Virus record (IMG/VR): IMGVR_UViG_3300044700_000691
Span: 152,816-216,815 of that record
Length of the DNA stretch: 64,000 bases
Strand: one strand, 5' to 3'
The translations under genes and the position numbers were made by a program. Below the pieces are notes generated by a model. The model saw nothing but the letters and a program-made list of their open reading frames with translations, was not told the DNA's origin and searched no databases. Of this stretch, positions 1 to 64,000 are shown in pieces; positions within the stretch are counted from its first letter, which is position 1; every line of letters begins with the position of its first letter.

Positions 1-772
1 TAAATTTAATGTTTTTTTCGCCAGAACCTTCTTCAATCATTCGTAACTTATTTGTTTTAATAGTTACATAATAATTACAGCAGTCTTCTTCTGGTTTTTC
101 TTCAATTGTACACTCTTTTTCAACTTCCTCTAGCGTTTTGTATGGGCCAGACGCAAGTTTTATCTTACCCTTAGCTTCAATATCAGTTCCAATTAAAGAT
201 TCTATAGTTGGAGCAGTTTCGCCAGACTTAACCTCGATTGTATGTATTACTTTATTCTCGTCTTCCATTGTTAAACAATAAAAAAGAGATTCGGCCGGAG
301 CCGGTAGCAATTTTTGATCTTCTGGATCTTCTTTTGTATATTGAGCTGCATCATATGGAATAGTTGCAGGCAAGCCTGGTTTTTGTATAACAGCAGGTAG
401 TCCTGGTTTTTGAGTAACTGCAGGCAATCCAGGTTTCTGAATAGTCGCAAGTTCCTTACTTCCTTGAACAGCAGGTAGATTAGATCCTCCGGCTGGAAGC
501 TCAAGAGCTTCGTTTTTAGTAGACTTGCTCTTCTTTTCATTAACATAACCACAAATAACTTTGTGTATTGCAAGTAAAAGGTCACGTATTTTATCTGCAC
601 CTGTATACTTTACATAGGTAGAATTTCCATAGGCATCTACAAAATCTAGGTCAGGGTACACATTAAAGTTGTGCAAAACGGTTTTTTGATCGTTTTGGTT
701 CCAAACTGGCTCGCAGTCTTTAACTTGCCATTTAAGTTCGTGACTTTGAAAAATTTCGCAGATTACTCCCAT
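1..772 (-). CDS. hypothetical protein, runs off the left window edge (missing from ORF track)
   Basis: ATG at 772 just after the stop of 777..1262; my translation is open to position 1 (MGVICEIFQSHELKWQ...KNIKF); phage-like codon use; internal QKPGLPA repeats. Confidence 0.8.
   Translation of the reverse strand, partial: MGVICEIFQSHELKWQVKDCEPVWNQNDQKTVLHNFNVYPDLDFVDAYGNSTYVKYTGADKIRDLLLAIHKVICGYVNEKKSKSTKNEALELPAGGSNLPAVQGSKELATIQKPGLPAVTQKPGLPAVIQKPGLPATIPYDAAQYTKEDPEDQKLLPAPAESLFYCLTMEDENKVIHTIEVKSGETAPTIESLIGTDIEAKGKIKLASGPYKTLEEVEKECTIEEKPEEDCCNYYVTIKTNKLRMIEEGSGEKNIKF
359..439 (-). repeat. 3 x 27-nt tandem repeat encoding QKPGLPA(V/T)(T/I)
   Basis: cagaaacctggattgcctgcagttact / caaaaaccaggactacctgctgttata / caaaaaccaggcttgcctgcaactatt on the minus strand. 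Confidence 0.85.
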
Positions 773-776
773 TTAA

Positions 777-1262
777 TTATGCTTGTGGTTTTTCTCCTCT
801 AAAGGCTTTACCTTTATTGGAATCTTTTCTTTCTGGATCAACTGTTTTATAGTTTGCCCAAATTTCATTGTATATTCGACAGCTTGCTCCCATAAAATTA
901 ATAATGCCGACAAATTTCTTACGATCATCGCCAGTCATCTTGGAAACTTTTCTTCCAATACGTCGAGCATCGTCAAGATCTAATTCTTCTTCGTCATCTT
1001 TACCAACTAATTCTTTAAGAGAATTTCTTTTCTTTTCATTTAGTTGAATAAAAGACTCAAACGTCATTGATCTTGAGTCTTCAGCATATGCTGACTCATG
1101 GTCAGCTGCATATGATTCAAATCGATCAAGCTCGTCGCCAGTCATTAGACCAGTTGCATACATAACAAATCTTTCATAAAGATCTGCTCTTTCCTGCATA
1201 GGAATACCTGCTTCATCCATATATTGAATTATGCTAGGAGGTACGCTTAGTGTAATCCTCAT
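777..1262 (-). CDS. hypothetical protein with internal capsid-targeting-like motif (MTFESFIQLNE)
   Basis: 161-aa ORF tightly packed in the post-capsid operon. Confidence 0.75.
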   Translation of the reverse strand: MRITLSVPPSIIQYMDEAGIPMQERADLYERFVMYATGLMTGDELDRFESYAADHESAYAEDSRSMTFESFIQLNEKKRNSLKELVGKDDEEELDLDDARRIGRKVSKMTGDDRKKFVGIINFMGASCRIYNEIWANYKTVDPERKDSNKGKAFRGEKPQA

Positions 1263-1273
1263 CGAGTTTTTAA

Positions 1274-1627
1274 TTATTTTTGTTTGCTAGCCATCTTAGG
1301 ATCAACTGACTTAGTGATAGCTGTACCTTTAATAACTAATTTGCCAAATGCTGGATCAACTGACTTAGTGATAGCTTTACCTTTAGGCGCAGCTTCTGCT
1401 AAGTTTTGGTTAACAGACTTAGTGATTTTAGCACCTTTAGCGGCTTTAAGATCAGTCATTTTAGTGTCAACTGATTTTTTAATGCTAGAACCTTTAGGCA
1501 TATCTAATTTAGCCATTTTAGGATCAACGCTTTTTCCTAATCTAGAACCTGCAGCAGGCATAGATGCTAAGTTTTGGTTAACTTTTTCAGTTAGGAATTC
1601 TGTGTAAGACAATACTTGGTTTGCCAT
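1274..1627 (-). CDS. small basic repetitive protein, probable internal head protein
   Basis: N-terminal VLSYTEFLTE motif; six 17-19-aa repeats starting KSV(D/N); Lys-rich; downstream of a GATAAATA promoter. Confidence 0.7.
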   Translation of the reverse strand: MANQVLSYTEFLTEKVNQNLASMPAAGSRLGKSVDPKMAKLDMPKGSSIKKSVDTKMTDLKAAKGAKITKSVNQNLAEAAPKGKAITKSVDPAFGKLVIKGTAITKSVDPKMASKQK

Positions 1628-1628
1628 T

Positions 1629-1706
1629 TCATTGTTTCATTTTTTTAATTACTCGATCTTCTCTGATCACTCCTGGTCTCTCCAATCCTGTAATATGAGT
1701 ATTCAT
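1629..1706 (-). CDS. possible 25-aa leader ORF (MNTHITGLERPGVIREDRVIKKMKQ)
   Basis: TGA stop 1 nt before the next ATG; start codon lies inside an 8-bp perfect hairpin. Confidence 0.35.
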   Translation of the reverse strand: MNTHITGLERPGVIREDRVIKKMKQ

Positions 1707-1785
1707 ATTAAAAATAAGTTAAGGCCGTTAGAGGGTCTCAGATTAAATAGTTGTTATAATTACCTAATTAGACAATTATTTTAGT

Positions 1786-1793
1786 TATTTATC
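1786..1793 (-). promoter_or_regulatory. late promoter-like GATAAATA
   Basis: One mismatch from T4 gp55 consensus TATAAATA; directly after the capsid-gene terminator. Confidence 0.55.
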
Positions 1794-1810
1794 TGACCTC
1801 TTAAAATAAG

Positions 1811-1832
1811 AAAGCCCTCCGAAGAGGGCTTT
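1811..1832 (-). terminator. intrinsic terminator after major capsid gene
   Basis: AAAGCCCTC-UUCG-GAGGGCUUU stem followed by U-rich tract. Confidence 0.85.
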
Positions 1833-1861
1833 ACTTTATTGAGATATTAATCTATTAAAGA

Positions 1862-3451
1862 CTAAGCAACATACTCACCAGTTAAGTGTTTAACACCCGT
1901 TGCATTAGCACCGTCAACAATATTAAATTGTACGTACTGAGTTTGTGGATGCCATCCAGCTTCAACTAGAGCATATCTTGACTTCATTCCGATTTTCGGA
2001 GAGAATGTACCCTCTGAAATAGTTTGAAGAGATTCAGCCATGATGTAAGGCATGAATTTAAGTCCTGGCTCTTCGTCAGCACCTTTACGTCCGATAAGAA
2101 CAGTGTTGTTATCAAAACGTAAGTTTGGATCAACATAGATAGTTAAACCGTGAACTTTACCAGCAGGGTAAAGAGTTCCAGCAGTAGAACCTAAATCATT
2201 GTTGAATGGAGCGATTGAATAACCAGCAGCATCAGCCATAGCAGATGCAACTTTAGCAGAAACTACTGCGAAAGTACCAGCTCCGAAACGAGCTCTGTGA
2301 TAAATTAAGTTAGCAGATTCAAGAATCTTAGTAACTAATTTTCTTTGAGAAGTCGTTACGTTTTCAAAAGTACCAGAACCTGGTTGAACGTTAACGTTAG
2401 CAACATAACCTTCAGTTGCGTTAGCAAGTGTAGCATTAGTTGTAGCTAAGTTTTTAACTTTAGAAACGATTTCTTTGTTGATTGTTTGAGCAAGCTCATT
2501 AACAGCAACGTTCTCCAACATAGAGATTGCATCGAAATTCCAAACTCTGTTAAGATCTTGGATTTGTTCAACAGTTGCAGAGATAGAAACTTGAGAAGTT
2601 TTAGCCTCAACGAACTTAGTAAACATTTTAAGACCCATTTGACGGAATTTAGAACCTTCACCAGCTGCTCTATCCATAGATTGAGTATACTCATTTCCAG
2701 AAAGGAAAGGACCAGAGAAATCTGTGTGAGCTTCAGTTGAAGTCGAAGTGAATCCAGAGATGTGGTTTTCTAAAGCAGATACTAAATCAACTTTGTTAGC
2801 CGCATCTAAAGTTACACTGTTTAACACTTTACCAGCACCTAAGTAAGTAGCTAAAGTGATAGAATCATCAGAAGTAACTACTTTGAAGATCAATTGACCG
2901 TCAATACGTGAAGCACCTACGAATTGTAGTGTAAGTACTGCAGCTGTTCCAGCTCCATCACCATCAACTGTGTACTCAGTACCAGCTGTGAATGTAGCCT
3001 TTTCACCTGTAGTGAAATCAGCGATTTTGATCAAATATGGTTCGAATTCAGTACCTAAGTTACCACCTTGGTAAACATAATCTAGGTAAGGAAGGAAACC
3101 AACTGGAGAGTCCATAGGAACTACACCAACTAGGTCGAAACCAATTGTTTTTGCTGCTACTTGAATAGCAACTGGCAATAAACTTGGGAATTTATCACCT
3201 GAACCGTTTGCACCTGTTGTAGGAGCTAATGGGTTACCGATTCCACTGATAGAACCTGGTTGTTGATAGAATAAGCCTGGAGCAACTGTAGCTTCATTGA
3301 TTGAACCTGCGTTTTCGAACATTGCGTGATAGTGGCAATAATCTACTAACCAAGGACGTGAATCTGCGTTTACACCATAGCTTTCTAAAACTGGAGCCCA
3401 AGTTGACTTAATCGAAGAATCGTTTAGTCTTTTAAATACTTTTGTAGACAT
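1862..3451 (-). CDS. gp23: major capsid protein (T4 gp23-like)
   Basis: W.PVLE N-terminus, LLPVAIQVAAKTIGFDLVGVVPMDSPVG, ELAQTINKEI, YMPY/MPYI and KIGMKSRYAL motifs typical of gp23. Confidence 0.95.
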   Translation of the reverse strand: MSTKVFKRLNDSSIKSTWAPVLESYGVNADSRPWLVDYCHYHAMFENAGSINEATVAPGLFYQQPGSISGIGNPLAPTTGANGSGDKFPSLLPVAIQVAAKTIGFDLVGVVPMDSPVGFLPYLDYVYQGGNLGTEFEPYLIKIADFTTGEKATFTAGTEYTVDGDGAGTAAVLTLQFVGASRIDGQLIFKVVTSDDSITLATYLGAGKVLNSVTLDAANKVDLVSALENHISGFTSTSTEAHTDFSGPFLSGNEYTQSMDRAAGEGSKFRQMGLKMFTKFVEAKTSQVSISATVEQIQDLNRVWNFDAISMLENVAVNELAQTINKEIVSKVKNLATTNATLANATEGYVANVNVQPGSGTFENVTTSQRKLVTKILESANLIYHRARFGAGTFAVVSAKVASAMADAAGYSIAPFNNDLGSTAGTLYPAGKVHGLTIYVDPNLRFDNNTVLIGRKGADEEPGLKFMPYIMAESLQTISEGTFSPKIGMKSRYALVEAGWHPQTQYVQFNIVDGANATGVKHLTGEYVA

Positions 3452-3468
3452 TTTGTTTTAAAAATTTT

Positions 3469-5499
3469 TTAGTTTTGTGCTCTTCTTTTTAGAGCGTCGA
3501 GGTATGTGTTACCATAGCCTCTTTGATGTTCCGCAACTTTCTCAATCGAGATAAAACCTTCTCTACCTTGGCTTTCGTTGATGTGTTGCGCATTTTTATT
3601 TTGTTTTTCGAAATAAATTCTTTCATTAATTCCTCTTAGATCTCTGCTCTCCCAGAAGTTTTTAACTTGGTAAGGAGTGTTAAGAACAGTTAGGGAAGCT
3701 TGTGCTTCTAAGCGGCTCTTTTCTGCAGGGGTCATGCTTTCAAAAATATCTTTGAATTTAGTAGGCATGAATTTGATTAAGGTAGGAACGTTTTCTTGTT
3801 GTTTGTTAAGAACTGACTCAATAATTTGGATAACGTCTTCTTCTTTAAAATAAACTGCTCCAGAAAGAGCTTCTATAATAGCAGTTTTTTGTGTTTGATC
3901 TAAATTAAAGAATCTTGATTTATTATCTTCGTTAAGAAGTTTTAGGAATGGATATCTGCTTTCTAATACAGATTTAGCTGAGTTATCTTTAATATGCTTA
4001 ACAATTGCATTTACTGAACCAACTATATCGTTAACTTTAGAACCTTCAGCAACTTGGTAGTTTACTGATTCGTCTAATTTTTCGATTTGGCTAAATGCAG
4101 AGGCAGATTTGGTAGAAAGACCAGATTTACCGTCATTTAGTGATTCTGCAATATACTCAGAATATTTAATTCCTTTTTCAAGGTTTTCAGCAAGATAATT
4201 AGCGTAACCAACTGAGTGCTTTAAGTTTTCAGCAACGTATTCAGTGTATCTGATACCTTGTTCTGATTTTTCAGCAACATACTCAGTGTATTGAATTCCT
4301 TTATCAAGGTTTTCTGCTAAGTATTCTGTGTACTTAATATTTTTGTTTACGTTTTCTGCGATATGCTCAGAGTAATCAATTGCATTATTTAAGTTTTCGC
4401 CAACGTATTCAGAGTAACCGATACCTTGTTCAACTTTTTCAGCAAGATAATCCGAGTAATCGATTACCTTATTAACTTTCTCAGCAACATGCTCAGAATA
4501 GTCAATTGATTTGTTTAACATGCCAGAAAGGTAATTGTTATATTCAATTACTTTGCCAAGCTCGCTTGAAAGATAGTTAACGTACTCAACTAATTGGTTA
4601 TTAGTTGCAGGTGTGTTTTCTTCTTCAGCATTTAGATCTGTAACCAAATTCGGATCTTCATCTGTTTGGTCTTCTTCGGTAACTGCGAAGTTATCAACCA
4701 TTTTATCTACACTCTCCTTAAGAGAATCAAACTTGCCTTTAACAAGTTCAGAATATTGGTTGAACGCTTCTTTCGTTACAAACTCATTAGTCATGTGTTT
4801 GTTATTATTTTCCATAGGTTTTACTATCTCTTCATTATTTATCTTATAAACTTTGATCGATTCTGCGAGGTTTAAGCTTTCAGAAATATCTACCAATTTG
4901 TTTATAATTGAGCTTGATTTAATATTATCCAAAGATTCGAAAAGCATAGAATAATTGCTTTGGAAACTTTCGTTAACTGATCTTCTAAGAACTGCTTCGC
5001 TAAAACCAGGCTCAGCGACTAAGTCGTATGTGAATATTCTTTGGATTTTTACTTTACCCTCATTTGCTACTTGACCAGCAGCTCTTGAAGAGGTTGAAAT
5101 TGTACAGCCTGACTCAACTAGAGTTTTTGCAATCTGACCAGCCGGTGTATTTAGCAGACGTACTTTAATTTTTACGTTATTAGAATCTTGATCGTACCAT
5201 AATTTCTCAATTACGTGAGAAACATTCTTAAGTGAAACATCAAAATTTTGTGGATGATCTAACTCACCAAATAGTTGACCCTTTTCGATTTTCTCGTTTA
5301 GGTATTCTAGGTGTGGAAGATACTCAGCTTTTTCGTAGATTCGGTTGTTGTTATTCTTTGTGTCAAATACTGCACAAACCCCTTCCATAACAATGTCACC
5401 ATTCTCTGACTTAACTGTGTTTAGACCTTCATTTACTCTTTCAATAATGAAGAGCATATCTGAGGTATTTGTAATTTCGTTTACGTCTGTAAGGACCAC
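3469..5499 (-). CDS. gp21: prohead protease (gp21-like) fused to scaffold/core protein (gp22-like)
   Basis: N-terminal EGVCAVFDTKNNNNRIY, GELDHP, VSH, ISTSSRAAG and TYDLVAEPGFSEA are gp21 motifs; C-terminal coiled-coil repeats; immediately upstream of gp23; GTG start. Confidence 0.9.
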   Translation of the reverse strand: MVLTDVNEITNTSDMLFIIERVNEGLNTVKSENGDIVMEGVCAVFDTKNNNNRIYEKAEYLPHLEYLNEKIEKGQLFGELDHPQNFDVSLKNVSHVIEKLWYDQDSNNVKIKVRLLNTPAGQIAKTLVESGCTISTSSRAAGQVANEGKVKIQRIFTYDLVAEPGFSEAVLRRSVNESFQSNYSMLFESLDNIKSSSIINKLVDISESLNLAESIKVYKINNEEIVKPMENNNKHMTNEFVTKEAFNQYSELVKGKFDSLKESVDKMVDNFAVTEEDQTDEDPNLVTDLNAEEENTPATNNQLVEYVNYLSSELGKVIEYNNYLSGMLNKSIDYSEHVAEKVNKVIDYSDYLAEKVEQGIGYSEYVGENLNNAIDYSEHIAENVNKNIKYTEYLAENLDKGIQYTEYVAEKSEQGIRYTEYVAENLKHSVGYANYLAENLEKGIKYSEYIAESLNDGKSGLSTKSASAFSQIEKLDESVNYQVAEGSKVNDIVGSVNAIVKHIKDNSAKSVLESRYPFLKLLNEDNKSRFFNLDQTQKTAIIEALSGAVYFKEEDVIQIIESVLNKQQENVPTLIKFMPTKFKDIFESMTPAEKSRLEAQASLTVLNTPYQVKNFWESRDLRGINERIYFEKQNKNAQHINESQGREGFISIEKVAEHQRGYGNTYLDALKRRAQN
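4132..4593 (-). repeat. 11 x 14-aa (42-nt) tandem repeat in scaffold region
   Basis: Units such as SIDYSEHVAEKVNK, NIKYTEYLAENLDK, GIKYSEYIAESLND; 462 nt = 11 x 42. Confidence 0.9.
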
Positions 5500-5518
5500 G
5501 TTGCCTGATTTTTTTTAT

Positions 5519-5526
5519 TATTTATA
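5519..5526 (-). promoter_or_regulatory. T4-type late promoter TATAAATA
   Basis: Perfect consensus 20 nt upstream of the protease/scaffold start. Confidence 0.75.
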
Positions 5527-5569
5527 TCGTATCAGTACAAATAATTTATAACAGATGACAACTTGTCAT

Positions 5570-6424
5570 CTATATAGTTTTATTTATTAAGCGTAGTAGG
5601 TCCTGCTTCTCGAGATCAGTTAGTTTATCAAAATTAGGTACCCTTGTATGAATTTTAAAGACATATGCACCTTTATTTTGAAACCCAGTAGCTAATCCTC
5701 GGCCTGGAATGGTTATTTGAATATCGCTAAAGGACTTAGCGCTAAGAGATTTTATCTTAAATTTTGTGCCAGACACAGATTTAAAGATTAGATTTTCAAT
5801 ATTAATTAACTCGGTTAAGTCTACTTCTCTGTTATCTATAATATTACCGGCTGCATCCATAACAATACCAGATGGTATTACTATTTCTAATAGGACATAT
5901 AGATTACCAATAAATGTGCGATTAAACATTGCACCTCCACCAAGTTTACCAGTATTTCCCATATTTTGGAAAGTTAATCTAGAAAATGCTCGATTACCAT
6001 CAAAAATTAATTGGTGTTTGGTTTTGTCTGGGCTAAGCTCTACACTAAAACGATTTGGGGTAGACTCGCCCTTTTTATTATAGACTACTTCAATAGTCTT
6101 ACCAGTTAAAAGGTCTTTAAGATCGATTTTTTGATTAACTACTATATCAAGATCAATACCCCAATTTTGGGTAAAAATATCGGTTGAGCCAAATCCGCTA
6201 AACATGTCACGAAGGTCCTCAAAGTTAGCACCGCCTTTATCGTAACCTTTACGCTTTTCTACATCTCCTAATACACCATAAGCTTCGGCGATTTCCTTAA
6301 ATTTGGAATCACCGTCAGGATTTTTATCAGGGTGATATTTAATGGCAAGTTTTCGATATGCCTTTTTAATATCTGCCTGATTGCATCCGCGCTCAACTTC
6401 TAGTATATTATAATAGTCTTTCAC
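5570..6424 (-). CDS. dnaJ: DnaJ-family co-chaperone (J-domain plus C-terminal domain, no Zn finger)
   Basis: DYYNILEV...[19 protein letters not shown]-domain with HPD motif. Confidence 0.92.
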
Positions 6425-6443
6425 TATAATTAATATACCTAAA

Positions 6444-7247
6444 TTACTTACCCACGGTAACTGTATCTGATAAAATTAATGGTTTTGCTAAACTTACAAC
6501 GCCTTTAGCTAGGCCTGGGGTCGACGGCATTTTGCCATCGATCATTGATGCAAGGGACTCAATTGTTGCCATAAGTGCATCTCCCATAACAGCTGGCTCA
6601 GTTAAGCCGCTTGCTCCAAGTCTAGTAAAGTCTCCTCTAAGCCATACTTGCTCAGATGTTACCCTAACCTCAGAGGTTGCTGTAATATCAACAGTTGAAT
6701 TTGCAATAATTTTAATAGTAGGACCCTCTAGTTCAATAATAGACTCAGTGTCTTTATGCTCAATTGTAATAGTTGAATCCTGAGCAATATTAATTCGGGA
6801 TTTTTTATTTTCGAATGTTAAGCCTTTGCCTACAGTAAACCACAATTTAAGCTGTTCATCGCCATCCCATAGGATAAAATGCGAACCTAAATATTCACCA
6901 TCCTTTTTTAATTCTTCCTGTAAGTCTGCCGCAAGTTCCTGTAACTGAGAATACTCAGGCGAATAAATGTCGCCTTGATCAAATGTTACAACTACAAGGG
7001 CTCCGTTTTTTGGAATAGAAATACTGGCAGCACCCTCTTTACCAAAAAATGTAGGTTTTGCCATTGGATTTGCCCAAGGAAGATCCTCAGTTTTTAGTGT
7101 ATCAAATACTCCATGCACTAAAATTTTACATCGACCCTGTTTAAGAGGATCGTTTGCATCAACAACTGTACCCATATACTTTTTTAAAATATAGTCAATC
7201 GTTGTGTCTGACGAGCGTTTAATATCTAGGTCTCTGTTTACAATCAT
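6444..7247 (-). CDS. gp5: baseplate central spike/hub protein (gp5 N-terminal OB-fold), no lysozyme domain
   Basis: [21 protein letters not shown]...LPWA...[16 protein letters not shown] motif of the gp5/VgrG OB-fold; beta-rich C-terminus. Confidence 0.8.
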
Positions 7248-8950
7248 TATGGCTTAAGTGGATTTTGACTAGTTATTTTACCTCCAACTTTCCTTTGGTT
7301 TACCGCTTTCATAATTGGAACGTCTCCTGGGAAAATATCAGTATTAATTTTTCCAATTTGGGTAATCTCCTTTCCAGGAAACATATCATTCTTGATTGGT
7401 GAAGCTGTTCTGGTGTCTTTACCTGGAAATATATCATTTTTAATTGGTAAAACAGTTCTAATGTCTTTGCCTGGGAAAGTGTCTTTTGTAATTGTACCAC
7501 CGGCCTTTCGTTCAGTTAATATCTGTACTAGCGATCCATCATATAAGTCATCATTAATTGGAGCAGCTCCTCTTTCTTTGGTAACTGCGGTTAAATCTGT
7601 TGGCGAAAACTTTTCAAATGGCCTAGAATTAAGAGGACCATTTGATAGTGCACCATCAACGGCTGCATCAAACTGTCTTTCTAGACCAAGTAGAGCATCA
7701 TTTAGGGCTCGTTGAGGAGCTCCTAATATATTAGTTAGAGCTCGACGGCCCGCGGATAACACTCTAGTTATTCCTCCAGTAAAAGGACCAAGATCAAGAG
7801 CACCGCCCAATCCTCCAAATAGTGGATTTAAGCCAGCTTCATCATCAAAGAAACCAGCTGTGCCAAATGCTTTATCGCCAAAATATGTGGCTGGCATTAC
7901 TCGATCAACAATAATTTTAATTTTAGGTTGTAGGTTACTGGAAGATTCGCCAGTCGACGATTTAGTTTGAGTTCCTGCATTTTCTAAAAAGTCTGAAAAA
8001 TCAAATTTGCAGCCCATGCATCTAAATGCAATTCCACCAAAGTTTACCTGGCCACTGAACGTTTCATCGTATTGTGCACTGGGTCCGCCAAAGCCTAAAT
8101 TAATATTAAGTCCAACATTTTCACCATTTTTTAGGAAACGTAAATCCATAAAATAGATATCCATTGAGAACTTTTCAAGATTCGGAGGCAATACCTTTCT
8201 ACCATTAAACGAATCATAACTCAATAGACGATATGCTTCGGCAAGGCGGGTTAATCTAAGATCTACTGTCTCATCTCCAGTTATTGTAAGTGTAATTGGT
8301 TCAAATTTGTAGCCTGCTTGGCAAGCTTTCCATAGGTTAGGTATTCCATCTAGTTCTTTAAATGCCCATGGAGATTTTTCTTGAATATGATTTAAAGTTT
8401 TAATAAATTCCATTAAATAGAAACCTCGGTTTAATTCGCCAGCCGGTCTATTTGTGATAGTAGAGGCTGCTGCCGAATTCAATAGTAGATTTTTAGGTAA
8501 AATTTCGTCGTTAGTTTCACTAAGTTTAAGAGAAAAACTATTCAAGTATTGAATTGCACAGGCTTCGCTGGCATTTGCAAGTAGGTCAGGAAAATTTGTT
8601 CCAGTGTTTACTTCAGTAATACCGCTTCCATCTGATGACATTTTTGCCCAGTCTGGCAAATAGAACAGTGGATTTGCTTTAAGCCCAGTGTATGGGTTTA
8701 TAGTTCCTTTAGCTTCACTTAATTGACTATGTATGTCTAGTGCAAATCCAAAATAGGTAGGTTCATCATATCCAGTCGAAAGCCTAGAATTTCTAAATGA
8801 TTGAATAATATTAGGTAATGATCTAGTATCTTTATCATTTACAACAGATGCTACCCAAGAGCTTCTTTTATCACCAGCTGTTGCGTCAGCACCCAAGGCA
8901 CTGCTATTAACATATGGATCTGGTTGTGGTTCAAAATCTGGTAATGACAT
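7247..8950 (-). CDS. putative baseplate/tail structural protein
   Basis: 567-aa ORF inside the baseplate operon with 1-nt overlap to gp5; no decisive motif. Confidence 0.5.
   Translation of the reverse strand: MSLPDFEPQPDPYVNSSALGADATAGDKRSSWVASVVNDKDTRSLPNIIQSFRNSRLSTGYDEPTYFGFALDIHSQLSEAKGTINPYTGLKANPLFYLPDWAKMSSDGSGITEVNTGTNFPDLLANASEACAIQYLNSFSLKLSETNDEILPKNLLLNSAAASTITNRPAGELNRGFYLMEFIKTLNHIQEKSPWAFKELDGIPNLWKACQAGYKFEPITLTITGDETVDLRLTRLAEAYRLLSYDSFNGRKVLPPNLEKFSMDIYFMDLRFLKNGENVGLNINLGFGGPSAQYDETFSGQVNFGGIAFRCMGCKFDFSDFLENAGTQTKSSTGESSSNLQPKIKIIVDRVMPATYFGDKAFGTAGFFDDEAGLNPLFGGLGGALDLGPFTGGITRVLSAGRRALTNILGAPQRALNDALLGLERQFDAAVDGALSNGPLNSRPFEKFSPTDLTAVTKERGAAPINDDLYDGSLVQILTERKAGGTITKDTFPGKDIRTVLPIKNDIFPGKDTRTASPIKNDMFPGKEITQIGKINTDIFPGDVPIMKAVNQRKVGGKITSQNPLKP
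7301..7492 (-). repeat. 4 x 16-aa repeat I(K/T/N)xDxFPG
   Basis: ITKDTFPGKDIRTVLP / IKNDIFPGKDTRTASP / IKNDMFPGKEITQIGK / INTDIFPGDVPIMKAV. Confidence 0.85.
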
Positions 8951-8955
8951 TGTAT

Positions 8956-10488
8956 TTAAATATTTTTTTCCGAGTCTAATTTATTATCATCACTAATTTC
9001 AAGCCATTCGCGTCTAACTAAAATAAGTTCAGTTGAATATTTAAATTCAGACGCTTCTGGGCTTCCATTAAATTCATATATTATATCTTTTACAATATAT
9101 GGTCCAGTCAAGTATAAATCAATTACTTCCCCTGATCCTTTGATTGAGGTGACGGGTTGTTCAAAGTTTGAATCTGGCGCAATTGCATCTGCTTCACCTG
9201 ATAATTGTCTCTTAATTAACACATCAACTTTACCACCTCGATAGATAGCTTGAGTTACTCCAGGCAGCTTAACAACCAAATAATTTTTTCCAAGTTCATC
9301 AGTATTATGGCTATTTAGTAATCTAGCAAATTTATAGTTTGCATGGCCGTTATTATAGTCAACTCCAACCCACCTACTAGTTTGTTCCTTTGAAAATGTA
9401 GCAAGCTTGGGTTTTTGATAAGTAGCATTTTTATTCTCAATTGTTTTTTCGCTCAATGGCTCAATATAGTGATTGATTGGCAGCTTATTTTCTAAATAAA
9501 ACTTTCTATCGTGCCACGTAATACTTTTCCTAAAGCTTTGTTTTGATAAAACCTCGCCGTGGTTAGAATACATTGCATAGTGTGCAATGTTGAATCCAGA
9601 ATGGGTGTCCGTGATTGACGAAGATAATAGTACATCGATTAACTCTGTGTCTTTAGGTTTATCGTCTTTTGATTCAGTCTTACTTACACTATTGACTGCA
9701 CTATATTGAGACTCCATTCCATCGCCGGCTGTTTGCATAACTTTAGTTTCTTTGCTAAGGGCTTTTTCATAATTAACAAAATTTAAAATATAATTAGTGT
9801 CGATAAAACATCCAAAAAAGCTCTTTTCGTTTTTATAGGCTCTAGCACAAATATCTTGTATGAAAGTTTCAATCGTTCCGTTTGGATTAATCCAAGTCAT
9901 TAGATCATCAGTTGAAGTTTCGTTTGTTGCAAAACCTAATTTTAGGTGATCGGCCAAACTTTTTAGTGCCTCCCATGATTTCTTTTTTGGAATACTTTGT
10001 ACAGTATTTCCATATATTCCAGGAACATATAGCTTTGCAGTAATTGTATAGATACTTTCAATGCGGCCTGCTCCAGTGTAAAGTGTACTTAACTCAGAGC
10101 TTACAATATTAGTAATTAAATAATCAGATCTAATTGGTTTTATTGCTGGCGAAAGGGACTTTATGTATAGTTTTAAAATAGGGTTGGTTCTTGGAAAATA
10201 CATTCCAGAAAATACTCCAGTATTATCAATAACACTTAGCGTCAGCTCTGGCAAAAATCCATTTTGATTTATAGAAAGAGACACTAGCCTATTTTGTGGA
10301 ACAACATAGTTATCAATTTCAACATAGGGTGCAATCAACCCAGTTACAGTTTGAATATTTGCGTTATTTGCGCGCTCGGTGGTTACTTCTGACTCTGACT
10401 CAAAACTTTCTGGATTTATATGAGAAATCCTTCTAATTTCTAAATTAGGTTGAGTAATCGCTAATATTGAATTTGGATCCAGTGCCAT
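8956..10488 (-). CDS. baseplate hub protein (gp27-like)
   Basis: Beta-barrel-like ends (LTLSVIDNTG; LPG...GGKVDV...LTGPYIVKDIIYEF...TELILVRRE); lies between gp53-like and gp5-like genes. Confidence 0.55.
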   Translation of the reverse strand: MALDPNSILAITQPNLEIRRISHINPESFESESEVTTERANNANIQTVTGLIAPYVEIDNYVVPQNRLVSLSINQNGFLPELTLSVIDNTGVFSGMYFPRTNPILKLYIKSLSPAIKPIRSDYLITNIVSSELSTLYTGAGRIESIYTITAKLYVPGIYGNTVQSIPKKKSWEALKSLADHLKLGFATNETSTDDLMTWINPNGTIETFIQDICARAYKNEKSFFGCFIDTNYILNFVNYEKALSKETKVMQTAGDGMESQYSAVNSVSKTESKDDKPKDTELIDVLLSSSITDTHSGFNIAHYAMYSNHGEVLSKQSFRKSITWHDRKFYLENKLPINHYIEPLSEKTIENKNATYQKPKLATFSKEQTSRWVGVDYNNGHANYKFARLLNSHNTDELGKNYLVVKLPGVTQAIYRGGKVDVLIKRQLSGEADAIAPDSNFEQPVTSIKGSGEVIDLYLTGPYIVKDIIYEFNGSPEASEFKYSTELILVRREWLEISDDNKLDSEKNI

Positions 10489-11057
10489 TATTTAAATATT
10501 TTTGATTCAATTAGGTTTTTTAACACATTTGATCTTGAAATTGGGGTAGGACAGTCCTGTTTATTAACCTTTGTAACATCTGCACCAAATATAACCTTTC
10601 CATTTTGAACTTTAATATTTTTATCGTTAGGCAGAGTCAAATTTGGCTGCGTCAAACTTGTTCCAAGCTTCTTTAAATATGAAAGTCTAGTTGAATCCCT
10701 TTTTGTAGCTAAAATTACGTTCGGCAAAGCTTTAACTGTGCCCTTATCTATAATATCTTCGGTTTTAACGAAATATGCATCAGGTGTATTTGGAACCCTA
10801 ATTAATTGATCTCTAACCAAACTAAATGGATTTGATATACCATTATATTTACACAAGATATCTGCATAGTTTTCAGTTCCATAATATAGAATTGATATTA
10901 AATCTGGTCGCATTTCTTCAATAGGATCAACTTTATGTAAAGTATAGTCGCTAGTTAACTGCTTACTATCAAACCTAACTGTACCTTTGCTAAGGATTTT
11001 TTGAGTAAAACTTCCTGAAAAAAATGGTTTATTTGATATAGTTTTAAATAATAACAT
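10488..11057 (-). CDS. gp53: baseplate wedge protein gp53-like (LysM-like)
   Basis: RPDLISILYYG...ADILCKYNGISNPFSL...IRVP. Confidence 0.8.
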   Translation of the reverse strand: MLLFKTISNKPFFSGSFTQKILSKGTVRFDSKQLTSDYTLHKVDPIEEMRPDLISILYYGTENYADILCKYNGISNPFSLVRDQLIRVPNTPDAYFVKTEDIIDKGTVKALPNVILATKRDSTRLSYLKKLGTSLTQPNLTLPNDKNIKVQNGKVIFGADVTKVNKQDCPTPISRSNVLKNLIESKIFK

Positions 11058-11073
11058 GGTTTACTTTATATTT

Positions 11074-12885
11074 TTATCTAGATCCGCCGACTGTACCAAC
11101 TTCAGGCGGCACATAGAAGTATACGTCCTTTAGAAATACTGCGCCTTCTCCGTCCGCTGTGCCTGCGCCATATCGATTATTTAACCAATTTGCAACTTGT
11201 CCTTGTCTGGCGTCGCTTGCGCTCTGCTTTTTCGGCTCCTCCGTGGTTCCTCTACTAGCTAATTCCTGACCTTTATTTTCTATTCCGTATGTATTAGCCT
11301 GATCATATGTGTGTCCTACAAATGTTTCAACATAATCGGTTCGACCTAAGTTAAACGTTTGTCTAATATCAGCACTATCTCTTGGTCTGGTTGGAGAAAG
11401 AGTTACTGTAAATTTTAAATCAATTGGAAAATCTTCTGGACCCAATTCTTCGCCAAAATCCAATGAACAGCTTCTAACAATAACATCTCCAATTCTCATA
11501 ATTGGATTCATTGGGTTGCCTATTGTTAAGTGCCAGTTCCCAGTTGGCATGTCTGGAACATTTGCTCTCTGTTGAACAAATGCAGGAAAACTGTCGGCTA
11601 GTGCCTTTGTTATTTCAACATTAAGAGCTGCCTCCATGGAAGCTTTGTCTGCTGCTGACATACCTTCATATGGGTTAACATTAAAATCACCACTTAATAC
11701 AGATTTAGCAGTACCCACTACTACATTGGTAGCAGTCTTTGCCAAAGCCGGCGCTAATTTGCCTGCCAATTTTAAAATTGAACCTGCCCTGGCCTTGGCG
11801 ATATCGGTAAATGCAGCAAGTAACTTATCTGGATTTAATCCGCCTGAAACAAAGGCACTTTCTAGTAGAGCCTGTTCAGTTGGTGCAAGTGCAAGTCCTA
11901 GTTTTTTATAGTAGACGTTTAGTGACTGCAACCATTCTCCATCAGAATAGGTTAAAGCTAGCATGTTTGCAATAATGTCTAGTGCAACTCTTTTTTGACT
12001 CATCCCAAAATACGAATCAGTTTTATATTCAAATATAATTACCCAATTGGCATCTTGAGCAGTAGTCGAAAGCCCTCTATCCCTAATTAAAAAATCTTTT
12101 TTAACATTAACTGGACCTTGTATTTGATTAAAAAAGGCGCCATTATCTGCCCATAATCCCTTTAAATAAATTTGTTCATTTTCTTCAATTTTAGCCCTAC
12201 CGTATTGGTCAGCGGTTCCGCCACCAGCTATTCCATCTGCCTGATTTGCTAGATTTTCTACCGCTGCTATGAGAGCTTTATTCGCGCCGCTTGCACTTAA
12301 ACCTTTAACTAGGGATTGTGTAAAATTAGTAACATTATTTCCCGCAACTTCCTTAGGCGCAGTGTCCTTTTTTGTCCAAGCCAGCGACCATGTACTTTGC
12401 CAAATTTTGTTTAGGTCATTACCCGTTCCAGCCCCAAACCAAGTTACAGCCTGTGCGACTGGTATATTTTGAACCGGTTTTGCTCTTTTAATTGCAGCAT
12501 CGTCATTTGATGCTAACGGAAATTTTCTAAGGGTTATAAGTCGGTTGTTTGGCACAATTCCATACCATTTACAAAATAGGAAATCTGACCATGTGTATGG
12601 CGAGTTTTTTATGCCATACTTACTATTATCTTGATTGACTGGAATAGTTTTAGCCCAGTCAACAATAGCAGATGCAGTTGGATTACTAATAATATGAGGC
12701 GCGGCCCCATGTCTTGAACTTTGATTATTGGATGAATAGGTTGATTCATCAATTATATCAACTCCACCACTATACTTAAACACATAAAATGCATTAAATA
12801 GAGAAGTGGCTCCGCCCGATGACTGTGGAGCACCGGTTTTGGTATCTATAACTGGAACTTCTTGTCCTTTACTGCCTGTTGCCAT
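11074..12885 (-). CDS. putative baseplate-tail tube junction protein (gp48-like)
   Basis: C-terminal tube-fold-like segment WHLTIGNPMNPIMRIGDVIVRSCSLDF...FPIDLKFTVTL; first gene of the baseplate operon. Confidence 0.5.
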   Translation of the reverse strand: MATGSKGQEVPVIDTKTGAPQSSGGATSLFNAFYVFKYSGGVDIIDESTYSSNNQSSRHGAAPHIISNPTASAIVDWAKTIPVNQDNSKYGIKNSPYTWSDFLFCKWYGIVPNNRLITLRKFPLASNDDAAIKRAKPVQNIPVAQAVTWFGAGTGNDLNKIWQSTWSLAWTKKDTAPKEVAGNNVTNFTQSLVKGLSASGANKALIAAVENLANQADGIAGGGTADQYGRAKIEENEQIYLKGLWADNGAFFNQIQGPVNVKKDFLIRDRGLSTTAQDANWVIIFEYKTDSYFGMSQKRVALDIIANMLALTYSDGEWLQSLNVYYKKLGLALAPTEQALLESAFVSGGLNPDKLLAAFTDIAKARAGSILKLAGKLAPALAKTATNVVVGTAKSVLSGDFNVNPYEGMSAADKASMEAALNVEITKALADSFPAFVQQRANVPDMPTGNWHLTIGNPMNPIMRIGDVIVRSCSLDFGEELGPEDFPIDLKFTVTLSPTRPRDSADIRQTFNLGRTDYVETFVGHTYDQANTYGIENKGQELASRGTTEEPKKQSASDARQGQVANWLNNRYGAGTADGEGAVFLKDVYFYVPPEVGTVGGSR

Positions 12886-12948
12886 TTAGTTAATCCTTTT
12901 TATTATCTATTTGTGACAATAAAAGAGTTCGTATGCGGAGGTAATGGA

Positions 12949-13668
12949 TTATCCGTGAAACGGATCGAGATCTGGATTAGGAATCATTTTCCAGCGTCTT
13001 TCTAGGTTCATGCCTTGGCCTCTAGCTAATTGAATCTCTGTTGAGTGATCTTTAATTGCATTTAGTGCACCAATATAATCACGTCGATCAACAAACGATT
13101 GAACATAGTCAGCAACATCATCAGTTAAAGAAACTCTATAAACAACTGGATGGCGCTGTTGATTAAAGCTGCAGCGCATCATCATCATATTTAGCTGACC
13201 ATTGTATGCTTGCATTACGCTCTTTCGGGTCGGGGCAGTTTCATCAGCAAGACCTAAATCATGGATTCTATCTAATTGATTTAGGTAATTATGATCAATA
13301 TTTTCTTTAGTAAAAGATTCTACACCATGACAATCTGCAATACCAAAGTACCAACTAGCTGGCTTCTTTGCTTCATTTAAAAAAGAAGAAAAGGTTAGTA
13401 CTCTACTTTCAGGCAACGGCTCATTTACATCAATTAGGTCTAGATCTGCATCGCGAAGATCGTAAATCTCGTCAAAGGTTGTACCTTCGAACTCAATAGG
13501 TTCTTCTAAATCGACCATGTATAAAGTTTGATCTGGTGCATAGTCTAATCTATAGACTTTGCCAATAGTAACAATTTTATTATCAATTGGGGCGCCTACC
13601 AGATTGAGACGGTCCATTGTATCTTTAGATAATCTAAGCTTAACTTTATCGCCGATTTCAAATGCCAT
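12949..13668 (-). CDS. hypothetical protein, N-terminal SH3/KOW-like domain, internal capsid-targeting-like motif
   Basis: FEIGDKVKL start; ESRVLTFSSFLNEA. Confidence 0.7.
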   Translation of the reverse strand: MAFEIGDKVKLRLSKDTMDRLNLVGAPIDNKIVTIGKVYRLDYAPDQTLYMVDLEEPIEFEGTTFDEIYDLRDADLDLIDVNEPLPESRVLTFSSFLNEAKKPASWYFGIADCHGVESFTKENIDHNYLNQLDRIHDLGLADETAPTRKSVMQAYNGQLNMMMMRCSFNQQRHPVVYRVSLTDDVADYVQSFVDRRDYIGALNAIKDHSTEIQLARGQGMNLERRWKMIPNPDLDPFHG

Positions 13669-13669
13669 T

Positions 13670-13936
13670 TTATGATTTATAGATTTTTACAACCAAATTA
13701 CCATCGCCTTTAATTAGTCGATGCCAATCGTGCTTTTTAATATTTATTCGATTGGTTTGATTTAACTCTATAGGTAGTGAGTTATCTAATTGGATTTTCC
13801 AGCCATTACCCTCAATCAATTCAAGAGCACGATCTTCATCATCCCTATGCCATAATAGTTCAATTGGATCCACTGCTTGGGTGAATTTTCGTATTACCCA
13901 GTTATCACCAGATGCTATATCTTTATATGGATGCAT
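13670..13936 (-). CDS. small cupin-like phage protein
   Basis: LLWHRDDEDR...GWKIQLDNSLP...WHRLIKG; start moved to MHPY, 1 nt after the upstream stop. Confidence 0.65.
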   Translation of the reverse strand: MHPYKDIASGDNWVIRKFTQAVDPIELLWHRDDEDRALELIEGNGWKIQLDNSLPIELNQTNRINIKKHDWHRLIKGDGNLVVKIYKS

Positions 13937-13937
13937 G

Positions 13938-14414
13938 TTACCTAGTCTTTTTGACATCTGCCCAAGATTTACTTGGACCTGCCGCATTTACTCTAGCCAT
14001 TGCCCATTGATGAGCAGTCATTCCTGGTCTGGAACCAGAAGAGTAGAATGCACCTAGACCTTTGGAATATTCTCGTTTTAAATCAGCAAACGAATAACCC
14101 TTTTTAGTAGCAACTGCCCTAATTTTAGCTAGGGTTTCTTTGCTAAGGTTAGAAGATTTTTTCTTATCCGCCTCAGTTACCTTTGAATCAGGTCTTGGCG
14201 TATTTTTCCAACCAGATTTCTTTCGTTCAGCGGCCTCCATCTCATCTCTAAGTTTATATGCAGCATCCTTTTTACCGCTATCTAATAAACTCTTCGCTTT
14301 ATCTAGCTTTTTATCTCTAGAACTTCCTTCTGGGGCTTTATATTGAGCTGGATTTTCAAGAGTCGACTTTTTCTCAAGTAAACTTATGTATTCATTAAAT
14401 GGTTTTACGTACAT
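13938..14414 (-). CDS. DUF5824-like protein with capsid-targeting-like N-terminus
   Basis: YSKGLGAFYSSGSRPGMTAHQWAMARVN motif (family recalled, not searched); MYVKPFNEYISLLE. Confidence 0.6.
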   Translation of the reverse strand: MYVKPFNEYISLLEKKSTLENPAQYKAPEGSSRDKKLDKAKSLLDSGKKDAAYKLRDEMEAAERKKSGWKNTPRPDSKVTEADKKKSSNLSKETLAKIRAVATKKGYSFADLKREYSKGLGAFYSSGSRPGMTAHQWAMARVNAAGPSKSWADVKKTR

Positions 14415-14417
14415 CGT

Positions 14418-14705
14418 TTATGACTTTTTATTTAGTTGGCGCTTTACCTCGGCTCTAACCTTTTCCATCTTTTTAGCATAGGCTGGATTATCATTACGAT
14501 TAAATACAATTTGCTGGTTAAGGCTACCTGTAATTTTTCTCATATCGCCGCCTCTAGTTTTAATTAACCATGAAGCTAAGGCTTTGATTCCAAGGCTTTT
14601 AAATCTACCATTTGCATCAGGGGCATTTGAATCGTGCCAATCTGGTGAGTTTTTGGTTTTTCTTGCCTCTGTAATAAATTCTGTGTATGTAAGTATATTA
14701 TTCAT
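14418..14705 (-). CDS. basic hypothetical protein, probable internal head protein
   Basis: True start MNNILTYTEFITEA at 14705, 4 nt after the upstream stop; very close to T4 CTS MKTYQEFIAE. Confidence 0.75.
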   Translation of the reverse strand: MNNILTYTEFITEARKTKNSPDWHDSNAPDANGRFKSLGIKALASWLIKTRGGDMRKITGSLNQQIVFNRNDNPAYAKKMEKVRAEVKRQLNKKS

Positions 14706-14709
14706 ATAA

Positions 14710-15237
14710 TTACCAGTACCCCGGATAAGTTTTACCGCCCCAAAGATGAGCATATCGATTTATTCGGCAAGCCCAATATCCAGCTTTGGTTTTGTCTTTC
14801 TTTAGGTGACATTGATGTCTAGCTGCAAATGATGCTCTAGCCTTTGGATTGCTTACCTTTGCGGTAAGGCCTCCATGGATATCGCCGAATGCAATTTTAA
14901 TGATTTTGCCAGTTTTTGGATTTTTAACGTAGACATGATACTTTTTAGCACCACCTCGTTTTGGATAGTTTAGGTCAACTTCTCGACCTTTATATTCAGC
15001 CTCATTAAGTTCTTCAATTGGAAAATCTAGTGGCACTGGCTCCCCTAAATATTCTCCAATAAAACCTAAATCAGTTTTTATGAATAATTCCTCTGTAATA
15101 GAATCAAATGTAACCCCATTTTCAAAATAAAACCTAGCCTCAGTTAATAACGAAATATGTGCATCACTGCCCGGCCTAAAGGCGGATTCGGCAATACATA
15201 TATTTTCATTTAAATGATACTGTAGATTAGGCGACAT
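14710..15237 (-). CDS. conserved T4-like phage protein (DUF5754-like C-terminus)
   Basis: KKYHVYVKNPKTG...IAFGD...KARASFAARHQC...AGYWAC motif (family recalled). Confidence 0.6.
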   Translation of the reverse strand: MSPNLQYHLNENICIAESAFRPGSDAHISLLTEARFYFENGVTFDSITEELFIKTDLGFIGEYLGEPVPLDFPIEELNEAEYKGREVDLNYPKRGGAKKYHVYVKNPKTGKIIKIAFGDIHGGLTAKVSNPKARASFAARHQCHLKKDKTKAGYWACRINRYAHLWGGKTYPGYW

Positions 15238-15251
15238 TTAATAATTAGATT

Positions 15252-15596
15252 TTAGTATTCCTTTGGGTCTTCTTGAATTAGTTCCTTATCTTGAGAATCG
15301 TTAACTTCATTAATTAAAAAGTTAAATACCTCTTCTACGTCATCTTTTGATGTAGCAATATGGTCAGCTGCCCATGCGTGTCCGTTTTTCAAAATTTCAT
15401 CAACACTAGACTCGTCCATTTCTAATAAAAGATCAACACATCTTTTAATTGTTTTAAGATTTCCAAAAAACATATAATTTTCATATTCAGCTTCATGTGA
15501 ATCTTCTTTGCTGTGTATTGGTTCAGCTGCTAGTTGAATTTGAGTTGGCTCGAAATCTTCTTGTGAAAATGATTCGAAAGTTTTAATTTTTTGCAT
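15252..15596 (-). CDS. hypothetical protein with capsid-targeting-like N-terminus
   Basis: MQKIKTFESF; acidic; tightly packed in operon. Confidence 0.7.
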   Translation of the reverse strand: MQKIKTFESFSQEDFEPTQIQLAAEPIHSKEDSHEAEYENYMFFGNLKTIKRCVDLLLEMDESSVDEILKNGHAWAADHIATSKDDVEEVFNFLINEVNDSQDKELIQEDPKEY

Positions 15597-15597
15597 T

Positions 15598-17211
15598 TTA
15601 CTTTTTATTTAAATTTTTATAAAAGCTAGTAAAGTCTAAAATATTTCTATTAGCTTTTTTAGATTTCTTTGGTTGAAAATTATCACCAGAACCTGGTGAA
15701 GTTTGAGTTGGCGCAATTGGATTACCCATGCCGCCGATACTTGCTGGTGTTTGCATTGCTACACCTGGTGATGCAACATCCTCTTTAACTTGACCGGATC
15801 CAACTTTAGTTGCTCCTTTAATTTTACTTTGTGGTGCATCTAGTCCGCTTTCTGCACTTGTAAATAAGAAGCGTGTCCACTTTTCAGCTTTTAATTGAGC
15901 CTCTTTACCACCAGTCACCTTGGCAGTTCTTGAAATGGTTCTTCCAATAATAGGTAAAGTTGCTTGTCTAAATCTTGCGAGTTGAGCTCCAAGATTCTTT
16001 TGCTCTTCTCCTTGATATTCGACAGTTGCCGATAGCGTACCAAGATAGGTTCCAATCTTTAGTAGATAATTAATTCGGCTGGAGTCTAACATTTGTTTAG
16101 ACGTAATTGCAATTTTAGTTCTTTCAAATAGAGGAAGCTTAATTTCTGGAGAATAGGCAACTCCCTTATAACGACTTATGTCAAGGTCAGTTTTATATTT
16201 TCCAAGACGAGTCCTTGCCTCTAAGTATGCCTCAATTGCCTCAACCATATATTGTTTCTTGGCCGAATCGTCGAGAGTCTGTAACATAGTTCGACGTTTT
16301 GTAATAGCATCAATTTCGCCTCGCTCATCCGTCATAATCATAATACGAACTTTTACAAATTGAGACTCTAATGTATTTAGGTCTGGCCAATTTCTAAGTT
16401 CTTCGATTGCATTTCTAATAATAACGTCACGTTTAACTAATTTCTCAGCCTTACCGCCAGTTCGCTTATTAAAATCCTCTGACGATTTCTTGAAGTCGTC
16501 AACATCATTATCCATTTCCGTTTGAACTTCTTCCCATTCAACATCAATAATATCTGGTTCAGGCTTCTTTTTATCCTCATCTTTATTTGAAAAGTCTGAA
16601 ATAATATAGGCTACCTTTACCGAGTCTTCTGCTGTTTTTCTAAAGTCTTCAGAATCTGCAGTCGTACCATCCATTTTTTCCTTGGCAGAGCTAACTAATG
16701 TTTTAGTAACCTCAGCTTCAGTTTTCTTTTGATCAGTAAATGAAATTTTAATTTTATCAAGCAGGTCATTAACCTCGGCTGTCCAATTGCTCTCCTCAAT
16801 GGTTTGATATGCTTCCCATACAATAGCCATTCGACCTTTGTATGCTCGTATTCTCTCTAACTGTAATTCAATGTCTTCGCCATCTTTAATCATTTGATCA
16901 AGAACTTCGGTTTCAATTTTTAAAGTTTGAGAAATAAAATCAATATACTTATTTAAAATATCAATCCATTCTTTATTAAGAAAAGCTTGGCTTAATTGCT
17001 GAAGAACCTGAGGATCAGTCTTTGCCTTATTTAAAATATCATTTTCGATAAGTCTTGATAAAAACTCATCGACCTTCTTCATGATATCCTCCTCCTTTTT
17101 ATTGGAGCCTTTGGCAAATGTGATAATATCAGAAATTTCATTTCCAATAATAATTAATTCAGATTCTAATAGAAGCTGTTCGAGGATATGTATGTGTTTA
17201 AATTTCAGCAT
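15598..17211 (-). CDS. 537-aa helical protein with C-terminal copy of the major capsid N-arm
   Basis: Long ORF; C-terminal 35 aa are 18/35 identical and ungapped to the gp23 N-arm; ends with ILDFTSF motif. Confidence 0.8.
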   Translation of the reverse strand: MLKFKHIHILEQLLLESELIIIGNEISDIITFAKGSNKKEEDIMKKVDEFLSRLIENDILNKAKTDPQVLQQLSQAFLNKEWIDILNKYIDFISQTLKIETEVLDQMIKDGEDIELQLERIRAYKGRMAIVWEAYQTIEESNWTAEVNDLLDKIKISFTDQKKTEAEVTKTLVSSAKEKMDGTTADSEDFRKTAEDSVKVAYIISDFSNKDEDKKKPEPDIIDVEWEEVQTEMDNDVDDFKKSSEDFNKRTGGKAEKLVKRDVIIRNAIEELRNWPDLNTLESQFVKVRIMIMTDERGEIDAITKRRTMLQTLDDSAKKQYMVEAIEAYLEARTRLGKYKTDLDISRYKGVAYSPEIKLPLFERTKIAITSKQMLDSSRINYLLKIGTYLGTLSATVEYQGEEQKNLGAQLARFRQATLPIIGRTISRTAKVTGGKEAQLKAEKWTRFLFTSAESGLDAPQSKIKGATKVGSGQVKEDVASPGVAMQTPASIGGMGNPIAPTQTSPGSGDNFQPKKSKKANRNILDFTSFYKNLNKK

Positions 17212-17630
17212 TAGTCTAGGGTTAATCTGTATGCAAGTTTATTCTTTAATGATAAAAACTCGTCTCTTACATTGTATAATTCAGTGTTTGTTTCTTGATC
17301 AAATATTTCACAAAAATCTTGTTGAAATACTCTTTCGATATTTTGAATAAAAATTGGCATTGCTTGATCGTAGTCCATAACTAGAATTGCGCAGCCTCCA
17401 ACTTTAAATCTGCCAAATTTACCAATGATCTGTTCAGCAATTTCATCAACTAATCCTAAGAAATCATCATAAAATGCACCAAATGCATTGTGTTGAGCTT
17501 CGTTTGTAGTTTGCCAATGTAAAATATGAGCCTGGTCTCTAATTTGCAGTAGACTTAACATAAATGTAGATACATCCATGGCATCAGTCTGTGGCTCGTC
17601 TAACCCGCTTTGTAATTCAAATGGAATCAT
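17211..17630 (-). CDS. ferritin/Dps-like protein (DUF5856-like)
   Basis: QAHILHWQT...HNAFGAFYDDFLGLVDEIAEQIIG, a four-helix ferroxidase-type pattern; start moved to MIPF (ATGA overlap with upstream small ORF). Confidence 0.7.
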   Translation of the reverse strand: MIPFELQSGLDEPQTDAMDVSTFMLSLLQIRDQAHILHWQTTNEAQHNAFGAFYDDFLGLVDEIAEQIIGKFGRFKVGGCAILVMDYDQAMPIFIQNIERVFQQDFCEIFDQETNTELYNVRDEFLSLKNKLAYRLTLD

Positions 17631-17806
17631 TTCTTTGTAGTATGTTTTTTCCAATCGGCGAATGGTTTAATCCAAAAGGTCCGATTAGTTTCCTTTTGTA
17701 AAAGATCCATAATCTTATTGTCTCCACTTGGATGCTGCATAACTGCATTTTCCAATCTGGCTTTACCCTGAAGATAAGCTTTGTAGTTTTTCTGAGAAGA
17801 ATTCAC
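17627..17806 (-). CDS. 59-aa protein missed by ORF track (MNSSQKNYKAYLQGKARLENAVMQHPSGDNKIMDLLQKETNRTFWIKPFADWKKHTTKK)
   Basis: GTG start 20 nt after AATAAATA; fills the gap; ATGA overlap with next gene; C-terminal IKPFADW motif. Confidence 0.7.
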   Translation of the reverse strand: MNSSQKNYKAYLQGKARLENAVMQHPSGDNKIMDLLQKETNRTFWIKPFADWKKHTTKK

Positions 17807-17848
17807 AAGTTTCGCCCTTTTAGGATATTTATTAGAGCAAGGCTAGAC

Positions 17849-20743
17849 TTATTCTTGAGGAGCAGTTGAGAATGAATCCATGTTAAGATCTATTCCCAAT
17901 AGAGAGTCAGATGAAGTAGATTTAGGTCTAATATTATTAGCCTGTTCAATCTTAAAGTATTTAAGCTGATCATCTGTAATCTTTCCGTTAATTAAAACAT
18001 AGTCTCCTGTGTGTTTACTAACTGCCATAAAATATGTGCCGTCCTGTAAATATCGATCAAACTCAATCTTTAATACTCCATTTAAATAGACACCAGTATT
18101 AAATGTACCGTCTTCTGCGATTGCACCGTTAAATACAGCAGTCAACTCATCTTTGTAGTTCTTATAGATTAGGTTGAATCCGGCTGCTAAAATTTCAACA
18201 ACCTCTTCTTTAGTTGAAGCTTGAACAGCAGCTGTAATTCCTTGGCTAAAATATTCTTTTCTTGGAGTAGCAGAAGCTGATGGTGTAAATGCCGTAGAGT
18301 TTTCAAAATACTCTGGCACTTCCTGTTTAGCTGCAGTAAATAGATCGGCTAAACCTTTTCTAATATAGTTTCCAGTATCTGCTCCCATACCAGTACCGCT
18401 TTGTCCAGTTAATCTAAAATTATCTCCGCTTGATTTAATTTCAATTAAATCTGTCTTAATTTTAATATCGCCCTTATCTCTATTTCCAGCGTTTACCGCA
18501 TCCTTAATTAAGATTGACATTAAAATTTCGCCGCGACCAATGTTTACATTACCAACTGACCCAATTAAATTAAAAAGCTGATCATATAGTGCTGGGCTAA
18601 GACCTGTCGTATCAAATAAGGTTTTTAGATTGCCGTTTGGGCTATTTGTAATATCTTCAAATGTAATAGTTGGATTATCTAAATACACCAATAGGTCATC
18701 GTCTTGATCAAGATCGTCCGCAATTGAAACAATGGTTTTTGCTAAATCTTTATAGCCTTTACCTGTGCCGAGAATATCAAATAACTCTTTATTTACGTCG
18801 TTATGGGTTCTCTTTAATAGTTTTTCAATCTTTTTATAGAGAGCCTCATTATATGGTGCATCAATAATTAAATCAAGCAGGTCACTTTTCTTTTTATCAA
18901 GCTCTGCAACTGAAATCGACTCAGTTAAAAGGGATTCTTCAATCTCCTTTGTCATATTATAAAACTCTGAGTGTAGAGGCTTACTGGTTATGTTTTTATA
19001 CAAAACAAAATCTTGGTTTTTAACTGAATTAACAAGCTCTGCTTCTAGTTCAATTTTAGGTACTTCTACTACCTTTAACTGAGATGGAATTTTTGCGTAT
19101 GGAGCTCTCTTATTAATACGATTTAGGTCAATTACTAAATCTGGCACAAACTCTAAGTTGGTTGCAATTGCTTTAATTGAATAACCTTGGCCAATTGCAC
19201 CAATTAATTCATCTATTCCAACTGAATCTACAGTTGAACCGCCTACTACATAATCTGAAGTTTTTGATAATCGGTCAATTGAATTTTTGACTGTTTCCGA
19301 AGACATTGGAAAAGCTGAACTTCTTTGTCCAGGGTGATACGCTACCATTAAACAAGGAACATCATACTTTCCTTTAATATTAGCTGCGATTTTTTCGTGT
19401 TCTTTACTTAGAGGTTGAAATTTATCTAGGTAAATAACGATTTCAATATCTTTTTTTTTAGTTTGATTTGCTTGAAATTGACTAAAAAAATCTGAGGCAT
19501 CCTCATCTGTACCAAAAAATTGATTAAATGTTGGAAAAAATGCCTCGTTTAATTTATCCTCTGCTGCAAGTTGAACTTTAGCAATTTGGGATTTTAGAGT
19601 TTCTTTCATAGTTTTATTAAAAAAGGTTGAGCTAACTCTAATATTTTTCTTTCTAAATGTATTTAAGAAAACTCTGTACAATTCCTTAAGAGTTTTATCT
19701 GAATCGATTAATCTAATTACCATATCATCATTGATCAAGACACGATTAACATCAAACTCCGGCTTATTTAGGAATTCTGGAGTTGTTATTTCAAGACCGC
19801 GATATTTGCTACCGTGCTCCTGTATAAAATCTTTAAATATTGCATTTATAATTTGAATATAACGTCTTTCAAATGTTGTACCATCTGGCTTAATTGCATC
19901 AAGGTCTGCTTGTGAATAGGTTTCAATAAAATTCATTAAGTCAGCTGTCATAATCCAAATGTAATCATCAGTCTTTGGTGCAGCTACTCTGTCTTGTGCC
20001 TTTTCCTTTGCTCTTGCTTGGAAAACCGGGTCAACTAATTTTGCTAAAAATACTGAATCTTCTCCGCCTGGTTCATAGAATCTAAAAACAATACCTTCGA
20101 TATCTTTGTCAGCGGTGTCTCTTAAAAAAGAGGTTCTAAGTTCAGGATTAAGAACATTAATAATGTATTTGGTAAAAGATGCAGTTTTAAATTTTCCAAC
20201 TAACTCATCAAGCGGAGTATAGACAAAATCTAAAATTTTCTCTTTTTGATCATCTGTTAGTTTTCCTTGAAAAATAATTGGTGGGCGCTCGATATCTAAA
20301 ATATCCGCCCATTTGTCTAATTCTGCCTTATCTTGGATAGTCTCAGCCTGTTCGCCAGCTTTATCCAATATATGAATATAACTTAGGATCAAGTGGTTTT
20401 TAGGTAATCTATCGTATTGTATTGATTGAGCAGTCGGTGAACTAAAATACTCCATTCCAAAATGATAGTTACATGGAAGTTTTTCAATTGAGTCAGCCGA
20501 TAATTCATCGAAGTGTTTAAGTGCAGGGTTATAGTATGAACTTAGGACACGATCTACACCTGTTAATTTAGTATTACGTTTAAAAAATTCAAATGGTTCT
20601 TCGGAATTTCCACAATTTCTTTGTGCACCAAAAAATGCACCGTCCATTTTTTCGTTAACAATAACTTCTTTATTAAGAAGAGCCTCTAAAAATTCTTTGC
20701 CCTTTTTTTCGTAAATGTCCTTTAAGTGGTTTAGTCCTGCCAT
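17849..20743 (-). CDS. 964-aa multidomain protein: RNA/DNA-ligase-like nucleotidyltransferase + degenerate cytidylyltransferase + PD-(D/E)xK-like nuclease
   Basis: EKMDG (motif I), GMEYF, IEGIVFR (IV), AKLVDPVF (V); YLDKFQPLSKEH (HxGH-like); GRGEIL...GDIKI...IEIKS. Confidence 0.65.
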   Translation of the reverse strand: MAGLNHLKDIYEKKGKEFLEALLNKEVIVNEKMDGAFFGAQRNCGNSEEPFEFFKRNTKLTGVDRVLSSYYNPALKHFDELSADSIEKLPCNYHFGMEYFSSPTAQSIQYDRLPKNHLILSYIHILDKAGEQAETIQDKAELDKWADILDIERPPIIFQGKLTDDQKEKILDFVYTPLDELVGKFKTASFTKYIINVLNPELRTSFLRDTADKDIEGIVFRFYEPGGEDSVFLAKLVDPVFQARAKEKAQDRVAAPKTDDYIWIMTADLMNFIETYSQADLDAIKPDGTTFERRYIQIINAIFKDFIQEHGSKYRGLEITTPEFLNKPEFDVNRVLINDDMVIRLIDSDKTLKELYRVFLNTFRKKNIRVSSTFFNKTMKETLKSQIAKVQLAAEDKLNEAFFPTFNQFFGTDEDASDFFSQFQANQTKKKDIEIVIYLDKFQPLSKEHEKIAANIKGKYDVPCLMVAYHPGQRSSAFPMSSETVKNSIDRLSKTSDYVVGGSTVDSVGIDELIGAIGQGYSIKAIATNLEFVPDLVIDLNRINKRAPYAKIPSQLKVVEVPKIELEAELVNSVKNQDFVLYKNITSKPLHSEFYNMTKEIEESLLTESISVAELDKKKSDLLDLIIDAPYNEALYKKIEKLLKRTHNDVNKELFDILGTGKGYKDLAKTIVSIADDLDQDDDLLVYLDNPTITFEDITNSPNGNLKTLFDTTGLSPALYDQLFNLIGSVGNVNIGRGEILMSILIKDAVNAGNRDKGDIKIKTDLIEIKSSGDNFRLTGQSGTGMGADTGNYIRKGLADLFTAAKQEVPEYFENSTAFTPSASATPRKEYFSQGITAAVQASTKEEVVEILAAGFNLIYKNYKDELTAVFNGAIAEDGTFNTGVYLNGVLKIEFDRYLQDGTYFMAVSKHTGDYVLINGKITDDQLKYFKIEQANNIRPKSTSSDSLLGIDLNMDSFSTAPQE

Positions 20744-20758
20744 AAATTTAAATTAGTA

Positions 20759-21259
20759 TTAGTCCAAAGATCCGTATTTTCCTGCTCCCATATCCTTTGC
20801 AAAATCTTTGCCAGCCTTTGAAGAAACGCTAAGGCTAATGCCTTTTAGTAAACCAGCATCCTCTGGGTTCTCTTCAAAATAGGTAATTAAGCTAGCTAGG
20901 TTAACATTTTGATATGGTTGAATTGTTCCTTCTGGTAGTTTTTTTTCTAATTCTCTACCAGATGAATAGTCTTTCCAGTTAAGATTCCAACAATAAAATC
21001 TAACTTCTTCTTTCATTTTTGTTGTATAGTAACGGTCAACATCTGCAAGTCTGGCTTGAACTTCAGAAAGATCAGTTTTATATGAAGTCGAGTGGCCATA
21101 GATATCAGCTGGTGTTCCAATGCTTAAACTATCTGATGTAATATCAGTCAATTTAACTAGTTGGTCCATAAGTTCCTGAAATGGTAATCCTTTAAGTGCC
21201 TCAGATTCTTCTGCTTCGTTTAGGAACTGCTTAAAGTTTCCAATAGTGCGTTTTGTCAT
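20759..21259 (-). CDS. hypothetical protein with capsid-targeting-like N-terminus
   Basis: TIGNFKQFLNEAE; follows GATAAATA at 21282-21289. Confidence 0.7.
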   Translation of the reverse strand: MTKRTIGNFKQFLNEAEESEALKGLPFQELMDQLVKLTDITSDSLSIGTPADIYGHSTSYKTDLSEVQARLADVDRYYTTKMKEEVRFYCWNLNWKDYSSGRELEKKLPEGTIQPYQNVNLASLITYFEENPEDAGLLKGISLSVSSKAGKDFAKDMGAGKYGSLD

Positions 21260-21280
21260 TTTATAGTTGCCTATTTCTGA

Positions 21281-21880
21281 TTATTTATCCCGAACTAATC
21301 TTTGGATTAACTCGCAAAACTCATCAACTGAGTCTTGACTAAAATTATTTGTAAAATGGTCAAAGGAATTACCTTCACGAGCATCTTTAAATCTAAATGG
21401 CGCATCTTCAATCAATTTTAGCATAAGTCGCTTTTCTTCTTTTGCTGAAACTAATCCATCCCATAGGTCTTTTTTGCGAGCCTGATCCTGTTTAAATTCA
21501 TCTGGTGCATCAATCATAATAGTTTTGCAGTTTTGGTAGCCCGGTCTTTTAATTAAGCCATATAGCTCAGATTGAGCTTGACTAAATTCCAAGCGATTCC
21601 AAATGGTTGCCCAAGTAGCTGCGGTAATATGAGCTCTATCAAATACAAAAATCTTATCGGGAAAATGCTCATGTAGATCAAGTATTGTCATAATATTACC
21701 CATACTAAAATAGTGAATACCAGAATCAGATTTATCCCATTCTTTAACTATTGCTGAATATTCATCAGCTAGGTAAAATTTATAATAAAATAGATTTAAT
21801 TCATCACCGTGTAGCTTAACCAGTTGATTAAGTAAATGGGTTTTGCCTGAGTGACGGGTACCTTCAATAAAAATTATCAT
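21281..21880 (-). CDS. deoxynucleoside monophosphate (thymidylate-type) kinase
   Basis: MIIFIEGTRHSGKT P-loop and FVFDRAH motif. Confidence 0.7.
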   Translation of the reverse strand: MIIFIEGTRHSGKTHLLNQLVKLHGDELNLFYYKFYLADEYSAIVKEWDKSDSGIHYFSMGNIMTILDLHEHFPDKIFVFDRAHITAATWATIWNRLEFSQAQSELYGLIKRPGYQNCKTIMIDAPDEFKQDQARKKDLWDGLVSAKEEKRLMLKLIEDAPFRFKDAREGNSFDHFTNNFSQDSVDEFCELIQRLVRDK

Positions 21881-22407
21881 GAGTATTTAAGTTGTATTCT
21901 TTCTCTTGATAATATACCAATATTTCCATTAATTTGGAGCAATTCGGTCTTATCAACAAACCAATATTCAATTGATTTTGTAATCTTACTTAGGTATGGA
22001 TCTTTAGTGTATTTGTCTATTTGAACTAGAGAATCTTCAAATATTCGGATTTTATCAAAAGACGGCCCGACTGTATCTAAATATTCAAGTAGCATTTGCG
22101 GCTTATCTGTATTACGCTCGCATAGAATAATTTGGTTAAATGTTTTGGTAATTCCAAAATTATCTAAAACTGCCTCCATTGCCTTTCTGGTTGCAGCTAC
22201 CCGGTGGCTTAGAATTATTGTAGTGTGATCCTTATCCAGTTTGTTAAAAACCGACTCGATTAGTTGCAATCTATATAGATTGGTATTTAGGGATTTTGGA
22301 TTATCGAACCACTCATATGGTTTTTTGAACTCTGTACCAGCATGGGTAAATGGGGGAACCCTAAATAAGGTTTCATCAAAATCTACGACGTTTAAAACTT
22401 TCTCCAT
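21877..22407 (-). CDS. HAD-superfamily phosphatase (Swiss-Army-Knife RNA-repair HAD-like)
   Basis: VVDFDETLFRVP motif I, ILSHR, IFEDS; start moved to MEKV at 22407. Confidence 0.75.
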   Translation of the reverse strand: MEKVLNVVDFDETLFRVPPFTHAGTEFKKPYEWFDNPKSLNTNLYRLQLIESVFNKLDKDHTTIILSHRVAATRKAMEAVLDNFGITKTFNQIILCERNTDKPQMLLEYLDTVGPSFDKIRIFEDSLVQIDKYTKDPYLSKITKSIEYWFVDKTELLQINGNIGILSRERIQLKYS

Positions 22408-22444
22408 ATGAAATAAATAACTTTGAAATAATATTATACTAAAA

Positions 22445-22906
22445 TTGAACTTAGAGTTTATAAAAGGGGAGTACGAAGGTAACAGAGTTAACTTGGTTAG
22501 GGAAACTATCCAAAGAAAACAGCCATTTTCCATCTTTACTTTCAGCAACCCAAAGATTTATCGTCAATTTTTAACAGATTTATCCAAATTTGCAACCTTG
22601 CCGTATGTTCGTCAAACATTTATGACAAATCATCAAATGGGAGGCTATCCTATCATCTATCCAAGCATCTTTATAACTAATGTTGGATCAGCCGTATCTG
22701 ATCAAGACTTTAAAAATATGATGCTAGGCAGTTTAAAACAGTACCATATCGATTCTATAATTTGTCTCTATGCAGGTCAAATTAGTTCCTATTATAAAAA
22801 TGGAGACAGGCACTCCATTGGAACAGATATCTACACTTCACTCAATCCACAAGAATTTGATACATATTATTTTAAGGTTGAGAGTACTTGTTACACCTTT
22901 GTTTAA
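22445..22906 (+). CDS. hypothetical protein
   Basis: 153-aa ORF (TTG start) heading the uvsY-uvsW island. Confidence 0.6.
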   Translation: MNLEFIKGEYEGNRVNLVRETIQRKQPFSIFTFSNPKIYRQFLTDLSKFATLPYVRQTFMTNHQMGGYPIIYPSIFITNVGSAVSDQDFKNMMLGSLKQYHIDSIICLYAGQISSYYKNGDRHSIGTDIYTSLNPQEFDTYYFKVESTCYTFV

Positions 22907-22937
22907 ACCTTAGGGCCAGTACCAAGTAAAAGAAGAT

Positions 22938-23387
22938 ATGGAATTCGAACAACAATCACCAGAAGTTAAAAAGAGTTTATCTGATGTTTTTTCAGCAAAG
23001 CGTAAAGCTGTGTCTGAAGAGGTACAGGAAGGAATTGGTTATATGAGTAATATAAAGCGACTCGCTGATGCCCAAGTCTACTTTTTAAGCTTGCGTCAAC
23101 GATTGCTTGAGGAAAACCATACCCTAATTGAACACTTCAATCGCTACAAAAAGAAATATAGAGAACAAAAAGGAGACGAGTGGGAAGCAGTCTCCAGAAC
23201 ATCCCAGCTAAGATACAATTCTAACGAAAAGACTACTATTGTCGACGGAAAAACGTCTATTATCAAAGAAACGATCGACCAGATCGAAAGCCAAATTCAA
23301 TTTTATCAAGACACAATCAAGACAGTAGACGCCGCGCTTTTTGGTACAAAAACTAGACTTGATATTGAAAAGATGCTGGGTGTGTAA
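22938..23387 (+). CDS. uvsY: recombination mediator UvsY-like
   Basis: Helical 149 aa, C-terminal FYQDTIKTVD...FGTKTRLDIEK; directly before UvsW as in T4-like phages. Confidence 0.6.
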   Translation: MEFEQQSPEVKKSLSDVFSAKRKAVSEEVQEGIGYMSNIKRLADAQVYFLSLRQRLLEENHTLIEHFNRYKKKYREQKGDEWEAVSRTSQLRYNSNEKTTIVDGKTSIIKETIDQIESQIQFYQDTIKTVDAALFGTKTRLDIEKMLGV

Positions 23388-23402
23388 AAACATCCAAAGA
23401 GT

Positions 23403-24965
23403 TTGCTAAAGTTTAAGTTAACACCAGATAAAAGATATTTTCAATTAATACATAATGACCTTAAAAAAGAACTGGTTGATCTTAAGAACTTTTTTAAAAA
23501 ACGAGCTAAAGGCTATCACTTCAGTCCGCTATTTCAGCGTCGCCTTTGGGACGGTTACGATAAATTTATTGATCGTGAAAACCGAATTGGCGTAGGGTTA
23601 TGGTATCAAATCAAACAGTTTAGCCAAATTTATGGTCATGAAATTGAGTTAGATGGCTTAGATTCTCTGCTTAATCTTGAATTTACAAAGGATCAACTTG
23701 ATAAATTTGCAAGCGTCCTATTAGATGGAGTTGATCTTACTCCATACGATTACCAAATGGAAGCTGCCTACCGTGCACTTAAATTTAAGTTTAGCGCTCA
23801 GGAATTAGCAACATCAGCCGGTAAAACCCTAATCCTATTTTTATATCTAAGTTTCCTTAAACGTAAGGGAATTATTAATGGTAAAGATAAAAAGGCTCTA
23901 ATCGTAGTGCCTAATATCTCACTAGTTGGCCAAACTGCAGAAAAATTTATGAAAGACTATCATACTGGTCTAATTAACTGGAATATCCTTGAAGTTGGTG
24001 GTAAAAACAAATACTCAGACAAGAAATTTGAAGATGCTGACCTGGTTATTTCAACATATCAAAGTTTAGCAAAACGCGATGGAGATTTTTTTAAGAAATT
24101 TACCGTACTGTGTATTGATGAGTGCCATACTTCAAGAGGCGATACAATTAAAGATATTCTTCTAGCCTCAACCAATGTTGAATATAAGCTGGGTCTATCT
24201 GGAACAATTCAAGTAGATGAAGATTTTTCTGATTTCTATAAAATCCAAGAATACATTGGCCCTCTAAGCATGACTCTTAAATCAAGCTTTTTAATTGAAA
24301 ACAAACATTCGCCTGATGTTTACATCAAGATGCTTTTCTTAAAATATCCTGAAACTGAACCTTTTATCCAAAACTATAAGTATATGCAGGAGCACGGTAA
24401 AAGTCAATTTCATCGTATTGAAGACTATGGCAAAAACATGTTTCAAATGGAAAAGGATTTTATTATTTCATATGAACCGCGTGTAGATTTTATTTCGTCA
24501 CTAGTCCAAAAACTAGGCGGCAACTCACTGATACTATTCATTAATGTGAAGGACAAATATGGTCAACGTATTAAAGAAAGAATTTTAGAATGGAATCCAA
24601 ATTCATTCTATATTGATGGTGAAGTAAGTGGAGATCATCGAGCCGAATATAAAGATGCAATGGAAGCTGGGTCTAATGTGGCCCTAGTTGCAAGCTATGC
24701 AACCTTTGCGACTGGTATTGACTTAAAGAATGTGCAAAATATTATTTTTGCAGAAAGCTATAAATCTGAAATTACTATTCGACAAGCAGTCGGTCGTGGA
24801 ATGCGAAAGTTGGCTGGAAAAAGCAAGGTAACAATTTACGATCTAGTTGATGATCTAAGTGGTTATATTGTAAAGCACGGTAAAGTTCGTGAGAAAATTT
24901 ATGAAAAGGAACAGTGGATTGTGTCTAAACACAGCTACGATTTAAGTAAATTTCTTAAGGATTAA
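23403..24965 (+). CDS. uvsW: SF2 DNA helicase UvsW
   Basis: YQMEA Q-motif, LATSAGKT, DECH, GLSGT, TFATGID, QAVGRGMR. Confidence 0.92.
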   Translation: MLKFKLTPDKRYFQLIHNDLKKELVDLKNFFKKRAKGYHFSPLFQRRLWDGYDKFIDRENRIGVGLWYQIKQFSQIYGHEIELDGLDSLLNLEFTKDQLDKFASVLLDGVDLTPYDYQMEAAYRALKFKFSAQELATSAGKTLILFLYLSFLKRKGIINGKDKKALIVVPNISLVGQTAEKFMKDYHTGLINWNILEVGGKNKYSDKKFEDADLVISTYQSLAKRDGDFFKKFTVLCIDECHTSRGDTIKDILLASTNVEYKLGLSGTIQVDEDFSDFYKIQEYIGPLSMTLKSSFLIENKHSPDVYIKMLFLKYPETEPFIQNYKYMQEHGKSQFHRIEDYGKNMFQMEKDFIISYEPRVDFISSLVQKLGGNSLILFINVKDKYGQRIKERILEWNPNSFYIDGEVSGDHRAEYKDAMEAGSNVALVASYATFATGIDLKNVQNIIFAESYKSEITIRQAVGRGMRKLAGKSKVTIYDLVDDLSGYIVKHGKVREKIYEKEQWIVSKHSYDLSKFLKD

Positions 24966-25744
24966 TTAATATGACCGTCTGCAACTTCCTCTTCTAAAAA
25001 ATCTAGAAAATACTGCTTTGCATTTTGCTCAAATTCTCTGTGTTGACGTTGGATTGACTTAAGATCATCTTCAATCTGTTCAAGTTTAGAGTATTCTGCC
25101 TTAAACCATTTAATAGATTCAGTTAATTTATCAGTAATATCCTTTACTGCGTCTTCATCTTCAACTAAACCAAGTTCAGCAAGACGTTTCCATTCAGCAC
25201 TATTAATTGCATTAGCAACGTCTGCAATAGTTTCTTCATCGTAATATTCTTTAGTATCTAAATATTCCTGAATGGTTTCTTCAGCGTATTCTAATAGACG
25301 ATCTGCTCCATTATCTGGTGAAAGGTGAATCCAACCGCCGCTATTGCCGCCCCAACCAACATGTCCAACCCAATCATAAGATTGTTCAATGTCTTCTTGG
25401 AACATTTCGGCTTGGTCCTGTAGCCATCTATACCAAATATCAGAGAGTCTTTCTTCGTCCAGCTCTATGCCAACCTTTGCCAAAACCTCTTCATTATCTG
25501 GCGAATTATAAACCTTTACGTTTAGGGCAAAAAAGTCTCCATTGTATTGATTACGACCTCTGTTTAGATTCCAACCATCTGAAAATATCGAATCGATCTT
25601 GGCCTCAAATAATTCTAGTTTTTCAAGTAAGTCCTTTTCCAACCAAAAATCTCCAAGCTGCTCTGTATAAAAGGCAACTAGCGAATTATTATTTGCCTTT
25701 ACGTATTCTCTACTAAAATTTTCAAATAGTTTAATATGTTTCAT
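24962..25744 (-). CDS. acidic hypothetical protein with capsid-targeting-like N-terminus
   Basis: MKHIKLFENF; 260-aa ORF. Confidence 0.75.
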   Translation of the reverse strand: MKHIKLFENFSREYVKANNNSLVAFYTEQLGDFWLEKDLLEKLELFEAKIDSIFSDGWNLNRGRNQYNGDFFALNVKVYNSPDNEEVLAKVGIELDEERLSDIWYRWLQDQAEMFQEDIEQSYDWVGHVGWGGNSGGWIHLSPDNGADRLLEYAEETIQEYLDTKEYYDEETIADVANAINSAEWKRLAELGLVEDEDAVKDITDKLTESIKWFKAEYSKLEQIEDDLKSIQRQHREFEQNAKQYFLDFLEEEVADGHIN

Positions 25745-25745
25745 G

Positions 25746-26198
25746 TTATTCTACTCGACCATCATTTCCATCCATTGCATCATGCACTGAATTTAAATTG
25801 TCCAGGGATGTAGTTAATTGAGAATACATCCAAGACTCTAGTTGCTCGCCTTTAGCCATTCGGTCTTTAATCATATTTGCATAGTCTGCAATTCTTTCAA
25901 GTTGGCCAAATGTCATTTCATTTAATTCAGCTAGGGTATCTCTGCCCTCTGCTTTATTTGTAAATTCTTCAAAAAGAAGTATTGAAGATTCATTAACTGG
26001 TTGGTAAGCTAAGGTTTTGGTTTTTTCTTTAACCGCAGTAGATTTAATTTGTGTAGTTTGACCTTGAGACACCTTAACCGCTAATTCTGTAACCTTGTCT
26101 CTAATCGCACAAATTTTTTGATAGTCCCGTTTAGTTATCTGAGTCGTTGATTCGTTAATTGTAGACAAATAGGTTAAAAACTGGTCGATTTGCGACAT
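25746..26198 (-). CDS. hypothetical protein, probable internal head protein
   Basis: Start moved to MSQI at 26198; internal ESSILLFEEF motif; helical C-terminal module. Confidence 0.7.
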   Translation of the reverse strand: MSQIDQFLTYLSTINESTTQITKRDYQKICAIRDKVTELAVKVSQGQTTQIKSTAVKEKTKTLAYQPVNESSILLFEEFTNKAEGRDTLAELNEMTFGQLERIADYANMIKDRMAKGEQLESWMYSQLTTSLDNLNSVHDAMDGNDGRVE

Positions 26199-26200
26199 AT

Positions 26201-26815
26201 TTAAAGAGATATTTTTGCAGCAATAATTATCCCAAGCACCAATTTGCAATAAATCATTTGGAAATCGTAATACGTCATAATAATATCGTATTGCTTTTTA
26301 TCCATTTTTATTACGTTTGCGCCAGAAGATAATTTATTAATGTTATTTATTAATTGTACAGTCTCTTTGAGTTGAGTTACGCCAATTAGACGCATCAAAA
26401 TATCATTAAACGTACTGTAATTTAGGGTAGAGCGCTCGTCCGCGATCTTTTTTAGCCAGTGTTCAATTACCAGGACAGCATCACGTTTTTTAATAATGTC
26501 CCCAGCGGGTAAAGCCTCATTTATTATATGAACAATATCATCAAGCTCAGTAATTAGGTCTGCCCTAGTACTTAACCAGTCCAGTTCTCTGTCAAAAACT
26601 GAAATTGCAGTAGTTTGCTTTTCTCTAGAATAGACAAAGTTAATAACAAAAGGATTTGTCATTGAATTTGCTGTAATTACAAACTCCCCGTCATCGGCCT
26701 GAGGTCTTTTTAGCTCCTCGGCTTCAATCTGGAAGTCTTGGAATGGAAAGTTTCGCAAAAAAGGATAATTTGCGTAAACTTTAGATAGAGTTCTGTCTTG
26801 TGCTACCAATGCCAT
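26201..26815 (-). CDS. hypothetical protein
   Basis: 204-aa ORF following AATAAATA at 26828-26835. Confidence 0.7.
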   Translation of the reverse strand: MALVAQDRTLSKVYANYPFLRNFPFQDFQIEAEELKRPQADDGEFVITANSMTNPFVINFVYSREKQTTAISVFDRELDWLSTRADLITELDDIVHIINEALPAGDIIKKRDAVLVIEHWLKKIADERSTLNYSTFNDILMRLIGVTQLKETVQLINNINKLSSGANVIKMDKKQYDIIMTYYDFQMIYCKLVLGIIIAAKISL

Positions 26816-26889
26816 GCTAATTTTTATTATTTATTAGTATTATACTAGTAGGTTAAACTAAGAACACCAACCGAGTAAAACACTTAAGT

Positions 26890-28320
26890 ATGCAAACAAA
26901 AGAACAATTAGACAAAGAGATTAAACGTCTTAATCTAGAGCAAAACGCTCTAAAAATCTTGATTAACTCGTTTTACGGAGCCTTCGGTAATAAGTATTTC
27001 TATTTTCACGATACAGATATTGCACAATCGATCACCCTACAAGGACAAGACCTTATTAAATTTTCAATTAAAGCAATTAATCACTACTTTACAGAAAAGT
27101 GGCACCTTGATACAGAATTACATGAAAAGCTTGGCATATCCAATCTAAAGATTAATCAAGTTAAAGAAGAATCTGCAATTTATACTGACACAGACTCATG
27201 TTATGTTAGTTTTCATCCAGCGATTAACTCAATCGAAGGTTTTCCTTTAAATGATACAGAAGCTCTTAAGTTTTGCTTGGCAATCAATCGCGAAAGACTA
27301 AGTGCCTATTTCAAAGCAGCCTTTCAAAAATATGCAACTGCATTTAATACTGATAATTGCCAAGAGTTTGAAATGGAAAATCTTTCTAGAGCCGCAATTT
27401 GGTGTGCTAAAAAGAAATACGTTCTTAAAGTAAGTTATGAAGACAATCCAGCTGAAGAGTTATCAGAAAAAGAAAGTCAAGTAGTAAAAGGTCTTGAAAA
27501 AGTTCAATCATCATATCCTATTTGGGCAAGAACCCATCTTGAAAAACTATACGACTTCTTTTTAGATCGCGGTTATGACTTAGATCTTGAAGATGAGCTT
27601 ATTCCTAAATTACAGGCCCTACGTGCTGAAATGGAAACTCTTTCGCCCGATGATATTTGTTTCTCGTTTTCTGTTCGTACCTATGATAAGTATGTTAAGA
27701 GTGAACATCCTTTAAAATTAGATAAAGGTGTTCCAATTTATACTAGAGCTGCAGCTTATCATAATTTCATGTTAAAAGAAACAGGTAATATAAAATATAA
27801 TCGTGTGCTAAGCGGTAAAGTTAAATTTTACTATGCTGCGCCCAATCCATACGAATTTGATATTTTTGCATTTTCTCCAGGAGTTTATCCAACTGAATTT
27901 GCTCTACCGATGGATAAAGATCAGCAGTTCTTTCGTTTAATTTGTGAACCTTTAAATAAGCTGCTTCTTGCAATGGGATTACCTCAAATTAATCCACAAT
28001 TACGTCGTGCAATTGAAGTAGTTAAACACAGACCTAAAAAAGGTCAAGATATACAGTCTTTTCCGATTCATATCGTCGACTCTGAGACATTTGAAAATAC
28101 CCTAGTTCCAGAGTCTCTTCAAGAGTTTATTGCAAATCCAGATTCAGCAATTCCACCTCAATTGATGCCACAATACTTAAGTATTGTATCTAAATATGGT
28201 TTAAATACAGTGGTTGTCCCAGATGCTGAACTTGCAAAATATATTGATAAAATTAAGAAAAAGAAAGCTACAAAAGCCGTTGTTGTCGAAGAAGATGAGA
28301 TGGAGGAAGTAGAAGACTAA
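26890..28320 (+). CDS. gp43: family B DNA polymerase, C-terminal subunit only (gp43B-like)
   Basis: KILINSFYG (motif B), YTDTDS (motif C), KKKY, VKGLE; no exonuclease motifs or motif A (DxxSLYPS). Confidence 0.9.
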   Translation: MQTKEQLDKEIKRLNLEQNALKILINSFYGAFGNKYFYFHDTDIAQSITLQGQDLIKFSIKAINHYFTEKWHLDTELHEKLGISNLKINQVKEESAIYTDTDSCYVSFHPAINSIEGFPLNDTEALKFCLAINRERLSAYFKAAFQKYATAFNTDNCQEFEMENLSRAAIWCAKKKYVLKVSYEDNPAEELSEKESQVVKGLEKVQSSYPIWARTHLEKLYDFFLDRGYDLDLEDELIPKLQALRAEMETLSPDDICFSFSVRTYDKYVKSEHPLKLDKGVPIYTRAAAYHNFMLKETGNIKYNRVLSGKVKFYYAAPNPYEFDIFAFSPGVYPTEFALPMDKDQQFFRLICEPLNKLLLAMGLPQINPQLRRAIEVVKHRPKKGQDIQSFPIHIVDSETFENTLVPESLQEFIANPDSAIPPQLMPQYLSIVSKYGLNTVVVPDAELAKYIDKIKKKKATKAVVVEEDEMEEVED

Positions 28321-28324
28321 TTAA

Positions 28325-29431
28325 ATGGAGATAACTGAAGTTTCAAAGTTTGTAAAAAGTGTCATGAGCGCCAGATTTCCTGGCATTCACGATAAACAGA
28401 CTATTGATGAGAGCGATGGCAAATTAAATTTTGCATGTCCATTTTGCGGAGACTCTAAGGTTAAAGCTTCCAAAAAAAGAGGACACCTCTATATGGAAAC
28501 TAAAACCTATAAGTGTTTTAACGATGGTTGCATGGCATGGATGAGTCTTGCTGAATTTGTTGCAAGCCTAAGCAATCAATATGGAATTATATCGTCTCTG
28601 TTCTTAGACGAAGCTGATCTTGATATTAATTACAAAAAAACTACTGAAAATCACCTTGTTAGATTCTTAACATCTAACAGAAAAGGTATGATTTCAATTA
28701 GTGATGTAATTAACCGTTTTTCGCTAAAGAGATTAGACCAAATTTCAGAAAATTCTGCTGCATATAGCTTTGCTCAATCTAGAGGCTTAACTAAAGTTAA
28801 AAACTTTGGCGATATTATGTATGCTGATGCAATGGATAATAAAGTTTATATTTTTAACTTTGATCACCGTTCTGGTAAAATTCTAGGCCTTGCAACTAGA
28901 AGTTTAGACCCATTTACCGATAGAAAATACCTGATTAAATCCTATAATGAGGTTTCTAAAATCTTTACAAATGGAGATACTCCAGAAATTATTGATGATG
29001 CCAATTATCTTAATAACTATTTTAATATCCTAAATGTTGATTTTACGCAGCCGCTAATGGTTGCAGAAGGTCAAATTGACTCAATGTTTTTAAAGAACGG
29101 TTTAGCAACATCTGGTGTTTCCAAAGCTAAATCTATCTTAAAAGCAATGGGTGCAGTCGATATTAAAATTATATTTGACCGAGACAAAGCCGGTAAAGAT
29201 TCAATGCTAGCTTTTATTAAAGATGGATATTCTGTATTTTTATGGAATAGTTTAATGGATGAATTAAAGAAAAAGTTTCCAACTCAAATTATTAAGCTTT
29301 CAAAAATTAAAGATATTAATGACCTATTTCTTTTCCTAAATAAACAGGATCCATCATTTACAATTTCTCAATTTCAAGACTTAATAGGTAAGCACTTTAG
29401 TAATTCAGTATATGATATAGTCTACCTATAA
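28325..29431 (+). CDS. gp61: DNA primase (gp61-like)
   Basis: CPFCGD...CFNDGC Zn ribbon; TOPRIM EGQIDSMF and DRDKAG. Confidence 0.9.
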   Translation: MEITEVSKFVKSVMSARFPGIHDKQTIDESDGKLNFACPFCGDSKVKASKKRGHLYMETKTYKCFNDGCMAWMSLAEFVASLSNQYGIISSLFLDEADLDINYKKTTENHLVRFLTSNRKGMISISDVINRFSLKRLDQISENSAAYSFAQSRGLTKVKNFGDIMYADAMDNKVYIFNFDHRSGKILGLATRSLDPFTDRKYLIKSYNEVSKIFTNGDTPEIIDDANYLNNYFNILNVDFTQPLMVAEGQIDSMFLKNGLATSGVSKAKSILKAMGAVDIKIIFDRDKAGKDSMLAFIKDGYSVFLWNSLMDELKKKFPTQIIKLSKIKDINDLFLFLNKQDPSFTISQFQDLIGKHFSNSVYDIVYL

Positions 29432-29434
29432 ATA
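29427..29434 (+). promoter_or_regulatory. T4-type late promoter TATAAATA
   Basis: Perfect consensus 5 nt before the gp4 ATG; would drive gp4-gp2-portal late. Confidence 0.6.
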
Positions 29435-29439
29435 TTAAT

Positions 29440-29952
29440 ATGAAAGATCCCAATCAAAAAAAGAATATAAAAACATTTCTTAAACCTAGAATCGGCGGAT
29501 CTGTTAAACAGGGGTATTTTAGACCTCAACAGCCAGATCGTTATATGGGCGATCCGGGTCAAATTATCTATCGATCCAGTTGGGAATATAAATTTCTAAA
29601 ATGGTTAGATTCAAGCCCGTCAGTTCTTAAGTATTCGTCTGAACCATTTGGTATTCCATACTATAATCCAATGGACAAGCGCGGTCATATTTACTATATT
29701 GATTTTTTTGTTAAATTAGCTGGGCCAACCGGTAACGAAGAAAATTGGTTAATTGAAGTTAAGCCAAACAAATATGTTTCGCCACCAACTAAACCTAAAC
29801 GCATGACAGATAAGCAAACTGCAAGTTATGTCTATGCAGCAAAGCAGTTTATTACAAATCAGGCAAAATTTGAAGCAGCCAGAGACTATGCTGCACAAAA
29901 AGGAATTAAGTTTGGAATTATTACCGAAAACTTCTTGTTTAAAAGTTTGTAG
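29440..29952 (+). CDS. gp4: head completion nuclease gp4 (TnsA-like)
   Basis: YRSSWEYKF, YSSEPFGIPY, YYIDF, IEVKP, NQAKFEAA. Confidence 0.9.
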   Translation: MKDPNQKKNIKTFLKPRIGGSVKQGYFRPQQPDRYMGDPGQIIYRSSWEYKFLKWLDSSPSVLKYSSEPFGIPYYNPMDKRGHIYYIDFFVKLAGPTGNEENWLIEVKPNKYVSPPTKPKRMTDKQTASYVYAAKQFITNQAKFEAARDYAAQKGIKFGIITENFLFKSL

Positions 29953-29961
29953 AATATAAAG

Positions 29962-30627
29962 ATGATAAAAACAACATTTAGTTCCCAAATAGACGATTTT
30001 AGAAGTAAAGGTGAAAAACTAGAGGATCCTTTCTTTAGCGAACTTTCGCCATTACCAGACTCAGTTTTTATTCCAGCTCATATCTATACTTTCTTTGCCT
30101 TACCAGTTGACGATCAACAAATCCCAACGGCTGATCAATATCTTGATGCAAAGGCAATGACTAACTATTCAATTAAGCGACCTTATTATGACCAGAGACC
30201 AATCGGCATCTGTTTAGCAAATGACGCAGAGTCTGTTACCATATTAAATCTTAAAATAATGCCATTAGGGGCTACCCAAGTTATCCTGAATATACTCTGG
30301 CAGACTCTTAATAGTATCATACGTAAATCATATGATGATAAAGGACAATTCATCAATGATACCCGAAAGTTATATCAACTTCCTGAATATGCCCCACTTA
30401 TGGGATTTAATTCAAATCCATTTGCAATGGTGGATCTTTTTCAAAACGCGAGCGGCGGAAAATTTAACGTGCGTTACGCAGTAAATAAATATCAAAAAGA
30501 AGCTATTACCAATCCAAAGCTTATACCCTTTCACCTGGTACCCAGAATTGCTCAAACTAATATTTTTGACGGCATTCAGACAAGATCAATAAGCATGGAA
30601 TCAGTAATATCACAATTTAACGCATAA
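29962..30627 (+). CDS. gp2: DNA end-protector gp2-like
   Basis: IYTFF...PYYDQRPIGICL...LNLKIMP resembles the gp2 motif; adjacent to gp4. Confidence 0.55.
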   Translation: MIKTTFSSQIDDFRSKGEKLEDPFFSELSPLPDSVFIPAHIYTFFALPVDDQQIPTADQYLDAKAMTNYSIKRPYYDQRPIGICLANDAESVTILNLKIMPLGATQVILNILWQTLNSIIRKSYDDKGQFINDTRKLYQLPEYAPLMGFNSNPFAMVDLFQNASGGKFNVRYAVNKYQKEAITNPKLIPFHLVPRIAQTNIFDGIQTRSISMESVISQFNA

Positions 30628-30629
30628 TT

Positions 30630-32339
30630 ATGGCAGGATTTCTAGACAATATCGGCTTAGGAGGACTTAAATCAAGACTATCAGATTTAAGCCGAGTTGG
30701 TATGAAGTACGAGGATCTTTTAATTAAGAACTCACAATCGATAGGTTTTATTGAAAGTCAATTAATGCAAGCTCGAGGCAGTGTTTTACCAGGAGGTCAG
30801 ACTGACTCTTTAGCAAGAGCAACTATGGCAATCTCAGATACAACATCTGCTCTTAGAACTAAAGCTATTGCATTTTTCCAATTGGATTATGCAACAAAAC
30901 GCGAAAGACTTAGAGACCTTGCATCAAATGGTGAAATTGAATTTGTAATTGAGTCTATTACAGACGACGTTATTGTATTTGATGAAGATAACAGATTTGC
31001 TTATCCAAATGACCTAGTTGGCGAAATGCTCTACAAAGGTAAAAACAAAGAGCAGCGTCTTAAATATCAAGAGAAAGTTATTGACAAATACAATGAAAAC
31101 TTTGAAAAAATCTACAATGCATGGGGTTTCAACGAAGGAATTTCAGCATGGCAGTATTTCTTTCAATGGTTAATTGAAGGTCACTTAGCATTTGAAATTC
31201 TCTATGATGACTTACAAAATCCAAGAGAAATTATTGGATTTAAGGAGATTGACCCTTCTACACTATATCCACAAATTAAAAAGGATGCAGCTGGAAAGAT
31301 CTTTTTAGAATGGGCACAAAAAGTTCCTGGCGAATCTAAAGTAAGAACACTTACTGATTCTCAGGTTTTATACCTATCATATTCAAACCACTTTAGAACA
31401 AAACGTATCTCGTTTGTTGAAAGAATGGTTAGATCATTTAACTTAATGCGTGTTATTGAACACTCTAAAGTTATTTGGCATACAATGAACGCTCCGATTC
31501 GTTTAACAACTAAAGTTCCAATTGGAAGTAAGTCACTAAACAAAGCAAAAGAAGATGTTCGTGAATTTGCAAACCAATTAAAAGAAGATATTTTCTTTGA
31601 TACTAATACTGGTGAAATTCAGGTAGACGGTCGTCCAAATCTACTATTCTACAAGAATTATATTTTACCAGTTAATGACCAAAACCAGTCAATTGAAATT
31701 GCACCACTAGAATACGCAGGTCCTAATATGTCTGGCTCTGAACTTCTTAACTACTTTAAAGAAAAGTTAAAGATGGATTCAAAAATCCCTTATTCACGAT
31801 GGGATTCAGCAAATGGCTCAGGTCAATATACAATGAATGCTGAAGGTATTCGTCGAGAAGAGATTCGTTATAATAAATTTGTAACGCGTTTGCGCTCTGC
31901 ATTTAAGGAACTTTTAACTAAGCCTCTATATTTACAAATGTGTCTTGATTTTAAAGACTTAAAAGATGATTATCGTTTTAAAAATGCAGTTGGTATTAAC
32001 TGGCATGATGATAACGTCTTTGAAGAAATTAAACAACAGGACTTACTTAATAAACGTCTTGCAACAATTAACGCTCTTAAAGGAGTTGTTGATGATGAAG
32101 GCAAACCATACTTCTCTACTGAATACTTGGTTAAAGAGTATTTACGTATGAGTGATGAAGATCTTCAAAAGAATAGAGACTATATGAATCAAACTCCAAC
32201 TGGAGAAGGCGAAGCTGGAGAAGCAGCCGCACCTGGAGCTGCTCCTGAAGCAGGTACTGCACCGGAAGGTGGAGCTGGCGCTGAAGCCGCAGCTGGCAAA
32301 GAAACTGCATCTGAATTAGGCGCGCCTGGAGCTCTATAA
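30630..32339 (+). CDS. gp20: portal protein (gp20-like)
   Basis: EIEFVIESITDDVI, WLIEGHLAFEIL, IDPSTL, FNLMRVIEHSKVIW, KIPYSRWD, IRREEIRYNKFVTRLR; G/A/E/P-rich tail. Confidence 0.93.
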   Translation: MAGFLDNIGLGGLKSRLSDLSRVGMKYEDLLIKNSQSIGFIESQLMQARGSVLPGGQTDSLARATMAISDTTSALRTKAIAFFQLDYATKRERLRDLASNGEIEFVIESITDDVIVFDEDNRFAYPNDLVGEMLYKGKNKEQRLKYQEKVIDKYNENFEKIYNAWGFNEGISAWQYFFQWLIEGHLAFEILYDDLQNPREIIGFKEIDPSTLYPQIKKDAAGKIFLEWAQKVPGESKVRTLTDSQVLYLSYSNHFRTKRISFVERMVRSFNLMRVIEHSKVIWHTMNAPIRLTTKVPIGSKSLNKAKEDVREFANQLKEDIFFDTNTGEIQVDGRPNLLFYKNYILPVNDQNQSIEIAPLEYAGPNMSGSELLNYFKEKLKMDSKIPYSRWDSANGSGQYTMNAEGIRREEIRYNKFVTRLRSAFKELLTKPLYLQMCLDFKDLKDDYRFKNAVGINWHDDNVFEEIKQQDLLNKRLATINALKGVVDDEGKPYFSTEYLVKEYLRMSDEDLQKNRDYMNQTPTGEGEAGEAAAPGAAPEAGTAPEGGAGAEAAAGKETASELGAPGAL

Positions 32340-32357
32340 TAACTAACAATTTTTCAT

Positions 32358-32390
32358 AAAAAAAGCCGCAATTTGCGGCTTTTTCTTTTT
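32358..32390. terminator. bidirectional intrinsic terminator between portal and gp25
   Basis: A-tract, AGCCGCAA-T-TTGCGGCT, T-tract between convergent genes. Confidence 0.85.
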
Positions 32391-32402
32391 ATATCGAGTC
32401 CG

Positions 32403-32780
32403 TTATTTGTATGCAATAACAAATCTAGCCTTACCATCAATTGTTAATAATAGGTGTATAGAATCTTTAAATTGATCTATTCCGTCTGGTACAAGATAAG
32501 CCTTAACTTCAAAGTTTCTATTCTTTAATAGTGAACAATATTGTTTTAATTGGTAGCGTACGCCGATTTCTAATCCAGCTAAATCTACTGAGTCTGAAAA
32601 ATCAAATAAGAACGACTCTTCATCTACTCCATAATCGGACCCACCGAGTACAGTTTTAGTTGGAGTTAATAGCGTCATTTTAATTTGAGCCAATAACACC
32701 TGTAATTCTTCCCTTTCAATAAATGAAAGTTCTTCGTATCCTGGATCGTTTTCGTGTTTTAAGTAAATATCAGTAATCAT
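32403..32780 (-). CDS. gp25: baseplate wedge gp25-like
   Basis: QIKMTLLTPTKTVLGGSDYGVD...FLF pattern and size. Confidence 0.65.
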   Translation of the reverse strand: MITDIYLKHENDPGYEELSFIEREELQVLLAQIKMTLLTPTKTVLGGSDYGVDEESFLFDFSDSVDLAGLEIGVRYQLKQYCSLLKNRNFEVKAYLVPDGIDQFKDSIHLLLTIDGKARFVIAYK

Positions 32781-32781
32781 A

Positions 32782-33516
32782 TTAGAATCTCATTGTATAC
32801 ATCCAACCGGCAGAGTTTTCGCCTTTAATTGCTTCCAAAACAGCTGCCATTTCAGTATCAGCCTTTGTTACTAGGTTGGTGTAATTTATTTTAACATCTC
32901 CAGGTAGTACATAGTCAAATGTAGTAATCATTTCCCCAAGTCTCTGTTTAGACTTTGCTCTGCAATAGCGTTGAAACATTTCATCTTCATATAGATTAGA
33001 TGGATCAATTTTCTTAGCAACTTCTAGCACAGCGCCTCTCTTAGGGGTTCTGCCAAGAACAGTTATTTGTTTAGTGTTTTTGTTATAATCATATGCAATT
33101 GTATCTAACAGAAAGGCTTTAGTTAAATCCAGGAATGAAAACATTACTGTTCTATACATTAAAGATTCTCCAACAAACGGTGTTAAGAAAGTTTCGGCTC
33201 CAATAAATTTGTTTTCGCCAAAGTCTCTATCCACTGTTGAAAATACTGAAGCTCCAGTCGGCTCAACTGCTTTGTGAACAAATTGTACGCAATCTGGTAA
33301 AGTAATAGTACGGCTTGCTTTAAATTGAGCAGCACTAAACACATCAATTGGAATTTGCAAATACGCTTTATCTAGAGCATATTGCCAATTATCATAGAAG
33401 AAAACCTCAGCATTCTTTATAACCCTTTCTACTTCTTTGGTTGGAAGTTGATAGGGAAGGGCTCCTGAAAAAGTTACTTCATCAATAATATCTGATATTA
33501 ATTCTTGTCTAGTCAC
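32782..33516 (-). CDS. gp13: neck protein gp13-like
   Basis: YCRAKSKQRLGEMITTFDYVLPGDVKINY...ADTEM C-terminal motif. Confidence 0.8.
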   Translation of the reverse strand: MTRQELISDIIDEVTFSGALPYQLPTKEVERVIKNAEVFFYDNWQYALDKAYLQIPIDVFSAAQFKASRTITLPDCVQFVHKAVEPTGASVFSTVDRDFGENKFIGAETFLTPFVGESLMYRTVMFSFLDLTKAFLLDTIAYDYNKNTKQITVLGRTPKRGAVLEVAKKIDPSNLYEDEMFQRYCRAKSKQRLGEMITTFDYVLPGDVKINYTNLVTKADTEMAAVLEAIKGENSAGWMYTMRF

Positions 33517-33535
33517 GCAGTTTGCGTTATTTTAA

Positions 33536-33763
33536 TTAGGCAGTTGGTGCCTGTGCAGCAGCCATTTTAGCAGCTTCTGCTTTCTTTTTATCCTCTTCGG
33601 TTTTTGCAGCAGTAGCATCAGCAATTTTTAATTTAATTGCATCAAGTTCTTTTTGAGAATCTAGTACCTTTTGCATAGCAGTTGCTTCTTGTTGGTTTAA
33701 CGCAACTAGGTCTGCTGAAGCATCTTCATTTAGACCAAAGTAGTTTTGAAATGACTTAATCAT
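33536..33763 (-). CDS. small coiled-coil protein with capsid-targeting-like N-terminus
   Basis: MIKSFQNYFGLNEDA; GATAAATA at 33784-33791. Confidence 0.7.
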   Translation of the reverse strand: MIKSFQNYFGLNEDASADLVALNQQEATAMQKVLDSQKELDAIKLKIADATAAKTEEDKKKAEAAKMAAAQAPTA

Positions 33764-33782
33764 TTTATTGTAGTTCTTTTTG

Positions 33783-35126
33783 TTATTTATCGGAAATATA
33801 GTCCGAAAAAGTTTTTATACGGGTTGTGCCAGAACCAGGATTTGCTCCAAGTTCTTGACGACTTGCTTTATATGAACCCCATTGAGATGGTACGCGAATA
33901 GTTCCGGAAACTCGTTGTGGATTTCTTTCCGGTTGCAGGTCATCCATATCTGGATTGCTTTTCGTGCGGTCTCTGAATAACTCTGGTGTTAGCAGGTCCT
34001 CTTCAATCTTTCCACCTAATATCATCCATACCTTTTTAGGGTCCTTTCCTTCAGGGATCCCCTGTGAAAAGCTATCAAAGTCTTGTGCTAACCAAAACTC
34101 TCTCATTAGAGTGCCAGATACGCCATCTTCATCTCCGTCTGCACCAGAGTTTCCTCCAAATTCAGGGCGTTCAGTTTCTATTCTATTAATTTTAGAAATT
34201 GAGCCTTGCCATTTTTCCATAGCAGCCCATCTGGGCATATCCTCATCTGTAGCATAAAGATTAACTACCGTATTTGGTGCATATTGTGTTTGGCCAAGAG
34301 CTTCAACAAATTCATATCCACTTCTGACTGGAGTAACGTTTGATAGGTGCAATTCAACATTATCAAAGTCTTCTAAATAGTAATCTAATACATCCATTGC
34401 AGATTTGCCGCTAATTCCAGCCATTTCTGTCTTGGAAATAAACACATGTACCTCGTCGTTTTCTTCTGCAATTTTTGCAATTGCATCATAGTGACCGGCA
34501 TGTGGTGGTTTAAATTTACCACTAAATATTCCGACGGTTTTAATATTTAATTTTGGAACTTGAGTACGACCAATTTTTCTGGTCTTCATTGTAATTTCTG
34601 CAAACTCAGTCTCTAGACTCTTTGCAAGTGCTAGGTTTTTGCGATCATCATCATAAAAAGTAAAATGAGTAAAGCCTTTTGCCATTAGTTTACGAAAGGC
34701 TTCTTTTTTCTTTTCTGCAATAGTGCCGTCGAATCCAAATTCTGGATCACTTACTGCATAAATTAGGTTGGGGTGAATATCTATACCGTGGGATAATAGA
34801 AATTCTCTGACTAGTTTCTTATTATCTCTAGCTGTAATAATCCCGACAGCAGTCCCGGATTCGTATGCAGAACGTAATATGTTAAGTACCCATTCAACTA
34901 ATCTTCCAGCCTTTAAAATATTAGCATCATTGAATTGGGTATAGTTAACCTCATGATGAGGTTCCTTTTCATAATCGTTAAACTCCTGTGGAGTAAGATC
35001 AAATTTCTCGCCAGTCAAGGCATCCTTAACAAGGATCTTTGCATTGGTAACAACTAGCGTGTCATCCAAATCAAATACGATAATTGAATTGTCTCTAGAA
35101 AATGCCATTTCGTTTACTGTTTGCAC
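33783..35126 (-). CDS. HAD phosphatase fused to HxGH cytidylyltransferase-like domain
   Basis: VFDLDDTL, IITAR, FYDDD (HAD); IFSGKFKPPHAGH and VSGTLMRE (nucleotidylyltransferase); C-terminal IKTFSDYI motif. Confidence 0.8.
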   Translation of the reverse strand: MQTVNEMAFSRDNSIIVFDLDDTLVVTNAKILVKDALTGEKFDLTPQEFNDYEKEPHHEVNYTQFNDANILKAGRLVEWVLNILRSAYESGTAVGIITARDNKKLVREFLLSHGIDIHPNLIYAVSDPEFGFDGTIAEKKKEAFRKLMAKGFTHFTFYDDDRKNLALAKSLETEFAEITMKTRKIGRTQVPKLNIKTVGIFSGKFKPPHAGHYDAIAKIAEENDEVHVFISKTEMAGISGKSAMDVLDYYLEDFDNVELHLSNVTPVRSGYEFVEALGQTQYAPNTVVNLYATDEDMPRWAAMEKWQGSISKINRIETERPEFGGNSGADGDEDGVSGTLMREFWLAQDFDSFSQGIPEGKDPKKVWMILGGKIEEDLLTPELFRDRTKSNPDMDDLQPERNPQRVSGTIRVPSQWGSYKASRQELGANPGSGTTRIKTFSDYISDK

Positions 35127-35195
35127 TGGCCATTATTTTTTATTATTTATTTAGCCAGTATATCAATGTAAATATACTAATCCTGGCTCAATAAA

Positions 35196-35227
35196 AGCAA
35201 AAAACGCAAAGCTTCGAGGCCTTGCGT
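35196..35227 (-). terminator. intrinsic terminator
   Basis: AACGCAAGGC-loop-GCUUUGCGUU followed by U-tract on the minus strand. Confidence 0.7.
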
Positions 35228-35260
35228 TATTTGAACAGTTTCTTCCAAATGGTAAGATCC

Positions 35261-36637
35261 TTATAATTCAGTCTGTATTGACTCGACTGCTTCTTTGTAT
35301 TCTTCCATAGTTACTCCAATTTCGCTTGCTTGCTGGTCTGGAGACATAGTCAATGATCTTTGTTGATTATCTGCGTTAGCCAACCATTGTGTAACTTTAG
35401 TCATTACCTCTGGAGATACAGATTCGTACACAGCAGATTCCATTAAACCATTTCTATAACAACCAAGTGCCTCTTTAACGTAATCATTATATTCTATCGC
35501 AGAATCGTCGTTATGTATTTCTAGAGCTTCATTACAAAGTTTTTCGCAAACCTCATAAATTGATTCGCAAGTAGATTCATAACAAGCCGACTCGTAATTT
35601 GCATATTCATTAACCGTAATACCGTCATCTACCATTTCATACATACATTTTTCCATATATGCACAGGCTTCATTAACATAACCATCGAACTTATGTTCAG
35701 GGTCTTCATCATCTTCATACATTGAAGCATCTGAACAAGTAGATTCGCATATTGATTCAATTAGGTGATGTGCAGCTTCAGATAACATTGATTTACTACC
35801 ATCATGGCAAGTATGACCTAGGCCTTCTGCCATATACTCAGAATTTCCTGGGTTATTCATTATTCTTCCATTGGGAAGTGTTACACGGTCCTTTCCGATT
35901 CCATATTCAAAGTTATTTGAATTGTGACCTAATTCGTTTGGAATTTCGTCAGCTTCCTCATCATCACTATACGTATCACAGTGTTCTCCGCAATCAGAGC
36001 AAATATCTCCCATCATAACAGCAGCTCCGCAACAGTCTGAAGATACTCCATACTCGTACGCATCTCTAGGATCCCATGATTCATTTGTACGTGACTTAGC
36101 GCCATCATAAATAGTTTTTAACCATGATTCAAGTTCTTTATTATCACCTGCATCTAGGTTAGAATATTCTTTTTTGAATGCTCTAACAAAACTTCTAAAA
36201 GTTTTAGATTCTTGAGCAAGTAGATCAATTTCAGACATTGCGCCTTCTTTAATAGCAACAGCTTTCTTTTTAGGGGCACCAGATTTAGCGTCGGCTGCCG
36301 CTTTCTTCATAGACTCCTTTTTATCTCCGTCCTTATCTAAATCTAAAAAATCAGGTTTGCCTGATTTACCAGGTGCAGCCTTTTTACCGGCTGGCTTTTT
36401 ACCAGCTTTCTTATCTAGATATGCCTGTAAACCCGCGTTAAGCTGTTTCTTTTCATTTAAGAAATCTGCAAATCTTAATACTTTGTTTTCTGCGATTTGT
36501 GGTTCTTGTCCACATGTTTCGCAATCTTCGGTTACTTCTGGATTACGGCCAGCTTCATTATCAAACTGTTCGTCCTCTGAGTAGTAATTTGGCTTCTTTA
36601 AAAAAGAAGGTAAGTCTTTGTTAGAAAATTTTCCCAT
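35261..36637 (-). CDS. mosaic acidic/Cys-rich protein, probable internal head protein
   Basis: VLRFADFLNE motif, KPDFLDLDKDG module, SDCC...CSDCGEHC module, duplicated CESTC domain; GATAAATA at 36659-36666. Confidence 0.7.
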   Translation of the reverse strand: MGKFSNKDLPSFLKKPNYYSEDEQFDNEAGRNPEVTEDCETCGQEPQIAENKVLRFADFLNEKKQLNAGLQAYLDKKAGKKPAGKKAAPGKSGKPDFLDLDKDGDKKESMKKAAADAKSGAPKKKAVAIKEGAMSEIDLLAQESKTFRSFVRAFKKEYSNLDAGDNKELESWLKTIYDGAKSRTNESWDPRDAYEYGVSSDCCGAAVMMGDICSDCGEHCDTYSDDEEADEIPNELGHNSNNFEYGIGKDRVTLPNGRIMNNPGNSEYMAEGLGHTCHDGSKSMLSEAAHHLIESICESTCSDASMYEDDEDPEHKFDGYVNEACAYMEKCMYEMVDDGITVNEYANYESACYESTCESIYEVCEKLCNEALEIHNDDSAIEYNDYVKEALGCYRNGLMESAVYESVSPEVMTKVTQWLANADNQQRSLTMSPDQQASEIGVTMEEYKEAVESIQTEL

Positions 36638-36661
36638 TTTAACTAATTATTTCATGATTAT

Positions 36662-38653
36662 TTATCTATGGCGGTCCTCTATACTTGACTCAGCTAGACC
36701 TGTGCTATCTGCCGATGTCGTAATATTAACATGGCCATTGTCTTTAAGCTTTCCATCAATCCAAAGTTCAGCTAAGAGGTCCTCAACGTGGTTTTGAACC
36801 ATTCTTTTAATTGGCCTGGCTCCGTATTTCTCATCATAACCGTGTTCAATAATAAAGTCCTTAGCTAATTGGTCTAATTCAAATGTATAACCGTTTTCAA
36901 GTGATCTTTCAAGCAAATTTTTAAGTTCAATCTCTAAAATTTGACGAATTTCCGCTTTTTCTAGTGAATCAAAGATAATAATATCGTCTACTCGGTTTAA
37001 GAATTCCGGTTGGAACTTATTTTTAAGAGCTTTGTCTAAAACACTCTTTGCAAGTGCCCTTTCCTTTTCAATATTGTTTGCTGTTGCAAATCCAATGCCG
37101 ACTCCGCGATCTTGCAGATCCCTTACTCCAACATTAGACGTCATAATAATAACAGTGTTTCTAAAATTGATTTTTCGGCCTCTTCCATCAACTGCATAGC
37201 CTTCGTCAAGAATTTGAAGTAAACTATTAAAGATATCTGGATGAGCTTTTTCAATTTCATCTAATAAGACTACCGAATATGGCTTTCTGCGAACTTTTTC
37301 AGTTAATTGGCCGCCATCTTCGTATCCAACGTATCCTGGAGGCGCTCCCATCATTTTAGAAGCCGTAAATTTCTCTCCATATTCATTCATATCGACCCTG
37401 ATCATATTTTCTTCAGAATCAAACATTTCATGTGCTAGGGCTTTAGCTAATTCGGTTTTACCAACACCAGTTGGTCCTAAAAACATAAATGTTCCAATTG
37501 GTTTTTTCCTGGAGGCAATATTTGCTCTACTTCTCTTAATTGCTCTAGCCAGTTTCTTAATAGCCTCTTCTTGACCAATAACTCTTTTACCCAGGTCTGA
37601 TTCAAGCAAAGCAATTTTCTCAAGATCAGTTTGTGTAAGTTTTGATACTGGAATGCCAGTCATTGTTGCAACAACTTCAGCAATTTTACGATCGTCTACT
37701 TCAAGTCGATTGTCTTTTAGTGTTTTTTCCCACTCAACTTTAGCTTCATCAATTTTAGCAAGTTGATCGCGTTCAGCATCTCTTAATTTTGCAGCGGCTT
37801 CATATTTTTGTGACTCTACGGCAGTTCTTTTATTTTTTGAGATTTCTCCAAGAGCATCTTCTAATTCTCTTATTATTTGTGGAACAACTATGCCATCGAT
37901 ATGTACATTTGCGCCAGCTTCGTCTAATAGGTCAATTGCCTTGTCTGGAAAAAATCTTTCAGTTAAGTATCGATCTGCAAGTTTTACACATGCATCCAGT
38001 GCCTTTGAGCTATATGTAACAGAGTGGTGACTTTCGTAATATTCTTTAATATTTTCAAGTATTTGCCGAGTTTGTTCTGGAGTAGATGGTTCAACCATTA
38101 CCTGTTGAAATCTACGATTTAGTGCTCCATCCTTTTCAATAGATTCTCTATATTCATCTAACGTAGTTGCGCCAATACACTGAATTTCTCCACGTGAGAG
38201 TGCAGGCTTTAGGATATTTGCTGCATCTAGTGAACCGCTTGCTGAACCGGCTCCAACCATTGTATGGATCTCATCAATGAATAAGATAATATTTGGATTG
38301 GCACTTACCTCATTAATAATAGACTCCATTCGTTCTTCAAACTGGCCACGATATTTGGTTCCAGCAACAAGAGAACTAATTTCAAGAGAAACAATTCTTT
38401 TGTCAAACAAAATTCTAGGACAAGTTTTGTCAACAATCATTTTTGCAATACCTTCAACGATTGCAGTTTTACCAACACCAGGTTCCCCTATTAAGATAGG
38501 GTTATTTTTCTTGCGTCTAGATAAAATTTGACTACAGCGTTTAACTTCAGAAAGACGACCAATTACTGGGTCCATTTTTCCTTCTAGTGCAAGTTGAGTA
38601 AGGTCCTTTCCGAAATTATCTAGGACTGGTGTTCGTGCGTTTCCTTTTGTCAT
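36662..38653 (-). CDS. clpC: ClpC-type AAA+ chaperone lacking the N-terminal domain
   Basis: GEPGVGKT/FIDE (D1), GPTGVGKT/LLDE (D2), UVR-like AVESQKYEAAAKLRD, GIGF ClpP-docking loop. Confidence 0.9.
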   Translation of the reverse strand: MTKGNARTPVLDNFGKDLTQLALEGKMDPVIGRLSEVKRCSQILSRRKKNNPILIGEPGVGKTAIVEGIAKMIVDKTCPRILFDKRIVSLEISSLVAGTKYRGQFEERMESIINEVSANPNIILFIDEIHTMVGAGSASGSLDAANILKPALSRGEIQCIGATTLDEYRESIEKDGALNRRFQQVMVEPSTPEQTRQILENIKEYYESHHSVTYSSKALDACVKLADRYLTERFFPDKAIDLLDEAGANVHIDGIVVPQIIRELEDALGEISKNKRTAVESQKYEAAAKLRDAERDQLAKIDEAKVEWEKTLKDNRLEVDDRKIAEVVATMTGIPVSKLTQTDLEKIALLESDLGKRVIGQEEAIKKLARAIKRSRANIASRKKPIGTFMFLGPTGVGKTELAKALAHEMFDSEENMIRVDMNEYGEKFTASKMMGAPPGYVGYEDGGQLTEKVRRKPYSVVLLDEIEKAHPDIFNSLLQILDEGYAVDGRGRKINFRNTVIIMTSNVGVRDLQDRGVGIGFATANNIEKERALAKSVLDKALKNKFQPEFLNRVDDIIIFDSLEKAEIRQILEIELKNLLERSLENGYTFELDQLAKDFIIEHGYDEKYGARPIKRMVQNHVEDLLAELWIDGKLKDNGHVNITTSADSTGLAESSIEDRHR

Positions 38654-38656
38654 ATA

Positions 38657-39283
38657 TTATTTAGTTCTATTTGTATTTTTAAGCATCTTACTTTCCAAAC
38701 TAGCAACAGCTTGTTCTAGTGTTGACTTGGAATTTTCTAAAAGGTTTCTCTCCATTTGACGACGGCGACTTTCAATCATTCGGTCAAATCTATTATTTAA
38801 ATAATCAGATACTCCAGTCGAAACTGCAATTTCATAATAATATTGGTGATTAGATAGAATAATCGTTTGATATTTAAGAATAATAAAGACTTGCGCGTTT
38901 GGAGTTTGCACATAGCGAGCACCACTAGTTGGTGCAATTAATAGAGTATTCTTAGGGTCTTTAAGCGAAACTTCAAGCGCTTTAATTGCTAATGCAGCTC
39001 GATCATCGATGGCAATGCCAGGTCGTGAGCTATATAATTTTTTTAGTCTCTGGCTAACCAAATATCTTTTAAATTTAAATGAAAGTTTACGAATCATTTT
39101 TTTTATAAAACTTGGGGTTTTAATAATAGCTTGTGGATTTATTAATTTGTCAAAGGCAACTTCACTAAGAATCTCGTAAGATTCATAGCTAAACTTAACC
39201 TCATCTTCTTGATGAGCAGGTTTTACCGAAAAACTTTTTGGTGTCTTTTTAAAGACCAAATCGAGAGCAGGTTTCTGTCGCAC
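38657..39283 (-). CDS. hypothetical protein
   Basis: 208-aa ORF, tightly packed. Confidence 0.7.
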   Translation of the reverse strand: MRQKPALDLVFKKTPKSFSVKPAHQEDEVKFSYESYEILSEVAFDKLINPQAIIKTPSFIKKMIRKLSFKFKRYLVSQRLKKLYSSRPGIAIDDRAALAIKALEVSLKDPKNTLLIAPTSGARYVQTPNAQVFIILKYQTIILSNHQYYYEIAVSTGVSDYLNNRFDRMIESRRRQMERNLLENSKSTLEQAVASLESKMLKNTNRTK

Positions 39284-39510
39284 TATAGGATAATTTTAGA
39301 GCCAGTACCCTCCTCTGGTTCCTCCATTTTTTCAATTAGCTGACTAAAGGATTCTTCGATTCCGACTGCTAACAAATCTAGCATATCATCATCCGTTTTT
39401 AAAAATCCCATTAATTTAGCTTGACCCATTGCCTGCATCATTGCTTGAGCAGTTTCCTTTGCAAACTCGGTAATATCGCCACTAGGCAATTTCTTTAACT
39501 TTGATTCCAT
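39283..39510 (-). CDS. hypothetical protein
   Basis: Start moved to MESK at 39510. Confidence 0.6.
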   Translation of the reverse strand: MESKLKKLPSGDITEFAKETAQAMMQAMGQAKLMGFLKTDDDMLDLLAVGIEESFSQLIEKMEEPEEGTGSKIIL

Positions 39511-39637
39511 ATGTTTTTTTATAAATTTTGTGAATTGATTCGGCAAGCTTTCTATCTAAGATAACTTGCGATAAGAGAATGCCGTGTGTTTTACAATATT
39601 CTCTAACAAATACTTTAAAGTTGGGTTTCTGTTCCAT
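39482..39637 (-). CDS. 51-aa ORF missed by track (MEQKPNFKVFVREYCKTHG...)
   Basis: Fills gap; ATG 6 nt after TATAAT. Confidence 0.5.
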   Translation of the reverse strand: MEQKPNFKVFVREYCKTHGILLSQVILDRKLAESIHKIYKKTYGIKVKEIA

Positions 39638-39656
39638 AATAATATTATACTAAATT

Positions 39657-40292
39657 TTAGTCCCACCAGCCTTTTAAGCCAGTACCATTAAACCAGTTAT
39701 TCCAAAGATCCTGACCGTTCTTTTCTTCTTCGGTTGCATTTTTTACAATCTTTTTAAATTCTTTGTGATTTTGGCCGTGTAGAATTGTAAATAATTCTTT
39801 CCACTCTTGCTCTTCAATTTCACGAGATCGATCGAATACTTTACGATTGTGCTTCTTTTCGGCTGGCACTTCGTTATCGACTAATCGACTAAAACCAGGT
39901 TTATCTGGAACTGGTTCAAATTCCCAATCATGGTGATAAATTGGGCCAAGTTCAGCTTCAGCCATCTCAATATAATTGCTCTCATTATAATTCTTAATGA
40001 TTTCAATTGCTCTACGCATAGCTGCTACCTTTTTCATTCTTGGCTCTTCGACTTCCATTCCTTTAACGGCTAAGTTATCAGACATATGAGTCAAACCAGT
40101 TTCCAAAAACATTAGGGTTCCATGATGATCCCACCAATAATGATTAGCTAAGGCCTTTCTAAAACGCCAAACATTTTTTACAAAACGACCAATGTCTCTC
40201 CTGAAAAAATCATAAAATTTATAGACACGACTTTCGTGCCACATTAATCTCTTTAAGCTTTTTGAAAAACTATCTGCAAAGTTAATATCCAT
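39657..40292 (-). CDS. hypothetical protein
   Basis: 211-aa ORF, Trp-rich, ends LKGWWD. Confidence 0.75.
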   Translation of the reverse strand: MDINFADSFSKSLKRLMWHESRVYKFYDFFRRDIGRFVKNVWRFRKALANHYWWDHHGTLMFLETGLTHMSDNLAVKGMEVEEPRMKKVAAMRRAIEIIKNYNESNYIEMAEAELGPIYHHDWEFEPVPDKPGFSRLVDNEVPAEKKHNRKVFDRSREIEEQEWKELFTILHGQNHKEFKKIVKNATEEEKNGQDLWNNWFNGTGLKGWWD

Positions 40293-40323
40293 AATAATAA
40301 GTATTTAGGATATTATACTTAAT

Positions 40324-40989
40324 TTACTTAACTTTGAACTTAAATCCGGTGATTTTTTCGATTCGGGCTACAGTAACTTCATTATTCTGCATACCATCTG
40401 ATTTGTCAGTGGTGTTTGCAAATAGGTAAGCATGCCATTCTTTTTTAGATTTAATGTAGATAACTTTCCAGCAATGTGTAGGAACAGCTGTGCCTTTACC
40501 AATAGTTTTTGCAACTCCAATATTGCCGCACCATACTTTAACTGAATCTGCAACAGCTGCAGTTTGACGAGTATAGGTCTCTAGCGATTTCCAGTCTCCA
40601 GCGTTTAGCGAATGGTATTGTGCTGCCATATTTGAAAAATAGAAACATTCGTCCTGTACAGCTTGACTTTGGCAAAGATTATCTGCAGCTGGCATCATAT
40701 GACCCCGGTCAGTTCCTGATCCAACAAAATCTGCTGCAATATTAGTTTCATTTGGAAGAAGCGGATCTGGTTTAAATACATCCTTTCTCTTAAGTGGAGT
40801 AGGGCAAGTTACCATTGCTTTAGTTGTCCACCATTCTATAATAACAGGGTACTTTAGCGATTTTGAAAAAACTGCTGTGTAGTTTGTATGCTTTAGTCTA
40901 ACTGTATCAGTAGTAGCAAATTTAATTTGGGTCTGTGCTGATGCTACCGCCGGTAACAAAAATAGCAAAATATAAAATATACGTTTCAT
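40324..40989 (-). CDS. secreted DNA/RNA non-specific endonuclease (NucA/Serratia family)
   Basis: DRGHMMPAAD active-site motif, FYFSNMAAQ...LNAGDWKSLE; N-terminal signal peptide MKRIFYILLFLLPAVASA. Confidence 0.88.
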   Translation of the reverse strand: MKRIFYILLFLLPAVASAQTQIKFATTDTVRLKHTNYTAVFSKSLKYPVIIEWWTTKAMVTCPTPLKRKDVFKPDPLLPNETNIAADFVGSGTDRGHMMPAADNLCQSQAVQDECFYFSNMAAQYHSLNAGDWKSLETYTRQTAAVADSVKVWCGNIGVAKTIGKGTAVPTHCWKVIYIKSKKEWHAYLFANTTDKSDGMQNNEVTVARIEKITGFKFKVK

Positions 40990-40997
40990 AGGAATAT

Positions 40998-41243
40998 TTA
41001 TTCCCCTGATTTAACTATTTCAATTAGGATGCCAGCTTGACCTGCTGAGATATTATATGTATTAAATCTATTATCATGGATCCAGCCATAATCCTTAAAC
41101 TTAAATAAGATACAGTCCTTACCCTCAAACCAAACATGAATTGCATTTGTTGCATAATCGATCGACGGCTGAGTGATTACTCCCGCTTTCCAGCTGTCCC
41201 TAAATTCTGGTTCAAATTCGCCTGGTGATATTAATATATGCAT
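40998..41243 (-). CDS. hypothetical protein
   Basis: 81-aa ORF in operon. Confidence 0.6.
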   Translation of the reverse strand: MHILISPGEFEPEFRDSWKAGVITQPSIDYATNAIHVWFEGKDCILFKFKDYGWIHDNRFNTYNISAGQAGILIEIVKSGE

Positions 41244-41272
41244 TCAAGATTATTTAACTCGAAAGTTAATCT

Positions 41273-42526
41273 TTAATTACTTAAGGGTGCTTTAATTGAT
41301 GGGTGAGATTTATATCCTTTTACTTTAAATGTAATATCCGGGTCAAACGTATTAATAATTTCATCCAATTCTAGTAAGTGCCAATTTTCATTTCCTGAAT
41401 TTATTTCTAATTTAGGTAGATAGAAGGCCTCACGATCTTTAACTCTTGGAATACCCCACTGGTCGATTTCTGAATGCGATAGGGTACTAGGATCTCCTCC
41501 ATTATAGATTTCATTAAACATTTCTTGGGTAACCATCTTGCGTCTTTCGTCTAGACTATATTGATATCCAATTTGCTCGTTTGCTGCGTTTAGGTGATTT
41601 AAGTAGAGATGTGTATCACCAAGACTTCCTACTAATTGATCAGGCACCATGTTAACCATCTTTGCAATAATCTCCAATAGCAATCCATATGAGGCAATAT
41701 TAAAAGGTAAACCTAAGAACGTATCAACTGAACGTTGATTCCACATTAAAGAGATTGATCTTTGTGGAGTTGATTCATGAAAAGCTCTTTCTGTAATAGC
41801 AAGATTCTCTAACTCAACATCAGTGTTCTCCATTACCCATTTAATTCTTTCCGCAATAGTTAATTCCTTTGTGTAAACTTGAAATCCATAATGACAAGGT
41901 GGAAGAACCATTTGGTCTAATTCACCTACATTCCAAGCATTAACCATTAATCGTCTTGAGTCTGGATTTGTTTTAAGTTCGTTGATTAGGTTTGCGATTT
42001 GGTCTATACTTGTTTCATATACTCCAGGTTCAACAATCTTTTCGTCTCGTGTAGTTTTTCTAACCCATTTTCTCCATTGCTTACCATAGATTGGACCTAA
42101 CTCACCCCATTTCTTAGCAAACTCATCATCGGTTTTGATTTTGTCAATGAATTCTTCCATTGTAAATGGTTCAGTTAATGTTCTATTTTTCTTAGAATTC
42201 TCTAATAATTTGGTTTTACCAACATATTCACCTTTATTATATCTTTTAATATAGGCTTGGTAAGCATCACCGTTCCAGATGTTGCAATTATTGTCAACCA
42301 GGTACTTAATATTAGTATCTCCTCGTAGGAACCAAATTAACTCAGTAACCATGGTTTTCCATGCCATTTTCTTGGTCGTTAAGAGAGGAAACCCATCTTT
42401 CATATTGTGTCGAACTGTGTAACCAAAAATACTTAAGGTTCCAGTACCAGTTCGGTCGCTCTTTTCAGCTCCATGTGTTAGGATTGTCTTAAGCAAATCC
42501 GTGTATTGTGTATCTAGCTTGTTCAT
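41273..42526 (-). CDS. thyA: thymidylate synthase with insertions
   Basis: DRTGTGT, FPLLTTKK, ELIWFLRG, LGPIYGKQWR, LPPCH, NQRSVDTFLGLPFNIASY, DTHLY; start moved to MNKL. Confidence 0.95.
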   Translation of the reverse strand: MNKLDTQYTDLLKTILTHGAEKSDRTGTGTLSIFGYTVRHNMKDGFPLLTTKKMAWKTMVTELIWFLRGDTNIKYLVDNNCNIWNGDAYQAYIKRYNKGEYVGKTKLLENSKKNRTLTEPFTMEEFIDKIKTDDEFAKKWGELGPIYGKQWRKWVRKTTRDEKIVEPGVYETSIDQIANLINELKTNPDSRRLMVNAWNVGELDQMVLPPCHYGFQVYTKELTIAERIKWVMENTDVELENLAITERAFHESTPQRSISLMWNQRSVDTFLGLPFNIASYGLLLEIIAKMVNMVPDQLVGSLGDTHLYLNHLNAANEQIGYQYSLDERRKMVTQEMFNEIYNGGDPSTLSHSEIDQWGIPRVKDREAFYLPKLEINSGNENWHLLELDEIINTFDPDITFKVKGYKSHPSIKAPLSN

Positions 42527-42527
42527 A

Positions 42528-42893
42528 TTATTTAAATACTTTAATTTTAGCGTCAACTTCTGTTAATTCTGACCAGGTTCCAAGATAGGTTACTGCTCTA
42601 ACCTTTCTATTGTCAATCCAAACATATTCTTGGTCGTCCTTGATTCTTGGCTTATCCATTACTAATCCATGATAATTAAAACCATTAGTCTTTAACCAAT
42701 TTTCAGTAACTTCCCGGTCCTTGCCTTCACGAGCAGTAAAAAATGTAATAATATGACCTTCACCATACCATTGATTAATAATTGCTAACGAATCTGGATA
42801 AACCTTAGCCGTTGAGTATAAATGAGACTCTTCGTTTTTAATATCTTCGCAGATTGTTCCATCTATATCGATTAAAAAAACTTTAGTCTGCAT
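42528..42893 (-). CDS. small HAD-family phosphatase
   Basis: LIDIDGTI, FFTAR, MDKP, WIDNR. Confidence 0.8.
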   Translation of the reverse strand: MQTKVFLIDIDGTICEDIKNEESHLYSTAKVYPDSLAIINQWYGEGHIITFFTAREGKDREVTENWLKTNGFNYHGLVMDKPRIKDDQEYVWIDNRKVRAVTYLGTWSELTEVDAKIKVFK

Positions 42894-43080
42894 TAGATCC
42901 TATTTTTTTAATTTGATAAGAGTACCCTGAATCAGAGTTTACCTGAAATCTTCTTCTCATTTCCTCTGCTGCTTGCTCAGTTTCAAATTCCATTACTTCA
43001 CTAGTGCTGTCCAATAATATAACTGGAAGATGCGAAGAGTTTTCATTGGATTTTATCATTTTTACAATTACGTAGCTCAT
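42883..43080 (-). CDS. hypothetical protein
   Basis: 65-aa ORF, tightly packed. Confidence 0.6.
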   Translation of the reverse strand: MSYVIVKMIKSNENSSHLPVILLDSTSEVMEFETEQAAEEMRRRFQVNSDSGYSYQIKKIGSNAD

Positions 43081-43082
43081 AT

Positions 43083-43439
43083 TTAAAATTTTAAATTAAT
43101 GTTTATATTATTTGAGGTGTCACTCCAAAATTCATAAGTATCGCCATCTTTAAACTTATTTTGACCACTTGCTATTTCATCTGTAACTTTCTTGGCAGCG
43201 GCTTCTTCTATTTTACGTAGATCCGCCCGTAGATCAGCATTAATTTGAGTAAATACTTCATCTTCCCAGCTTGCTGAAATACCGCTATCTGAAACTAATA
43301 CAGTCTTATCTGAATTAATAACAAACCATTTATATCCAGTCATACAACCAGCTAAAAATAAAAGCCGACTTTCAGGATCTTCTCCATACTTATCGACTAG
43401 TCTGTCAAATACTTTAAGTCCAATATCAATTACATCCAT
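43083..43439 (-). CDS. hypothetical protein
   Basis: 118-aa ORF, tightly packed. Confidence 0.65.
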   Translation of the reverse strand: MDVIDIGLKVFDRLVDKYGEDPESRLLFLAGCMTGYKWFVINSDKTVLVSDSGISASWEDEVFTQINADLRADLRKIEEAAAKKVTDEIASGQNKFKDGDTYEFWSDTSNNININLKF

Positions 43440-43729
43440 TTTGTTTCTGAAGTTTTCTGATTGTATAGCTGTCTAACTAACTTACCTAATTCCATATCAT
43501 TTGGATTTTCATCAAGTAGATGGGTTTGAATTACTAGAAAATTTCCTTGAAGACTATTCCAAAAAACTCGGCTTGCTTCATTAAGAGCCTCTTCGTCTTT
43601 CATATAGGTAATATTACCAGTTTTATCAATTTCAATTAATTTTTCGCCAGCATCATTGATTGTAAAAAGATATTCTGGTTGTACTAATTTAAGTTCGCCA
43701 ATTGGCTCTAGATTTTCTTGATTTTCCAT
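43430..43729 (-). CDS. hypothetical protein
   Basis: Start moved to MENQ. Confidence 0.6.
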   Translation of the reverse strand: MENQENLEPIGELKLVQPEYLFTINDAGEKLIEIDKTGNITYMKDEEALNEASRVFWNSLQGNFLVIQTHLLDENPNDMELGKLVRQLYNQKTSETKWM

Positions 43730-43780
43730 ATTAATAGGTTTAAGATATTTTACTATAGTCAATTACTAAAGTTTATTCAT

Positions 43781-43810
43781 AAAAAAAGCTGCCAGTAATA
43801 GCAGCTTTTT
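43781..43810 (-). terminator. intrinsic terminator
   Basis: AGCTGC/GCAGCT stem flanked by A/T tracts. Confidence 0.75.
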
Positions 43811-43844
43811 CTGAGTTGGAGCTCTAGGTTCCAAAGGAATCCTA

Positions 43845-44435
43845 TTATACTAAGTCCTTAGACTCAATTAGTGTATAGGTAAATGATTTACCATGAACTG
43901 CAGCGGCCTTACGGCAAATTACCATAAAAGACTCAAAGTCTGCAGCTTTTTTAAATACTTGACAACCTTCTGACCAGTTTTCAACATAAGTTGAATCTGC
44001 ACCAGCTTTATGAATATTAATTCCAAAAATTCCTTCTTGGATTTTGTTTTCATCGTATTCCATGTCTTTATCAGCATCACGATATACTTTAACTGGTTTT
44101 GCTTGTTTAAGAGCTTCATATTTACCTTGGTGTAAACCTAGGGTATGTGAACCTCTATATTGACCTTCAACTAGTCGTGCAACTCCCGCTGCATTATGGT
44201 ATTCCATAACTCCCTTTTTACCAGGATCTGTTGTACATGGCCATTGGTGAAATTTCCAAGCACCACCTTCTTTATATGATACAGTAAGCTGATCATCGAA
44301 AGCGTTTGTAACCTTCTGGCCAGTTGCAGAATTTCTAACGCCTACGATATTAACATCAAAATCTTTTGCACCTTCAAACCACGCATAGCCTTTTGCTTTA
44401 ACAGCGGCTTCTATTTGTTCTCTTGTATATGACAT
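43845..44435 (-). CDS. YkuD/L,D-transpeptidase-like protein
   Basis: GINIHKAG...NWSEGCQVF matches the H-x(n)-S-x-G-C catalytic pattern. Confidence 0.55.
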   Translation of the reverse strand: MSYTREQIEAAVKAKGYAWFEGAKDFDVNIVGVRNSATGQKVTNAFDDQLTVSYKEGGAWKFHQWPCTTDPGKKGVMEYHNAAGVARLVEGQYRGSHTLGLHQGKYEALKQAKPVKVYRDADKDMEYDENKIQEGIFGINIHKAGADSTYVENWSEGCQVFKKAADFESFMVICRKAAAVHGKSFTYTLIESKDLV

Positions 44436-44457
44436 AATTATTTAAAAAATTTTTTGA

Positions 44458-45501
44458 TTAGAACCAATTTCTTGGATCAGCTTTCTTTGCAGCTTTTTTC
44501 AATTCGTTAGCTGCTCTATTTGCTAAATCTTCTGCTTCTCTTGCTGCTTGTTCAGCTGCACGTTTAGTTTCTTCTGCTACTCGTTGTGCCTCTGCTGCAG
44601 TTGCTCTAGCTGCTTCATCTGCTAATCTCTTAGTTTCAGCGGCTTGTCTTTCTAATTCTCTAGCTGCGGCTGCTGCTTGCTCATCGGCAATACGCTTAGC
44701 ATCTTCAGCTACTTTTCTAGCTTCTTCAGCTGCGGCCTTTGCAATACGATCAGCTTCTTCTGCTGCTCTTTGTGCCTCAGCTGCTGCAACTGCTGCTGCT
44801 CTTTGTGCTTCAGCTGCTGCGATCTCAGCTTGTCTATGAGCTTCTTCTGCTGCCTTTTGCGATTCGGCTGCTACTAGTGCAGCGTCTTCTGCTATTTGAT
44901 TTGTATCAATACTTACACTTAAGTCAACATCAAGACCAACTAAAACTGCTACTTCACCGCTAACTCCGATTGTTGCAACTCCATCTACATAAGTAGCTTC
45001 GCCACCTCCACCGATTCCAACTTGTTCTCCAACCGATACTCCTGCACCAGCTGTAACTGAGCCTTCTCTTAAATCAACTGTTCCTTCTCCATCTACTCCT
45101 ACTGATGTTCCTGCTGATACGCTTCCATTTGCTACTACACCTTCATCACCTGCTCTTACTTCAAGGCTAGCTTCGTTTCCGGTTTTAACATAGGCATCTA
45201 CTGTACCACTAGCACCAAATCCTTCAGCATTGGCTTGACCTTCTACTGTGATATGAGCTTCAGTTGTATCTGAATAATTTGCTTCTACGTAAACGTTATT
45301 TCCATCTAATCCACCTTCAACTGATGCTTCAGTTCCAGTTTTAACAGATACTTCAATACCTATCGAGGCATTTTCATCTCCTGTTGATACTCCTGCAGAT
45401 GCAGTTGTTGTAGTATCAATTGATGCACCGCCTGAAGTTCCATCTGAATGTACTTCGGCTGAATTGTTGTTCTCAAAATTTGAGTTTGTTTCTGTTGACA
45501 T
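44458..45501 (-). CDS. acidic protein: Gly/Ser/Thr beta-strand-rich N-terminus plus Ala-rich coiled coil
   Basis: Alternating hydrophobic strands for about 200 aa, then approx. 11-aa AEE/KR repeats. Confidence 0.75.
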   Translation of the reverse strand: MSTETNSNFENNNSAEVHSDGTSGGASIDTTTTASAGVSTGDENASIGIEVSVKTGTEASVEGGLDGNNVYVEANYSDTTEAHITVEGQANAEGFGASGTVDAYVKTGNEASLEVRAGDEGVVANGSVSAGTSVGVDGEGTVDLREGSVTAGAGVSVGEQVGIGGGGEATYVDGVATIGVSGEVAVLVGLDVDLSVSIDTNQIAEDAALVAAESQKAAEEAHRQAEIAAAEAQRAAAVAAAEAQRAAEEADRIAKAAAEEARKVAEDAKRIADEQAAAAARELERQAAETKRLADEAARATAAEAQRVAEETKRAAEQAAREAEDLANRAANELKKAAKKADPRNWF

Positions 45502-45516
45502 AATTTATTTTGTTTT

Positions 45517-45801
45517 TTATTTTGTTTGTAATTCGCTAACTGCAGCTTCAACATACTTATCTCTTTGTTGTTGAAGATACTCAATTCTATCTAACAGAAT
45601 TTGTTTATCCTCCTTATCCGTTTGCTGGATATAGGCTTTTTGTTCTTCATATAGCTTTTGCCAATAAGCAACCCGCTCTTCCATCATTTTACCCTGATAC
45701 CAGATAATTCCTACCATAAGTACTATTGTAAAAGATTGCTCTTTAAGTTTAGAAAAGAACGTATCGGTAAATCCGCCAATTGGTGTTTTAGGTTCTGCCA
45801 T
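45517..45801 (-). CDS. membrane-anchored coiled-coil protein (possible lysis accessory)
   Basis: One TM segment (SFTIVLMVGIIWY) then coiled coil; start moved to MAEP. Confidence 0.55.
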   Translation of the reverse strand: MAEPKTPIGGFTDTFFSKLKEQSFTIVLMVGIIWYQGKMMEERVAYWQKLYEEQKAYIQQTDKEDKQILLDRIEYLQQQRDKYVEAAVSELQTK

Positions 45802-45808
45802 TATGATT

Positions 45809-46192
45809 TTATCTTTTTCCTTCATGAACTACCTTTAGTCCATCATTTCTGTCAATATACATGTATTCACATGATACTAAGCCAAATTCGTCAATGTGGT
45901 CTAAAACTTCGTCCGCTGAAAATTCAGAACATGAGTAAATATCAAATTGAAAAAACGCTGGATTGGGTTTATCCCAAACGTGAATTGCTGCATGTGATGT
46001 AGCTAAGGTAACTGTACCAGTAATACCTTCATTTCCAGGTTCATCTACATAAATTGAAGATGGACCAGCAACAACTACCATTCTTACCTTTTTAACAAGA
46101 TCAGTTAACCACTGATTTAAAATAGTTTCATCTTTTGGAGGGTTTTGAATATAGCCTCTTACTAAAAGATGAAGATGATTAGGGGTGAACAT
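45809..46192 (-). CDS. S-adenosylmethionine decarboxylase-like proenzyme
   Basis: GITGTVTLATSHAAIHVW...FQFDIYSCSEF matches the prokaryotic class 1B AdoMetDC pattern. Confidence 0.8.
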   Translation of the reverse strand: MFTPNHLHLLVRGYIQNPPKDETILNQWLTDLVKKVRMVVVAGPSSIYVDEPGNEGITGTVTLATSHAAIHVWDKPNPAFFQFDIYSCSEFSADEVLDHIDEFGLVSCEYMYIDRNDGLKVVHEGKR

Positions 46193-46209
46193 TTTAAAAT
46201 CCCTCTAAA

Positions 46210-47034
46210 TTATTTTAATAAATTGTAATATTCGTTAAAGTGTTTAATACGATCATCAAGACCGATTGTTCCACCATTAACTCTTTTGGTTACCGCTGTA
46301 ACAGTTGCAGTATCTGCGCCTTTATCACAAATTGACCAAAGTTTATTTGAATCAAAAAAGAAAGCTGCAGAAGCTAAAGGATATTTAGTTGCAACTAGAT
46401 CTGGATTAACAACTGTATCTTCACCAATAAATTTAGCAAAGTTAGTGTAATTTGATTTTCCTGTTAATTGGATATAACCTCTACCACGGAATTTGAAACC
46501 TTCTTTAGAAGCTTCATTACCATTACCCATACGATCTGCATAAACTCTTGAAGCAATCTTCTCTGGTTGACGAGCATAAGATTCGTTTAAGTTACCAGGG
46601 AAATATTTACCAAAGATTTTTTTAAGACCATCTGCTGAGTAATTAACGTTTTCGCTAACTGCTTTAAATCCGCCACTTTCATGACCACATTGTGATAAGA
46701 AGTGAGCTAGACGTAAATTATTAGTAATATTGAATTTAGCAGCTGTATCTGGAATTTGTGCAATAACTGAATCAGGAATATGACCTTTAAGCGCAGCTAA
46801 TTTAAAAGCAGAAGCTGGGATTGCCACAGCTGGTGCTGCAACTGATTCGCTAATTCCTAATTTTGCAAGTGTAGTAGGGCCAGCAATACCATCAGCAGTA
46901 AGACCATTTGCGGTTTGCCATGCTTTTAATTTTGCCTCTGTACCAGGGCCAAACGATCCGTCTGAACCCGCTCCTAATTTTTCTTGAAGTTTTTTAACTA
47001 AGTCTCCGGTAGAACCGACTTTAAGTACTGACAT
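46210..47034 (-). CDS. endolysin: peptidoglycan-binding domain plus GH19 lysozyme
   Basis: VKKLQEKLG...DGSFGPGT...DGIAGPTT; RLAHFLSQCGHES; FRGRGYIQLTGKSNY; VNGG..GL.DR. Confidence 0.92.
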   Translation of the reverse strand: MSVLKVGSTGDLVKKLQEKLGAGSDGSFGPGTEAKLKAWQTANGLTADGIAGPTTLAKLGISESVAAPAVAIPASAFKLAALKGHIPDSVIAQIPDTAAKFNITNNLRLAHFLSQCGHESGGFKAVSENVNYSADGLKKIFGKYFPGNLNESYARQPEKIASRVYADRMGNGNEASKEGFKFRGRGYIQLTGKSNYTNFAKFIGEDTVVNPDLVATKYPLASAAFFFDSNKLWSICDKGADTATVTAVTKRVNGGTIGLDDRIKHFNEYYNLLK

Positions 47035-47045
47035 TTTGTTAAGAT

Positions 47046-47441
47046 TTATTTTTTAAGGAATAATTCAAAGATGAGTCCAAAAAGTGCAGCAAAAATAATC
47101 CACATTGCTTTGTTAATACCGTCTTTCCACTTACTAACTTCATTAAGCATCTCGAATTTTTCGCGCATATTTTTTTCATTGTCTTCTCTAAATTGAGTGT
47201 TTTTATTTACTCGAACAATAACTCCTGTTTCGGGATCAAGCAAAAGTTTTTTAATTTGACTAATGTCATCATGCAATTTTTCATGTGATTCCTCAGCTGC
47301 CTCAACCTTTTCTTGAATAATCTTTAGTTCACCATTGGGCATATGCTTACGAATATGATCCAGTGCACCAAGGATTTCGTCCATCATTTGGCTAACCCCG
47401 GCTGTATTGCTTGTTCTACGTTTAATAGGCTGGTCTCCCAT
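47046..47441 (-). CDS. holin-like protein (coiled coil plus C-terminal TM)
   Basis: KAMWIIFAALFGLIFELFLKK C-terminus; directly upstream of the endolysin. Confidence 0.5.
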   Translation of the reverse strand: MGDQPIKRRTSNTAGVSQMMDEILGALDHIRKHMPNGELKIIQEKVEAAEESHEKLHDDISQIKKLLLDPETGVIVRVNKNTQFREDNEKNMREKFEMLNEVSKWKDGINKAMWIIFAALFGLIFELFLKK

Positions 47442-47463
47442 TGAGTTTGTTCTAATTTTTTTA

Positions 47464-47685
47464 TTAAGCGGTTGGTTCTTCTAGTAGTTGAAGACCTTCT
47501 TCAGGCTCAACTGCAGGCTGTTCCATATTTGGCATCATAGCCGGTTCAGCTTGAGGCATCATTGGCTCTTCCATTGGTTGTTCTTGAGCAATTGGCATCT
47601 CTGGTTGCATAGCTGGCATTGCATCAACAGCAGGTTGATCTTTAGCTACAAACTCATCGAAACTCATAATACGATTGTCCATCAT
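47464..47685 (-). CDS. small P/E/M-rich protein with capsid-targeting-like N-terminus
   Basis: RIMSFDEFV; perfect TATAAATA upstream. Confidence 0.7.
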   Translation of the reverse strand: MMDNRIMSFDEFVAKDQPAVDAMPAMQPEMPIAQEQPMEEPMMPQAEPAMMPNMEQPAVEPEEGLQLLEEPTA

Positions 47686-47703
47686 TTCAGTTTTATTTTT
47701 TAT

Positions 47704-47711
47704 TATTTATA
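47704..47711 (-). promoter_or_regulatory. T4-type late promoter TATAAATA
   Basis: Perfect consensus 18 nt upstream of the ATG; heads the lysis operon. Confidence 0.75.
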
Positions 47712-47719
47712 CGCCTGGA

Positions 47720-47747
47720 AAAAAGAAAAAGGGCCAAGGGGCCCTTT
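47720..47747 (-). terminator. intrinsic terminator
   Basis: AAAGGGCC/GGCCCTTT stem followed by U-tract on the minus strand. Confidence 0.75.
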
Positions 47748-47769
47748 AAAAATTTCAATAGTCGATTAA

Positions 47770-48147
47770 TTAAAAGCCTTGTTCACGACGTAATTGAGCT
47801 TCATCGTGATCCATTTGAATTTTAGTCATTCTTTCCATTTCCTCGTCACTAACTGATTTCTTAAATCTAATTCTAGGGTACCAGTAACGATCGTCATCAC
47901 TGTCAAAGTCTGGATAAGATTGCTCAGTGTCTACTGAATATCCTTGGTCTTCAACCCATTTCATCATGTTAGAAAATTCTTCTGGATGAATATCGCCCCG
48001 TACCTGAATAGTAATTTGACCGCTGTTCGCATATGTATCAGAATAGGCTCTAACATTAAATTTATTGCTAAAGTCTACACCTAATTGTTCTGGCGTATAG
48101 TCTTCATTTGATTCATTAATGTATTGGCTAAAAGGTTTAATGTGCAT
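47770..48147 (-). CDS. hypothetical protein with capsid-targeting-like N-terminus
   Basis: MHIKPFSQYINES. Confidence 0.75.
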   Translation of the reverse strand: MHIKPFSQYINESNEDYTPEQLGVDFSNKFNVRAYSDTYANSGQITIQVRGDIHPEEFSNMMKWVEDQGYSVDTEQSYPDFDSDDDRYWYPRIRFKKSVSDEEMERMTKIQMDHDEAQLRREQGF

Positions 48148-48167
48148 TAGTTCTTTATTAATTTTTA

Positions 48168-48887
48168 TTATGCGCCAAAGGCTTTAGTAAAGCCTTGAGG
48201 ACAAGTTTTTGTACATATTAAATCTGCAATAACCGGTGCGACTGCCGCTCCGATTGCAATACCGACACCAGCTGGTGTTGCCCATAACGCTGCAGAATCT
48301 AAACTTTTAGCTAAACAATTTGAAATTACATTTTTTAATATTTCGTGGTCAACACTATCGCTAACACCTGGTATTTGTAAAAATGCCTCTGTCACAATTG
48401 CGCTCATTGCCGCTACTGCTGCAGCCTTAGCCGCCATATCTGCAATATAGAGAACAGGCGTTGCCATTAACGATAATGTGGTTGATGTTGCTGCTCCAGC
48501 CGGTTGAGCTGGCGTAAATGCTGCAACTACACCTGCAGAGATTGCTGCGGTTATTGCTATATTACATGCGTTTTCATCCGCCCAGTGGTATGCCATTACA
48601 GCACCATCTTTTACTACTTCATAACCTTCTTTAACTCCAGACTCTATTTGATTTCCAATATTAATAAGTACTGGTACTACTTCTTCTTCCCATTCTCTAC
48701 CAGTCACATCTTCAATTCTATGATTTATTTCAGGATGGTCGTGAATATATCGTATTGCTTTGTCGGTAAGTCCCCATGATTCGCATGTTGAACAAGGTGC
48801 ATCTCCACCAAAGCCATACCATCTTACATTGTTATCTCCGCAATCTGAGCGATGATATACTATTCCGTCTCCGTTTTTGTCTGCCAT
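48168..48887 (-). CDS. Cys-containing protein with long hydrophobic Ala/Gly-rich C-terminal helices
   Basis: 239-aa ORF behind GATAAATA at 48909-48916. Confidence 0.7.
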   Translation of the reverse strand: MADKNGDGIVYHRSDCGDNNVRWYGFGGDAPCSTCESWGLTDKAIRYIHDHPEINHRIEDVTGREWEEEVVPVLINIGNQIESGVKEGYEVVKDGAVMAYHWADENACNIAITAAISAGVVAAFTPAQPAGAATSTTLSLMATPVLYIADMAAKAAAVAAMSAIVTEAFLQIPGVSDSVDHEILKNVISNCLAKSLDSAALWATPAGVGIAIGAAVAPVIADLICTKTCPQGFTKAFGA

Positions 48888-48921
48888 AATTTCTCTATTA
48901 ATTTTTATTATTTATCTAAAA

Positions 48922-48950
48922 TAAAAAAGGAGAACTTTTCAGCTCTCCTT
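48922..48950 (-). terminator. intrinsic terminator after tRNA-Ser
   Basis: AAGGAGAGC-UGAAAA-GUUCUCCUU plus U-tract. Confidence 0.75.
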
Positions 48951-48952
48951 TG

Positions 48953-49037
48953 CGGAAGATGTAGGATTCGAACCTACGGTACCTTGCAGTACAACAGTTT
49001 TCAAGACTGCCGCGATCGACCACTCTGCCAATCTTCC
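48953..49037 (-). tRNA. tRNA-Ser(UGA)
   Basis: GGAAGAT acceptor stem, anticodon loop CT-TGA-AA, long variable arm, GGTTCGAATCC; no encoded CCA. Confidence 0.95.
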
Positions 49038-49047
49038 AGTGTATATT

Positions 49048-49302
49048 TTACCAATCTCGCTTAACGTCGTGTTTTGAAAAATTAGGTACAATATTGTACT
49101 TTTCTTGGGTTTCAATACCCTGCATTTTTTTTCGTTCGGCTGAATCAGATTCTCTTTTCTCGAGTTTAGCAATCCACAGCTTTTCTTCAGCAGTTCCCCA
49201 TTTTTTTAATTGGTCCCTAAGTGATAAAGTTTGATCGGTTCGATCAAATTCTCTAGCAAATTCGTCTTTTCCTCGATTTGGTCGTTGTTGATAATCTGCC
49301 AT
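49048..49302 (-). CDS. hypothetical protein
   Basis: 84-aa ORF between Zn-finger gene and tRNA. Confidence 0.6.
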   Translation of the reverse strand: MADYQQRPNRGKDEFAREFDRTDQTLSLRDQLKKWGTAEEKLWIAKLEKRESDSAERKKMQGIETQEKYNIVPNFSKHDVKRDW

Positions 49303-49321
49303 ATTGTGTATTTTATTTAAT

Positions 49322-49555
49322 TTAGGTTAGCCGGTTTACTATTTTCTCGTGCAACTTATGAAGATCTGTGTTATCATAGATTAGAATCTTTTCATCTCCA
49401 ACTCGACCTACTGCCTTTAGGCCGCAGCCTTCACAAATAAATCCATCTTGATAGTGTTCGTCCATCAGGCTTCCAAAGATTTGATCTGTATCAATATCGG
49501 CTGGAATATCTTCTCCCCACATTTCAGGGGCGCATTTATCACAAAAGTCTGCCAT
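49322..49555 (-). CDS. small zinc-finger protein
   Basis: FCDKC...ICEGCG. Confidence 0.7.
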   Translation of the reverse strand: MADFCDKCAPEMWGEDIPADIDTDQIFGSLMDEHYQDGFICEGCGLKAVGRVGDEKILIYDNTDLHKLHEKIVNRLT

Positions 49556-49558
49556 AGT

Positions 49559-49663
49559 TTAAAATTTACCCCATCCACTGCGGTGACGATTTTCTTCAGC
49601 TATCTTAAAGCCTAATAGAATCTCTTTGCAGATTTTTTTAATCTTATTAATTATATTCTTCAT
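49559..49663 (-). CDS. 34-aa ORF missed by track (MKNIINKIKKICKEILLGFKIAEENRHRSGWGKF)
   Basis: ATGA overlap with the upstream stop; fills gap exactly. Confidence 0.5.
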   Translation of the reverse strand: MKNIINKIKKICKEILLGFKIAEENRHRSGWGKF

Positions 49664-50733
49664 AGTAAGTGTGGTTTTGCTTCTGTTTGACCAGCATTAG
49701 TTATTTGTACCCATTTTGGGTGGTATTTTGCAAGAGAGTCAGCTCCAGCATAGGACAGAGCAGATTTAACTCCATCAATAAGGCCCTCTACTATAAATTT
49801 AACTCCGCCTTTGTATGGAATAATTGTTGATTCGCCTTCAACATTTCGTTGAGCTTGACCATGAACGGTTTTAGTTTCTAAAGAAGCTGCGCCTCTATAT
49901 CTCTTATACAAACCAGTTGACTTTTCAACAATTTGACCAGGACTCTCATGTGTTCCAGCTAAGAGTGAACCTAGCATTACTGAACTTGCTCCTAGTGCTA
50001 GGGCTTTTGCAATATCGCCGCTTGTTTTAATTCCGCCATCTGCCATTACTGGAGTTTTTGCAACTGAAACAATATCACTGATACAGGTTACGTTTGGAAT
50101 ACCAAAGCCAGTCTTAATTCTGGTTGTGCAAAGAGAACCTCCACCAATTCCAACTCGTAAGCCGTCTGCTCCCCATGATTCTAAGTCTTGAGCTGCCTCG
50201 GCCGTTGCAATATTTCCTGCAATAATATCAACGTGTTCAGGTAAATTTGCCTTACACCATTCGATCATGACCTTTACATTTATGTGATGGCCGTGTGCAA
50301 CATCAATTAAGAGGATATTTGCGCCTGCTTCAACTAGGGCCTTTGCTCTATCCATATCACTTGCCATTACACCAATTGCCGCCATAATTGGAACCTGTTT
50401 AATTTCAGCGTGCCAATCATCATACATAATTCCCCAATCTTCATATGGACCGCCGAATCCATCACCATATATTTTATAGCTCAACAATTTAACCTGATTG
50501 GCCTGCTCTTCAATTGACATAAATCTGTGAATACAGCCAACTCCGCCTAGGAGAAATAGCCTAAATGCCATTTCTAATTCGCATACCGTATCCATCGGTG
50601 AAGCAACTAGAGGTCGCATCAAGCCATATCGACGGCTCACTAGTGTATCTAATTTAATAGTTTGACGACTTGATACTTCAGAATAACCTGGTACCAATTG
50701 GATATCATCATATGTAAGAGCAGTCTTATTCAT
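49660..50733 (-). CDS. IMP dehydrogenase/GMP reductase family enzyme, no CBS domains
   Basis: LTYDDIQLVP, ASPMDTV, IDVAHGH, AGNIAT, GIGGGSLCTTR (catalytic Cys), ADGG, MLGSLLAG; start moved to MNKT. Confidence 0.92.
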   Translation of the reverse strand: MNKTALTYDDIQLVPGYSEVSSRQTIKLDTLVSRRYGLMRPLVASPMDTVCELEMAFRLFLLGGVGCIHRFMSIEEQANQVKLLSYKIYGDGFGGPYEDWGIMYDDWHAEIKQVPIMAAIGVMASDMDRAKALVEAGANILLIDVAHGHHINVKVMIEWCKANLPEHVDIIAGNIATAEAAQDLESWGADGLRVGIGGGSLCTTRIKTGFGIPNVTCISDIVSVAKTPVMADGGIKTSGDIAKALALGASSVMLGSLLAGTHESPGQIVEKSTGLYKRYRGAASLETKTVHGQAQRNVEGESTIIPYKGGVKFIVEGLIDGVKSALSYAGADSLAKYHPKWVQITNAGQTEAKPHLL

Positions 50734-51445
50734 TATCTGTAAATTTAACAAAGGTTATTTCATTAGTAATAGGGTCCCAATCGAATGTTACCGGTTTATT
50801 AACATATTCATAGTATTCATTTAGGATTGATACATTAAACCAGTGAGTGGTTCCATCAAACTTATAACCAGATCCACCGTGAATATGTCCACATACATGA
50901 ATTTTAGGTTTAACTTTAGATTGATCGATATGATTTCTCAATAGTGGACAACCTAAATTTGGTTCGTTATATGGAGGACCGCTTGTATCTAAATGACCTT
51001 GAGCTGGCCCGTGTGTAACTAAAATATCAGTATTAGTTGGAATTGCAGCCCATTTAGCAGCTAACTCTTCTCCTTGACGAGGAAGATTGAATGCCCAATT
51101 GTGAAATTCTGGTTGCCAAGGACTACCGTAGATTTTAGCTGTTTCATTATCATCTCCGACTTCAATTGTACTATCTTGCAAATAATCAATCCACTTATAA
51201 GAATTAACAATTTCCATTGATTTCTCTGGAAAATCTTCAAACATGCGGTCATGATTACCTGCAATAAAAATTTTATGGTCATATTGATCTAGTCCATCAA
51301 ACCATTTACAGAAACTGGTAATATCACCAGGATTACGTCCTGAATTCATGATATCTCCAGCATGGATTAGTAAGTCTCCACCCGGTAAATCATTGGTTAC
51401 CTCATGGTGTTTTGTGTGCGTGTCAGAAATTAACGTTATTCTCAT
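50726..51445 (-). CDS. calcineurin-like metallophosphoesterase (MPPED-like)
   Basis: ISDTH, HAGD, AGNHD, THGP, CGHIH. Confidence 0.92.
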   Translation of the reverse strand: MRITLISDTHTKHHEVTNDLPGGDLLIHAGDIMNSGRNPGDITSFCKWFDGLDQYDHKIFIAGNHDRMFEDFPEKSMEIVNSYKWIDYLQDSTIEVGDDNETAKIYGSPWQPEFHNWAFNLPRQGEELAAKWAAIPTNTDILVTHGPAQGHLDTSGPPYNEPNLGCPLLRNHIDQSKVKPKIHVCGHIHGGSGYKFDGTTHWFNVSILNEYYEYVNKPVTFDWDPITNEITFVKFTDNE

Positions 51446-51481
51446 CCTATAGTTTATTTGTGTTGATTAATACTATTATAC

Positions 51482-51511
51482 AAAAAAAGAGCAGTGATTA
51501 GCTGCTCTTTC
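51482..51511 (-). terminator. intrinsic terminator
   Basis: AAAGAGCAG/CTGCTCTTT stem with flanking tracts. Confidence 0.75.
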
Positions 51512-51535
51512 TTATACATTCTATATTTAATTAGA

Positions 51536-52093
51536 TTATCCCAATTCATAAAATTTTTCAAGAGCAGCTTGTATTCTGTCCGATATTGATGGATCAGCGG
51601 TTTCAGCGATATCTGCAATTAGTGCAATACCATTTACAATACTATCATAACCTGGAAGATATGTAACATTTTTATCCTTTTTGTACATACTTAATACATC
51701 AATTAGGGTATCTTCAATAAAACCTGCAATGGCTTCAACATTGACATTCATTGGATCCTCTCCATCTGGAGAAATAATTTCAGCATACTGTCTAACCTCT
51801 TCGCCAATCTCTGCAATTTCTTCAGCGTGCGATTTGTTATCTTGGTAAACGTCTTTCTTTTTAGTTTTAGTAACAAGATCCTTTGGAACTCTAACAATCC
51901 TTTTGCTAGAATCCAATAGTTCAATTTTAATAAAGTCATCATCCATATCAATTACTTGGCCAGGTCCTCTATAACTAGTTACATAGTCACCAGGCTCAAT
52001 ATCAGGATTTTCCTCGTTTTTCTGAAACTCTGCTTCAGGATCTTTCATAAATTTATCAAGATCAAAATCTTCGTATAGCTTAATATATTTCAT
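51536..52093 (-). CDS. acidic protein with capsid-targeting-like N-terminus and SH3/KOW-like domain
   Basis: True start MKYIKLYEDF; IEPGDYVTSYRGPGQVIDM. Confidence 0.7.
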   Translation of the reverse strand: MKYIKLYEDFDLDKFMKDPEAEFQKNEENPDIEPGDYVTSYRGPGQVIDMDDDFIKIELLDSSKRIVRVPKDLVTKTKKKDVYQDNKSHAEEIAEIGEEVRQYAEIISPDGEDPMNVNVEAIAGFIEDTLIDVLSMYKKDKNVTYLPGYDSIVNGIALIADIAETADPSISDRIQAALEKFYELG

Positions 52094-52460
52094 TGTACTT
52101 AATAATAAGTTCTCCAAGAACTTCGATTTTTCCAACTAACTTTTGAAAGTCAGTTTGCTTAATTTTAACAGTGTCTTTAGTTGAGGCAAGTTCATCAATT
52201 AAAGTATTGTATTCTTTTATTGCAGAGTCGCGATCTTCAACCGTCCAGCCCTTTTTTGCTTTTTTGTAATATGGTAACTTAACAACAAAGTGGTTATACG
52301 TTAACATTGCGTTACCGCCGCGTTCCTTTGCATTTTCTGCAATTTTAGTTGCTCCCATTAATCGGGACTCGTCAAACTCAATAAATTTCTTTTTGAGATT
52401 GTCAGTAGGTGCTTTAGCCTCATTGATAAATTCGCTAAACTGTTTAACTTGATTCTTCAT
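52080..52460 (-). CDS. hypothetical protein with capsid-targeting-like N-terminus
   Basis: QVKQFSEFINEAK; GATAAATA at 52466-52473. Confidence 0.75.
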   Translation of the reverse strand: MKNQVKQFSEFINEAKAPTDNLKKKFIEFDESRLMGATKIAENAKERGGNAMLTYNHFVVKLPYYKKAKKGWTVEDRDSAIKEYNTLIDELASTKDTVKIKQTDFQKLVGKIEVLGELIIKYNEIY

Positions 52461-52479
52461 AAGGTTATTTATCTAAACG

Positions 52480-52506
52480 AAAAAAGGACTGAATTGCTTC
52501 AGTCCT
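52480..52506 (-). terminator. intrinsic terminator after tRNA-Leu
   Basis: AGGACUGAA-GCAA-UUCAGUCCU plus U-tract. Confidence 0.85.
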
Positions 52507-52507
52507 G

Positions 52508-52592
52508 TGGTACCCTCTGAGAGACTCGAACTCTCACACCCTGCGGCACTAGATCCTAAGTCTAGCGTGTCTACCAATTCCACCAAAAGGGC
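52508..52592 (-). tRNA. tRNA-Leu(UAG)
   Basis: CTAGA-CT-TAG-GA-TCTAG anticodon arm, long variable arm, GTTCGAGTC, encoded CCA. Confidence 0.95.
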
Positions 52593-52601
52593 TTGGATTT
52601 A

Positions 52602-52811
52602 TTACTTACTTAGATACTTTTCAACGGCAGCGATGCGATCGTCTGCATCTACTAACATTGTAATAGCTTCTTCAGCATTTTTATAGAAATCTCCAGTCGA
52701 ATGGTCGCCAATTCCTACTGCATGATTACTTAATAGTTCAAGAGTTAAAAGAGCCCTTTGTCTATCTGCTTCAGCTGCGGATTTCAGCATATTTGCTAAA
52801 TGTGCTTTCAT
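52602..52811 (-). CDS. small conserved-looking phage helical protein
   Basis: 69 aa with AVGIGDHS motif; TAGTATAAT upstream. Confidence 0.7.
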   Translation of the reverse strand: MKAHLANMLKSAAEADRQRALLTLELLSNHAVGIGDHSTGDFYKNAEEAITMLVDADDRIAAVEKYLSK

Positions 52812-52834
52812 TGTATTGATTTTAATTTATTATA

Positions 52835-53095
52835 CTAATGTTTCTTATACTTTACAATTTTAATCTGAACAGTATCACCTACTCGCATTGCCTTTCGCAT
52901 AGTATAGGTTGTTCCACAGTCAGTTTTGACTCTCCATTCAGGATCAAGCTGTAATGTATGCTTTTGTCCAATTTGGAAGTATTCAACTTCCGTTATAACA
53001 CAATCCTTTTCAATAACTTCAGCAACCTTAGGCGATTCACAGCCAAGTGCAGCTAGTGTAAAAATTGTTCCAATTATAAAATATACTTTTTTCAT
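52835..53095 (-). CDS. putative lipoprotein
   Basis: Start moved to MKKVYFIIGTIFTLAALGC (lipobox); the track start lies inside tRNA-Arg. Confidence 0.65.
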   Translation of the reverse strand: MKKVYFIIGTIFTLAALGCESPKVAEVIEKDCVITEVEYFQIGQKHTLQLDPEWRVKTDCGTTYTMRKAMRVGDTVQIKIVKYKKH

Positions 53096-53107
53096 ATTTA
53101 AATTTTG

Positions 53108-53182
53108 TGGTAGTCCCGCCAAGAATCGAACTTGGATCCACTGCTTAGAAGGCAGTTGTTCTATCCGTTGAACTACAGGACC
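53108..53182 (-). tRNA. tRNA-Arg(UCU)
   Basis: ACTGC-CT-TCT-AA-GCAGT anticodon arm, GTTCGATTC, encoded CCA. Confidence 0.95.
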
Positions 53183-53190
53183 GCGTTTTA

Positions 53191-53376
53191 TTATTCTTTA
53201 TCTAATTCCTTGTATAACTTATCGCTGTACAAATTAACTAAAATAAAAAGGGTCCACCATCTGACATCAATCACATCTAGGATTGTTTTATCAAATGCGG
53301 CAAAGCATAATACAACCATTAATAACAAGTTGATAATTAACTGTGCCCAAACAAAAAACTTACTGATCTTCTTCAT
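53191..53376 (-). CDS. small two-TM membrane protein
   Basis: Two hydrophobic stretches in 61 aa. Confidence 0.6.
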   Translation of the reverse strand: MKKISKFFVWAQLIINLLLMVVLCFAAFDKTILDVIDVRWWTLFILVNLYSDKLYKELDKE

Positions 53377-53389
53377 AATTATAATATAC

Positions 53390-53983
53390 CTATTTTTTAT
53401 AAAAATATCCGTGAGTATTCCAGCCTAAATCGCAGTTAACATCTTTTTCTACTCTTCTTAAATACTTTATTCTTTTTTCTTGAGATACAAAAGGTACGCT
53501 CCAAAATTGTCTGGTTTTTGTTTTAAACCAACCAAAGACAAATGAATAAACTCCCATAACTAATCTTAGTTTAACAGAGTTTAAATATAGGGTTTGAACT
53601 GGTAGTGCCGGAGCTCCATGTGTTAAATAAGTTCTAACTTTTTTATCACTTAATAGTGGCTTTGGATAGCCGTATAATTTAGTTAAGGGTACAAAGTTAT
53701 ATGCAAATCCTGGTGTAAATACTTCATCGAAGAAAGTTTCCATTCTTGGAGTTAATCTAAACCACCATACCGGAGAAATAATATAAATTCGGTCTGACCA
53801 TGTTACCGCTTCTTTATATGATTGTATCAAATCGGTTCTTGGTCTTGCGTAATCGTCATTGTACAGATCTAATACTTTGACAGATTCATTGTTTTTAATT
53901 AGGGTATTTTCAATTGTTTTAAAAATTCCATTATAGCAAAAAGATTTGCGGTTAGGGTGCGCTATTATTATTAAATTATTCAT
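53390..53983 (-). CDS. flavodoxin-like NAD(P)H:quinone oxidoreductase (KefF/MdaB family)
   Basis: IIAHPNRKSF, VLDLY, ISPVWWFRLTPRMETFFDEVFTPGFAY. Confidence 0.85.
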   Translation of the reverse strand: MNNLIIIAHPNRKSFCYNGIFKTIENTLIKNNESVKVLDLYNDDYARPRTDLIQSYKEAVTWSDRIYIISPVWWFRLTPRMETFFDEVFTPGFAYNFVPLTKLYGYPKPLLSDKKVRTYLTHGAPALPVQTLYLNSVKLRLVMGVYSFVFGWFKTKTRQFWSVPFVSQEKRIKYLRRVEKDVNCDLGWNTHGYFYKK

Positions 53984-53984
53984 T

Positions 53985-54188
53985 TTACTTTAATTGGTTC
54001 TTGTTTATAAATTCCATATGCTTTTCCGTTTGCGGCTGAGGTGTTTCTTTAGAATTTCCCAAATCAGTACTATTATTTGTATCAGTTTTCTCATCAGTTA
54101 GCTTCTTTTTATATTGATACCAAGATGGATTCGGTAATCCGCTATAGTGATCCCAAAGATCCTCTTCTATTAAATCAACTTTACTCAT
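53985..54188 (-). CDS. hypothetical protein
   Basis: 67-aa ORF with LWDHYSGLPNP motif; 3' half may instead be an overlapping 29-aa ORF. Confidence 0.5.
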   Translation of the reverse strand: MSKVDLIEEDLWDHYSGLPNPSWYQYKKKLTDEKTDTNNSTDLGNSKETPQPQTEKHMEFINKNQLK

Positions 54189-54216
54189 TTAACAATTTTA
54201 TTAAAAACTATATTTG

Positions 54217-54291
54217 TCGGGATGGCAAGATTCGAACTTGCGACCTCCTGCTCCCAAAGCAGGCGCGATAACCGAGCTACGCTACATCCCG
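54217..54291 (-). tRNA. tRNA-Pro(UGG)
   Basis: CGGGATG acceptor, CCTGC-TT-TGG-GA-GCAGG, GTTCGAATC; no CCA. Confidence 0.95.
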
Positions 54292-54314
54292 AGTAGCTAA
54301 GACTAATATACTAA

Positions 54315-54617
54315 TTAACTAGTAATTAGCGTATTCTCTGTTTGTGACTTTGAACCTGTCAATCCTAATTTTTTATCAAGTCTTGAATCAGTGTAGGATT
54401 TGCACTCTAATTCGACTCTCTTTAATTCTAACTCTAAATCTGTTCTCCATATTTGAAGATCTTGTTGAAAATTTCGATTCATTTGATCGATTCCTTGGTG
54501 CAGATTTTCAATCTGCTTTGCTTGTCTGTTAACCTTAAGCAAACCAATAACAACTACTACTGCAAATGCAATAGCAACCATCGTTAGCATACCTAAAGCG
54601 AATGAAGTTAATTCCAT
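54315..54617 (-). CDS. N-terminal TM plus coiled-coil protein
   Basis: Hydrophobic residues about 5-28 then heptads. Confidence 0.65.
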   Translation of the reverse strand: MELTSFALGMLTMVAIAFAVVVVIGLLKVNRQAKQIENLHQGIDQMNRNFQQDLQIWRTDLELELKRVELECKSYTDSRLDKKLGLTGSKSQTENTLITS

Positions 54618-54678
54618 TGTTTTTAGATTATTTTGTGTCTTAGCTACAATGGTCTTATACTACTAAATAAGAAATGGA

Positions 54679-54915
54679 TTAATCGAGATGAAAATAGATC
54701 TCAGCCAGTGGATAGAGTTTTTCACTGGGGCTTTTAACTGTTAACTGCGGTCGATAAACTCTAGTGTTGGTTTTCCTATGAGTTTTTGCCATCCAAATAG
54801 TTACAAACTCTTTGACAGTGTCTTCTACCTCTTCACCTCTAGAATTTACCATAGTAAAACTTTTGCCGATATAGGTATCGTCAATGGTAATTGGTGATTT
54901 TAGTAGTATAGACAT
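54679..54915 (-). CDS. hypothetical protein
   Basis: 78-aa ORF. Confidence 0.6.
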   Translation of the reverse strand: MSILLKSPITIDDTYIGKSFTMVNSRGEEVEDTVKEFVTIWMAKTHRKTNTRVYRPQLTVKSPSEKLYPLAEIYFHLD

Positions 54916-55001
54916 AATAACAGTTGTTAATTTTAGTTATTTAACAACAAGTCCACTATAAGTTTTTAAAAATGTGAGATTTCTTTAAAAATAACATTAA
55001 A

Positions 55002-55235
55002 TTAATCTGGCAGGTCCAATGCAAGGGCTTGCATAAAATTTGGATTTGCCTTGATTTCGCTAATTGCAGCAACTAATTCATTTTTAGACATGCCGAAGAG
55101 GGAACATCGATCCTTAATACATTTTTCTTCTTTGGTACCATAATTTTCCCAGACATCATAAAAATATCCAAGCGCATGGTCCCAGCCGTATATGATAGTT
55201 TGTCCACTATCCAGTTTTTTGGTGTATCTGCTCAT
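55002..55235 (-). CDS. hypothetical protein
   Basis: 77-aa ORF, YGWDHALGYF. Confidence 0.65.
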   Translation of the reverse strand: MSRYTKKLDSGQTIIYGWDHALGYFYDVWENYGTKEEKCIKDRCSLFGMSKNELVAAISEIKANPNFMQALALDLPD

Positions 55236-55543
55236 TACCTCTTTGATTTAATTGCATTAAGAATAATATTAGTTATCCTATTCAAGCGCCATTCACTTTT
55301 TTGTTCTTTGATTGTTAAAGGCTCAGTATTATTATGAACATTTACTTGGCTATTGTATTGATACTTAAATGCATCAAAATATACTTGGTGCAAATGAGTT
55401 GGAATAGTACTAAAATCTGCAGTACACTCAATTGGTAAATGAGTCCCGCTGCCAGCAATCTTAATACTACTCTTAATAGTAACTTTACCTGAACCTTGCA
55501 TGGTCAAGTGACTTGAATCTGTATTAATTGTTAGCGTGCTCAT
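55235..55543 (-). CDS. hypothetical protein
   Basis: Start moved to MSTL; 1-nt overlap with the next gene. Confidence 0.6.
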   Translation of the reverse strand: MSTLTINTDSSHLTMQGSGKVTIKSSIKIAGSGTHLPIECTADFSTIPTHLHQVYFDAFKYQYNSQVNVHNNTEPLTIKEQKSEWRLNRITNIILNAIKSKR

Positions 55544-55811
55544 AATCTGATACTTTAAGACCCCATTGCATATCAACCCAGCTCATATTGATCTCAGCCT
55601 GCTTTTTGGTTGTATATCTATTGTTTTTACGTAAGTAGTCAACACCCCATTCCATCCATTGATTTCGCTGTTCCATTGTCATAGTCCAATCCCAAAACCA
55701 ATTGTCTTTGCGCTCAACGATATCTGCGTATTTAACTTCATGACCGGCTAGCTCAAACATTTTATCAATGAGAACCTGTGCTACTTCTTCTGGAGATTTC
55801 TTCTTTGCCAT
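55524..55811 (-). CDS. hypothetical Trp-rich protein
   Basis: 95-aa ORF, tightly packed. Confidence 0.7.
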   Translation of the reverse strand: MAKKKSPEEVAQVLIDKMFELAGHEVKYADIVERKDNWFWDWTMTMEQRNQWMEWGVDYLRKNNRYTTKKQAEINMSWVDMQWGLKVSDYEHANN

Positions 55812-55812
55812 A

Positions 55813-56076
55813 TTATAGAGCTTGAATTTGAGCTAGGGTTGCGGTTACTTCAGCTTCACATAAATAACCTAATACATCACTAGTAATTGGAGTATCATAG
55901 GTAATATCTCCGTCTTGTCCAAATACTGCCAATTCGTATAGCCCGTTTTTTCCACCATACGAATACGGGCTTTTAACTATACTTGCGCCAAATCCATTAC
56001 TAAATTTGATTTTGGCATGCACGCCACCCTCATGGTTTGGGTGATCTTTAAATTCTAAATCTTCAAATGTTTTCAT
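55813..56076 (-). CDS. conserved phage hypothetical protein
   Basis: FSNGFGASIV...YGGKNGLYELAV motif seen in many phages (recalled). Confidence 0.75.
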   Translation of the reverse strand: MKTFEDLEFKDHPNHEGGVHAKIKFSNGFGASIVKSPYSYGGKNGLYELAVFGQDGDITYDTPITSDVLGYLCEAEVTATLAQIQAL

Positions 56077-56079
56077 TTC

Positions 56080-56319
56080 TTAAAAATTAAAAGGTTCGCC
56101 ATTTACTGTAACTGCAACAATATCCTTGTAGTTAGATAGACTTTGAATATATTTCTTGGGACTCTTAATCTTATCGTAAACTAAGGTTTGTCCAGTGTTA
56201 AGTGTAATTGAAATTTCAGACCCACCTGGAGTCAAGCTTAAATTATTTGTTCTGAATTGATCAGATACCTTTACCGTTCTACTTACTTGCATATATCGTT
56301 TTAAATTTGCTGGATTCAT
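56080..56319 (-). CDS. hypothetical protein
   Basis: 79-aa ORF. Confidence 0.65.
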   Translation of the reverse strand: MNPANLKRYMQVSRTVKVSDQFRTNNLSLTPGGSEISITLNTGQTLVYDKIKSPKKYIQSLSNYKDIVAVTVNGEPFNF

Positions 56320-56325
56320 ATTAAA

Positions 56326-56655
56326 TTATTGGCCGCAACCACAGTCTGCATCCTCTGATAGAGGACCCTCGATTGGTGGTGCACTTGGTTTATAGAATGC
56401 TTGATTACGCTCCCACAACTGGTCATCTGTAATATCGAGTTGACCCTCTTCGTCGATAAATCTTAGAGTCCATCCACCATCGCCATACTTTTGGTTAAGC
56501 TCATCTATTCGGTCAGGCTTGTTATCAACTAAATCTCCTTTTGCAAAGAGATAACTTGAACAAATGTGAGAATAGAGAACTTCTCCTTCTTCGGTTACTA
56601 CTAAAAATTGGGCGTCTTCTACTTGTCTAACGCCAGGATAAATGTATAGATTCAT
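56326..56655 (-). CDS. hypothetical protein
   Basis: Start moved to MNLY, 4 nt after the stop of an upstream micro-ORF. Confidence 0.65.
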   Translation of the reverse strand: MNLYIYPGVRQVEDAQFLVVTEEGEVLYSHICSSYLFAKGDLVDNKPDRIDELNQKYGDGGWTLRFIDEEGQLDITDDQLWERNQAFYKPSAPPIEGPLSEDADCGCGQ

Positions 56656-56659
56656 ATAA

Positions 56660-56755
56660 TTAGCTTGAATATGCGATTCCCCAAATAATTCCACCTAACC
56701 AAAGAGCTATGATCAAATATATGATCGCATCCTTTCTATTAAATGTGTTTTTCAT
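56660..56755 (-). CDS. 31-aa single-TM micro-protein missed by track (MKNTFNRKDAIIYLIIALWLGGIIWGIAYSS)
   Basis: ATG 6 nt after TATAAT; hydrophobic helix; fills gap. Confidence 0.55.
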   Translation of the reverse strand: MKNTFNRKDAIIYLIIALWLGGIIWGIAYSS

Positions 56756-56780
56756 AATAATATTATACCCAATTATTTTG

Positions 56781-57908
56781 TTAATGGCTGTCACCAACTT
56801 CCCAGTTTTCTGCATATATTAAGTAGTCTGGATTAATTACCTTTGCAACTTTATGACGATCACCGGTGTGGTGTTTTACAACAACTCCTTCGTGTGGCAC
56901 TTTAGTTCCAGGGATAAAATTCTTAAAGACATACATATCTTCAATTTCTTTATTCCACTCTCCAACATATAACACATCAACATAAGGTAAATCCATTTCA
57001 ATTCCAACAAAATTAAAAGATTCATCAGTTGAACAGTATTTGCCATTGATTTCCAAGTCAAACCCTGCAAATTCAATTTCCTTTAGTCCATAATCATAGT
57101 TCTTTTGAATACCTGCTCCATAAATTTCGCCGTATAAAACTACGCCTATACCAATACCGTCTGGGAATCTTTCGGTGTCCTTGGCAAACTTCCATAAAAC
57201 TTCCTTAATGTTATATTTATCGGCAACATCATACCACACATTAGTATCATAGAAACCCTGAGAGTCAGAACCCTTTTCAACATTGTGTGAACCTGCTACA
57301 AATTCATAATCGACCCATTTAACACCAAATAATTTCTTTACTTTATCAAATAAGGAAAGTTTGTTTTTCTTTACAATACCGTATCTTGCATTAGTACCAT
57401 GGATCTTACGAGAAATCTCAACCCAATCTTCTTCGGTAAACATTCCTGGTACATTTTTTGCATTTGGAAATTTATAGTAGATATGAAAGTTTGGATTTTC
57501 GGAATACCTAATCTTTTTACCGCTAGCCAATTGAACCTGTTTAACTGGAGGTTCGTATTTCCAAATATCCATTGCATACATCATGTCCTTACCTTCATAG
57601 TAGTTTTCCATGAATGGAATATGCTTTAACGGAATCACTAGACATTCAGAATAAACACCACGTAATTTTACAGTACGGACCCTACCACCTTTTCTAAGAT
57701 AGTTTGTAACATTAAGTTCATCAGAAAGCTTAATTGGAATTACTGCATCGGTTGTTGCAGTAACTACCCAATCATCAACTTTATATTGACCTTTTTGCAC
57801 AATGCAGTTCCATCCACCAACTACAGCTAATTCAATTTTATCAGCACCTTCAATTGGTTTAATTTCCTTAACTGTTGCAACAAAGCACACTGAATTATTA
57901 TTTTCCAT
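56781..57908 (-). CDS. RNA ligase, DRB0094 family (N-terminal OB/tRNA-binding fold)
   Basis: IKPIEGADKIELAVVGGW; RKIHGTN (motif I), YGEIYG, FDL, HEGVVVK, KVINPDYL. Confidence 0.88.
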   Translation of the reverse strand: MENNNSVCFVATVKEIKPIEGADKIELAVVGGWNCIVQKGQYKVDDWVVTATTDAVIPIKLSDELNVTNYLRKGGRVRTVKLRGVYSECLVIPLKHIPFMENYYEGKDMMYAMDIWKYEPPVKQVQLASGKKIRYSENPNFHIYYKFPNAKNVPGMFTEEDWVEISRKIHGTNARYGIVKKNKLSLFDKVKKLFGVKWVDYEFVAGSHNVEKGSDSQGFYDTNVWYDVADKYNIKEVLWKFAKDTERFPDGIGIGVVLYGEIYGAGIQKNYDYGLKEIEFAGFDLEINGKYCSTDESFNFVGIEMDLPYVDVLYVGEWNKEIEDMYVFKNFIPGTKVPHEGVVVKHHTGDRHKVAKVINPDYLIYAENWEVGDSH

Positions 57909-58374
57909 TTTTGTGTTCGTTTATAAATTTTTTAAGATCTTCTTTTTTCTCATCATTGAATACATCTTCCATTTTAATTTCTTTTACTGGAAGTAGTTGT
58001 AATTCAAATCTATTTTTCATTTGTTCCAACTTATCATCGGGTACGCCATGTAAATTTTTACCGCCATGACGATTTTCAACTATTAGAGAAAATACTTGAT
58101 ATCCAAGTTCTTCAGCCAAATCAAAGTAGGCTGACATTTCCCAAGCTTGAGTAAAGGTATTTGATACTACAATAATAGGTTCGCCAGCTTTCATTTCTGC
58201 CATTACTGAATGACGACACCAAGCATGAGCTTCACTCAATTTAGTTGCATCAAAGTTATAATTAGAATCCTTATCTACAAAGAACATATCTGCTTCATAG
58301 TGCCTGCCGCCTAATTCTTTGGCTAGGGTTGATTTACCACTTCCTGGTAATCCTCTAAGTAAGTATAGTTTCAT
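57898..58374 (-). CDS. polynucleotide-kinase-like P-loop protein (AAA_33)
   Basis: LYLLRGLPGSGKST, EADMFF, VVSNTFTQAWEM..Y, HGVP. Confidence 0.85.
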   Translation of the reverse strand: MKLYLLRGLPGSGKSTLAKELGGRHYEADMFFVDKDSNYNFDATKLSEAHAWCRHSVMAEMKAGEPIIVVSNTFTQAWEMSAYFDLAEELGYQVFSLIVENRHGGKNLHGVPDDKLEQMKNRFELQLLPVKEIKMEDVFNDEKKEDLKKFINEHKNGK

Positions 58375-58379
58375 ATTTT

Positions 58380-58721
58380 TTAAAGTGTGTAATATTGTTG
58401 CAGGTCTTCTCGTATTTTAACTGTGCCGTCTGGTAAAAATCGAACCACTGCCTCATGTATTTTAGGAGAGTCTTCATTTTCAAATCTACCATCCATTTCA
58501 TATAGAACATAGATAGTTTGACCTTCAGCGACTGCCGCTTGAATAAGTGCATCTTTGCTAAGGGTAAGATCAATATCTCCCCACCAAAGTTTTCCAGCGT
58601 CAGTGCATACGTTTGCATTAAATATTGCAAAGTTGTTTGGGTTGCGATCTCGATAACCGCTCTTGCTTGCCGAAATCATTCGACCCGAAAAGCCTAGTGC
58701 TTCATTTAATAAATTTTCCAT
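58380..58721 (-). CDS. hypothetical protein
   Basis: 113-aa ORF with AGTATAAT upstream. Confidence 0.7.
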   Translation of the reverse strand: MENLLNEALGFSGRMISASKSGYRDRNPNNFAIFNANVCTDAGKLWWGDIDLTLSKDALIQAAVAEGQTIYVLYEMDGRFENEDSPKIHEAVVRFLPDGTVKIREDLQQYYTL

Positions 58722-58761
58722 CTTTATTGTGTATAGAGTTATTATACTAAAAAGAATTGAG

Positions 58762-59661
58762 TTAGAGCCTCTCTGTTCTTATTTTAGTCTAAAGATTCGC
58801 CGCAACTAGGGCAAAACTTCCAACTAGATTTTTTGATACGTGAGCCGCATCCGCCACAGTAGTTACGTATCTCAGCAACTTCTAATGGTTTTTTTGAAAG
58901 TGGTAGGAGTTTTATAATTAAAGTTTCGTTAACCCACCAATTATAAGATCCGTTTTCTTCAGAGAATTTTTGTTTTGAATTAGAACCCTTTTCAATTCTA
59001 CCTGTTTCAATTGATCCAGCTACTGGCATTGAAACATTGTTGAGAGTGGTTCCACCATAACTTAAATTACCTACTGCACTTGAGCTAGTATAACTTATAC
59101 CTGAGCCAAGCGAACCTGTACTGGTTCCTGTACAATAGATACTTGGAGTATTAGTAGTTATAGTTGTTCCAGCCCAATTATTTGAATTAATTGTCATTGA
59201 ATTACCATACCAGTAATTTCCTCTTAAGTTCAGCTCATAGAAAAATTCAACTTTAACTTGTCCATTTTTAGCAATAGCTTCTTTGGATTCTGTAGAGTCT
59301 TCAACTTCATATGTTTCAAACTTAAATTTTTTAGCAACATCAAGATAACGCTCAAGGTAAATTCTTTGGCCGGGTCTAATAACTAGACCAGCTTGAGAAA
59401 TCTCTTTACTGTTAATTGAAATTTTTGCTAGTACTTTGAACTGATGGGGATTAAAAATTTCCAGTTCAAATTGTTGTCCGTCATTTAGGTAGACAGAGTC
59501 TTCGTATTGTTTAATACGGTTTTTGTTGCTGGTGATATTCACCGAACAACGCTTTTGTTCTTGTAGTGTATACATTTTAGATTTATATTTTTGCTTACCT
59601 CTTTATGACCATGCGATCATTCAAGGGCTATTAACCCGAGGCGAACAAGGAGAGGCTCTAA
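58762..59661. repeat. inverted repeat pair flanking the zinc-ribbon gene (58762-58778 / 59643-59661)
   Basis: TTAGAGCCTCTC at 58762-58773 is the exact reverse complement of GAGAGGCTCTAA at 59650-59661; TGTTC/GAACA extends it after a 2-nt bulge. Confidence 0.8.
58784..59575 (-). CDS. conserved-looking protein: beta-rich N-domain, S/T/G/N linker, C-terminal zinc ribbon
   Basis: YCGGCG...FCPSCG; 263 aa. Confidence 0.8.
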   Translation of the reverse strand: MYTLQEQKRCSVNITSNKNRIKQYEDSVYLNDGQQFELEIFNPHQFKVLAKISINSKEISQAGLVIRPGQRIYLERYLDVAKKFKFETYEVEDSTESKEAIAKNGQVKVEFFYELNLRGNYWYGNSMTINSNNWAGTTITTNTPSIYCTGTSTGSLGSGISYTSSSAVGNLSYGGTTLNNVSMPVAGSIETGRIEKGSNSKQKFSEENGSYNWWVNETLIIKLLPLSKKPLEVAEIRNYCGGCGSRIKKSSWKFCPSCGESLD

Positions 59662-59681
59662 TCTCTCTTCTTCAATATTAT

Positions 59682-59921
59682 TTACTTCTTATTTTTAAAA
59701 AGTTTCACAGTTCGGATTAGCTGGGCACAGGTTTCTACAACTGCAAGACACAGCGAAACTCTAATAGCCCAATAAATTGACCAGTGTACATTTTCCAAGT
59801 GGTCTAGCGCAATAGTACATAGAGTTACTAGTGAGATTGGAAAAATAAAATTTACCACCACCATTACATAGAATATAAGGTTTAGGATTGAGTGCAGTTT
59901 TTCTTTAGAGTTTTCTTTCAT
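59682..59921 (-). CDS. two-TM membrane protein
   Basis: Two hydrophobic helices in 79 aa. Confidence 0.6.
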   Translation of the reverse strand: MKENSKEKLHSILNLIFYVMVVVNFIFPISLVTLCTIALDHLENVHWSIYWAIRVSLCLAVVETCAQLIRTVKLFKNKK

Positions 59922-60058
59922 TAAAATAGTATTTTGATTGTAATGACAATTATTGCAATAACTGCACCAGTAAATAATACGGCTGTCACTATTGATTCAT
60001 TGCCTTCAACTTGTTTTTTGCTACGACCTTGATATTCGTTCGGATCCCAGTTTTCCAT
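59921..60058 (-). CDS. 45-aa single-TM protein missed by track (MENWDPNEYQGRSKKQVEGNESIVTAVLF...)
   Basis: Fills gap; 1-nt overlap with the next start. Confidence 0.65.
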   Translation of the reverse strand: MENWDPNEYQGRSKKQVEGNESIVTAVLFTGAVIAIIVITIKILF

Positions 60059-60069
60059 GTTGCTTTATT

Positions 60070-60597
60070 TTATTTAACTATACGTCTAGCGTAATCGTTA
60101 ACCATTGGTCTACCTGTATTATAACAGCCAACCGCCAATGGCCAACTATCATATCTTTTATACAGATATGCCAAAAGTTTCATTGAAATTTGAACATTTA
60201 GTTCAAGGTTATTTAGTAATTGTTTCTTGGTTATCGGCTCATCCCAAATAAAATTTGCAGTTGGTACCTGTATCTGCATTGCACCATACGCTGCAGCAGA
60301 TGAAGTTAGCTTTGGATTGTATTTCCAATCAAATGGACCATGGTAACCTGTTTCTTCCCTTGCCACTCCCATTGCAATATGGAATGGAACATTATATTCA
60401 TCTGAATATTTCTCTAGATAATAATAAAGAGCTAAACTTGGCGGTGACTTCTCATTGATTGTTCCGCTGCTTAGCTCTTTAGTTGGTTCAGTATTAAATA
60501 GTCTCCAAAGAAAACCAAATGCTAATATTCCAGCCAATACAATGAGAGTTTTAAATGAATTTACTCCCATAATTTTAATTTTAGTGGCCAGTAGCAT
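60070..60597 (-). CDS. membrane-anchored lytic transglycosylase (SLT/GH23)
   Basis: N-terminal TM; VAREETG (catalytic Glu), AYGAMQI, AVGCYNTG. Confidence 0.85.
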   Translation of the reverse strand: MLLATKIKIMGVNSFKTLIVLAGILAFGFLWRLFNTEPTKELSSGTINEKSPPSLALYYYLEKYSDEYNVPFHIAMGVAREETGYHGPFDWKYNPKLTSSAAAYGAMQIQVPTANFIWDEPITKKQLLNNLELNVQISMKLLAYLYKRYDSWPLAVGCYNTGRPMVNDYARRIVK

Positions 60598-60910
60598 TTA
60601 CATATGCTTTTTGTGCATATATGTTAAAAATAACACGTCCGATTGAGTCTGAGTAAATTGTATAAACTCCAGTCTTTCTATCGATAATCAATAGCTCTTC
60701 CTTTTCATTTACTGCAATCGACGTACTTTTAAGAGATCTAGCTTCTCTCCAAGCTTCACCTTTAACTTTGTTTAAGGCTAATTCGTAATAATAACCAATA
60801 CAAAATCCTGCGATTAGTGCACTGGCTAAAACTGCAACTGTTCCAATTCTTTTAAGAAGGGCTGTTGCTTTTTCTGTTAGGTGTTGGGCGAAGTTTTTTT
60901 GATTTTCCAT
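60581..60910 (-). CDS. single-TM protein upstream of SLT
   Basis: Hydrophobic IGTVAVLASALIAGFCIGYYY. Confidence 0.65.
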   Translation of the reverse strand: MENQKNFAQHLTEKATALLKRIGTVAVLASALIAGFCIGYYYELALNKVKGEAWREARSLKSTSIAVNEKEELLIIDRKTGVYTIYSDSIGRVIFNIYAQKAYVNATGH

Positions 60911-61916
60911 TCTTTATTTGTTTAGGTGTATCTTTAGTCAATATACCTAGATTATAGTCAGTTTGGTCTTTGTACAATTCCCTAGCCTCAGCTAACAGAA
61001 CTGGATATGACTGGTCAATTCCTGGAAAATCTCTATCTAAATCTTCAAGAATTTTACCTAAAAGTTGAAGCCTAACGATTGCATAATTTAAGTTATGCTT
61101 TAGACCCCATATATGTAAAACATTATTAAATTTCTGTTTAACTGTATCAAGAGGTTCGGTGTGAATCCAACCTTCCATTTCTGGATCTAGGTGGGTCACA
61201 TTAATCTTTTTGCCAGGAATCCAGTCTGATTTAAGATAAGTTTCAATATTAATTCCTCGGGCTTCAGCTAAATTAGACAATAGGTATTGTTCTATAAAAA
61301 TCTGATCGCCTGCTCCAATAATAGGTTTCCACTTATCGCTATTTTCAACGATCATTTCTGCATGATACATCCACTCATGGATAAATTCGCTAGCTCCATT
61401 ACAATACAGCATTGCCGTGTTAACTGCTCTAGGCGACCATTTTTCAACTGGACTCTCTAACTCTGCAACTTTGTATAGGTCATCGCCATTTACATAACCA
61501 ACTTCTGGATATTTGTCAGCATCGGTTATTTCACCATGGAAAGTTAATATTTGTGCATCAATATTAAAAAAATCTCTAGATTTAATATAGAGATCGGTAT
61601 CGATCATGCAAAATTTATTAAAGTCTAGTGAAACGTGTTTTGCAATTAGCATTTTAGGATATGCCCAAAATCTATCATCACTTCGCATTAACACCTGTTC
61701 ATGGTGGATAGTATCAACAAACGAATAGGCATTGTGCAGACCATAGTGAAATAGCTGAGCCTCTCGTTCGGGACTAATATAGAGACCAATTGGGCCAAAG
61801 TTTTTTCTCCAATACAGAGCTGACGTTAATTGACATAGTAAATTAACTGATTTAAATATTCCTTCATCTACATCTCCTGAGTAGAATGCATGTACTCCTA
61901 ATATAGGTTCATTCAT
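60852..61916 (-). CDS. DUF6734-like / nucleotide-sugar transferase-like protein
   Basis: FWAYPKM...MIDTDLYI DxD motif, NTAML, FIEQYLL. Confidence 0.55.
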   Translation of the reverse strand: MNEPILGVHAFYSGDVDEGIFKSVNLLCQLTSALYWRKNFGPIGLYISPEREAQLFHYGLHNAYSFVDTIHHEQVLMRSDDRFWAYPKMLIAKHVSLDFNKFCMIDTDLYIKSRDFFNIDAQILTFHGEITDADKYPEVGYVNGDDLYKVAELESPVEKWSPRAVNTAMLYCNGASEFIHEWMYHAEMIVENSDKWKPIIGAGDQIFIEQYLLSNLAEARGINIETYLKSDWIPGKKINVTHLDPEMEGWIHTEPLDTVKQKFNNVLHIWGLKHNLNYAIVRLQLLGKILEDLDRDFPGIDQSYPVLLAEARELYKDQTDYNLGILTKDTPKQIKNGKSKKLRPTPNRKSNSPS

Positions 61917-61922
61917 AATTTA

Positions 61923-62195
61923 TTAAGCTAATAGCTCATTAATTTTTTCAATAATATCTGCTTGGGATTTTACGCCAACCGATTGGTGTACAGTTTCGCC
62001 TGCCTTTAAGTATACCAGGGCAGGAATTGATCTAATTCCATGTAGGGCTGCTGTATCTGGATCTTCATCCGCATTTACTTTAGTGATTTCAACTAAATCG
62101 TTTTCGTTAAACTGTTCAGCTACTTTTTCCATAACTGGACCAAATGTTCTACATGGTCCACACCATGGCGCTGAGAAATAAATTACATTAATCAT
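61923..62195 (-). CDS. trxA: thioredoxin
   Basis: FSAPWCGPC, IRSIPAL. Confidence 0.95.
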   Translation of the reverse strand: MINVIYFSAPWCGPCRTFGPVMEKVAEQFNENDLVEITKVNADEDPDTAALHGIRSIPALVYLKAGETVHQSVGVKSQADIIEKINELLA

Positions 62196-62208
62196 CGTTT
62201 TCTTTATT

Positions 62209-62496
62209 TTATTTTACTCTTAAAACCTGTTTGGATTTTTCTTCTATCCATTCAAACTTTCTATATTTAAAATCCTTCCACTCTTCAAAATCATCTAGCA
62301 TATCGATAACTTCGGTTGGAATCAGGACAAATCCGTCTGGCGTAGTGCCAGCAAATTTATAATAATTAGTGTCCTTTAATTTTTCTTTGACTAGTGGATT
62401 TTCAACCGGTTCATCATATAAACCAGCCTCTTGGTCTAATCGCATCATTTCAGCAAGGATTTTTCCTCGCTCTTCTTTAGTAAGCTCCTCTGACAT
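62209..62496 (-). CDS. hypothetical protein
   Basis: 95-aa ORF after tRNA-Leu. Confidence 0.65.
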   Translation of the reverse strand: MSEELTKEERGKILAEMMRLDQEAGLYDEPVENPLVKEKLKDTNYYKFAGTTPDGFVLIPTEVIDMLDDFEEWKDFKYRKFEWIEEKSKQVLRVK

Positions 62497-62513
62497 TTAG
62501 TTGAGGTTATTTT

Positions 62514-62602
62514 TGGTACCGACGGCCGGAATCGAACCGGCACGGGCATTACTGCCCAAGAGATTTTAAGTCTCTCATGTCTACCTGTTTCATCACGTCG
62601 GC
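62514..62602 (-). tRNA. tRNA-Leu(UAA)
   Basis: AGAGA-CT-TAA-AA-TCTCT anticodon arm, long variable arm, GGTTCGATTCC, encoded CCA. Confidence 0.95.
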
Positions 62603-62649
62603 ATAACTAAGTTATTATACTACGTTTGTTAACTGGGTTATCTTCCTTA

Positions 62650-62657
62650 GATAAATA
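62650..62657 (+). promoter_or_regulatory. late promoter-like GATAAATA
   Basis: 23 nt upstream of the GH19 gene start. Confidence 0.55.
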
Positions 62658-62680
62658 TTTATAGAAATAACTAATTATTA

Positions 62681-63622
62681 ATGGGACAAAACATTAGAGA
62701 CTTTAAGTCATGGCAAAGATTAAATGAAGACACTTCATTTTTAGGATGGATTGGCGATCTTGCAACATCGGCATTTACCGGAAAGGCAGTTGAGCCTGCA
62801 CCAAGTTCAGTAACTTCAATTGCAGAACCTGGATCAACCGCAGCTGCAGTTATAGATAAGACTGCTTCTGCCCTAGGTATAAAGACTGATACTAAAGCTG
62901 ATGATAAAGAAAAATCTAAATCAGATTCTGCTAAGTCGTCTACTAAATTTAAAAAGTTTGACAAGAAAATTCCAGCAGAAAACGTCTTAGCGCTTGAGGC
63001 TGCAATGGAAAGACATGGAATTACAAATGACTTTGCAAGAAAAGCAATTCTTGGTGTAATTTCAAAAGAAAGTTCAAACTTAACTCCAGAAGGGGACTAT
63101 AGTAATACTTCAAATTCAAGAATCAGAGAAGTATATGGTGCAAGAGTAGCAGATCTTTCCGATAGTCAACTTACTGCACTAAAAGAAGAGCCTACTAAAT
63201 TTTGGGATAGAGTATATGGAGTAGACGATCCAACTGGTCGTGGTGTAAAATACGGCAATACTCAACCTGGCGATGGGGCTAGATATAGAGGTCGTGGATT
63301 TAACCAAATAACATTTAAGGCTAACTATAAAAAACTGCAAGACCTATTTGATAAAATGGGTAAGCTTAAAGCTGGTACTGAAATTAATATTGTTGAGGAA
63401 CCTGAATTACTAGAAGATCCAAATATTGCAGCTGAATTTGCAATGTTGTACTTTATTAATAGTTTTAAAGGAAAGGGTAAAGACCTAAACTCCTACAATA
63501 ATTTAGAATCTGCTGTTACTGACTATGTTCAAGCCAATGCTGGATGGGGTACAGATATTCGTGCCGGCCATAGTGCAAGAGGTTATGCAAGAGCACTAGA
63601 CTATGCATCAACTATTGCATAA
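62681..63622 (+). CDS. GH19-like lysozyme with capsid-targeting-like N-terminus (probable virion-associated hydrolase)
   Basis: AILGVISKES, GNTQPGDGARYRGRGFNQITFKANY; N-terminal NIRDFKSWQRLNE; no PG-binding domain. Confidence 0.8.
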   Translation: MGQNIRDFKSWQRLNEDTSFLGWIGDLATSAFTGKAVEPAPSSVTSIAEPGSTAAAVIDKTASALGIKTDTKADDKEKSKSDSAKSSTKFKKFDKKIPAENVLALEAAMERHGITNDFARKAILGVISKESSNLTPEGDYSNTSNSRIREVYGARVADLSDSQLTALKEEPTKFWDRVYGVDDPTGRGVKYGNTQPGDGARYRGRGFNQITFKANYKKLQDLFDKMGKLKAGTEINIVEEPELLEDPNIAAEFAMLYFINSFKGKGKDLNSYNNLESAVTDYVQANAGWGTDIRAGHSARGYARALDYASTIA

Positions 63623-63647
63623 CTTATAATAAACTAGATAAACACAG

Positions 63648-63676
63648 AAAGCCGCTAATTGCGGCTTTTTCTTTTT
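63648..63676. terminator. bidirectional intrinsic terminator
   Basis: AAAGCCGC-TAATT-GCGGCTTT plus T-tract between GH19 and tRNA-fMet. Confidence 0.85.
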
Positions 63677-63678
63677 AG

Positions 63679-63751
<73 letters not shown>

Positions 63752-63789
63752 ATATAATATTTTCAAGATGTGATTGTTGGAAAGTAAAA

Positions 63790-64000
63790 AAACGCTGAGA
63801 TTATACGTTTTAACGTTAGATCTTTACATAGGATTATTGTTTCCCTACTTATCCAGAGACTTTTGATCTCTATTCTAACAGTGCCGGTTTTTTAGGTGTA
63901 CCACTCCTTGAGCTGCGGGTTTGAACTACTCTCCTCATATTATATCTACCAGAATCTGCCGATCCCGTTAACCCTTGCGAGGCTATAGATTTTTCTGAGA
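63790..64000 (-). ncRNA. 3' part of a candidate large structured ncRNA (GOLLD/ROOL-like), truncated by window edge
   Basis: No convincing ORF; several stems (three-way junction ATCTA...TAGAT, AGAGAT/GTCTCT, TAGGG/TCCTA); ends AATCTCAGC plus U-tract just upstream of a tRNA; family resemblance is from memory only. Confidence 0.5.

What the first reader, a model, noticed from the sequence alone, without database searches (positions are those of the whole stretch)
777..63622. About 19 unrelated proteins share a T4 capsid-targeting-like tag, including internal and C-terminal copies
Seen: the motif [IV]-x-x-[FY]-x-x-[FYW], often followed within a few residues by hydrophobic-x-E. N-terminal copies: 1274 (VLSYTEFLTE), 13938 (VKPFNEYI), 14418 (ILTYTEFITE), 15252 (IKTFESF), 20759 (IGNFKQFLNE), 24962 (IKLFENF), 33536 (IKSFQNYFGLNE), 47464 (IMSFDEF), 47770 (IKPFSQYINE), 51536 (IKLYEDF), 52080 (VKQFSEFINE), 62681 (IRDFKSW..LNE). 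Internal copies: 777 (MTFESFIQLNE), 12949 (VLTFSSFLNE), 25746 (ILLFEEF), 35261 (VLRFADFLNE). C-terminal copies: 15598 (ILDFTSF), 17627 (IKPFADW), 33783 (IKTFSDY). Many of these genes sit directly behind an ATAAATA late promoter. I did not notice the motif at the termini of replication or metabolic genes. Known: T4 internal proteins use a 10-aa N-terminal CTS (MKTYQEFIAE) that gp21 removes after Glu. Inference: a genome-wide modular address label loads a large cargo, including enzymes, into the head for ejection into the host, and unlike T4 it may work at any position in the chain.
Basis: partly seen in the sequence, partly recalled or inferred. Interest (0 to 1): 0.78.

Follow-up and report, generated by a model that had tools for sequence, protein, structure and literature searches.

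The report
Head-targeting tag on many phage proteins
About one in ten proteins of this uncultured freshwater jumbo phage begin with the same ten-residue peptide, which matches the signal phage T4 uses to load proteins into its head; the phage's own scaffold contains eleven copies of a related peptide, which hints at how the cargo is loaded.

Summary
The window is the last 64 kb of a 216.8-kb IMG/VR phage contig related to phages of Bacteroidota. Genome-wide, 24-25 of about 254 predicted proteins start with I-K-x-[FY]-x-x-[FYW]-[LI]-x-E, against about 2 expected, or 0.03 for the full motif. Without the tag these proteins share no detectable similarity. The conserved positions are the ones shown by T4 genetics to drive head targeting (4, 7) and gp21 cleavage (8, 10). 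T4's own tag scores 18 bits on this phage's profile. The genome encodes a gp21-type protease with the catalytic His and Ser, and a gp23-type capsid protein.

New here: the protease is fused to a scaffold that holds 11 tandem 14-residue repeats with the same core, Y-x-x-Y-[LIV]-x-E. A conserved internal late-promoter-like motif suggests a nested scaffold gene.

Of the seven internal or C-terminal copies, four are real: 12949, 35261 and 33783 by statistics, 777 by homology. Three are chance-level: 25746, 15598 and 17627.

Two relatives carry 15-28 such tags. Phage PAU has a different shared tag on 20 proteins. Packaging and cleavage remain untested. I class this as a new variant of a known kind.

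The parts
1274..1627 (-). Tagged gene directly after the capsid gene. The tag is VLSYTEFLTE (residues 5-14). The mature part is very basic (pI 10.3) with KSVDPKMA-like repeats, so it resembles an internal protein.
   Evidence: tag conserved in relatives down to about 58-62% capsid identity
13938..14414 (-). Tagged gene (VKPFNEYISLLE), basic (pI 10.1), with a DUF5824 domain
14418..14705 (-). Tagged gene (ILTYTEFITE), basic (pI 10.7). The start at the internal Met is supported by orthologues.
15252..15596 (-). Tagged gene (IKTFESF; no Glu at tag position 10), acidic
20759..21259 (-). Tagged gene (IGNFKQFLNE) behind GATAAATAA
24962..25744 (-). Tagged gene (IKLFENF), acidic, no known family
33536..33763 (-). 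Tagged gene (IKSFQNYFGLNE) behind GATAAATAA
47464..47685 (-). Tagged gene (MMDNRIMSFDEFVAK) behind ATAAATA
   Evidence: orthologue in G001
47770..48147 (-). Tagged gene (IKPFSQYINE)
51536..52093 (-). Tagged gene (IKLYEDFDLD); an orthologue in G001 has the same tag
52080..52460 (-). Tagged gene (VKQFSEFINE) behind GATAAATAA
62681..63622 (+). Tagged GH19/endolysin-like peptidoglycan hydrolase (IRDFKSWQRLNE). Its catalytic domain is homologous to the untagged endolysin at 46210-47034.
777..1262 (-). Internal copy MTFESFIQLNE (codons at 1035-1067). Orthologues in more distant relatives are about 105 aa and carry this tag at the N-terminus. Here an N-terminal extension of about 50-65 aa precedes it, and the Met before the tag is conserved.
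   Evidence: profile score only 6.6
12949..13668 (-). Internal copy VLTFSSFLNE (residues 90-99, nt 13372-13401). Distant orthologues start with the tag just before the conserved WY[FY]GIADCHG domain, and two lack it. Here an 89-aa domain is fused upstream.
35261..36637 (-). Internal copy VLRFADFLNE (residues 53-62, nt 36452-36481). The 52-aa leader plus tag is conserved among relatives, while the sequence after 'EKK' is swapped. Lies behind GATAAATAA.
33783..35108 (-). C-terminal copy IKTFSDYISDK-stop (nt 33789-33818) on a protein of 441 aa from the inner Met (447 from the upstream GTG) with a weak cytidylyltransferase-like match. Asp stands in place of the cleavage Glu. The last codons overlap the GATAAATAA of the next tagged gene.
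3469..5499 (-). Prohead protease-scaffold fusion, 676 aa, GTG start, behind TATAAATAA
   Evidence: conserved in all relatives
5047..5400 (-). gp21-type serine protease domain (Peptidase_S77). The His82 and Ser137 equivalents of the T4 catalytic residues are invariant.
4132..4593 (-). Eleven tandem 14-residue repeats, x-[IV]-x-Y-x-x-[YH]-[LIV]-[AGS]-E-x-[LV]-x-x. Seven repeats match the tag core aromatic-x-x-aromatic-[LIVM]-x-E. Hydrophobic period is 3.5 residues.
4836..4842 (-). Internal ATAAATA inside the protease-scaffold ORF, at the same place in all 20 relatives examined and followed by a conserved in-frame Met
3469..4794 (-). Inferred nested scaffold gene starting at Met236 (codon 4792-4794)
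   Evidence: RNA-library contig depth rises downstream of about 4716-4850 in 2 of 4 runs (weak)
1862..3451 (-). gp23-type major capsid protein. A conserved I-N-E (residues 51-53, nt 3293-3301) is the likely maturation cleavage site.

Best explanation
The shared peptide is a capsid-targeting and processing propeptide of the T4 type.

Proposed mechanism:
1. It is a short amphipathic helix, [IV]-[KR]-x-[FY]-x-x-[FYW]-[LI]-x-E. Its two aromatic residues dock the protein onto the prohead core.
2. That core is built from the protease-scaffold protein and, probably, a nested scaffold-only product of the same gene.
3. After shell assembly, the gp21-type protease cuts after the Glu of [LI]-x-E. The 10-16-residue tag is released and the mature cargo stays in the head with the DNA, to be ejected into the host.

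The scaffold holds 11 tandem units with the same core (Y-x-x-Y-[LIV]-x-E). The most likely docking mode is therefore that a tag mimics one scaffold unit and co-assembles with the array, which the protease later dices at each unit.

The cargo set is large, about 25 proteins or 10% of the proteome. It includes three very basic T4-IP-like proteins beside the capsid gene, two cell-wall hydrolases, a NUDIX hydrolase, a metalloprotease-like protein and many fast-evolving orphans.

Shown: the motif, its enrichment, its conservation, and the protease, capsid and scaffold genes. Inferred: docking, cleavage, packaging and ejection.
For: - Enrichment and controls.
- Information content peaks at tag columns 0, 3, 6 and 9. 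Columns 3, 6, 7 and 9 correspond to T4 CTS residues 4 and 7 (targeting) and 8 and 10 (processing) according to PMC9026906. The T4 tag MKTYQEFIAE (PMC8442874; T4 ipII/ipIII) scores 18.0 bits on this phage's profile.
- The T4 gp23 cleavage region reads FGSFLTE, the same core.
- The gp21-family protease keeps the catalytic His and Ser. The capsid protein is of the gp23 family with a conserved [IL]-x-E in its N-terminal domain.
- The tags have helical amphipathicity: hydrophobic moment 0.49 at 100-110 degrees against 0.28 for random 11-mers.
- The scaffold repeats share the core motif and are conserved across the clade and in a 462-kb relative.
- Selection acts on the peptide rather than the DNA: 49% mean nucleotide identity between tags, mixed synonymous codons, and F/Y/W exchange.
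- The tag is modular. Orthologues exist with and without it. A conserved leader plus tag sits on swapped cargo. Tag-stripped proteins are unrelated.
- Tagged genes are associated with ATAAATA, which also precedes the protease-scaffold gene and large ORFs that I take to be structural.
- The tag is clade-wide: 28 proteins in complete relative G001 and 15 in G003, against 3 in T4, 1 in PAU and 2 in PTm1.
- Phage PAU has its own tag, MKT[LI]xxL[YF]E, on 20 proteins. These include its scaffold and two proteins annotated 'internal capsid protein'.
Against: - There is no virion proteomics or any other direct evidence of packaging or cleavage.
- Eight of 23 tags lack Glu at tag position 10.
- Most tagged proteins are acidic, unlike the T4 internal proteins.
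- A profile built only from the scaffold repeats does not preferentially retrieve the tags (3 of its top 40 hits). The resemblance is limited to the four-position core, and the upstream hydrophobic residue is shifted by one position.
- The scaffold part shows no detectable homology to T4 gp22.
- PTm1 and the 462-kb phage also have protease-scaffold fusions but show no such tags, in the whole PTm1 genome and in 41 kb around the capsid gene respectively.
- That ATAAATA is a late promoter is inferred by analogy with T4 TATAAATA.
Confidence: 0.7

Rival explanations
1. The peptide is only a recognition and cleavage site for the prohead protease, or a propeptide that keeps enzymes inactive. It does not itself direct proteins into the head, and the tagged proteins reach the virion, if at all, by other contacts.
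For: The core motif is also about twice as frequent as expected inside proteins (19 against 8.9). The scaffold repeats could simply be dicing sites. The capsid protein has [IL]-x-E without the aromatic pair.
Against: The most conserved tag columns are the two aromatic residues, not the Glu. In T4 those positions drive targeting, and an Asp at position 10 blocks cleavage but not targeting. Strong C-terminal copies keep the aromatic half and lack the Glu in 3 of 3 cases. A third of the tags lack the Glu.
Confidence: 0.12
2. The tag is a recognition signal for the phage-encoded chaperone or unfoldase set: the DnaJ-domain protein next to the protease gene and the ClpB/ClpA-like double AAA+ ATPase at 36662-38653. 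It would mark proteins for assisted folding, unfolding or translocation, possibly but not necessarily into the head.
For: The DnaJ gene lies directly upstream of the protease-scaffold gene, and the Clp-like ATPase directly upstream of the internal-tag gene 35261. A comparative study suggested that Clp-type AAA+ proteins of jumbo phages may aid virion assembly or act as translocases (PMC7824862).
Against: There is no known Clp or DnaJ recognition motif of this form. The match to the T4 tag and to the scaffold repeats is specific. This reading complements the main one rather than excluding it.
Confidence: 0.08
3. The shared N-terminus has no function as a peptide. It would be a by-product of A+T-rich 5' coding regions that help translation start in a host without Shine-Dalgarno sequences, or a recombination footprint of mobile gene cassettes.
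For: Almost no gene here has a Shine-Dalgarno sequence. Lys, Ile and Phe are mildly enriched at N-termini. Tagged-gene clusters gain and lose genes between relatives.
Against: Shuffling only residues 2-18 keeps that composition yet gives 1.9 matches against 25 observed. Trp (TGG) fills the second aromatic position in 6 of 23 tags. The tag DNA is only 49% identical on average. The peptide is kept across relatives while its codons change.
Confidence: 0.05

Closest known systems
T4 capsid-targeting sequence (CTS) of internal proteins IPI, IPII, IPIII and Alt, removed by gp21 (Mullaney and Black 1996, as reviewed in PMC9026906, PMC3012670, PMC5694885)
   Same: An N-terminal peptide of about 10 residues on otherwise unrelated proteins. 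Aromatic residues at positions 4 and 7, [LI] at 8 and Glu at 10. A gp21-family protease and a gp23-family capsid protein. Cargo genes are variable and evolve fast.
   Different: About 25-28 tagged proteins per genome instead of the 3 that score as tags in T4. Recognisable enzymes are among them. Most cargo is acidic. The protease is fused to the scaffold, and the scaffold carries 11 tandem tag-like units. Rare internal and C-terminal copies occur. The relatives infect Bacteroidota.
Sphingomonas (Sphingobacterium) phage PAU head module (GenBank NC_019521 annotation; host reassigned in PMC3738902)
   Same: A jumbo phage of a Bacteroidota host with a related capsid protein and protease. Twenty proteins share one N-terminal tag. 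Some are annotated 'internal capsid protein', and the scaffold protein itself carries the tag.
   Different: The tag sequence differs (MKT[LI]xxL[YF]E, often followed by K-L-N-E). Protease and scaffold are separate genes. No 14-residue repeat array was seen in the scaffold.
Long N-terminal propeptides of ejection and inner-body proteins in phiKZ, 201phi2-1 and SPN3US (PMC5694885, PMC9026906)
   Same: Many head proteins are cut after Glu by a gp21-related protease. The propeptides are thought to target proteins into the prohead. They resemble the internal copies here, where the tag lies 50-90 residues from the N-terminus.
   Different: Those propeptides are long and have few sequence determinants beyond the Glu. 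Here a short, sharply defined motif is shared.
P1 DarB N-terminal packaging signal (PMC9024508)
   Same: An N-terminal signal is sufficient to direct a reporter into the capsid.
   Different: A single protein family, about 30 residues, with no shared motif and no protease link reported.
Protease-scaffold fusions and nested scaffold genes: Tenacibaculum phage PTm1 'prohead core scaffolding protein and protease'; lambda C/Nu3 (from my own knowledge)
   Same: The protease domain is followed by scaffold in one frame, directly upstream of the capsid gene. PTm1's scaffold part is also repetitive. An internal in-frame start for a scaffold-only product is inferred here.
   Different: The repeat sequence of PTm1 is unrelated, and only the protease domains align. 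No genome-wide tag was seen in PTm1.

Membership tests
T4-type capsid-targeting / gp21-processed propeptide | Short N-terminal peptide shared by proteins that are otherwise unrelated | tested here: met
   25 against 1.9 expected. No BLASTP similarity after removing the first 18 residues.
T4-type capsid-targeting / gp21-processed propeptide | Targeting determinants: aromatic residues at CTS positions 4 and 7 (T4 IPIII genetics, PMC9026906) | tested here: met
   Tag columns 3 and 6 (0-based) are F/Y in 23 of 23 and F/W/Y in 23 of 23, the highest information content in the tag.
T4-type capsid-targeting / gp21-processed propeptide | Processing determinants: [LI] at position 8 and Glu at position 10, with cleavage after Glu | tested here: inconclusive
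   L/I/V in 16 of 23 and Glu in 15 of 23 (Asp in 2). Several others have L-N-E two residues later. Cleavage itself was not tested.
T4-type capsid-targeting / gp21-processed propeptide | The genome encodes a gp21-family prohead serine protease with the catalytic His and Ser | tested here: met
   PF03420 E = 2.8e-14 in the genome search and 2e-12 on the protein. 28% identity to T4 gp21, E = 2e-11. 'LDHP' and 'SSR' align with the residues that are Ala in the solved chain 5JBL and His/Ser in wild-type T4 gp21, which I take to be the catalytic pair. Both are invariant in 21 relatives.
T4-type capsid-targeting / gp21-processed propeptide | gp23-family capsid protein with an N-terminal domain removed at [LI]-x-E | tested here: inconclusive
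   PF07068 E = 3e-49. A conserved I/L-x-E at residue 53 aligns across relatives. Cleavage was not tested.
T4-type capsid-targeting / gp21-processed propeptide | Late expression together with head genes | tested here: inconclusive
   ATAAATA lies 15-25 nt upstream of 13 of 24 tagged genes and of the protease-scaffold gene and large ORFs that I take to be structural. Its promoter function is inferred. RNA libraries hold the region.
T4-type capsid-targeting / gp21-processed propeptide | Tagged proteins are present in virions with the tag removed, and are ejected into the host | not testable with these tools
   The phage is uncultured and no proteomics is available.
Nested scaffold gene inside a protease gene | Protease and scaffold in one reading frame upstream of the capsid gene | tested here: met
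   A 676-aa ORF, 660-700 aa in all relatives.
Nested scaffold gene inside a protease gene | Internal promoter and in-frame start that yield a scaffold-only product | tested here: inconclusive
   ATAAATAA is invariant at nt 645-660 in 20 of 20 relatives although the flanking codons vary. A conserved Met follows. The rise in RNA contig depth is suggestive only.
T4 gp22 scaffold family | Sequence homology to gp22 | tested here: not met
   hhalign probability 0.5%.

The most novel reading that the evidence does not exclude
The tag is a free-standing copy of the scaffold's own repeat unit. Cargo would be loaded by co-polymerising with an 11-unit array on a protease-scaffold fusion, which the protease then cuts at every unit. 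The two halves of the code would be separable: the aromatic pair gives loading, and [LI]-x-E gives release. That would let the phage place the loading half internally or at the C-terminus to retain uncleaved cargo. About 10-13% of the proteome, including cell-wall hydrolases and probable anti-defence enzymes, would travel in the head. The same logic, with the scaffold carrying the cargo's motif, would hold with different sequences in PAU and in T4, where the gp22 N-terminus MLKEQLIAE resembles the tag's ...EFIAE.
Probability: 0.3. Interest if true: 0.78.

Novelty: new variant of a known kind. Interest (0 to 1): 0.62.

Why it matters
None of the papers I read names the partner that the T4 targeting sequence binds in the prohead core. 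Here the scaffold displays eleven tandem copies of a tag-like unit, which gives a concrete and testable docking model.

The scale, about 25-28 tagged proteins per genome, implies that these Bacteroidota jumbo phages deliver a large and rapidly changing protein payload with their DNA. That payload includes lysins, a NUDIX hydrolase and many orphans, and it is a natural place to look for anti-defence factors.

A short, well-defined tag would also give a way to package chosen proteins into phages of Bacteroidota, as the T4 tag does for E. coli phage.

The motif can be used to annotate likely head cargo in metagenomic phage genomes, where most such genes have no other annotation.

Tried and rejected
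- DNA similarity to deposited phages: none near, one trivial distant hit.
- Pfam and PHROGs on about 30 tagged proteins: mostly no family. ESM Atlas look-up of 24962: uninformative.
- I tested whether a profile built only from the scaffold repeats retrieves the tags. It does not (3 of its top 40 hits are N-terminal). The claim is therefore limited to a shared four-position core.
- Homology of the scaffold part to T4 gp22 or to the PTm1 scaffold: not detected.
- Same-type tags in PTm1 (whole genome), Flavobacterium phage MaF61 and the 462-kb phage LR756500 (about 41 kb around each capsid gene): none.
No model or fold search was made. Helicity rests on hydrophobic-moment and periodicity calculations only.
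- Composition bias, DNA repeats and paralogy as explanations of the tag were tested and rejected.
- Internal copy 25746 and C-terminal copies 15598 and 17627 were rejected as chance-level, although they are conserved in close relatives whose proteins are 77-98% identical overall.

Full report
**What the window is.** The window is the last 64 kb of a single 216,815-bp IMG/VR virus contig, classed as linear and about 84% complete by CheckV. It has no near DNA relative among deposited phages. Its capsid protein and protease are most similar to those of phages of Bacteroidota:
- the 460-735-kb 'huge phage' assemblies LR7565xx;
- the Prevotella Lak phages;
- Tenacibaculum PTm1, PTm5 and pT24;
- Flavobacterium MaF61;
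- phage PAU, whose host is a Sphingobacterium (PMC3738902).

Almost no gene has a Shine-Dalgarno sequence. The sequence occurs in many freshwater metagenomes and metatranscriptomes. I called 254 genes with a simple codon-usage caller.

**The observation.** The N-terminal class is far above chance.
Whole-protein shuffles give 1.9, and so do shuffles confined to residues 2-18, which keep any N-terminal composition bias.
- With [ILVM]-x-E appended the count is 12 against 0.03.
- None of 98 uncalled shadow ORFs has it.
- A blind enumeration of gapped four-residue patterns returns the tag as the top N-terminal pattern, 19 against 0 in a control window.
- The consensus from 23 copies is [IV]-[KR]-x-[FY]-x-x-[FYW]-[LI]-x-E, starting at residue 2-6.
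- The proteins are unrelated once the first 18 residues are removed.
- The 30-nt tag DNA is only 49% identical on average, with mixed synonymous codons and F/Y/W exchange. The peptide, not the DNA, is what is kept.

**Internal and C-terminal copies.** The loose motif is at chance away from the N-terminus: 64 against 70 internal, and 6 against 4 in the last 20 residues. A profile of the N-terminal tags leaves three strong copies: 12949 (19.1 bits), the C-terminus of 33783 (18.5) and 35261 (15.9). That is 3 against about 0.3 expected.

The same excess recurs in two relatives' genomes, with three hits of 15 bits or more in each against 0.1-0.2 expected. It is absent from T4, PAU and PTm1.

- **12949:** distant orthologues begin with the tag directly before the conserved domain, and two lack it. 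Here an 89-residue domain has been fused upstream.
- **777:** it scores low, but its peptide aligns with the N-terminal tag of about 105-residue orthologues. An N-terminal extension was added in the close clade, and a Met just before the tag is conserved.
- **35261:** the 52-residue leader plus tag is conserved, while the sequence after it is exchanged between relatives.
- **33783:** the C-terminal copy is kept in relatives that are 82-91% identical. It has Asp where the cleavage Glu would be, and its last codons form the GATAAATAA of the next tagged gene. The near-C-terminal copies in the two relatives also lack the Glu.
- **25746, 15598 and 17627:** not distinguishable from chance.

**Why it is a T4-type targeting and processing signal.** The T4 tag is MKTYQEFIAE (PMC8442874; T4 ipII and ipIII in the T4 record). 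Amber-suppressor genetics on IPIII placed targeting mainly at residues 4 and 7 and processing at residues 8 and 10. An Asp at position 10 blocked processing but not targeting (PMC9026906).

Those four positions are among the most conserved columns here: aromatic, aromatic, [LI] and Glu. The T4 tag scores 18.0 bits on this phage's profile. T4 gp23 reads FGSFLTE just before AEIGG; from my own recollection, gp21 cuts gp23 after that Glu.

The window encodes:
- a gp23-family capsid protein at 1862-3451, with a conserved I-N-E at residue 53;
- a gp21-family protease at the start of the 3469-5499 gene;
- a T4-type portal at 30630-32339.

The protease's His and Ser align with the two residues that are Ala in the solved T4 gp21 chain 5JBL. 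Both are invariant in 21 relatives.

The tags have the hydrophobic moment of an amphipathic helix, peaking at 100-110 degrees. ATAAATA lies 15-25 nt upstream of 13 of 24 tagged genes against 31 of 230 others (p = 1.5e-5). It also precedes the protease-scaffold gene and large ORFs that I take to be structural. By analogy with T4's TATAAATA, I read it as the late promoter.

**The scaffold (new here).** The protease gene continues into a 676-residue protein. Residues 303-456 are eleven tandem 14-residue units, x-[IV]-x-Y-x-x-[YH]-[LIV]-[AGS]-E-x-[LV]-x-x. Examples are NIKYTEYLAE and GIQYTEYVAE. The DNA shows a 42-nt period.
- Seven units match the tag core, aromatic-x-x-aromatic-[LIVM]-x-E.
- Unit YTEYLAE and tags YTEFLTE and YTEFITE are nearly the same.
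- The hydrophobic period is 3.5 residues, which is helical and heptad-like.
- The fusion and the repeats are present in every relative examined, at 58-100% capsid identity, and in degenerate form in a 462-kb phage.

Inside the ORF, an ATAAATAA is invariant at nt 645-660 in 20 of 20 relatives although the flanking codons vary. A conserved in-frame Met (Met236 here) follows it. This suggests a nested scaffold-only product. In two of four lake RNA libraries, contig depth is 4-5 times higher downstream of about 4716-4850 than over the protease domain. That fits the idea but is weak evidence, because these are assembler depths.

The resemblance between tag and repeat is limited. A profile made only from the repeats does not pick out the tags, and the upstream hydrophobic residue is shifted by one position.

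**Proposed mechanism.**
1. Late genes make tagged proteins.
2. The tag helix docks through its aromatic pair onto the core built from the protease-scaffold, most simply by standing in for one repeat unit.
3. The shell assembles around the core.
4. The protease cuts after Glu in every repeat and in every tag.
5. The peptides leave and the cargo stays in the head.

Copies with Asp or no acidic residue at position 10 would be loaded but not cut. This fits the T4 result for Asp-10, and it fits the C-terminal copies. Only the sequence features are shown; every step of the mechanism is inferred.

**The cargo.**
- The three tagged proteins closest to the capsid module (1274, 13938, 14418) are very basic, pI 10.1-10.7, like the T4 internal proteins. 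Most others are acidic.
- Recognisable domains: a GH19/endolysin-like hydrolase at 62681, homologous to the untagged endolysin at 46210. Outside the window there are an Amidase_2, a NUDIX hydrolase and a metalloprotease-like protein.
- The rest have no family.
- Replication and nucleotide-metabolism genes in the window are untagged: DNA polymerase, UvsW-type helicase and thymidylate synthase.

**Relatives and controls.** Counts of N-terminal profile hits of 10 bits or more:

| Genome | Hits | Expected |
|---|---|---|
| This genome | 24 | 0.2 |
| Complete 271-kb relative G001 | 28 | 0.2 |
| G003 | 15 | 0.3 |
| T4 | 3 | 0.3 |
| PAU | 1 | 0.3 |
| PTm1 | 2 | 0.2 |

PAU has a different tag, MKT[LI]xxL[YF]E, often followed by K-L-N-E, on 20 of 290 proteins. 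These include its scaffold gp152 and the proteins gp142 and gp154, which are annotated 'internal capsid protein'. Large tag families are therefore a recurring trait of this broad group. In PAU and here, the scaffold carries the cargo's motif.

**Novelty.** The targeting concept, and the idea that T4-like phages use it to load varied proteins, are established (PMC9026906, PMC3012670). I found no report of a tag family this large, of tag-like repeats in a scaffold, or of the PAU tag, in the library searched. I class it as a new variant of a known kind.

**Limits.** Gene calls are my own. Nothing here tests packaging, cleavage or ejection.

Noticed in passing
window 5570-6424 (-): A DnaJ-type co-chaperone (J domain E = 1e-24, weak DnaJ_C match) is encoded directly upstream of the protease-scaffold gene. 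This is an unusual neighbour for head-assembly genes.
   Followed up: partly
window 36662-38653 (-): A ClpB/ClpA-like double AAA+ ATPase (AAA_2, AAA_lid_9, ClpB_D2-small) lies directly upstream of the internal-tag gene 35261 and is conserved there in relatives.
   Followed up: partly
window 4836-4842 and 4792-4794 (-): A conserved internal ATAAATAA and an in-frame Met sit inside the protease-scaffold ORF, suggesting a nested scaffold gene. The protease ORF itself appears to start at GTG, and relatives have no ATG near that position.
   Followed up: yes
L147 (phage PAU 99450-124097) and whole PAU genome L148-L158: Twenty PAU proteins start with MK[TS][LI]xx[LM][YF]E. They include the scaffold gp152 and the 'internal capsid proteins' gp142 and gp154. 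This is a second, different genome-wide tag.
   Followed up: partly
window 33783-33800 (-): The stop region of gene 33783 (codons S-D-K-stop) is itself the GATAAATAA promoter-like motif of the next gene. The promoter is embedded in a coding sequence, and both are conserved in relatives.
   Followed up: partly
window 1274-1627 (-): The small basic protein after the capsid gene is built of repeated [KT]KSVDPKMA-like units. Relatives have the same design with different unit sequences.
   Followed up: no
window 35261-36637 (-), C-terminal half: The mature part is rich in Cys, Tyr and Glu and contains scaffold-repeat-like units. AIEYNDYVKE is the top hit of the scaffold-repeat profile outside the scaffold (17.5 bits).
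   Followed up: no
window 13670-17211 (-) compared with L095-L101: The tagged-gene cluster gains and loses small genes between close relatives. For example, 14418 and 13938 are missing in some, and an extra small gene is present in others. This is cassette-like turnover.
   Followed up: partly
window 17849-20743 (-): A 964-aa protein with an N-terminal RNA-ligase domain and a long unannotated remainder.
   Followed up: no
window 700-5600, RNA runs X7, X11, X14, X16: Lake metatranscriptome assemblies hold this region. Contig depth over the capsid gene is several times that of the flanks, so the phage appears to be active in nature.
   Followed up: partly
T4 genome 18966-19130 (-), locus L159: A 54-codon T4 ORF begins MKTFKEFIKE, a tag-like N-terminus outside the three ip genes. 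I did not check its annotation.
   Followed up: no
L108 and L109 (relatives of gene 12949): In these contigs the tagged orthologue is 279 aa and the match covers query residues 1-238. The extra N-domain of 12949 may lie after the conserved domain there, which would be a domain-order swap.
   Followed up: no

What the first reader, a model, noticed from the sequence alone, without database searches (positions are those of the whole stretch)
15676..15780. Accessory protein ends in an ungapped 35-aa copy of the major capsid protein N-arm
Seen: gp23 ATVAPGLFYQQPGSISGIGNPLAPTTGANGSGDKF (3188-3292) aligns without gaps to DVASPGVAMQTPASIGGMGNPIAPTQTSPGSGDNF in the 537-aa ORF, 18 of 35 residues identical. 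In both, the segment starts right after a gp21-type site (INE| in gp23, VKE| here), and here it is followed by a capsid-tag motif (ILDFTSF). I found no other similarity between the two proteins. Inference: molecular mimicry, where a released peptide or tethered arm occupies gp23 N-arm sites on the inner capsid wall, anchoring cargo or tuning capsid size, expansion or stability.
Basis: partly seen in the sequence, partly recalled or inferred. Interest (0 to 1): 0.74.

Follow-up and report, generated by a model that had tools for sequence, protein, structure and literature searches.

The report
Capsid N-fist copy in core protein
A 537-residue helical protein of an uncultured aquatic jumbo phage ends in an old, conserved copy of the first 35 residues of the mature major capsid protein, set between a likely protease cut site and a T4-type capsid-targeting tag; this most likely serves to place and process the protein inside the prohead, and mimicry of the capsid lattice is not shown.

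Summary
On the minus strand, residues 478-512 of the 537-aa ORF (window 15598-17211) align without gaps to residues 54-88 of the gp23-type capsid protein (window 1862-3451). Identity is 18/35, or 20/41 when extended; BLASTP E is 2e-10, z is 15.9 against composition-matched shuffles, and profile-profile probability is 97%. Nothing else in the two proteins or the 217-kb genome matches.

The segment corresponds to the T4 'N-fist' (gp23* residues 66-91), not the N-arm proper. The host protein belongs to an unnamed family with no Pfam or PHROG match: at least 80 clusters at 50% identity, all from uncultured phages. Its C-terminal module is the best-conserved part: [V/T]-x-E, then the fist-like segment, a poly-Lys run and an I..F..F tail. 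The tail resembles T4's capsid targeting sequence and the 14-aa repeats of this phage's protease-scaffold fusion.

The copy tracks its cognate capsid protein only weakly, and each family keeps its own signature. I read it as a prohead-core targeting and processing module derived from the capsid protein's maturation site (confidence about 0.4). True lattice mimicry remains possible (about 0.2). In T4 the mature fist lies on the outer surface, not the inner wall.

The parts
15598..17211 (-). Accessory protein (ACC, P0001, 537 aa) of an unnamed family
   Evidence: ORF. No Pfam or PHROG hit. 28 close homologues and at least 80 cluster representatives carrying the C-terminal module. Syntenic after a DUF5856 gene in all clades.
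15781..17211 (-). Acidic all-helical body, aa 1-477 (pI 5.35)
   Evidence: The AF2 model shows helices through about residue 455, with pLDDT 70-89 over most of 20-300. Foldseek finds only uncharacterised phage proteins and generic helical repeats. Composition.
15781..15789 (-). Predicted prohead-protease site V475-K476-E477 | D478
   Evidence: E477 is invariant in 21/21 sequences and P3 is I/L/V/M/T in 21/21, the only such site in the protein. The same position relative to the copy as INE53|A in the capsid protein. Cleavage itself is inferred.
15676..15780 (-). Capsid N-fist-like segment, aa 478-512 (the finding)
   Evidence: Predicted disordered, pLDDT 28-38.
15646..15675 (-). Basic linker QPKKSKKANR (a poly-Lys run of 4-8 K in relatives)
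   Evidence: Alignments; hits. The tail 478-537 has pI 10.0 and no Glu.
15601..15645 (-). CTS-like C-terminal tail NILDFTSFYKNLNKK
   Evidence: I524, F527 and F530 are invariant. Predicted helix 527-533. Resembles the N-terminal tags of small ORFs and the T4 CTS MKTYQEFIAE (PMC8442874).
1862..3451 (-). Major capsid protein, gp23 type (P0002, 529 aa)
   Evidence: PF07068 E 9e-48. phmmer hits T4 gp23 structures.
3293..3451 (-). Capsid protein propeptide, aa 1-53, ending in INE53
   Evidence: Sequence. By analogy with T4 gp23 cleavage after Glu65; inferred.
3188..3292 (-). Capsid protein N-fist equivalent, aa 54-88
   Evidence: Window MCP K87-F88-P89 aligns to T4 gp23 I91-G92-P93. The T4 N-fist is residues 66-91 (PMC7136217).
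3469..5499 (-). Prohead protease (S77) fused to a scaffold-like domain, 676 aa
   Evidence: PF03420 E 2e-12 and phrog_207. Conserved next to the capsid gene in all clades.
4129..4590 (-). Eleven 14-aa tandem repeats I-x-Y-[ST]-E-[YH]-[LVI]-A-E-..., aa 304-457 of the protease-scaffold
15252..15596 (-). Small ORF starting with a CTS-like tag (MQKIKTFESFSQE), directly downstream of the ACC gene
14418..14705 (-). Small ORF starting with a CTS-like tag (MNNILTYTEFITE)
   Evidence: Using the internal Met as the start removes the overlap with the upstream ORF.
1274..1627 (-). 117-aa repeat protein starting with a CTS-like tag (MANQVLSYTEFLTE), just after the capsid gene

Best explanation
The 537-aa protein is a prohead-core component, either a scaffold-associated or an internal protein. 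Its last 60 residues form a composite targeting-and-processing module. An ancestor copied the capsid protein's maturation site together with the following N-fist region onto the C-terminus of a helical protein.

Proposed mechanism:
1. In the prohead, the tail (basic run plus I..F..F helix) works like a T4 capsid targeting sequence. It associates with the repeat domain of the protease-scaffold fusion.
2. The fist-like segment engages the same core partner that holds the capsid protein's N-terminal region inside the unexpanded shell. That partner is most simply the protease-scaffold itself, and this presents the V-K-E|D bond to the protease.
3. Cleavage then separates the acidic 477-aa body from the basic, Glu-free 60-aa tail.

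Shown: the homology, the conservation, the conserved Glu and P3 residue, the tag similarity and the synteny with head genes. Inferred: presence in the prohead, the cleavage, the identity of the partner, and the fate of the two fragments.
For: - Homology to the capsid segment is significant and confined to the site plus the fist.
- 11 of 25 invariant columns of the family fall in the last 61 residues.
- E477 with its P3 residue is the only [ILVMT]-x-E conserved in 21/21 sequences.
- The half of the copy next to the site is the part kept by the most divergent clade (L028, G002, G003, P0136: E-xxx-PG-xxx-Q-x-P).
- The tail matches N-terminal tags of at least 8 small ORFs and the 14-aa repeats of the protease-scaffold. 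All resemble the T4 CTS MKTYQEFIAE (PMC8442874).
- C-terminal propeptides removed by the prohead protease are known for T4 Alt and gp21 (PMC9026906).
- In T4 the region 66-105 is inside and flexible in the unexpanded head and is thought to contact the scaffold core (PMC9546572).
- The gene sits in a co-directional late block with baseplate-like genes, the protease-scaffold and the capsid gene.
- The body is all-helical and acidic, as scaffolds are, while the tail is basic.
Against: - There is no proteomic or structural evidence that the protein is in proheads or is cut.
- One lineage (G005) has no Glu next to the copy.
- In T4, prohead-protease substrates share only a short L/I-x-E motif, so a 35-residue prime-side docking element would be unusual.
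- Matching of the Glu-to-PG spacer between the two proteins holds in many lineages (4/4, 6/6, 3/3) but fails in G012, G002, G003 and G017.
- The complex prediction of protease-scaffold with the tail gave no answer; this is not evidence either way.
Confidence: 0.4

Rival explanations
1. Lattice mimicry. After cleavage the 60-aa tail has a capsid-like new N-terminus. Its fist-like part binds the capsid lattice where a capsid N-fist would bind. This could happen at places where a fist is missing or displaced, such as around the portal or at vertices. The basic run and helix stay inside with the DNA or cargo, so the shell is stabilised or its contents tethered.
For: - The copy spans the whole fist and its turn-forming residues (PG, Q.P, G.G, P.APT, GSGD.F), not just the cleavage site.
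- It starts at the same distance from the cut Glu in most genomes, including shared +2 and -1 spacer variants.
- Within-genome similarity between ACC and MCP exceeds between-genome similarity: 13.5 vs 12.5 of 26 positions, permutation p about 5e-4, or 0.01-0.03 with one representative per clade.
- Some ACC tails carry the capsid-type insertion TPFVNGVK (P0135, P0174).
- The tail has no Glu, so it would survive the protease.
- In T4 the five portal-facing fists are disordered for lack of a partner capsomer (PMC7136217), so special sites do exist.
- No gp24-like paralogue is found in the 217-kb record.
Against: - In T4 the mature fist is on the outer surface and every subunit brings its own fist (PMC9958956, PMC9546572), so free sites are few.
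- The hydrophobic positions differ systematically between the families: LF[YFL]QQ vs V[AS]xQ[TV].
- The L028 clade replaced the second half of the copy with an unrelated conserved motif (MDTF.LAGPGKK), while its capsid protein kept the full fist.
- Fine-scale changes do not track: L022 MCP has GQGAAFAPT vs ACC GSGNPLAPT, and L004 ACC has GMGDAIAPT vs MCP SIGNPLAPT.
Confidence: 0.22
2. Assembly regulator by competition. The fist-like segment competes with capsid N-termini for the scaffold or the protease. In this way it sets the timing of maturation or the shell geometry and size.
For: - In T4, contacts between the gp23 N-terminal region and the scaffold influence inter-capsomer angles and head length (PMC9546572).
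- The copy includes the cleavage site.
- The family is confined to phages with large capsids: relatives' records reach 250-275 kb.
Against: No data exist on dose or stoichiometry. The sequence evidence does not distinguish this from the best explanation.
Confidence: 0.12
3. The shared segment is recognised by a third factor unrelated to the capsid lattice or the protease, for example the phage DnaJ/host DnaK chaperone system or a modifying enzyme. Alternatively it is merely a conserved flexible spacer.
For: A phage DnaJ gene is conserved beside the protease-scaffold and capsid genes in all clades. The segment is predicted disordered and is rich in P, G, S and T.
Against: A spacer would not hold 13 invariant or nearly invariant positions across two protein families. 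Nothing links DnaJ to this motif.
Confidence: 0.1
4. The match is a chance or low-complexity resemblance.
For: The composition is biased towards P, G, S, T and A.
Against: z = 15.9 against composition-matched shuffles. E is 2e-10 with composition adjustment. HHalign gives 97.3%. The match is conserved in both families across deep clades.
Confidence: 0.01

Closest known systems
T4 capsid targeting sequences and protease-removed propeptides (IPI-III N-terminal CTS MKTYQEFIAE; C-terminal propeptides of Alt and gp21)
   Same: A short amphipathic aromatic tag next to a [L/I/V]-x-E protease site, on proteins packaged in a gp23/gp21-type prohead. A C-terminal location has a precedent in Alt and gp21 (PMC9026906, PMC8442874).
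   Different: Here the tag is joined to a 35-residue copy of the capsid protein's own N-fist and a poly-Lys run. I found no such element described in the T4 papers I read. Targeting and cleavage are untested here.
T4 gp23* N-fist (residues 66-91)
   Same: The capsid partner of the match occupies the same position: the first residues after the maturation cut, immediately before the conserved ...AFD.(C/V)GV.PM arm.
   Different: There is no recognisable sequence similarity to the T4 fist itself. The accessory copy sits at the C-terminus of a non-capsid protein.
Scaffolding proteins whose C-terminal basic helix binds the coat protein N-arm (P22, 80alpha; the SaPI1 CpmB C-terminus copies the helper scaffold's C-terminus)
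   Same: A helical, acidic body with a basic, helix-forming extreme C-terminus. Another assembly protein's terminal peptide is reused to enter the same assembly (my own knowledge; the scaffold-N-arm contacts are cited in PMC9546572).
   Different: Those cases copy a scaffold terminus. This case copies part of the capsid protein itself. No fold or sequence relation was found.
Fused protease-scaffold proteins of jumbo phages (for example Tenacibaculum phage PTm1 ORF300, 'prohead core scaffolding protein and protease')
   Same: The same gene order, protease-scaffold then gp23-type capsid gene.
   Different: PTm1 and LR756500 capsid proteins keep only GMGA...GSGD of the fist. No ACC homologue was found in the phage genome collection.

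Membership tests
gp23-type major capsid protein (partner of the match) | Match to PF07068 above the gathering score and to solved T4 gp23 | tested here: met
   163.9 bits against a cut-off of 24.4. phmmer vs 6uzc/5vf3 gives E 4e-14.
T4-type CTS-bearing, protease-processed core or internal protein | Short CTS-like aromatic motif resembling MKTYQEFIAE | tested here: met
   The ACC tail ILDFTSFYKNL (RIMEFSEFLKN in relatives) resembles the tags of at least 8 small ORFs and the scaffold repeats. This rests on similarity only and has no statistical model.
T4-type CTS-bearing, protease-processed core or internal protein | [L/I/V]-x-E cleavage site bounding the targeting peptide | tested here: met
   VKE477|D. 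The Glu is invariant in 21/21 sequences and P3 is conserved. One distant lineage (G005) lacks an adjacent Glu.
T4-type CTS-bearing, protease-processed core or internal protein | Physical presence in proheads or virions and actual cleavage | not testable with these tools
   The phage is uncultured and no proteome exists. The complex prediction gave no answer.
Scaffolding protein | Elongated helical protein encoded in the head module whose terminus binds the coat protein | tested here: inconclusive
   All-helical body in the AF2 model (pLDDT 62) and a location in the late block. Coat binding was not tested. A separate scaffold-like domain is already fused to the protease.
   The excess within-genome similarity is weak. 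Spacer length matches in most lineages but not all. The families keep different signatures.
   This needs at least four capsid subunits (about 1900 residues) plus the peptide, above the 1000-residue limit.

The most novel reading that the evidence does not exclude
After cleavage, the Glu-free 60-residue tail is a free-standing capsid N-fist. It inserts into the capsid lattice at positions that lack a fist of their own, such as around the portal or the vertices. Its poly-Lys run and helix stay inside on the DNA or cargo. It would then be a protein 'rivet' that couples the shell to its contents in large-capsid phages.
Probability: 0.2. Interest if true: 0.8.

Novelty: new variant of a known kind. 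Interest (0 to 1): 0.55.

Why it matters
Jumbo-phage heads package many proteins, and how each is sorted into the prohead is largely unknown outside T4 and phiKZ-like phages. This clade shows a readable sorting code with three parts:
- a scaffold domain built of 14-residue repeats;
- many small proteins that begin with one such repeat;
- one conserved protein whose tag also contains a copy of the capsid protein's maturation site and N-fist.

If the fist copy is a docking element, it points to what holds the capsid N-terminus inside the prohead, a contact that cannot be seen in the T4 structures because the region is disordered there. If it is a true lattice mimic, it would be a new way to stabilise large capsids or tether their contents. 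Either way, the 60-residue module is a candidate tag for loading foreign proteins into such capsids, and it gives a defined peptide to look for by mass spectrometry.

Tried and rejected
- Complex prediction of protease-scaffold (676 aa) with the ACC tail (68 aa) gave 'no answer' (score 0.00). The controls were not run. This is not evidence for or against binding.
- A model with the capsid protein was not attempted, because the T4 fist site involves four subunits and exceeds the size limit.
- tblastn of the ACC, P0118 and P0135 against 50,697 phage genomes found no match.
- IMG/VR scans with P0118 and P0135 found nothing.
- Contig look-ups for P0135 and P0118 did not reach the capsid gene. The cognate capsid sequence of the 'PGGDGMN.PGMI' ACC group and of the insertion-bearing ACCs therefore remains unknown. 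Records behind the assembly loci are not held, so they could not be extended.
- The last word-based protein search listed only capsid homologues at least 66% identical in the N-terminus, so it did not reach those groups.
- My first impression of strict spacer-length co-variation (3/3, 4/4, 6/6) did not survive more pairs. G012, G002, G003 and G017 break it.
- Recent gene conversion is rejected by codon comparison.
- Foldseek of the ACC model found only family members and generic helical repeats.
- An alternative genetic code is not needed: all ORFs are open under table 11.

Full report
**Setting.** The window is the last 64 kb of a 216.8-kb virus record with 36% GC. Table 11 reads all long ORFs open. 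The genes of interest lie on the minus strand in one co-directional block. In order of transcription they are:
- an RNA-ligase-like gene (17849-20743);
- DUF5856 (17211-17654);
- the accessory protein ACC (15598-17211);
- several small ORFs;
- baseplate-like genes (10488-11057 wedge/sheath-like; 6444-7247 gp5-type OB);
- a DnaJ gene (5570-6424);
- a 676-aa S77 protease fused to a scaffold-like domain (3469-5499);
- a gp23-type major capsid protein (1862-3451).

The nearest capsid proteins in the phage genome collection belong to an uncultured 462-kb phage (40% identity) and to Lak megaphages (33%). Close relatives are aquatic metagenome contigs.

**The observation.** It is confirmed in every detail once read on the minus strand.
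- ACC 478-512 and MCP 54-88 share 18 of 35 residues without gaps.
- BLASTP extends the match to 20/41 (ACC 472-512, MCP 48-88) with E 2e-10.
- Composition-matched shuffles reach at most 10 identities, and the ungapped score lies 15.9 SD above them.
- Profile-profile comparison of the two families gives a single hit, ACC 467-514 vs MCP 43-90, at 97.3% probability and E 2e-11, and nothing elsewhere.
- No third copy exists in the 217-kb record or in any of the roughly 21-kb related loci.
- The DNA is only 58% identical, and half of the identical residues use different codons. The copy is therefore old and maintained at the protein level.

**What the capsid segment is.** phmmer aligns window MCP K87-F88-P89 to T4 gp23 I91-G92-P93. 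MCP 54-88 therefore corresponds to the T4 'N-fist' (residues 66-91; PMC7136217) rather than to the N-arm proper. What is known for T4:
- In the unexpanded head, residues 66-105 are flexible, point inward and probably contact the scaffold core.
- After expansion they are externalised and bind between capsomers on the outer surface.
- There they also form the Soc site (PMC9546572, PMC9958956).

**What the accessory protein is.**
- It has no Pfam or PHROG match.
- AF2 with a 21-sequence alignment gives an all-helical body to about residue 455, a disordered stretch at 461-522 (the copy) and a short helix at 527-533.
- Foldseek finds only uncharacterised proteins of uncultured phages and generic helical repeats.
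- The family extends to proteins only 21-28% identical overall (loci L026, L027, L030, L028). These occupy the same position after DUF5856, or in L028 a rearranged but nearby position.
- 11 of the 25 invariant columns lie in the last 61 residues.
- The conserved module reads: [V/T]-x-E | 3-6 residues | PG...Q.P.SI.G.G..(A/P)PT | 7 residues | GSGD.F | Lys-rich run | I..F..F(Y/L/I)K.
- E477 with a hydrophobic or Thr P3 is the only such site conserved in all 21 sequences.
- A cut there would give an acidic 477-aa body (pI 5.35) and a basic 60-aa tail with no Glu (pI 10.0).

**Breadth.** An exhaustive profile search of 1.84 billion representatives with the module (A4) returns 80 clusters at E <= 1e-3.
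- Nearly all are 490-790-aa proteins carrying the module at the extreme C-terminus, with the poly-Lys run and the tail.
- The others are two proteins with an internal copy (P0125, P0141), one with it near the N-terminus (P0173), short fragments under 350 aa, and capsid proteins or capsid fragments (P0130, P0149, P0158, P0166).
- Some ACC tails carry the 11-20-residue insertion (TPF.(N/G)G.K...) that capsid proteins of other clades have between APT and GSGDKF (P0135, P0174, P0126, P0139).
- One large group has PGGDGMN.PGMI in place of PGVA.QTPASI. I could not reach the capsid genes of this group or of the insertion-bearing tails.

**Does the copy track its capsid protein?** I assembled 25 genomes holding both genes: 12 from contig look-ups and IMG/VR loci and 13 from an IMG/VR scan with A4 plus whole-record searches. 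Removing two duplicate pairs leaves 23, of which 19 were alignable over the full block.
- Deep level: there are shared derived states. Both proteins have GNP.APT in the near clade, against G(P/A)I(T/S) in the L026/L027/L030 clade. GSA-PG occurs in both proteins only in G011, and GA-PG in both only in L027.
- Spacer length: the Glu-to-PG spacer is 4/4 in most genomes, 6/6 in the L030/G013/G014 clade, and 3/3 in L028, G009 and G010.
- The rule is not strict. G012 (7 vs 3), G002 (5-6 vs 2), G003 (4 vs 5) and G017 (2-3 vs 4) break it, and G005 has no Glu nearby.
- Within the near clade, single changes do not track (L022, L004).
- A permutation test on the block PG-4 to PG+21 gives 13.5 identities within genomes against 12.5 between genomes. 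p is about 5e-4 with 19 genomes, and 0.01-0.03 with one representative per deep clade. Relatedness of the genomes makes these p-values optimistic.
- Each family keeps its own signature: PGLF[LYF]QQPGSI in 110 of 120 capsid homologues (PGLF.Q.PGS[IV] in 118) against PG[VL][AS]xQ[TV]P[AG]SI in ACCs.

In sum, this is an ancient partial duplication followed by separate but loosely coupled evolution.

**The tail and the scaffold.**
- The protease-scaffold has eleven exact-period 14-residue repeats, I-x-Y-[ST]-E-[YH]-[LVI]-A-E-[NK]-[LV]-x-x-x, at aa 304-457.
- At least eight small ORFs begin, right after Met, with one such unit (MANQVLSYTEFLTE, MNNILTYTEFITE, MKNQVKQFSEFINE and others).
- These closely resemble the T4 capsid targeting sequence MKTYQEFIAE, which is cut off by gp21 after the Glu (PMC8442874, PMC9026906).
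- The ACC tail (NILDFTSFYKNL; RIMEFSEFLKN in relatives) is of the same kind but at a C-terminus. That has a precedent in the C-terminal propeptides of T4 Alt and gp21 (PMC9026906).

**Interpretation.** The most economical reading is that the ACC is a prohead-core protein. Its C-terminal 60 residues would direct it into the core and present a defined bond to the protease. The fist-like part would be derived from, and do the same job as, the equivalent part of the uncleaved capsid protein inside the prohead. Three points support this reading:
- the half of the copy next to the cut site is the part retained in the most divergent clade;
- the T4 literature places this capsid region inside, on the core, before expansion;
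- the hydrophobic positions differ between the two families.

I put this at about 0.4. In its favour, the whole fist is copied, the new N-terminus would be capsid-like, the tail would resist the protease, and tracking is non-zero. A competition or timing role (about 0.12) and a third-factor or spacer role (about 0.1) cannot be excluded. Chance is excluded. The one complex prediction I could run (protease-scaffold plus tail) gave no answer.

**Novelty.** Targeting tags and protease-removed propeptides are known. I found no description of a conserved copy of the capsid protein's own maturation site and N-fist on a core protein in the literature searches I ran, and the family is unannotated. I rate it a new variant of a known kind, of moderate to good interest, with a defined experimental path.

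Noticed in passing
window 4129-4590 (-), aa 304-457 of the protease-scaffold: Eleven exact-period 14-residue tandem repeats, I-x-Y-[ST]-E-[YH]-[LVI]-A-E-[NK]-[LV]-x-x-x. Each contains a [LVI]-A-E protease-type site. They are conserved in all clades examined.
   Followed up: partly
window 1274-1627, 14418-14705, 15252-15596, 47464-47685, 47770-48147, 52080-52460 (all -); genome C1 11959-12612 (+) and 41827-42435 (-): At least eight small ORFs begin right after Met with a motif like one scaffold repeat and like the T4 CTS MKTYQEFIAE (for example MANQVLSYTEFLTE, MNNILTYTEFITE, MKNQVKQFSEFINE). They are probably a set of packaged internal proteins. Internal copies occur in window 12949-13668 and 35261-36646.
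   Followed up: partly
window 5570-6424 (-): A phage DnaJ (J domain plus a weak DnaJ_C match) sits between a gp5-like baseplate gene and the protease-scaffold. It keeps this place in every related clade, which suggests chaperone help for head assembly.
   Followed up: no
window 1274-1627 (-): The 117-aa ORF just after the capsid gene consists of repeats of the type (I)TKSVDPKMAKL, following a CTS-like start.
   Followed up: no
whole record G000 (216,815 bp): tblastn finds no second gp23-like (gp24-type vertex) gene. The record may be incomplete, since relatives reach 250-275 kb.
   Followed up: partly
window 3293-3451 (-), MCP aa 34-46: The capsid propeptide contains VDYCHYHAMFEN (VDYAHNHAIF[ED]N in relatives). 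It loosely resembles a scaffold repeat (IDYSEHVAEKVN) and may be the capsid protein's own core-binding element. The resemblance is weak and was judged by eye only.
   Followed up: no
MCP N-termini in L026, L027, L030, L028 and IMG/VR loci L088-L115: Capsid proteins outside the near clade carry an 11-20-residue insertion (TPF.(S/T/A)G.K...) between APT and GSGDKF. The window's clade lacks it, which is why the match to the accessory protein is ungapped here.
   Followed up: yes
window 17211-17654 (-) and 17849-20743 (-): A DUF5856 gene (PHROG label: starvation-inducible transcriptional regulator) overlaps the ACC start codon. A 964-aa RNA-ligase-domain protein lies upstream. Both are syntenic with the ACC across clades.
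   Followed up: no

What the first reader, a model, noticed from the sequence alone, without database searches (positions are those of the whole stretch)
58762..59661. Gene bracketed by complementary 5' leader and 3' trailer
Seen: on the minus-strand transcript the leader contains UUAGAGCCUCUC-CU-UGUUC (59661-59643). The trailer, 5 nt after the stop, contains GAACA-GAGAGGCUCUAA (58778-58762). This gives a 12-bp perfect duplex plus 5 bp beyond a 2-nt bulge, enclosing the whole 792-nt ORF. The same leader bases can instead form a local GAGAG/CUCUC hairpin, so two folds compete. Inference: a long-range leader-trailer helix that could be an RNase III-type processing site, a circularisation or stability device, a translational switch sensing complete transcription, or terminal repeats of a small mobile cassette. 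An RNA ligase and kinase are encoded 1-2 genes downstream, but any link is speculative.
Basis: partly seen in the sequence, partly recalled or inferred. Interest (0 to 1): 0.68.

Follow-up and report, generated by a model that had tools for sequence, protein, structure and literature searches.

The report
Phage mRNA with base-paired ends
The untranslated head and tail of one jumbo-phage messenger RNA can pair with each other; matching mutations preserve this pairing, and a folded three-armed leader, across many related phages, so it is a real and apparently undescribed RNA device that probably protects or tunes this message.

Summary

- **Sequence check.** The 12-nt perfect complement (59661-59650 with 58773-58762) plus 5 bp brackets a 263-aa zinc-ribbon ORF. 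In this genome alone it is the best flank complement of 228 genes, but only marginally unusual.
- **Comparative evidence.** Among 99 distinct homologous loci (35-88% protein identity), more than half keep an 11-15 bp helix at the same place. The 5' arm abuts a leader junction and the 3' arm starts about 10 nt after the stop. The arms fall into about 16 unrelated sequence classes.
- **Leader.** It folds into a three-way junction (P2-P4) in which all 18 pairs show two-sided changes. There is one copy per genome, always 5' of this gene, and no Rfam match.
- **Local hairpin.** A hairpin (H1) competes with the long-range helix, or replaces it where that helix is absent.
- **Start codon.** The start region stays open in both folds.
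- **Most likely function.** It is an mRNA end-clamp that shields the 5' end and puts stop next to start. Function is inferred, not shown.
- **Rejected or unsupported.** A mobile-cassette or invertible-DNA reading and a link to the RNA ligase are not supported.

The parts
59699..59705 (-). AAACTTT, upstream half of a conserved promoter-like bipartite motif
   Evidence: Conserved in leaders of classes A-C at a fixed distance from (G)TAAATA (alignment). It is rare elsewhere in the record: 4 hits against 0.75 in shuffles. Promoter function is inferred.
59679..59685 (-). GTAAATA, -10-like half of the promoter-like motif; overlaps the stop of the upstream 79-aa ORF
   Evidence: The transcription start is inferred to lie about 5-10 nt downstream, at the start of the outer helix.
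59668..59673 (-). Outer extension of P1, 5' strand (GAAGAA)
   Evidence: The cofold of leader plus trailer pairs it with UUCUUU 58756-58751. In class B the equivalent outer helix shows compensatory changes: AUUGGAACA/UGUUCCAAU against ACUGGAACA/UGUUCCAGU, and a coordinated deletion in L072.
59663..59667 (-). GAGAG, 5' strand of local hairpin H1 (alternative fold); GAG 59665-59663 can instead pair with trailer CUC
59650..59661 (-). P1 5' arm core UUAGAGCCUCUC; its last five bases CUCUC are also the 3' strand of H1
   Evidence: (inverted repeat I12).
59643..59647 (-). UGUUC: a lineage-specific 5-bp inner extension of P1 that competes with the base of P2
   Evidence: It is invariant in the 82-88% relatives and absent in other classes, so it is untested by covariation.
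59638..59646 (-). P2 5' strand GUUCGCCUC
   Evidence: Pairs with 59601-59593. There are 9 pairs, all with two-sided changes across homologues.
59625..59637 (-). P3 hairpin GGGUUAAUAGCCC
   Evidence: helix 3: 4 of 4 pairs covary.
59621..59624 (-). Junction J3/4, UUGA, nearly invariant
   Evidence: Invariant columns T49, G51, A52.
59605..59620 (-). P4 hairpin AUGAUC-GCAU-GGUCAU
   Evidence: helix 4: 5 of 5 pairs covary, 93.9% paired. The loop varies (GCAU, CCAU, UUAC) in close relatives.
59593..59604 (-). Junction J4/2 (AAA) and P2 3' strand GAGGUAAGC
59576..59592 (-). A-rich unstructured translation-initiation region without a Shine-Dalgarno sequence
   Evidence: Conserved A-rich block. Predicted 0.70-0.74 unpaired with or without the trailer.
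58784..59575 (-). ORF, 263 aa: Ig/MSP-like beta-sandwich, disordered S/T/N/G linker, C-terminal CxxC...CxxC zinc ribbon; function unknown
58774..58778 (-). GAACA, partner of UGUUC, 5 nt after the stop
58762..58773 (-). P1 3' arm core GAGAGGCUCUAA
58751..58761 (-). Outer extension of P1, 3' strand (CUC, AA, UUCUUU)
58741..58749 (-). TAGTATAAT, promoter-like -10 for the downstream 113-aa gene; marks the end of the cassette
   Evidence: A similar TAGTATAAG sits upstream of gene 54315-54617. No intrinsic terminator was found on this strand.

Best explanation
**What it is.** This is a conserved cis-acting architecture of one phage mRNA.

- The transcript probably starts just 5' of the arm. Its 5' UTR folds into a three-way junction (P2 closing hairpins P3 and P4, with a near-invariant UUGA junction).
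- An open, A-rich, Shine-Dalgarno-less start region follows the junction.
- The 5'-terminal segment directly upstream of P2 has two possible partners. It can fold on itself (hairpin H1), or, once the whole message exists, pair with 11-15 nt of the 3' UTR that begin about 10 nt after the stop codon (helix P1).
- P1 stacks on P2 and turns the entire ORF into a loop that leaves and re-enters at the P1/P2 junction. The stop codon lies about 10 nt, and the start codon about 17-36 nt, from the same junction.

**How it most likely works (inferred).** P1 acts as an end-clamp on full-length transcripts.

- It buries the 5' end in a duplex, so that nucleases that act from the 5' end and endonucleases that cut the leader are kept off.
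- It ties the 3' UTR to the leader.
- It sits just outside the footprint of a terminating ribosome, so translation need not melt it.
- It leaves the start site free. The result would be a long-lived, repeatedly translated message.
- H1 gives the same 5' protection to the nascent RNA, and to lineages that lack P1.

**Shown:** both helices and the junction exist as conserved, covarying pairings. **Not shown:** transcript ends, stabilisation, or any effect on translation.
For: **P1 (long-range helix)**
- Cognate leader/trailer duplexes score -17 to -41 kcal/mol in 8 of 13 class representatives, against a non-cognate mean of -12. None of 100,000 permutations reached the observed mean.
- In 99 distinct loci, a helix score of 11 or more is found in 54 of 99 cognate pairs against 10 of 297 non-cognate pairs. 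A score of 12 or more is found in 43 of 99 against 3 of 297. The arms fall into about 16 classes with no shared 7-mer.
- Clean swaps exist within a class: GUAUUGAAGGG/CCCUUCAAUAC against GUAUUAAAGGG/CCCUUUAAUAC.
- A further class occurs in a 462-kb phage.
- The geometry is fixed. The 3' arm starts a median of 10 nt after the stop, and the 5' arm ends 0-7 nt before P2.

**Leader junction**
- A plain MAFFT/RNAalifold run already gives 12 of 13 pairs with compensatory changes.
- After covariance-model alignment, 90.3% of cells are paired against 35-45% when partners are slid. All 18 pairs show two-sided changes, and none of 500 shuffles reached the observed values.
- The model finds one copy per locus, always 5' of this gene, and one in the window's own genome at E 1.4e-13. 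It also finds copies in 460-735-kb phages.

**H1 (local hairpin)**
- It is present in most classes and sits directly against P2 in loci without P1.
- H1 regions are more stable than shuffles: Wilcoxon 8e-8 over 63 distinct regions.

**Start site and expression**
- The start region is 0.5-0.8 unpaired with or without the trailer.
- The stretch is present in 20 metatranscriptome runs from 17 studies.

**Precedent**
- A 14-bp 5'/3'-UTR pairing modulates RNase Y cleavage in the B. subtilis hbs leader (PMC5737220).
Against: - No transcript 5' or 3' ends are known. RNA contigs in two runs cross both arms, which means read-through or DNA carry-over. No terminator follows the trailer in this lineage. 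The message may therefore be part of a longer transcript whose 5' end is not at the arm.
- About a third of lineages lack P1 yet keep the gene and the junction. P1 is therefore dispensable, or replaceable by H1.
- A simple 5' hairpin would suffice for 5' protection, so the long-range partner suggests some further role.
- The conserved junction nucleotides point to a specific ligand, protein or ribosome, that this explanation does not name.
- The wobble test for RNA-level against DNA-level pairing is only suggestive: G.U 12 against A.C 5, p 0.07. Leaving out over-extended class-A alignments gives 9 against 2.
Confidence: 0.5

Rival explanations
1. A kinetic or conformational switch of the hok type. 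H1 forms during transcription. The trailer then invades it through the loop once the message is complete, and the change of fold, or later 3' trimming, sets when or whether the gene is translated or bound by a regulator.
For: - Two mutually exclusive folds use the same 5' bases, and both recur with different sequences.
- In class C the trailer pairs with the 5' stem plus the loop of H1. In several classes both arms are hairpins with complementary loops. This is the usual geometry of loop-initiated RNA pairing.
- hok mRNA has exactly this trio: a tac/fbi 5'-3' stem, a metastable 5' hairpin, and 3' processing (PMC9841398).
Against: - Neither fold is predicted to cover the start region: unpaired probability is 0.5-0.8 in both.
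- Class E, the largest class, has little or no H1.
- The product is a 263-aa beta-sandwich protein, not a small membrane toxin. No antisense RNA was looked for or seen.
Confidence: 0.2
2. A double-strand processing site. P1, extended by the outer helix or stacked on P2 to about 21-26 bp, is cut by host RNase III or a similar enzyme. This excises the cistron from a longer transcript, as with the leader-trailer stems around rRNA.
For: - In the window's lineage there is no terminator, and RNA contigs run across both arms. This is compatible with a polycistronic precursor.
- P1 plus extensions reaches about 26 bp with small internal loops in class A and about 20 bp in class B.
- P1 (12 bp) plus P2 (9-10 bp) is about two helical turns.
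Against: - In most classes the continuous helix is only 11-13 bp, and it is flanked by its own promoter-like motif and its own terminator.
- The phage record carries no RNase III gene.
- No cleavage data exist.
Confidence: 0.12
3. The folded leader (junction plus H1 or P1) is the binding site of a specific factor, for example the encoded zinc-ribbon protein acting in autoregulation. P1 merely modulates that site. This is not exclusive of the readings above.
For: - The element is strictly gene-specific, with one copy per genome over very deep divergence.
- Near-invariant unpaired junction bases sit amid freely covarying stems.
- The product carries a zinc ribbon.
Against: - No RNA-binding fold was recognised. 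The matches are generic Ig/MSP-like sandwiches at Z about 6.
- The zinc-ribbon hits are below Pfam thresholds.
- Nothing was tested directly.
Confidence: 0.12
4. A DNA-level inverted repeat: the ends of a small mobile or invertible cassette, or paired operator sites that co-evolve with a DNA-binding protein.
For: - Inverted repeats that stay identical while diverging between lineages are also expected of recombination or operator sites.
- The wobble bias is not decisive.
Against: - There is one copy per genome.
- Neighbours are conserved within lineages and orientation is constant.
- The 5' arm abuts a covarying RNA junction, and the 3' arm tracks the stop codon.
- In class C the trailer matches only the 5' stem plus loop of H1, so it is not a second copy of a palindrome.
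- Helices contain bulges, with coordinated indels.
- Mismatches lean towards G.U on the sense strand.
- No strand-switch joints appear at the arms in the RNA contigs.
Confidence: 0.04

Closest known systems
hok mRNA family (type I toxin): tac/fbi 5'-3' fold-back stem with a metastable 5' hairpin (PMC9841398 and the references in it)
   Same: - A long-range helix between the extreme 5' UTR and the 3' UTR encloses the whole reading frame.
- The same 5' element can first pair with a segment immediately downstream.
- Both structures are supported by covariation across a family.
   Different: - In hok the closed form sequesters the ribosome-binding site and needs 3' trimming to open. Here the start region is predicted open in both folds.
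- Here there is no small toxin and no known antisense RNA.
- Here an additional three-way junction is present.
B. subtilis hbs mRNA 5'/3'-UTR interaction (PMC5737220)
   Same: A helix of about 12-14 bp between the 5' and 3' UTR of a monocistronic message. In hbs it limits endonuclease cleavage in a structured leader and so stabilises the RNA. This is the mechanism proposed here.
   Different: - hbs is a single-species case that relies on a strong Shine-Dalgarno sequence and RNase Y/J1.
- Here the pairing is conserved over hundreds of phage genomes.
- The leaders lack a Shine-Dalgarno sequence, and the nucleases are unknown.
S. aureus icaR 3'-UTR/5'-UTR pairing (PMC3868564)
   Same: The 3' UTR of an mRNA pairs with its own 5' UTR.
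   Different: - In icaR the target is the Shine-Dalgarno region. The effect is repression plus RNase III cleavage.
- Here the target lies 70 nt or more upstream of the AUG.
Leader-trailer stems of rRNA precursors and phage T7 RNase III sites (general knowledge)
   Same: Complementary segments flank a functional RNA and can be read as a processing signal.
   Different: - Those stems are 20 bp or longer, or are local hairpins.
- Here the continuous helix is usually 11-13 bp, and cleavage is untested.
5'-terminal stem-loop stabilisers such as the ompA leader (general knowledge: Emory, Bouvet and Belasco 1992)
   Same: A helix at the very 5' end protects an mRNA. H1 fits this directly.
   Different: Those elements are local hairpins. 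Here the partner strand is supplied from the 3' UTR in most lineages.

Membership tests
hok-type fold-back mRNA | Long-range 5'-3' UTR stem supported by covariation | tested here: met
hok-type fold-back mRNA | Metastable 5' hairpin using the same 5' element | tested here: inconclusive
   H1 is present and more stable than shuffles in most classes. It is weak or absent in class E. Its kinetics cannot be tested here.
hok-type fold-back mRNA | Closed form sequesters the ribosome-binding site | tested here: not met
   The start region is 0.5-0.8 unpaired with and without the trailer in 8 class representatives.
hok-type fold-back mRNA | Small membrane toxin ORF with a cis-encoded antisense RNA | tested here: not met
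   The product is a 263-aa beta-sandwich plus zinc ribbon. No antisense promoter or RNA family was found.
hbs-type stabilising 5'/3'-UTR interaction | Helix of about 14 bp between 5' UTR and 3' UTR of the same mRNA | tested here: met
   An 11-15 bp core at fixed positions.
hbs-type stabilising 5'/3'-UTR interaction | The pairing masks an endonuclease site and lengthens mRNA half-life | not testable with these tools
   Needs decay measurements and cleavage mapping.
icaR-type 3'-UTR repression | The 3' UTR pairs with the Shine-Dalgarno or start region | tested here: not met
   The 5' arm ends a median of 83 nt before the AUG.
RNase III processing stem | About two turns (20 bp or more) of double-stranded RNA | tested here: inconclusive
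   About 26 bp with loops in class A and about 20 bp in class B. Other classes have 11-13 bp unless P2 stacking is counted.
RNase III processing stem | Cleavage in the stem | not testable with these tools
   Only contigs were available, and these cannot show RNA ends.
Any Rfam 15 family | Covariance-model match | tested here: not met
   No hit on either UTR at E up to 1.
Insertion sequence / MITE | Terminal inverted repeats with several copies, variable context and target-site duplications | tested here: not met
   One copy per record. Synteny is kept within lineages. No flanking direct repeat was found.
Invertible DNA segment | Both orientations occur; a recombinase gene lies nearby | tested here: not met
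   Orientation relative to upstream neighbours is constant in 26 representative loci. No recombinase was found among the neighbours scanned.
Riboswitch | Conserved ligand-binding junction coupled to an expression platform | tested here: inconclusive
   There is a conserved three-way junction with near-invariant junction bases. No terminator or start-site-sequestering platform is evident.

The most novel reading that the evidence does not exclude
A base-paired 'closed-loop' prokaryotic mRNA. P1 places the stop codon about 10 nt, and the start codon about 17-36 nt, from one and the same helical junction. Ribosomes finishing the ORF would then be released beside the open, Shine-Dalgarno-less start region and re-initiate on the same message. 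This would be an RNA-only counterpart of eukaryotic mRNA circularisation, evolved in jumbo and huge phages.
Probability: 0.15. Interest if true: 0.88.

Novelty: new variant of a known kind. Interest (0 to 1): 0.72.

Why it matters
Pairing between the 5' and 3' UTR of a bacterial or phage mRNA is known from only a handful of cases. Most were found in one species, and only hok has family-wide covariation. This element differs in four ways:

- **Depth of evidence.** It is kept in at least 553 phage contigs and shows about 16 independent sequence solutions for the same helix. This is as strong as comparative evidence for a long-range mRNA interaction gets.
- **A new leader fold.** It comes with a previously uncatalogued three-way-junction leader.
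- **Testable geometry.** It brings start and stop together in a way that experiments can probe.
- **A ready natural mutant series.** There are lineages with P1, with H1 only, and with neither. These allow a direct test of what end-to-end pairing does for a message in hosts that initiate translation without Shine-Dalgarno pairing.

It also flags an abundant, expressed, conserved jumbo-phage protein of unknown function as worth study.

Tried and rejected
- **Repeat family in the window:** the 12-mer has only the two copies; near matches are scattered.
- **Rfam:** no match.
- **Megablast against deposited phages:** no match.
- **PHROGs:** no match for the ORF or its small neighbours.
- **Extra or ORF-less copies of the leader:** none in the window's own genome or in any locus.
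- **Lak phages:** the gene is present, but the leader model is not significant (E 0.48) in these 19% G+C leaders.
- **General phage promoter hypothesis for AAACTTT-N14-TAAATA:** not supported, with 4 hits in 216 kb.
- **Intrinsic terminator after the trailer in this lineage:** none found.
- **P1 acting as the terminator:** not general, because class B has no U-tract.
- **Trailer complementarity in the H1-only lineages:** none consistent.
- **Transcript ends from public RNA runs:** only assembled contigs were available, and these cannot show ends. Contig ends at 59660 (run X5) and 58768 (run X4) coincide with the arms but are anecdotal.
- **Back-spliced or circular joints:** none reported at the arms. 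Contigs would rarely show them.
- **Functional hint from the protein fold:** only generic Ig/MSP-like similarity and uncharacterised viral proteins.
- **Phage-encoded RNase III:** none.
- **Published IMG/VR structured-RNA catalogue (PMC10690425):** its alignments are not held, so I could not check whether the leader is one of its 'DNAVirus' motifs. That pipeline works on single intergenic regions and could not have seen P1.
- **Wobble test:** less clear than my first count of 8 to 0. The unbiased count is 12 to 5.
Full report
**1. The observation**

Reading the minus strand confirms every letter and coordinate.
- The leader UUAGAGCCUCUC (59661-59650) is the perfect complement of the trailer GAGAGGCUCUAA (58773-58762).
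- After a CU bulge, UGUUC (59647-59643) pairs with GAACA (58778-58774), 5 nt past the TAA stop.
- The pair brackets ORF 58784-59575(-), 263 aa.
- The 12-mer has exactly two copies, one per strand, in the window and in the whole 216,815-nt virus record that holds it.
- The local GAGAG/CUCUC hairpin is the minimum-energy fold of the isolated 5' segment.

A control over 228 crudely called genes of the record puts this gene first for exact flank complementarity (12 nt, 6 G/C). Another gene also reaches 12 nt and two reach 11 nt.

**2. Context**

The record is an IMG/VR jumbo-phage contig, 84% complete.
- The ORF has only sub-threshold zinc-ribbon hits and no PHROG match.
- Relatives occur in Lak phages and other 460-735-kb phages.
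- A single-sequence query found 81 relatives in IMG/VR, and a profile query found at least 553.
- Downstream lie a 113-aa ORF, an AAA_33 kinase and an RNA ligase. Upstream lie small ORFs and an SLT transglycosylase.

**3. The long-range helix P1 is conserved by compensation**

Printing the flanks of the homologues shows the same arrangement with unrelated sequences:
- GAGCCUCGCUCU / AGAGCGAGGCUC
- UAGAGCCUGAC / GUCAGGCUCUA
- GGGGAGCCAA / UUGGCUCCCC
- GAAACCUUGUUG / CAACAAGGUUUC
- UAUACGUUGACUA / UAGUUAACGUAUA
- AUCGUGAUUGA / UCAAUCACGAU

Duplex energies support this.
- Cognate leader/trailer pairs score -17 to -41 kcal/mol in 8 of 13 class representatives. The mean for non-cognate pairs is -12.
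- None of 100,000 permutations of trailers reaches the observed mean.

A second, profile-based harvest added more classes:
- AAAGCCUCGUGUGGC / GCUACACGAGGCUUU
- AAGGGUGCCUUUCG / CGGAAGGCACCCUU
- AAGAGUGGUGCC / GGCACCACUUUU
- GCCUCACUCUU / GAGAGUGAGGC
- UAUAGCGCC / GGCGCUAUA

It also gave clean single swaps. One is GUAUUGAAGGG/CCCUUCAAUAC against GUAUUAAAGGG/CCCUUUAAUAC. Another, in the outer helix, is AUUGGAACA/UGUUCCAAU against ACUGGAACA/UGUUCCAGU.

Over 99 distinct loci:
- a helix score of 11 or more occurs in 54 cognate pairs against 10 of 297 non-cognate pairs;
- a score of 12 or more occurs in 43 against 3;
- about 16 arm classes share no 7-mer;
- the 3' arm starts a median of 10 nt after the stop (mode 8-10);
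- the 5' arm ends 0-7 nt before P2.

A 462-kb phage (LR756500) has its own version, UCUCACUUUGUU/AACAAAGUGAGA.

**4. The leader is a three-way junction**

Between the arm and the AUG lies a conserved fold:
- P2 (9-10 bp) closes two hairpins, P3 and P4.
- A near-invariant UUGA lies between P3 and P4, and a 3-nt purine-rich joiner leads back to P2.
- An A-rich stretch without a Shine-Dalgarno sequence follows, 17-36 nt to the AUG.

The evidence for this fold is strong.
- RNAalifold on a plain MAFFT alignment already finds P2 and P4, with 12 of 13 pairs compensated.
- A covariance model finds exactly one copy per locus, always directly 5' of this gene. It finds one copy in the window's own genome at E 1.4e-13 and copies in four huge-phage records.
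- On the model-based alignment, 90.3% of cells pair against 35-45% for slid partners. All 18 pairs change on both sides, and no shuffle of 500 reaches the observed values. That alignment is fitted to the structure, but the unfitted result agrees.
- Rfam has no such family.

**5. The competing or substituting hairpin H1**

The 5' arm can also pair locally in most classes. Class E, where H1 is weak or absent, is the exception.
- In lineages with no P1 (about a quarter to a third of distinct loci), a hairpin with varying sequence ends exactly at P2. Examples are CUAGAG..UCUAG, UUUAGAG..CUCUAAG, UUAGAG..CUCUAG and UUUAGG..CCUAAG. Their trailers carry only a terminator.
- H1 regions are more stable than shuffles: Wilcoxon 8e-8 over 63 distinct regions.
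- In class C the trailer is complementary to the 5' stem plus loop of H1.
- In several classes both arms are hairpins whose loops are complementary rather than identical.

The trailer is therefore a true antisense partner, not a second copy of a palindromic repeat.

**6. RNA or DNA?**

Several points argue for RNA:
- the 5' arm abuts a covarying RNA junction;
- the 3' arm tracks the stop codon;
- the helices contain bulges and coordinated indels;
- there is one copy per genome, neighbours are kept within lineages, and orientation is constant;
- mismatches lean towards G.U on the sense strand.

The last point is weaker than it first seemed. An unbiased count gives 12 G.U against 5 A.C (p 0.07). 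Setting aside over-extended class-A alignments gives 9 against 2. I put the DNA-level reading (mobile or invertible cassette, or operator pair) at about 4%.

**7. What it does**

*Direct consequences of the structure*
- P1 stacks on P2.
- The ORF becomes a loop that leaves and re-enters at the P1/P2 junction.
- The stop codon is about 10 nt, and the start codon 17-36 nt, from that junction.
- A ribosome footprint reaches roughly 7-9 nt beyond the stop codon (general knowledge). The 3' arm therefore begins about where a terminating ribosome ends, so termination need not melt P1.
- Cofolding predicts the start region 0.5-0.8 unpaired with or without the trailer. P1 is therefore not a translational lock of the hok kind.

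*Transcript boundaries*
- A conserved promoter-like motif lies just 5' of the arm in classes A-C.
- In most classes a terminator lies just 3' of the trailer arm. This suggests a short message whose extreme 5' end is in H1 or P1.
- In the window's own lineage no terminator is seen.

*Reading*
- I take the most likely function to be an end-clamp that shields the 5' end and leader of full-length transcripts and promotes repeated translation. This follows the hbs precedent (PMC5737220) and 5'-stem-loop stabilisers.
- My confidence that the pairings are real and selected is about 0.9.
- My confidence in this particular function is about 0.4-0.5.
- The rivals are a hok-like kinetic switch (PMC9841398), an RNase III-type processing stem, and a protein-binding platform for autoregulation. 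They are scored separately in the rival-explanations section.

**8. Expression**

The stretch is held by 20 metatranscriptome runs from 17 studies, mostly freshwater.
- Laid contigs cover the whole neighbourhood. In two runs they cross both arms.
- This shows presence in RNA libraries. It is compatible with read-through or DNA carry-over.
- Contigs cannot give RNA ends, strand or level.

**9. The protein**

AlphaFold2 with 30 homologues (mean pLDDT 72.8) gives:
- an N-terminal beta-sandwich (residues 10-115);
- a disordered S/T/N/G-rich linker (118-182);
- two further strands that join the sandwich;
- a C-terminal CxxC...CxxC ribbon.

Solved structures give only generic Ig/MSP-like matches at Z about 6. 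Predicted viral structures give confident matches to uncharacterised proteins of giant viruses, iridoviruses, nudiviruses and WSSV. The function stays unknown.

**10. The ligase idea**

The RNA ligase and kinase are neighbours of the cassette only in the window's own lineage. No circular joint was seen. The link remains speculation.

**11. Novelty**

The principle of 5'/3'-UTR pairing is known from hok, hbs and icaR. This instance is new in four respects: its host (jumbo and huge phages), its leader fold, its geometry, and the breadth of its covariation. I file it as a new variant of a known kind. A published catalogue of IMG/VR intergenic structures (PMC10690425) may contain the leader hairpins. 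I could not check this. That catalogue could not have detected P1.

Noticed in passing
window 54216-54650 (-): A possible second leader-trailer pair. GUAGCUAAGAC ends about 20 nt before the AUG of the 100-aa ORF 54315-54617, and GUCUUAGCUAC starts 11 nt after its stop. In relatives with 84-86% identity, a C-to-U change in the trailer keeps the pair as G.U. tRNA-Pro(tgg) at 54216-54291 follows directly. Chance is not excluded.
   Followed up: partly
window 58784-59575 (-), protein: The predicted fold is an Ig/MSP-like sandwich completed by C-terminal strands, plus a zinc ribbon. It matches uncharacterised proteins of giant viruses, iridoviruses (ICP-18), nudiviruses, a granulovirus and WSSV wsv390 with Foldseek E down to 4e-11. 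This hints at an old protein family shared between huge phages and large eukaryotic DNA viruses.
   Followed up: partly
window 56781-58374 (-): An RNA-repair-like pair: an RNA ligase (PHA02142 OB fold plus RNA_ligase) overlapping an AAA_33 kinase. Five tRNA genes lie within 14 kb (Leu-tag, Arg-tct, Pro-tgg, Leu-taa, Met-cat).
   Followed up: partly
window 57928-57952 and 59263-59282: RNA contigs from three runs share a 'joint' that skips 1310 nt. The matching sides are only 20 nt long, and the loose ends are identical foreign sequence. This is probably a contig of another organism with short similarity, not splicing.
   Followed up: no
window 58741-58749 and about 54640-54650 (-): TAGTATAAT and TAGTATAAG stand upstream of two small genes. 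This may be a recurrent phage promoter -10 element.
   Followed up: no
window 60425-60481: A perfect 11-nt inverted repeat (TAAAGAGCTAA / TTAGCTCTTTA) with a 35-nt spacer lies inside the SLT transglycosylase gene.
   Followed up: no
L055 (IMGVR_UViG_3300037010_002556), L089-L091 (Lak-C1, Lak-B5, LR756508): These homologues of the gene have no detectable leader junction. L055 shares upstream neighbours with L079, which has the junction. The loss therefore looks recent in that lineage.
   Followed up: partly
window 56902-56930 (+): A weak Rfam hit to Ocean-VII (16.3 bits, gathering threshold 53.5, E 0.39) inside the ligase gene. I treat it as noise.
   Followed up: no
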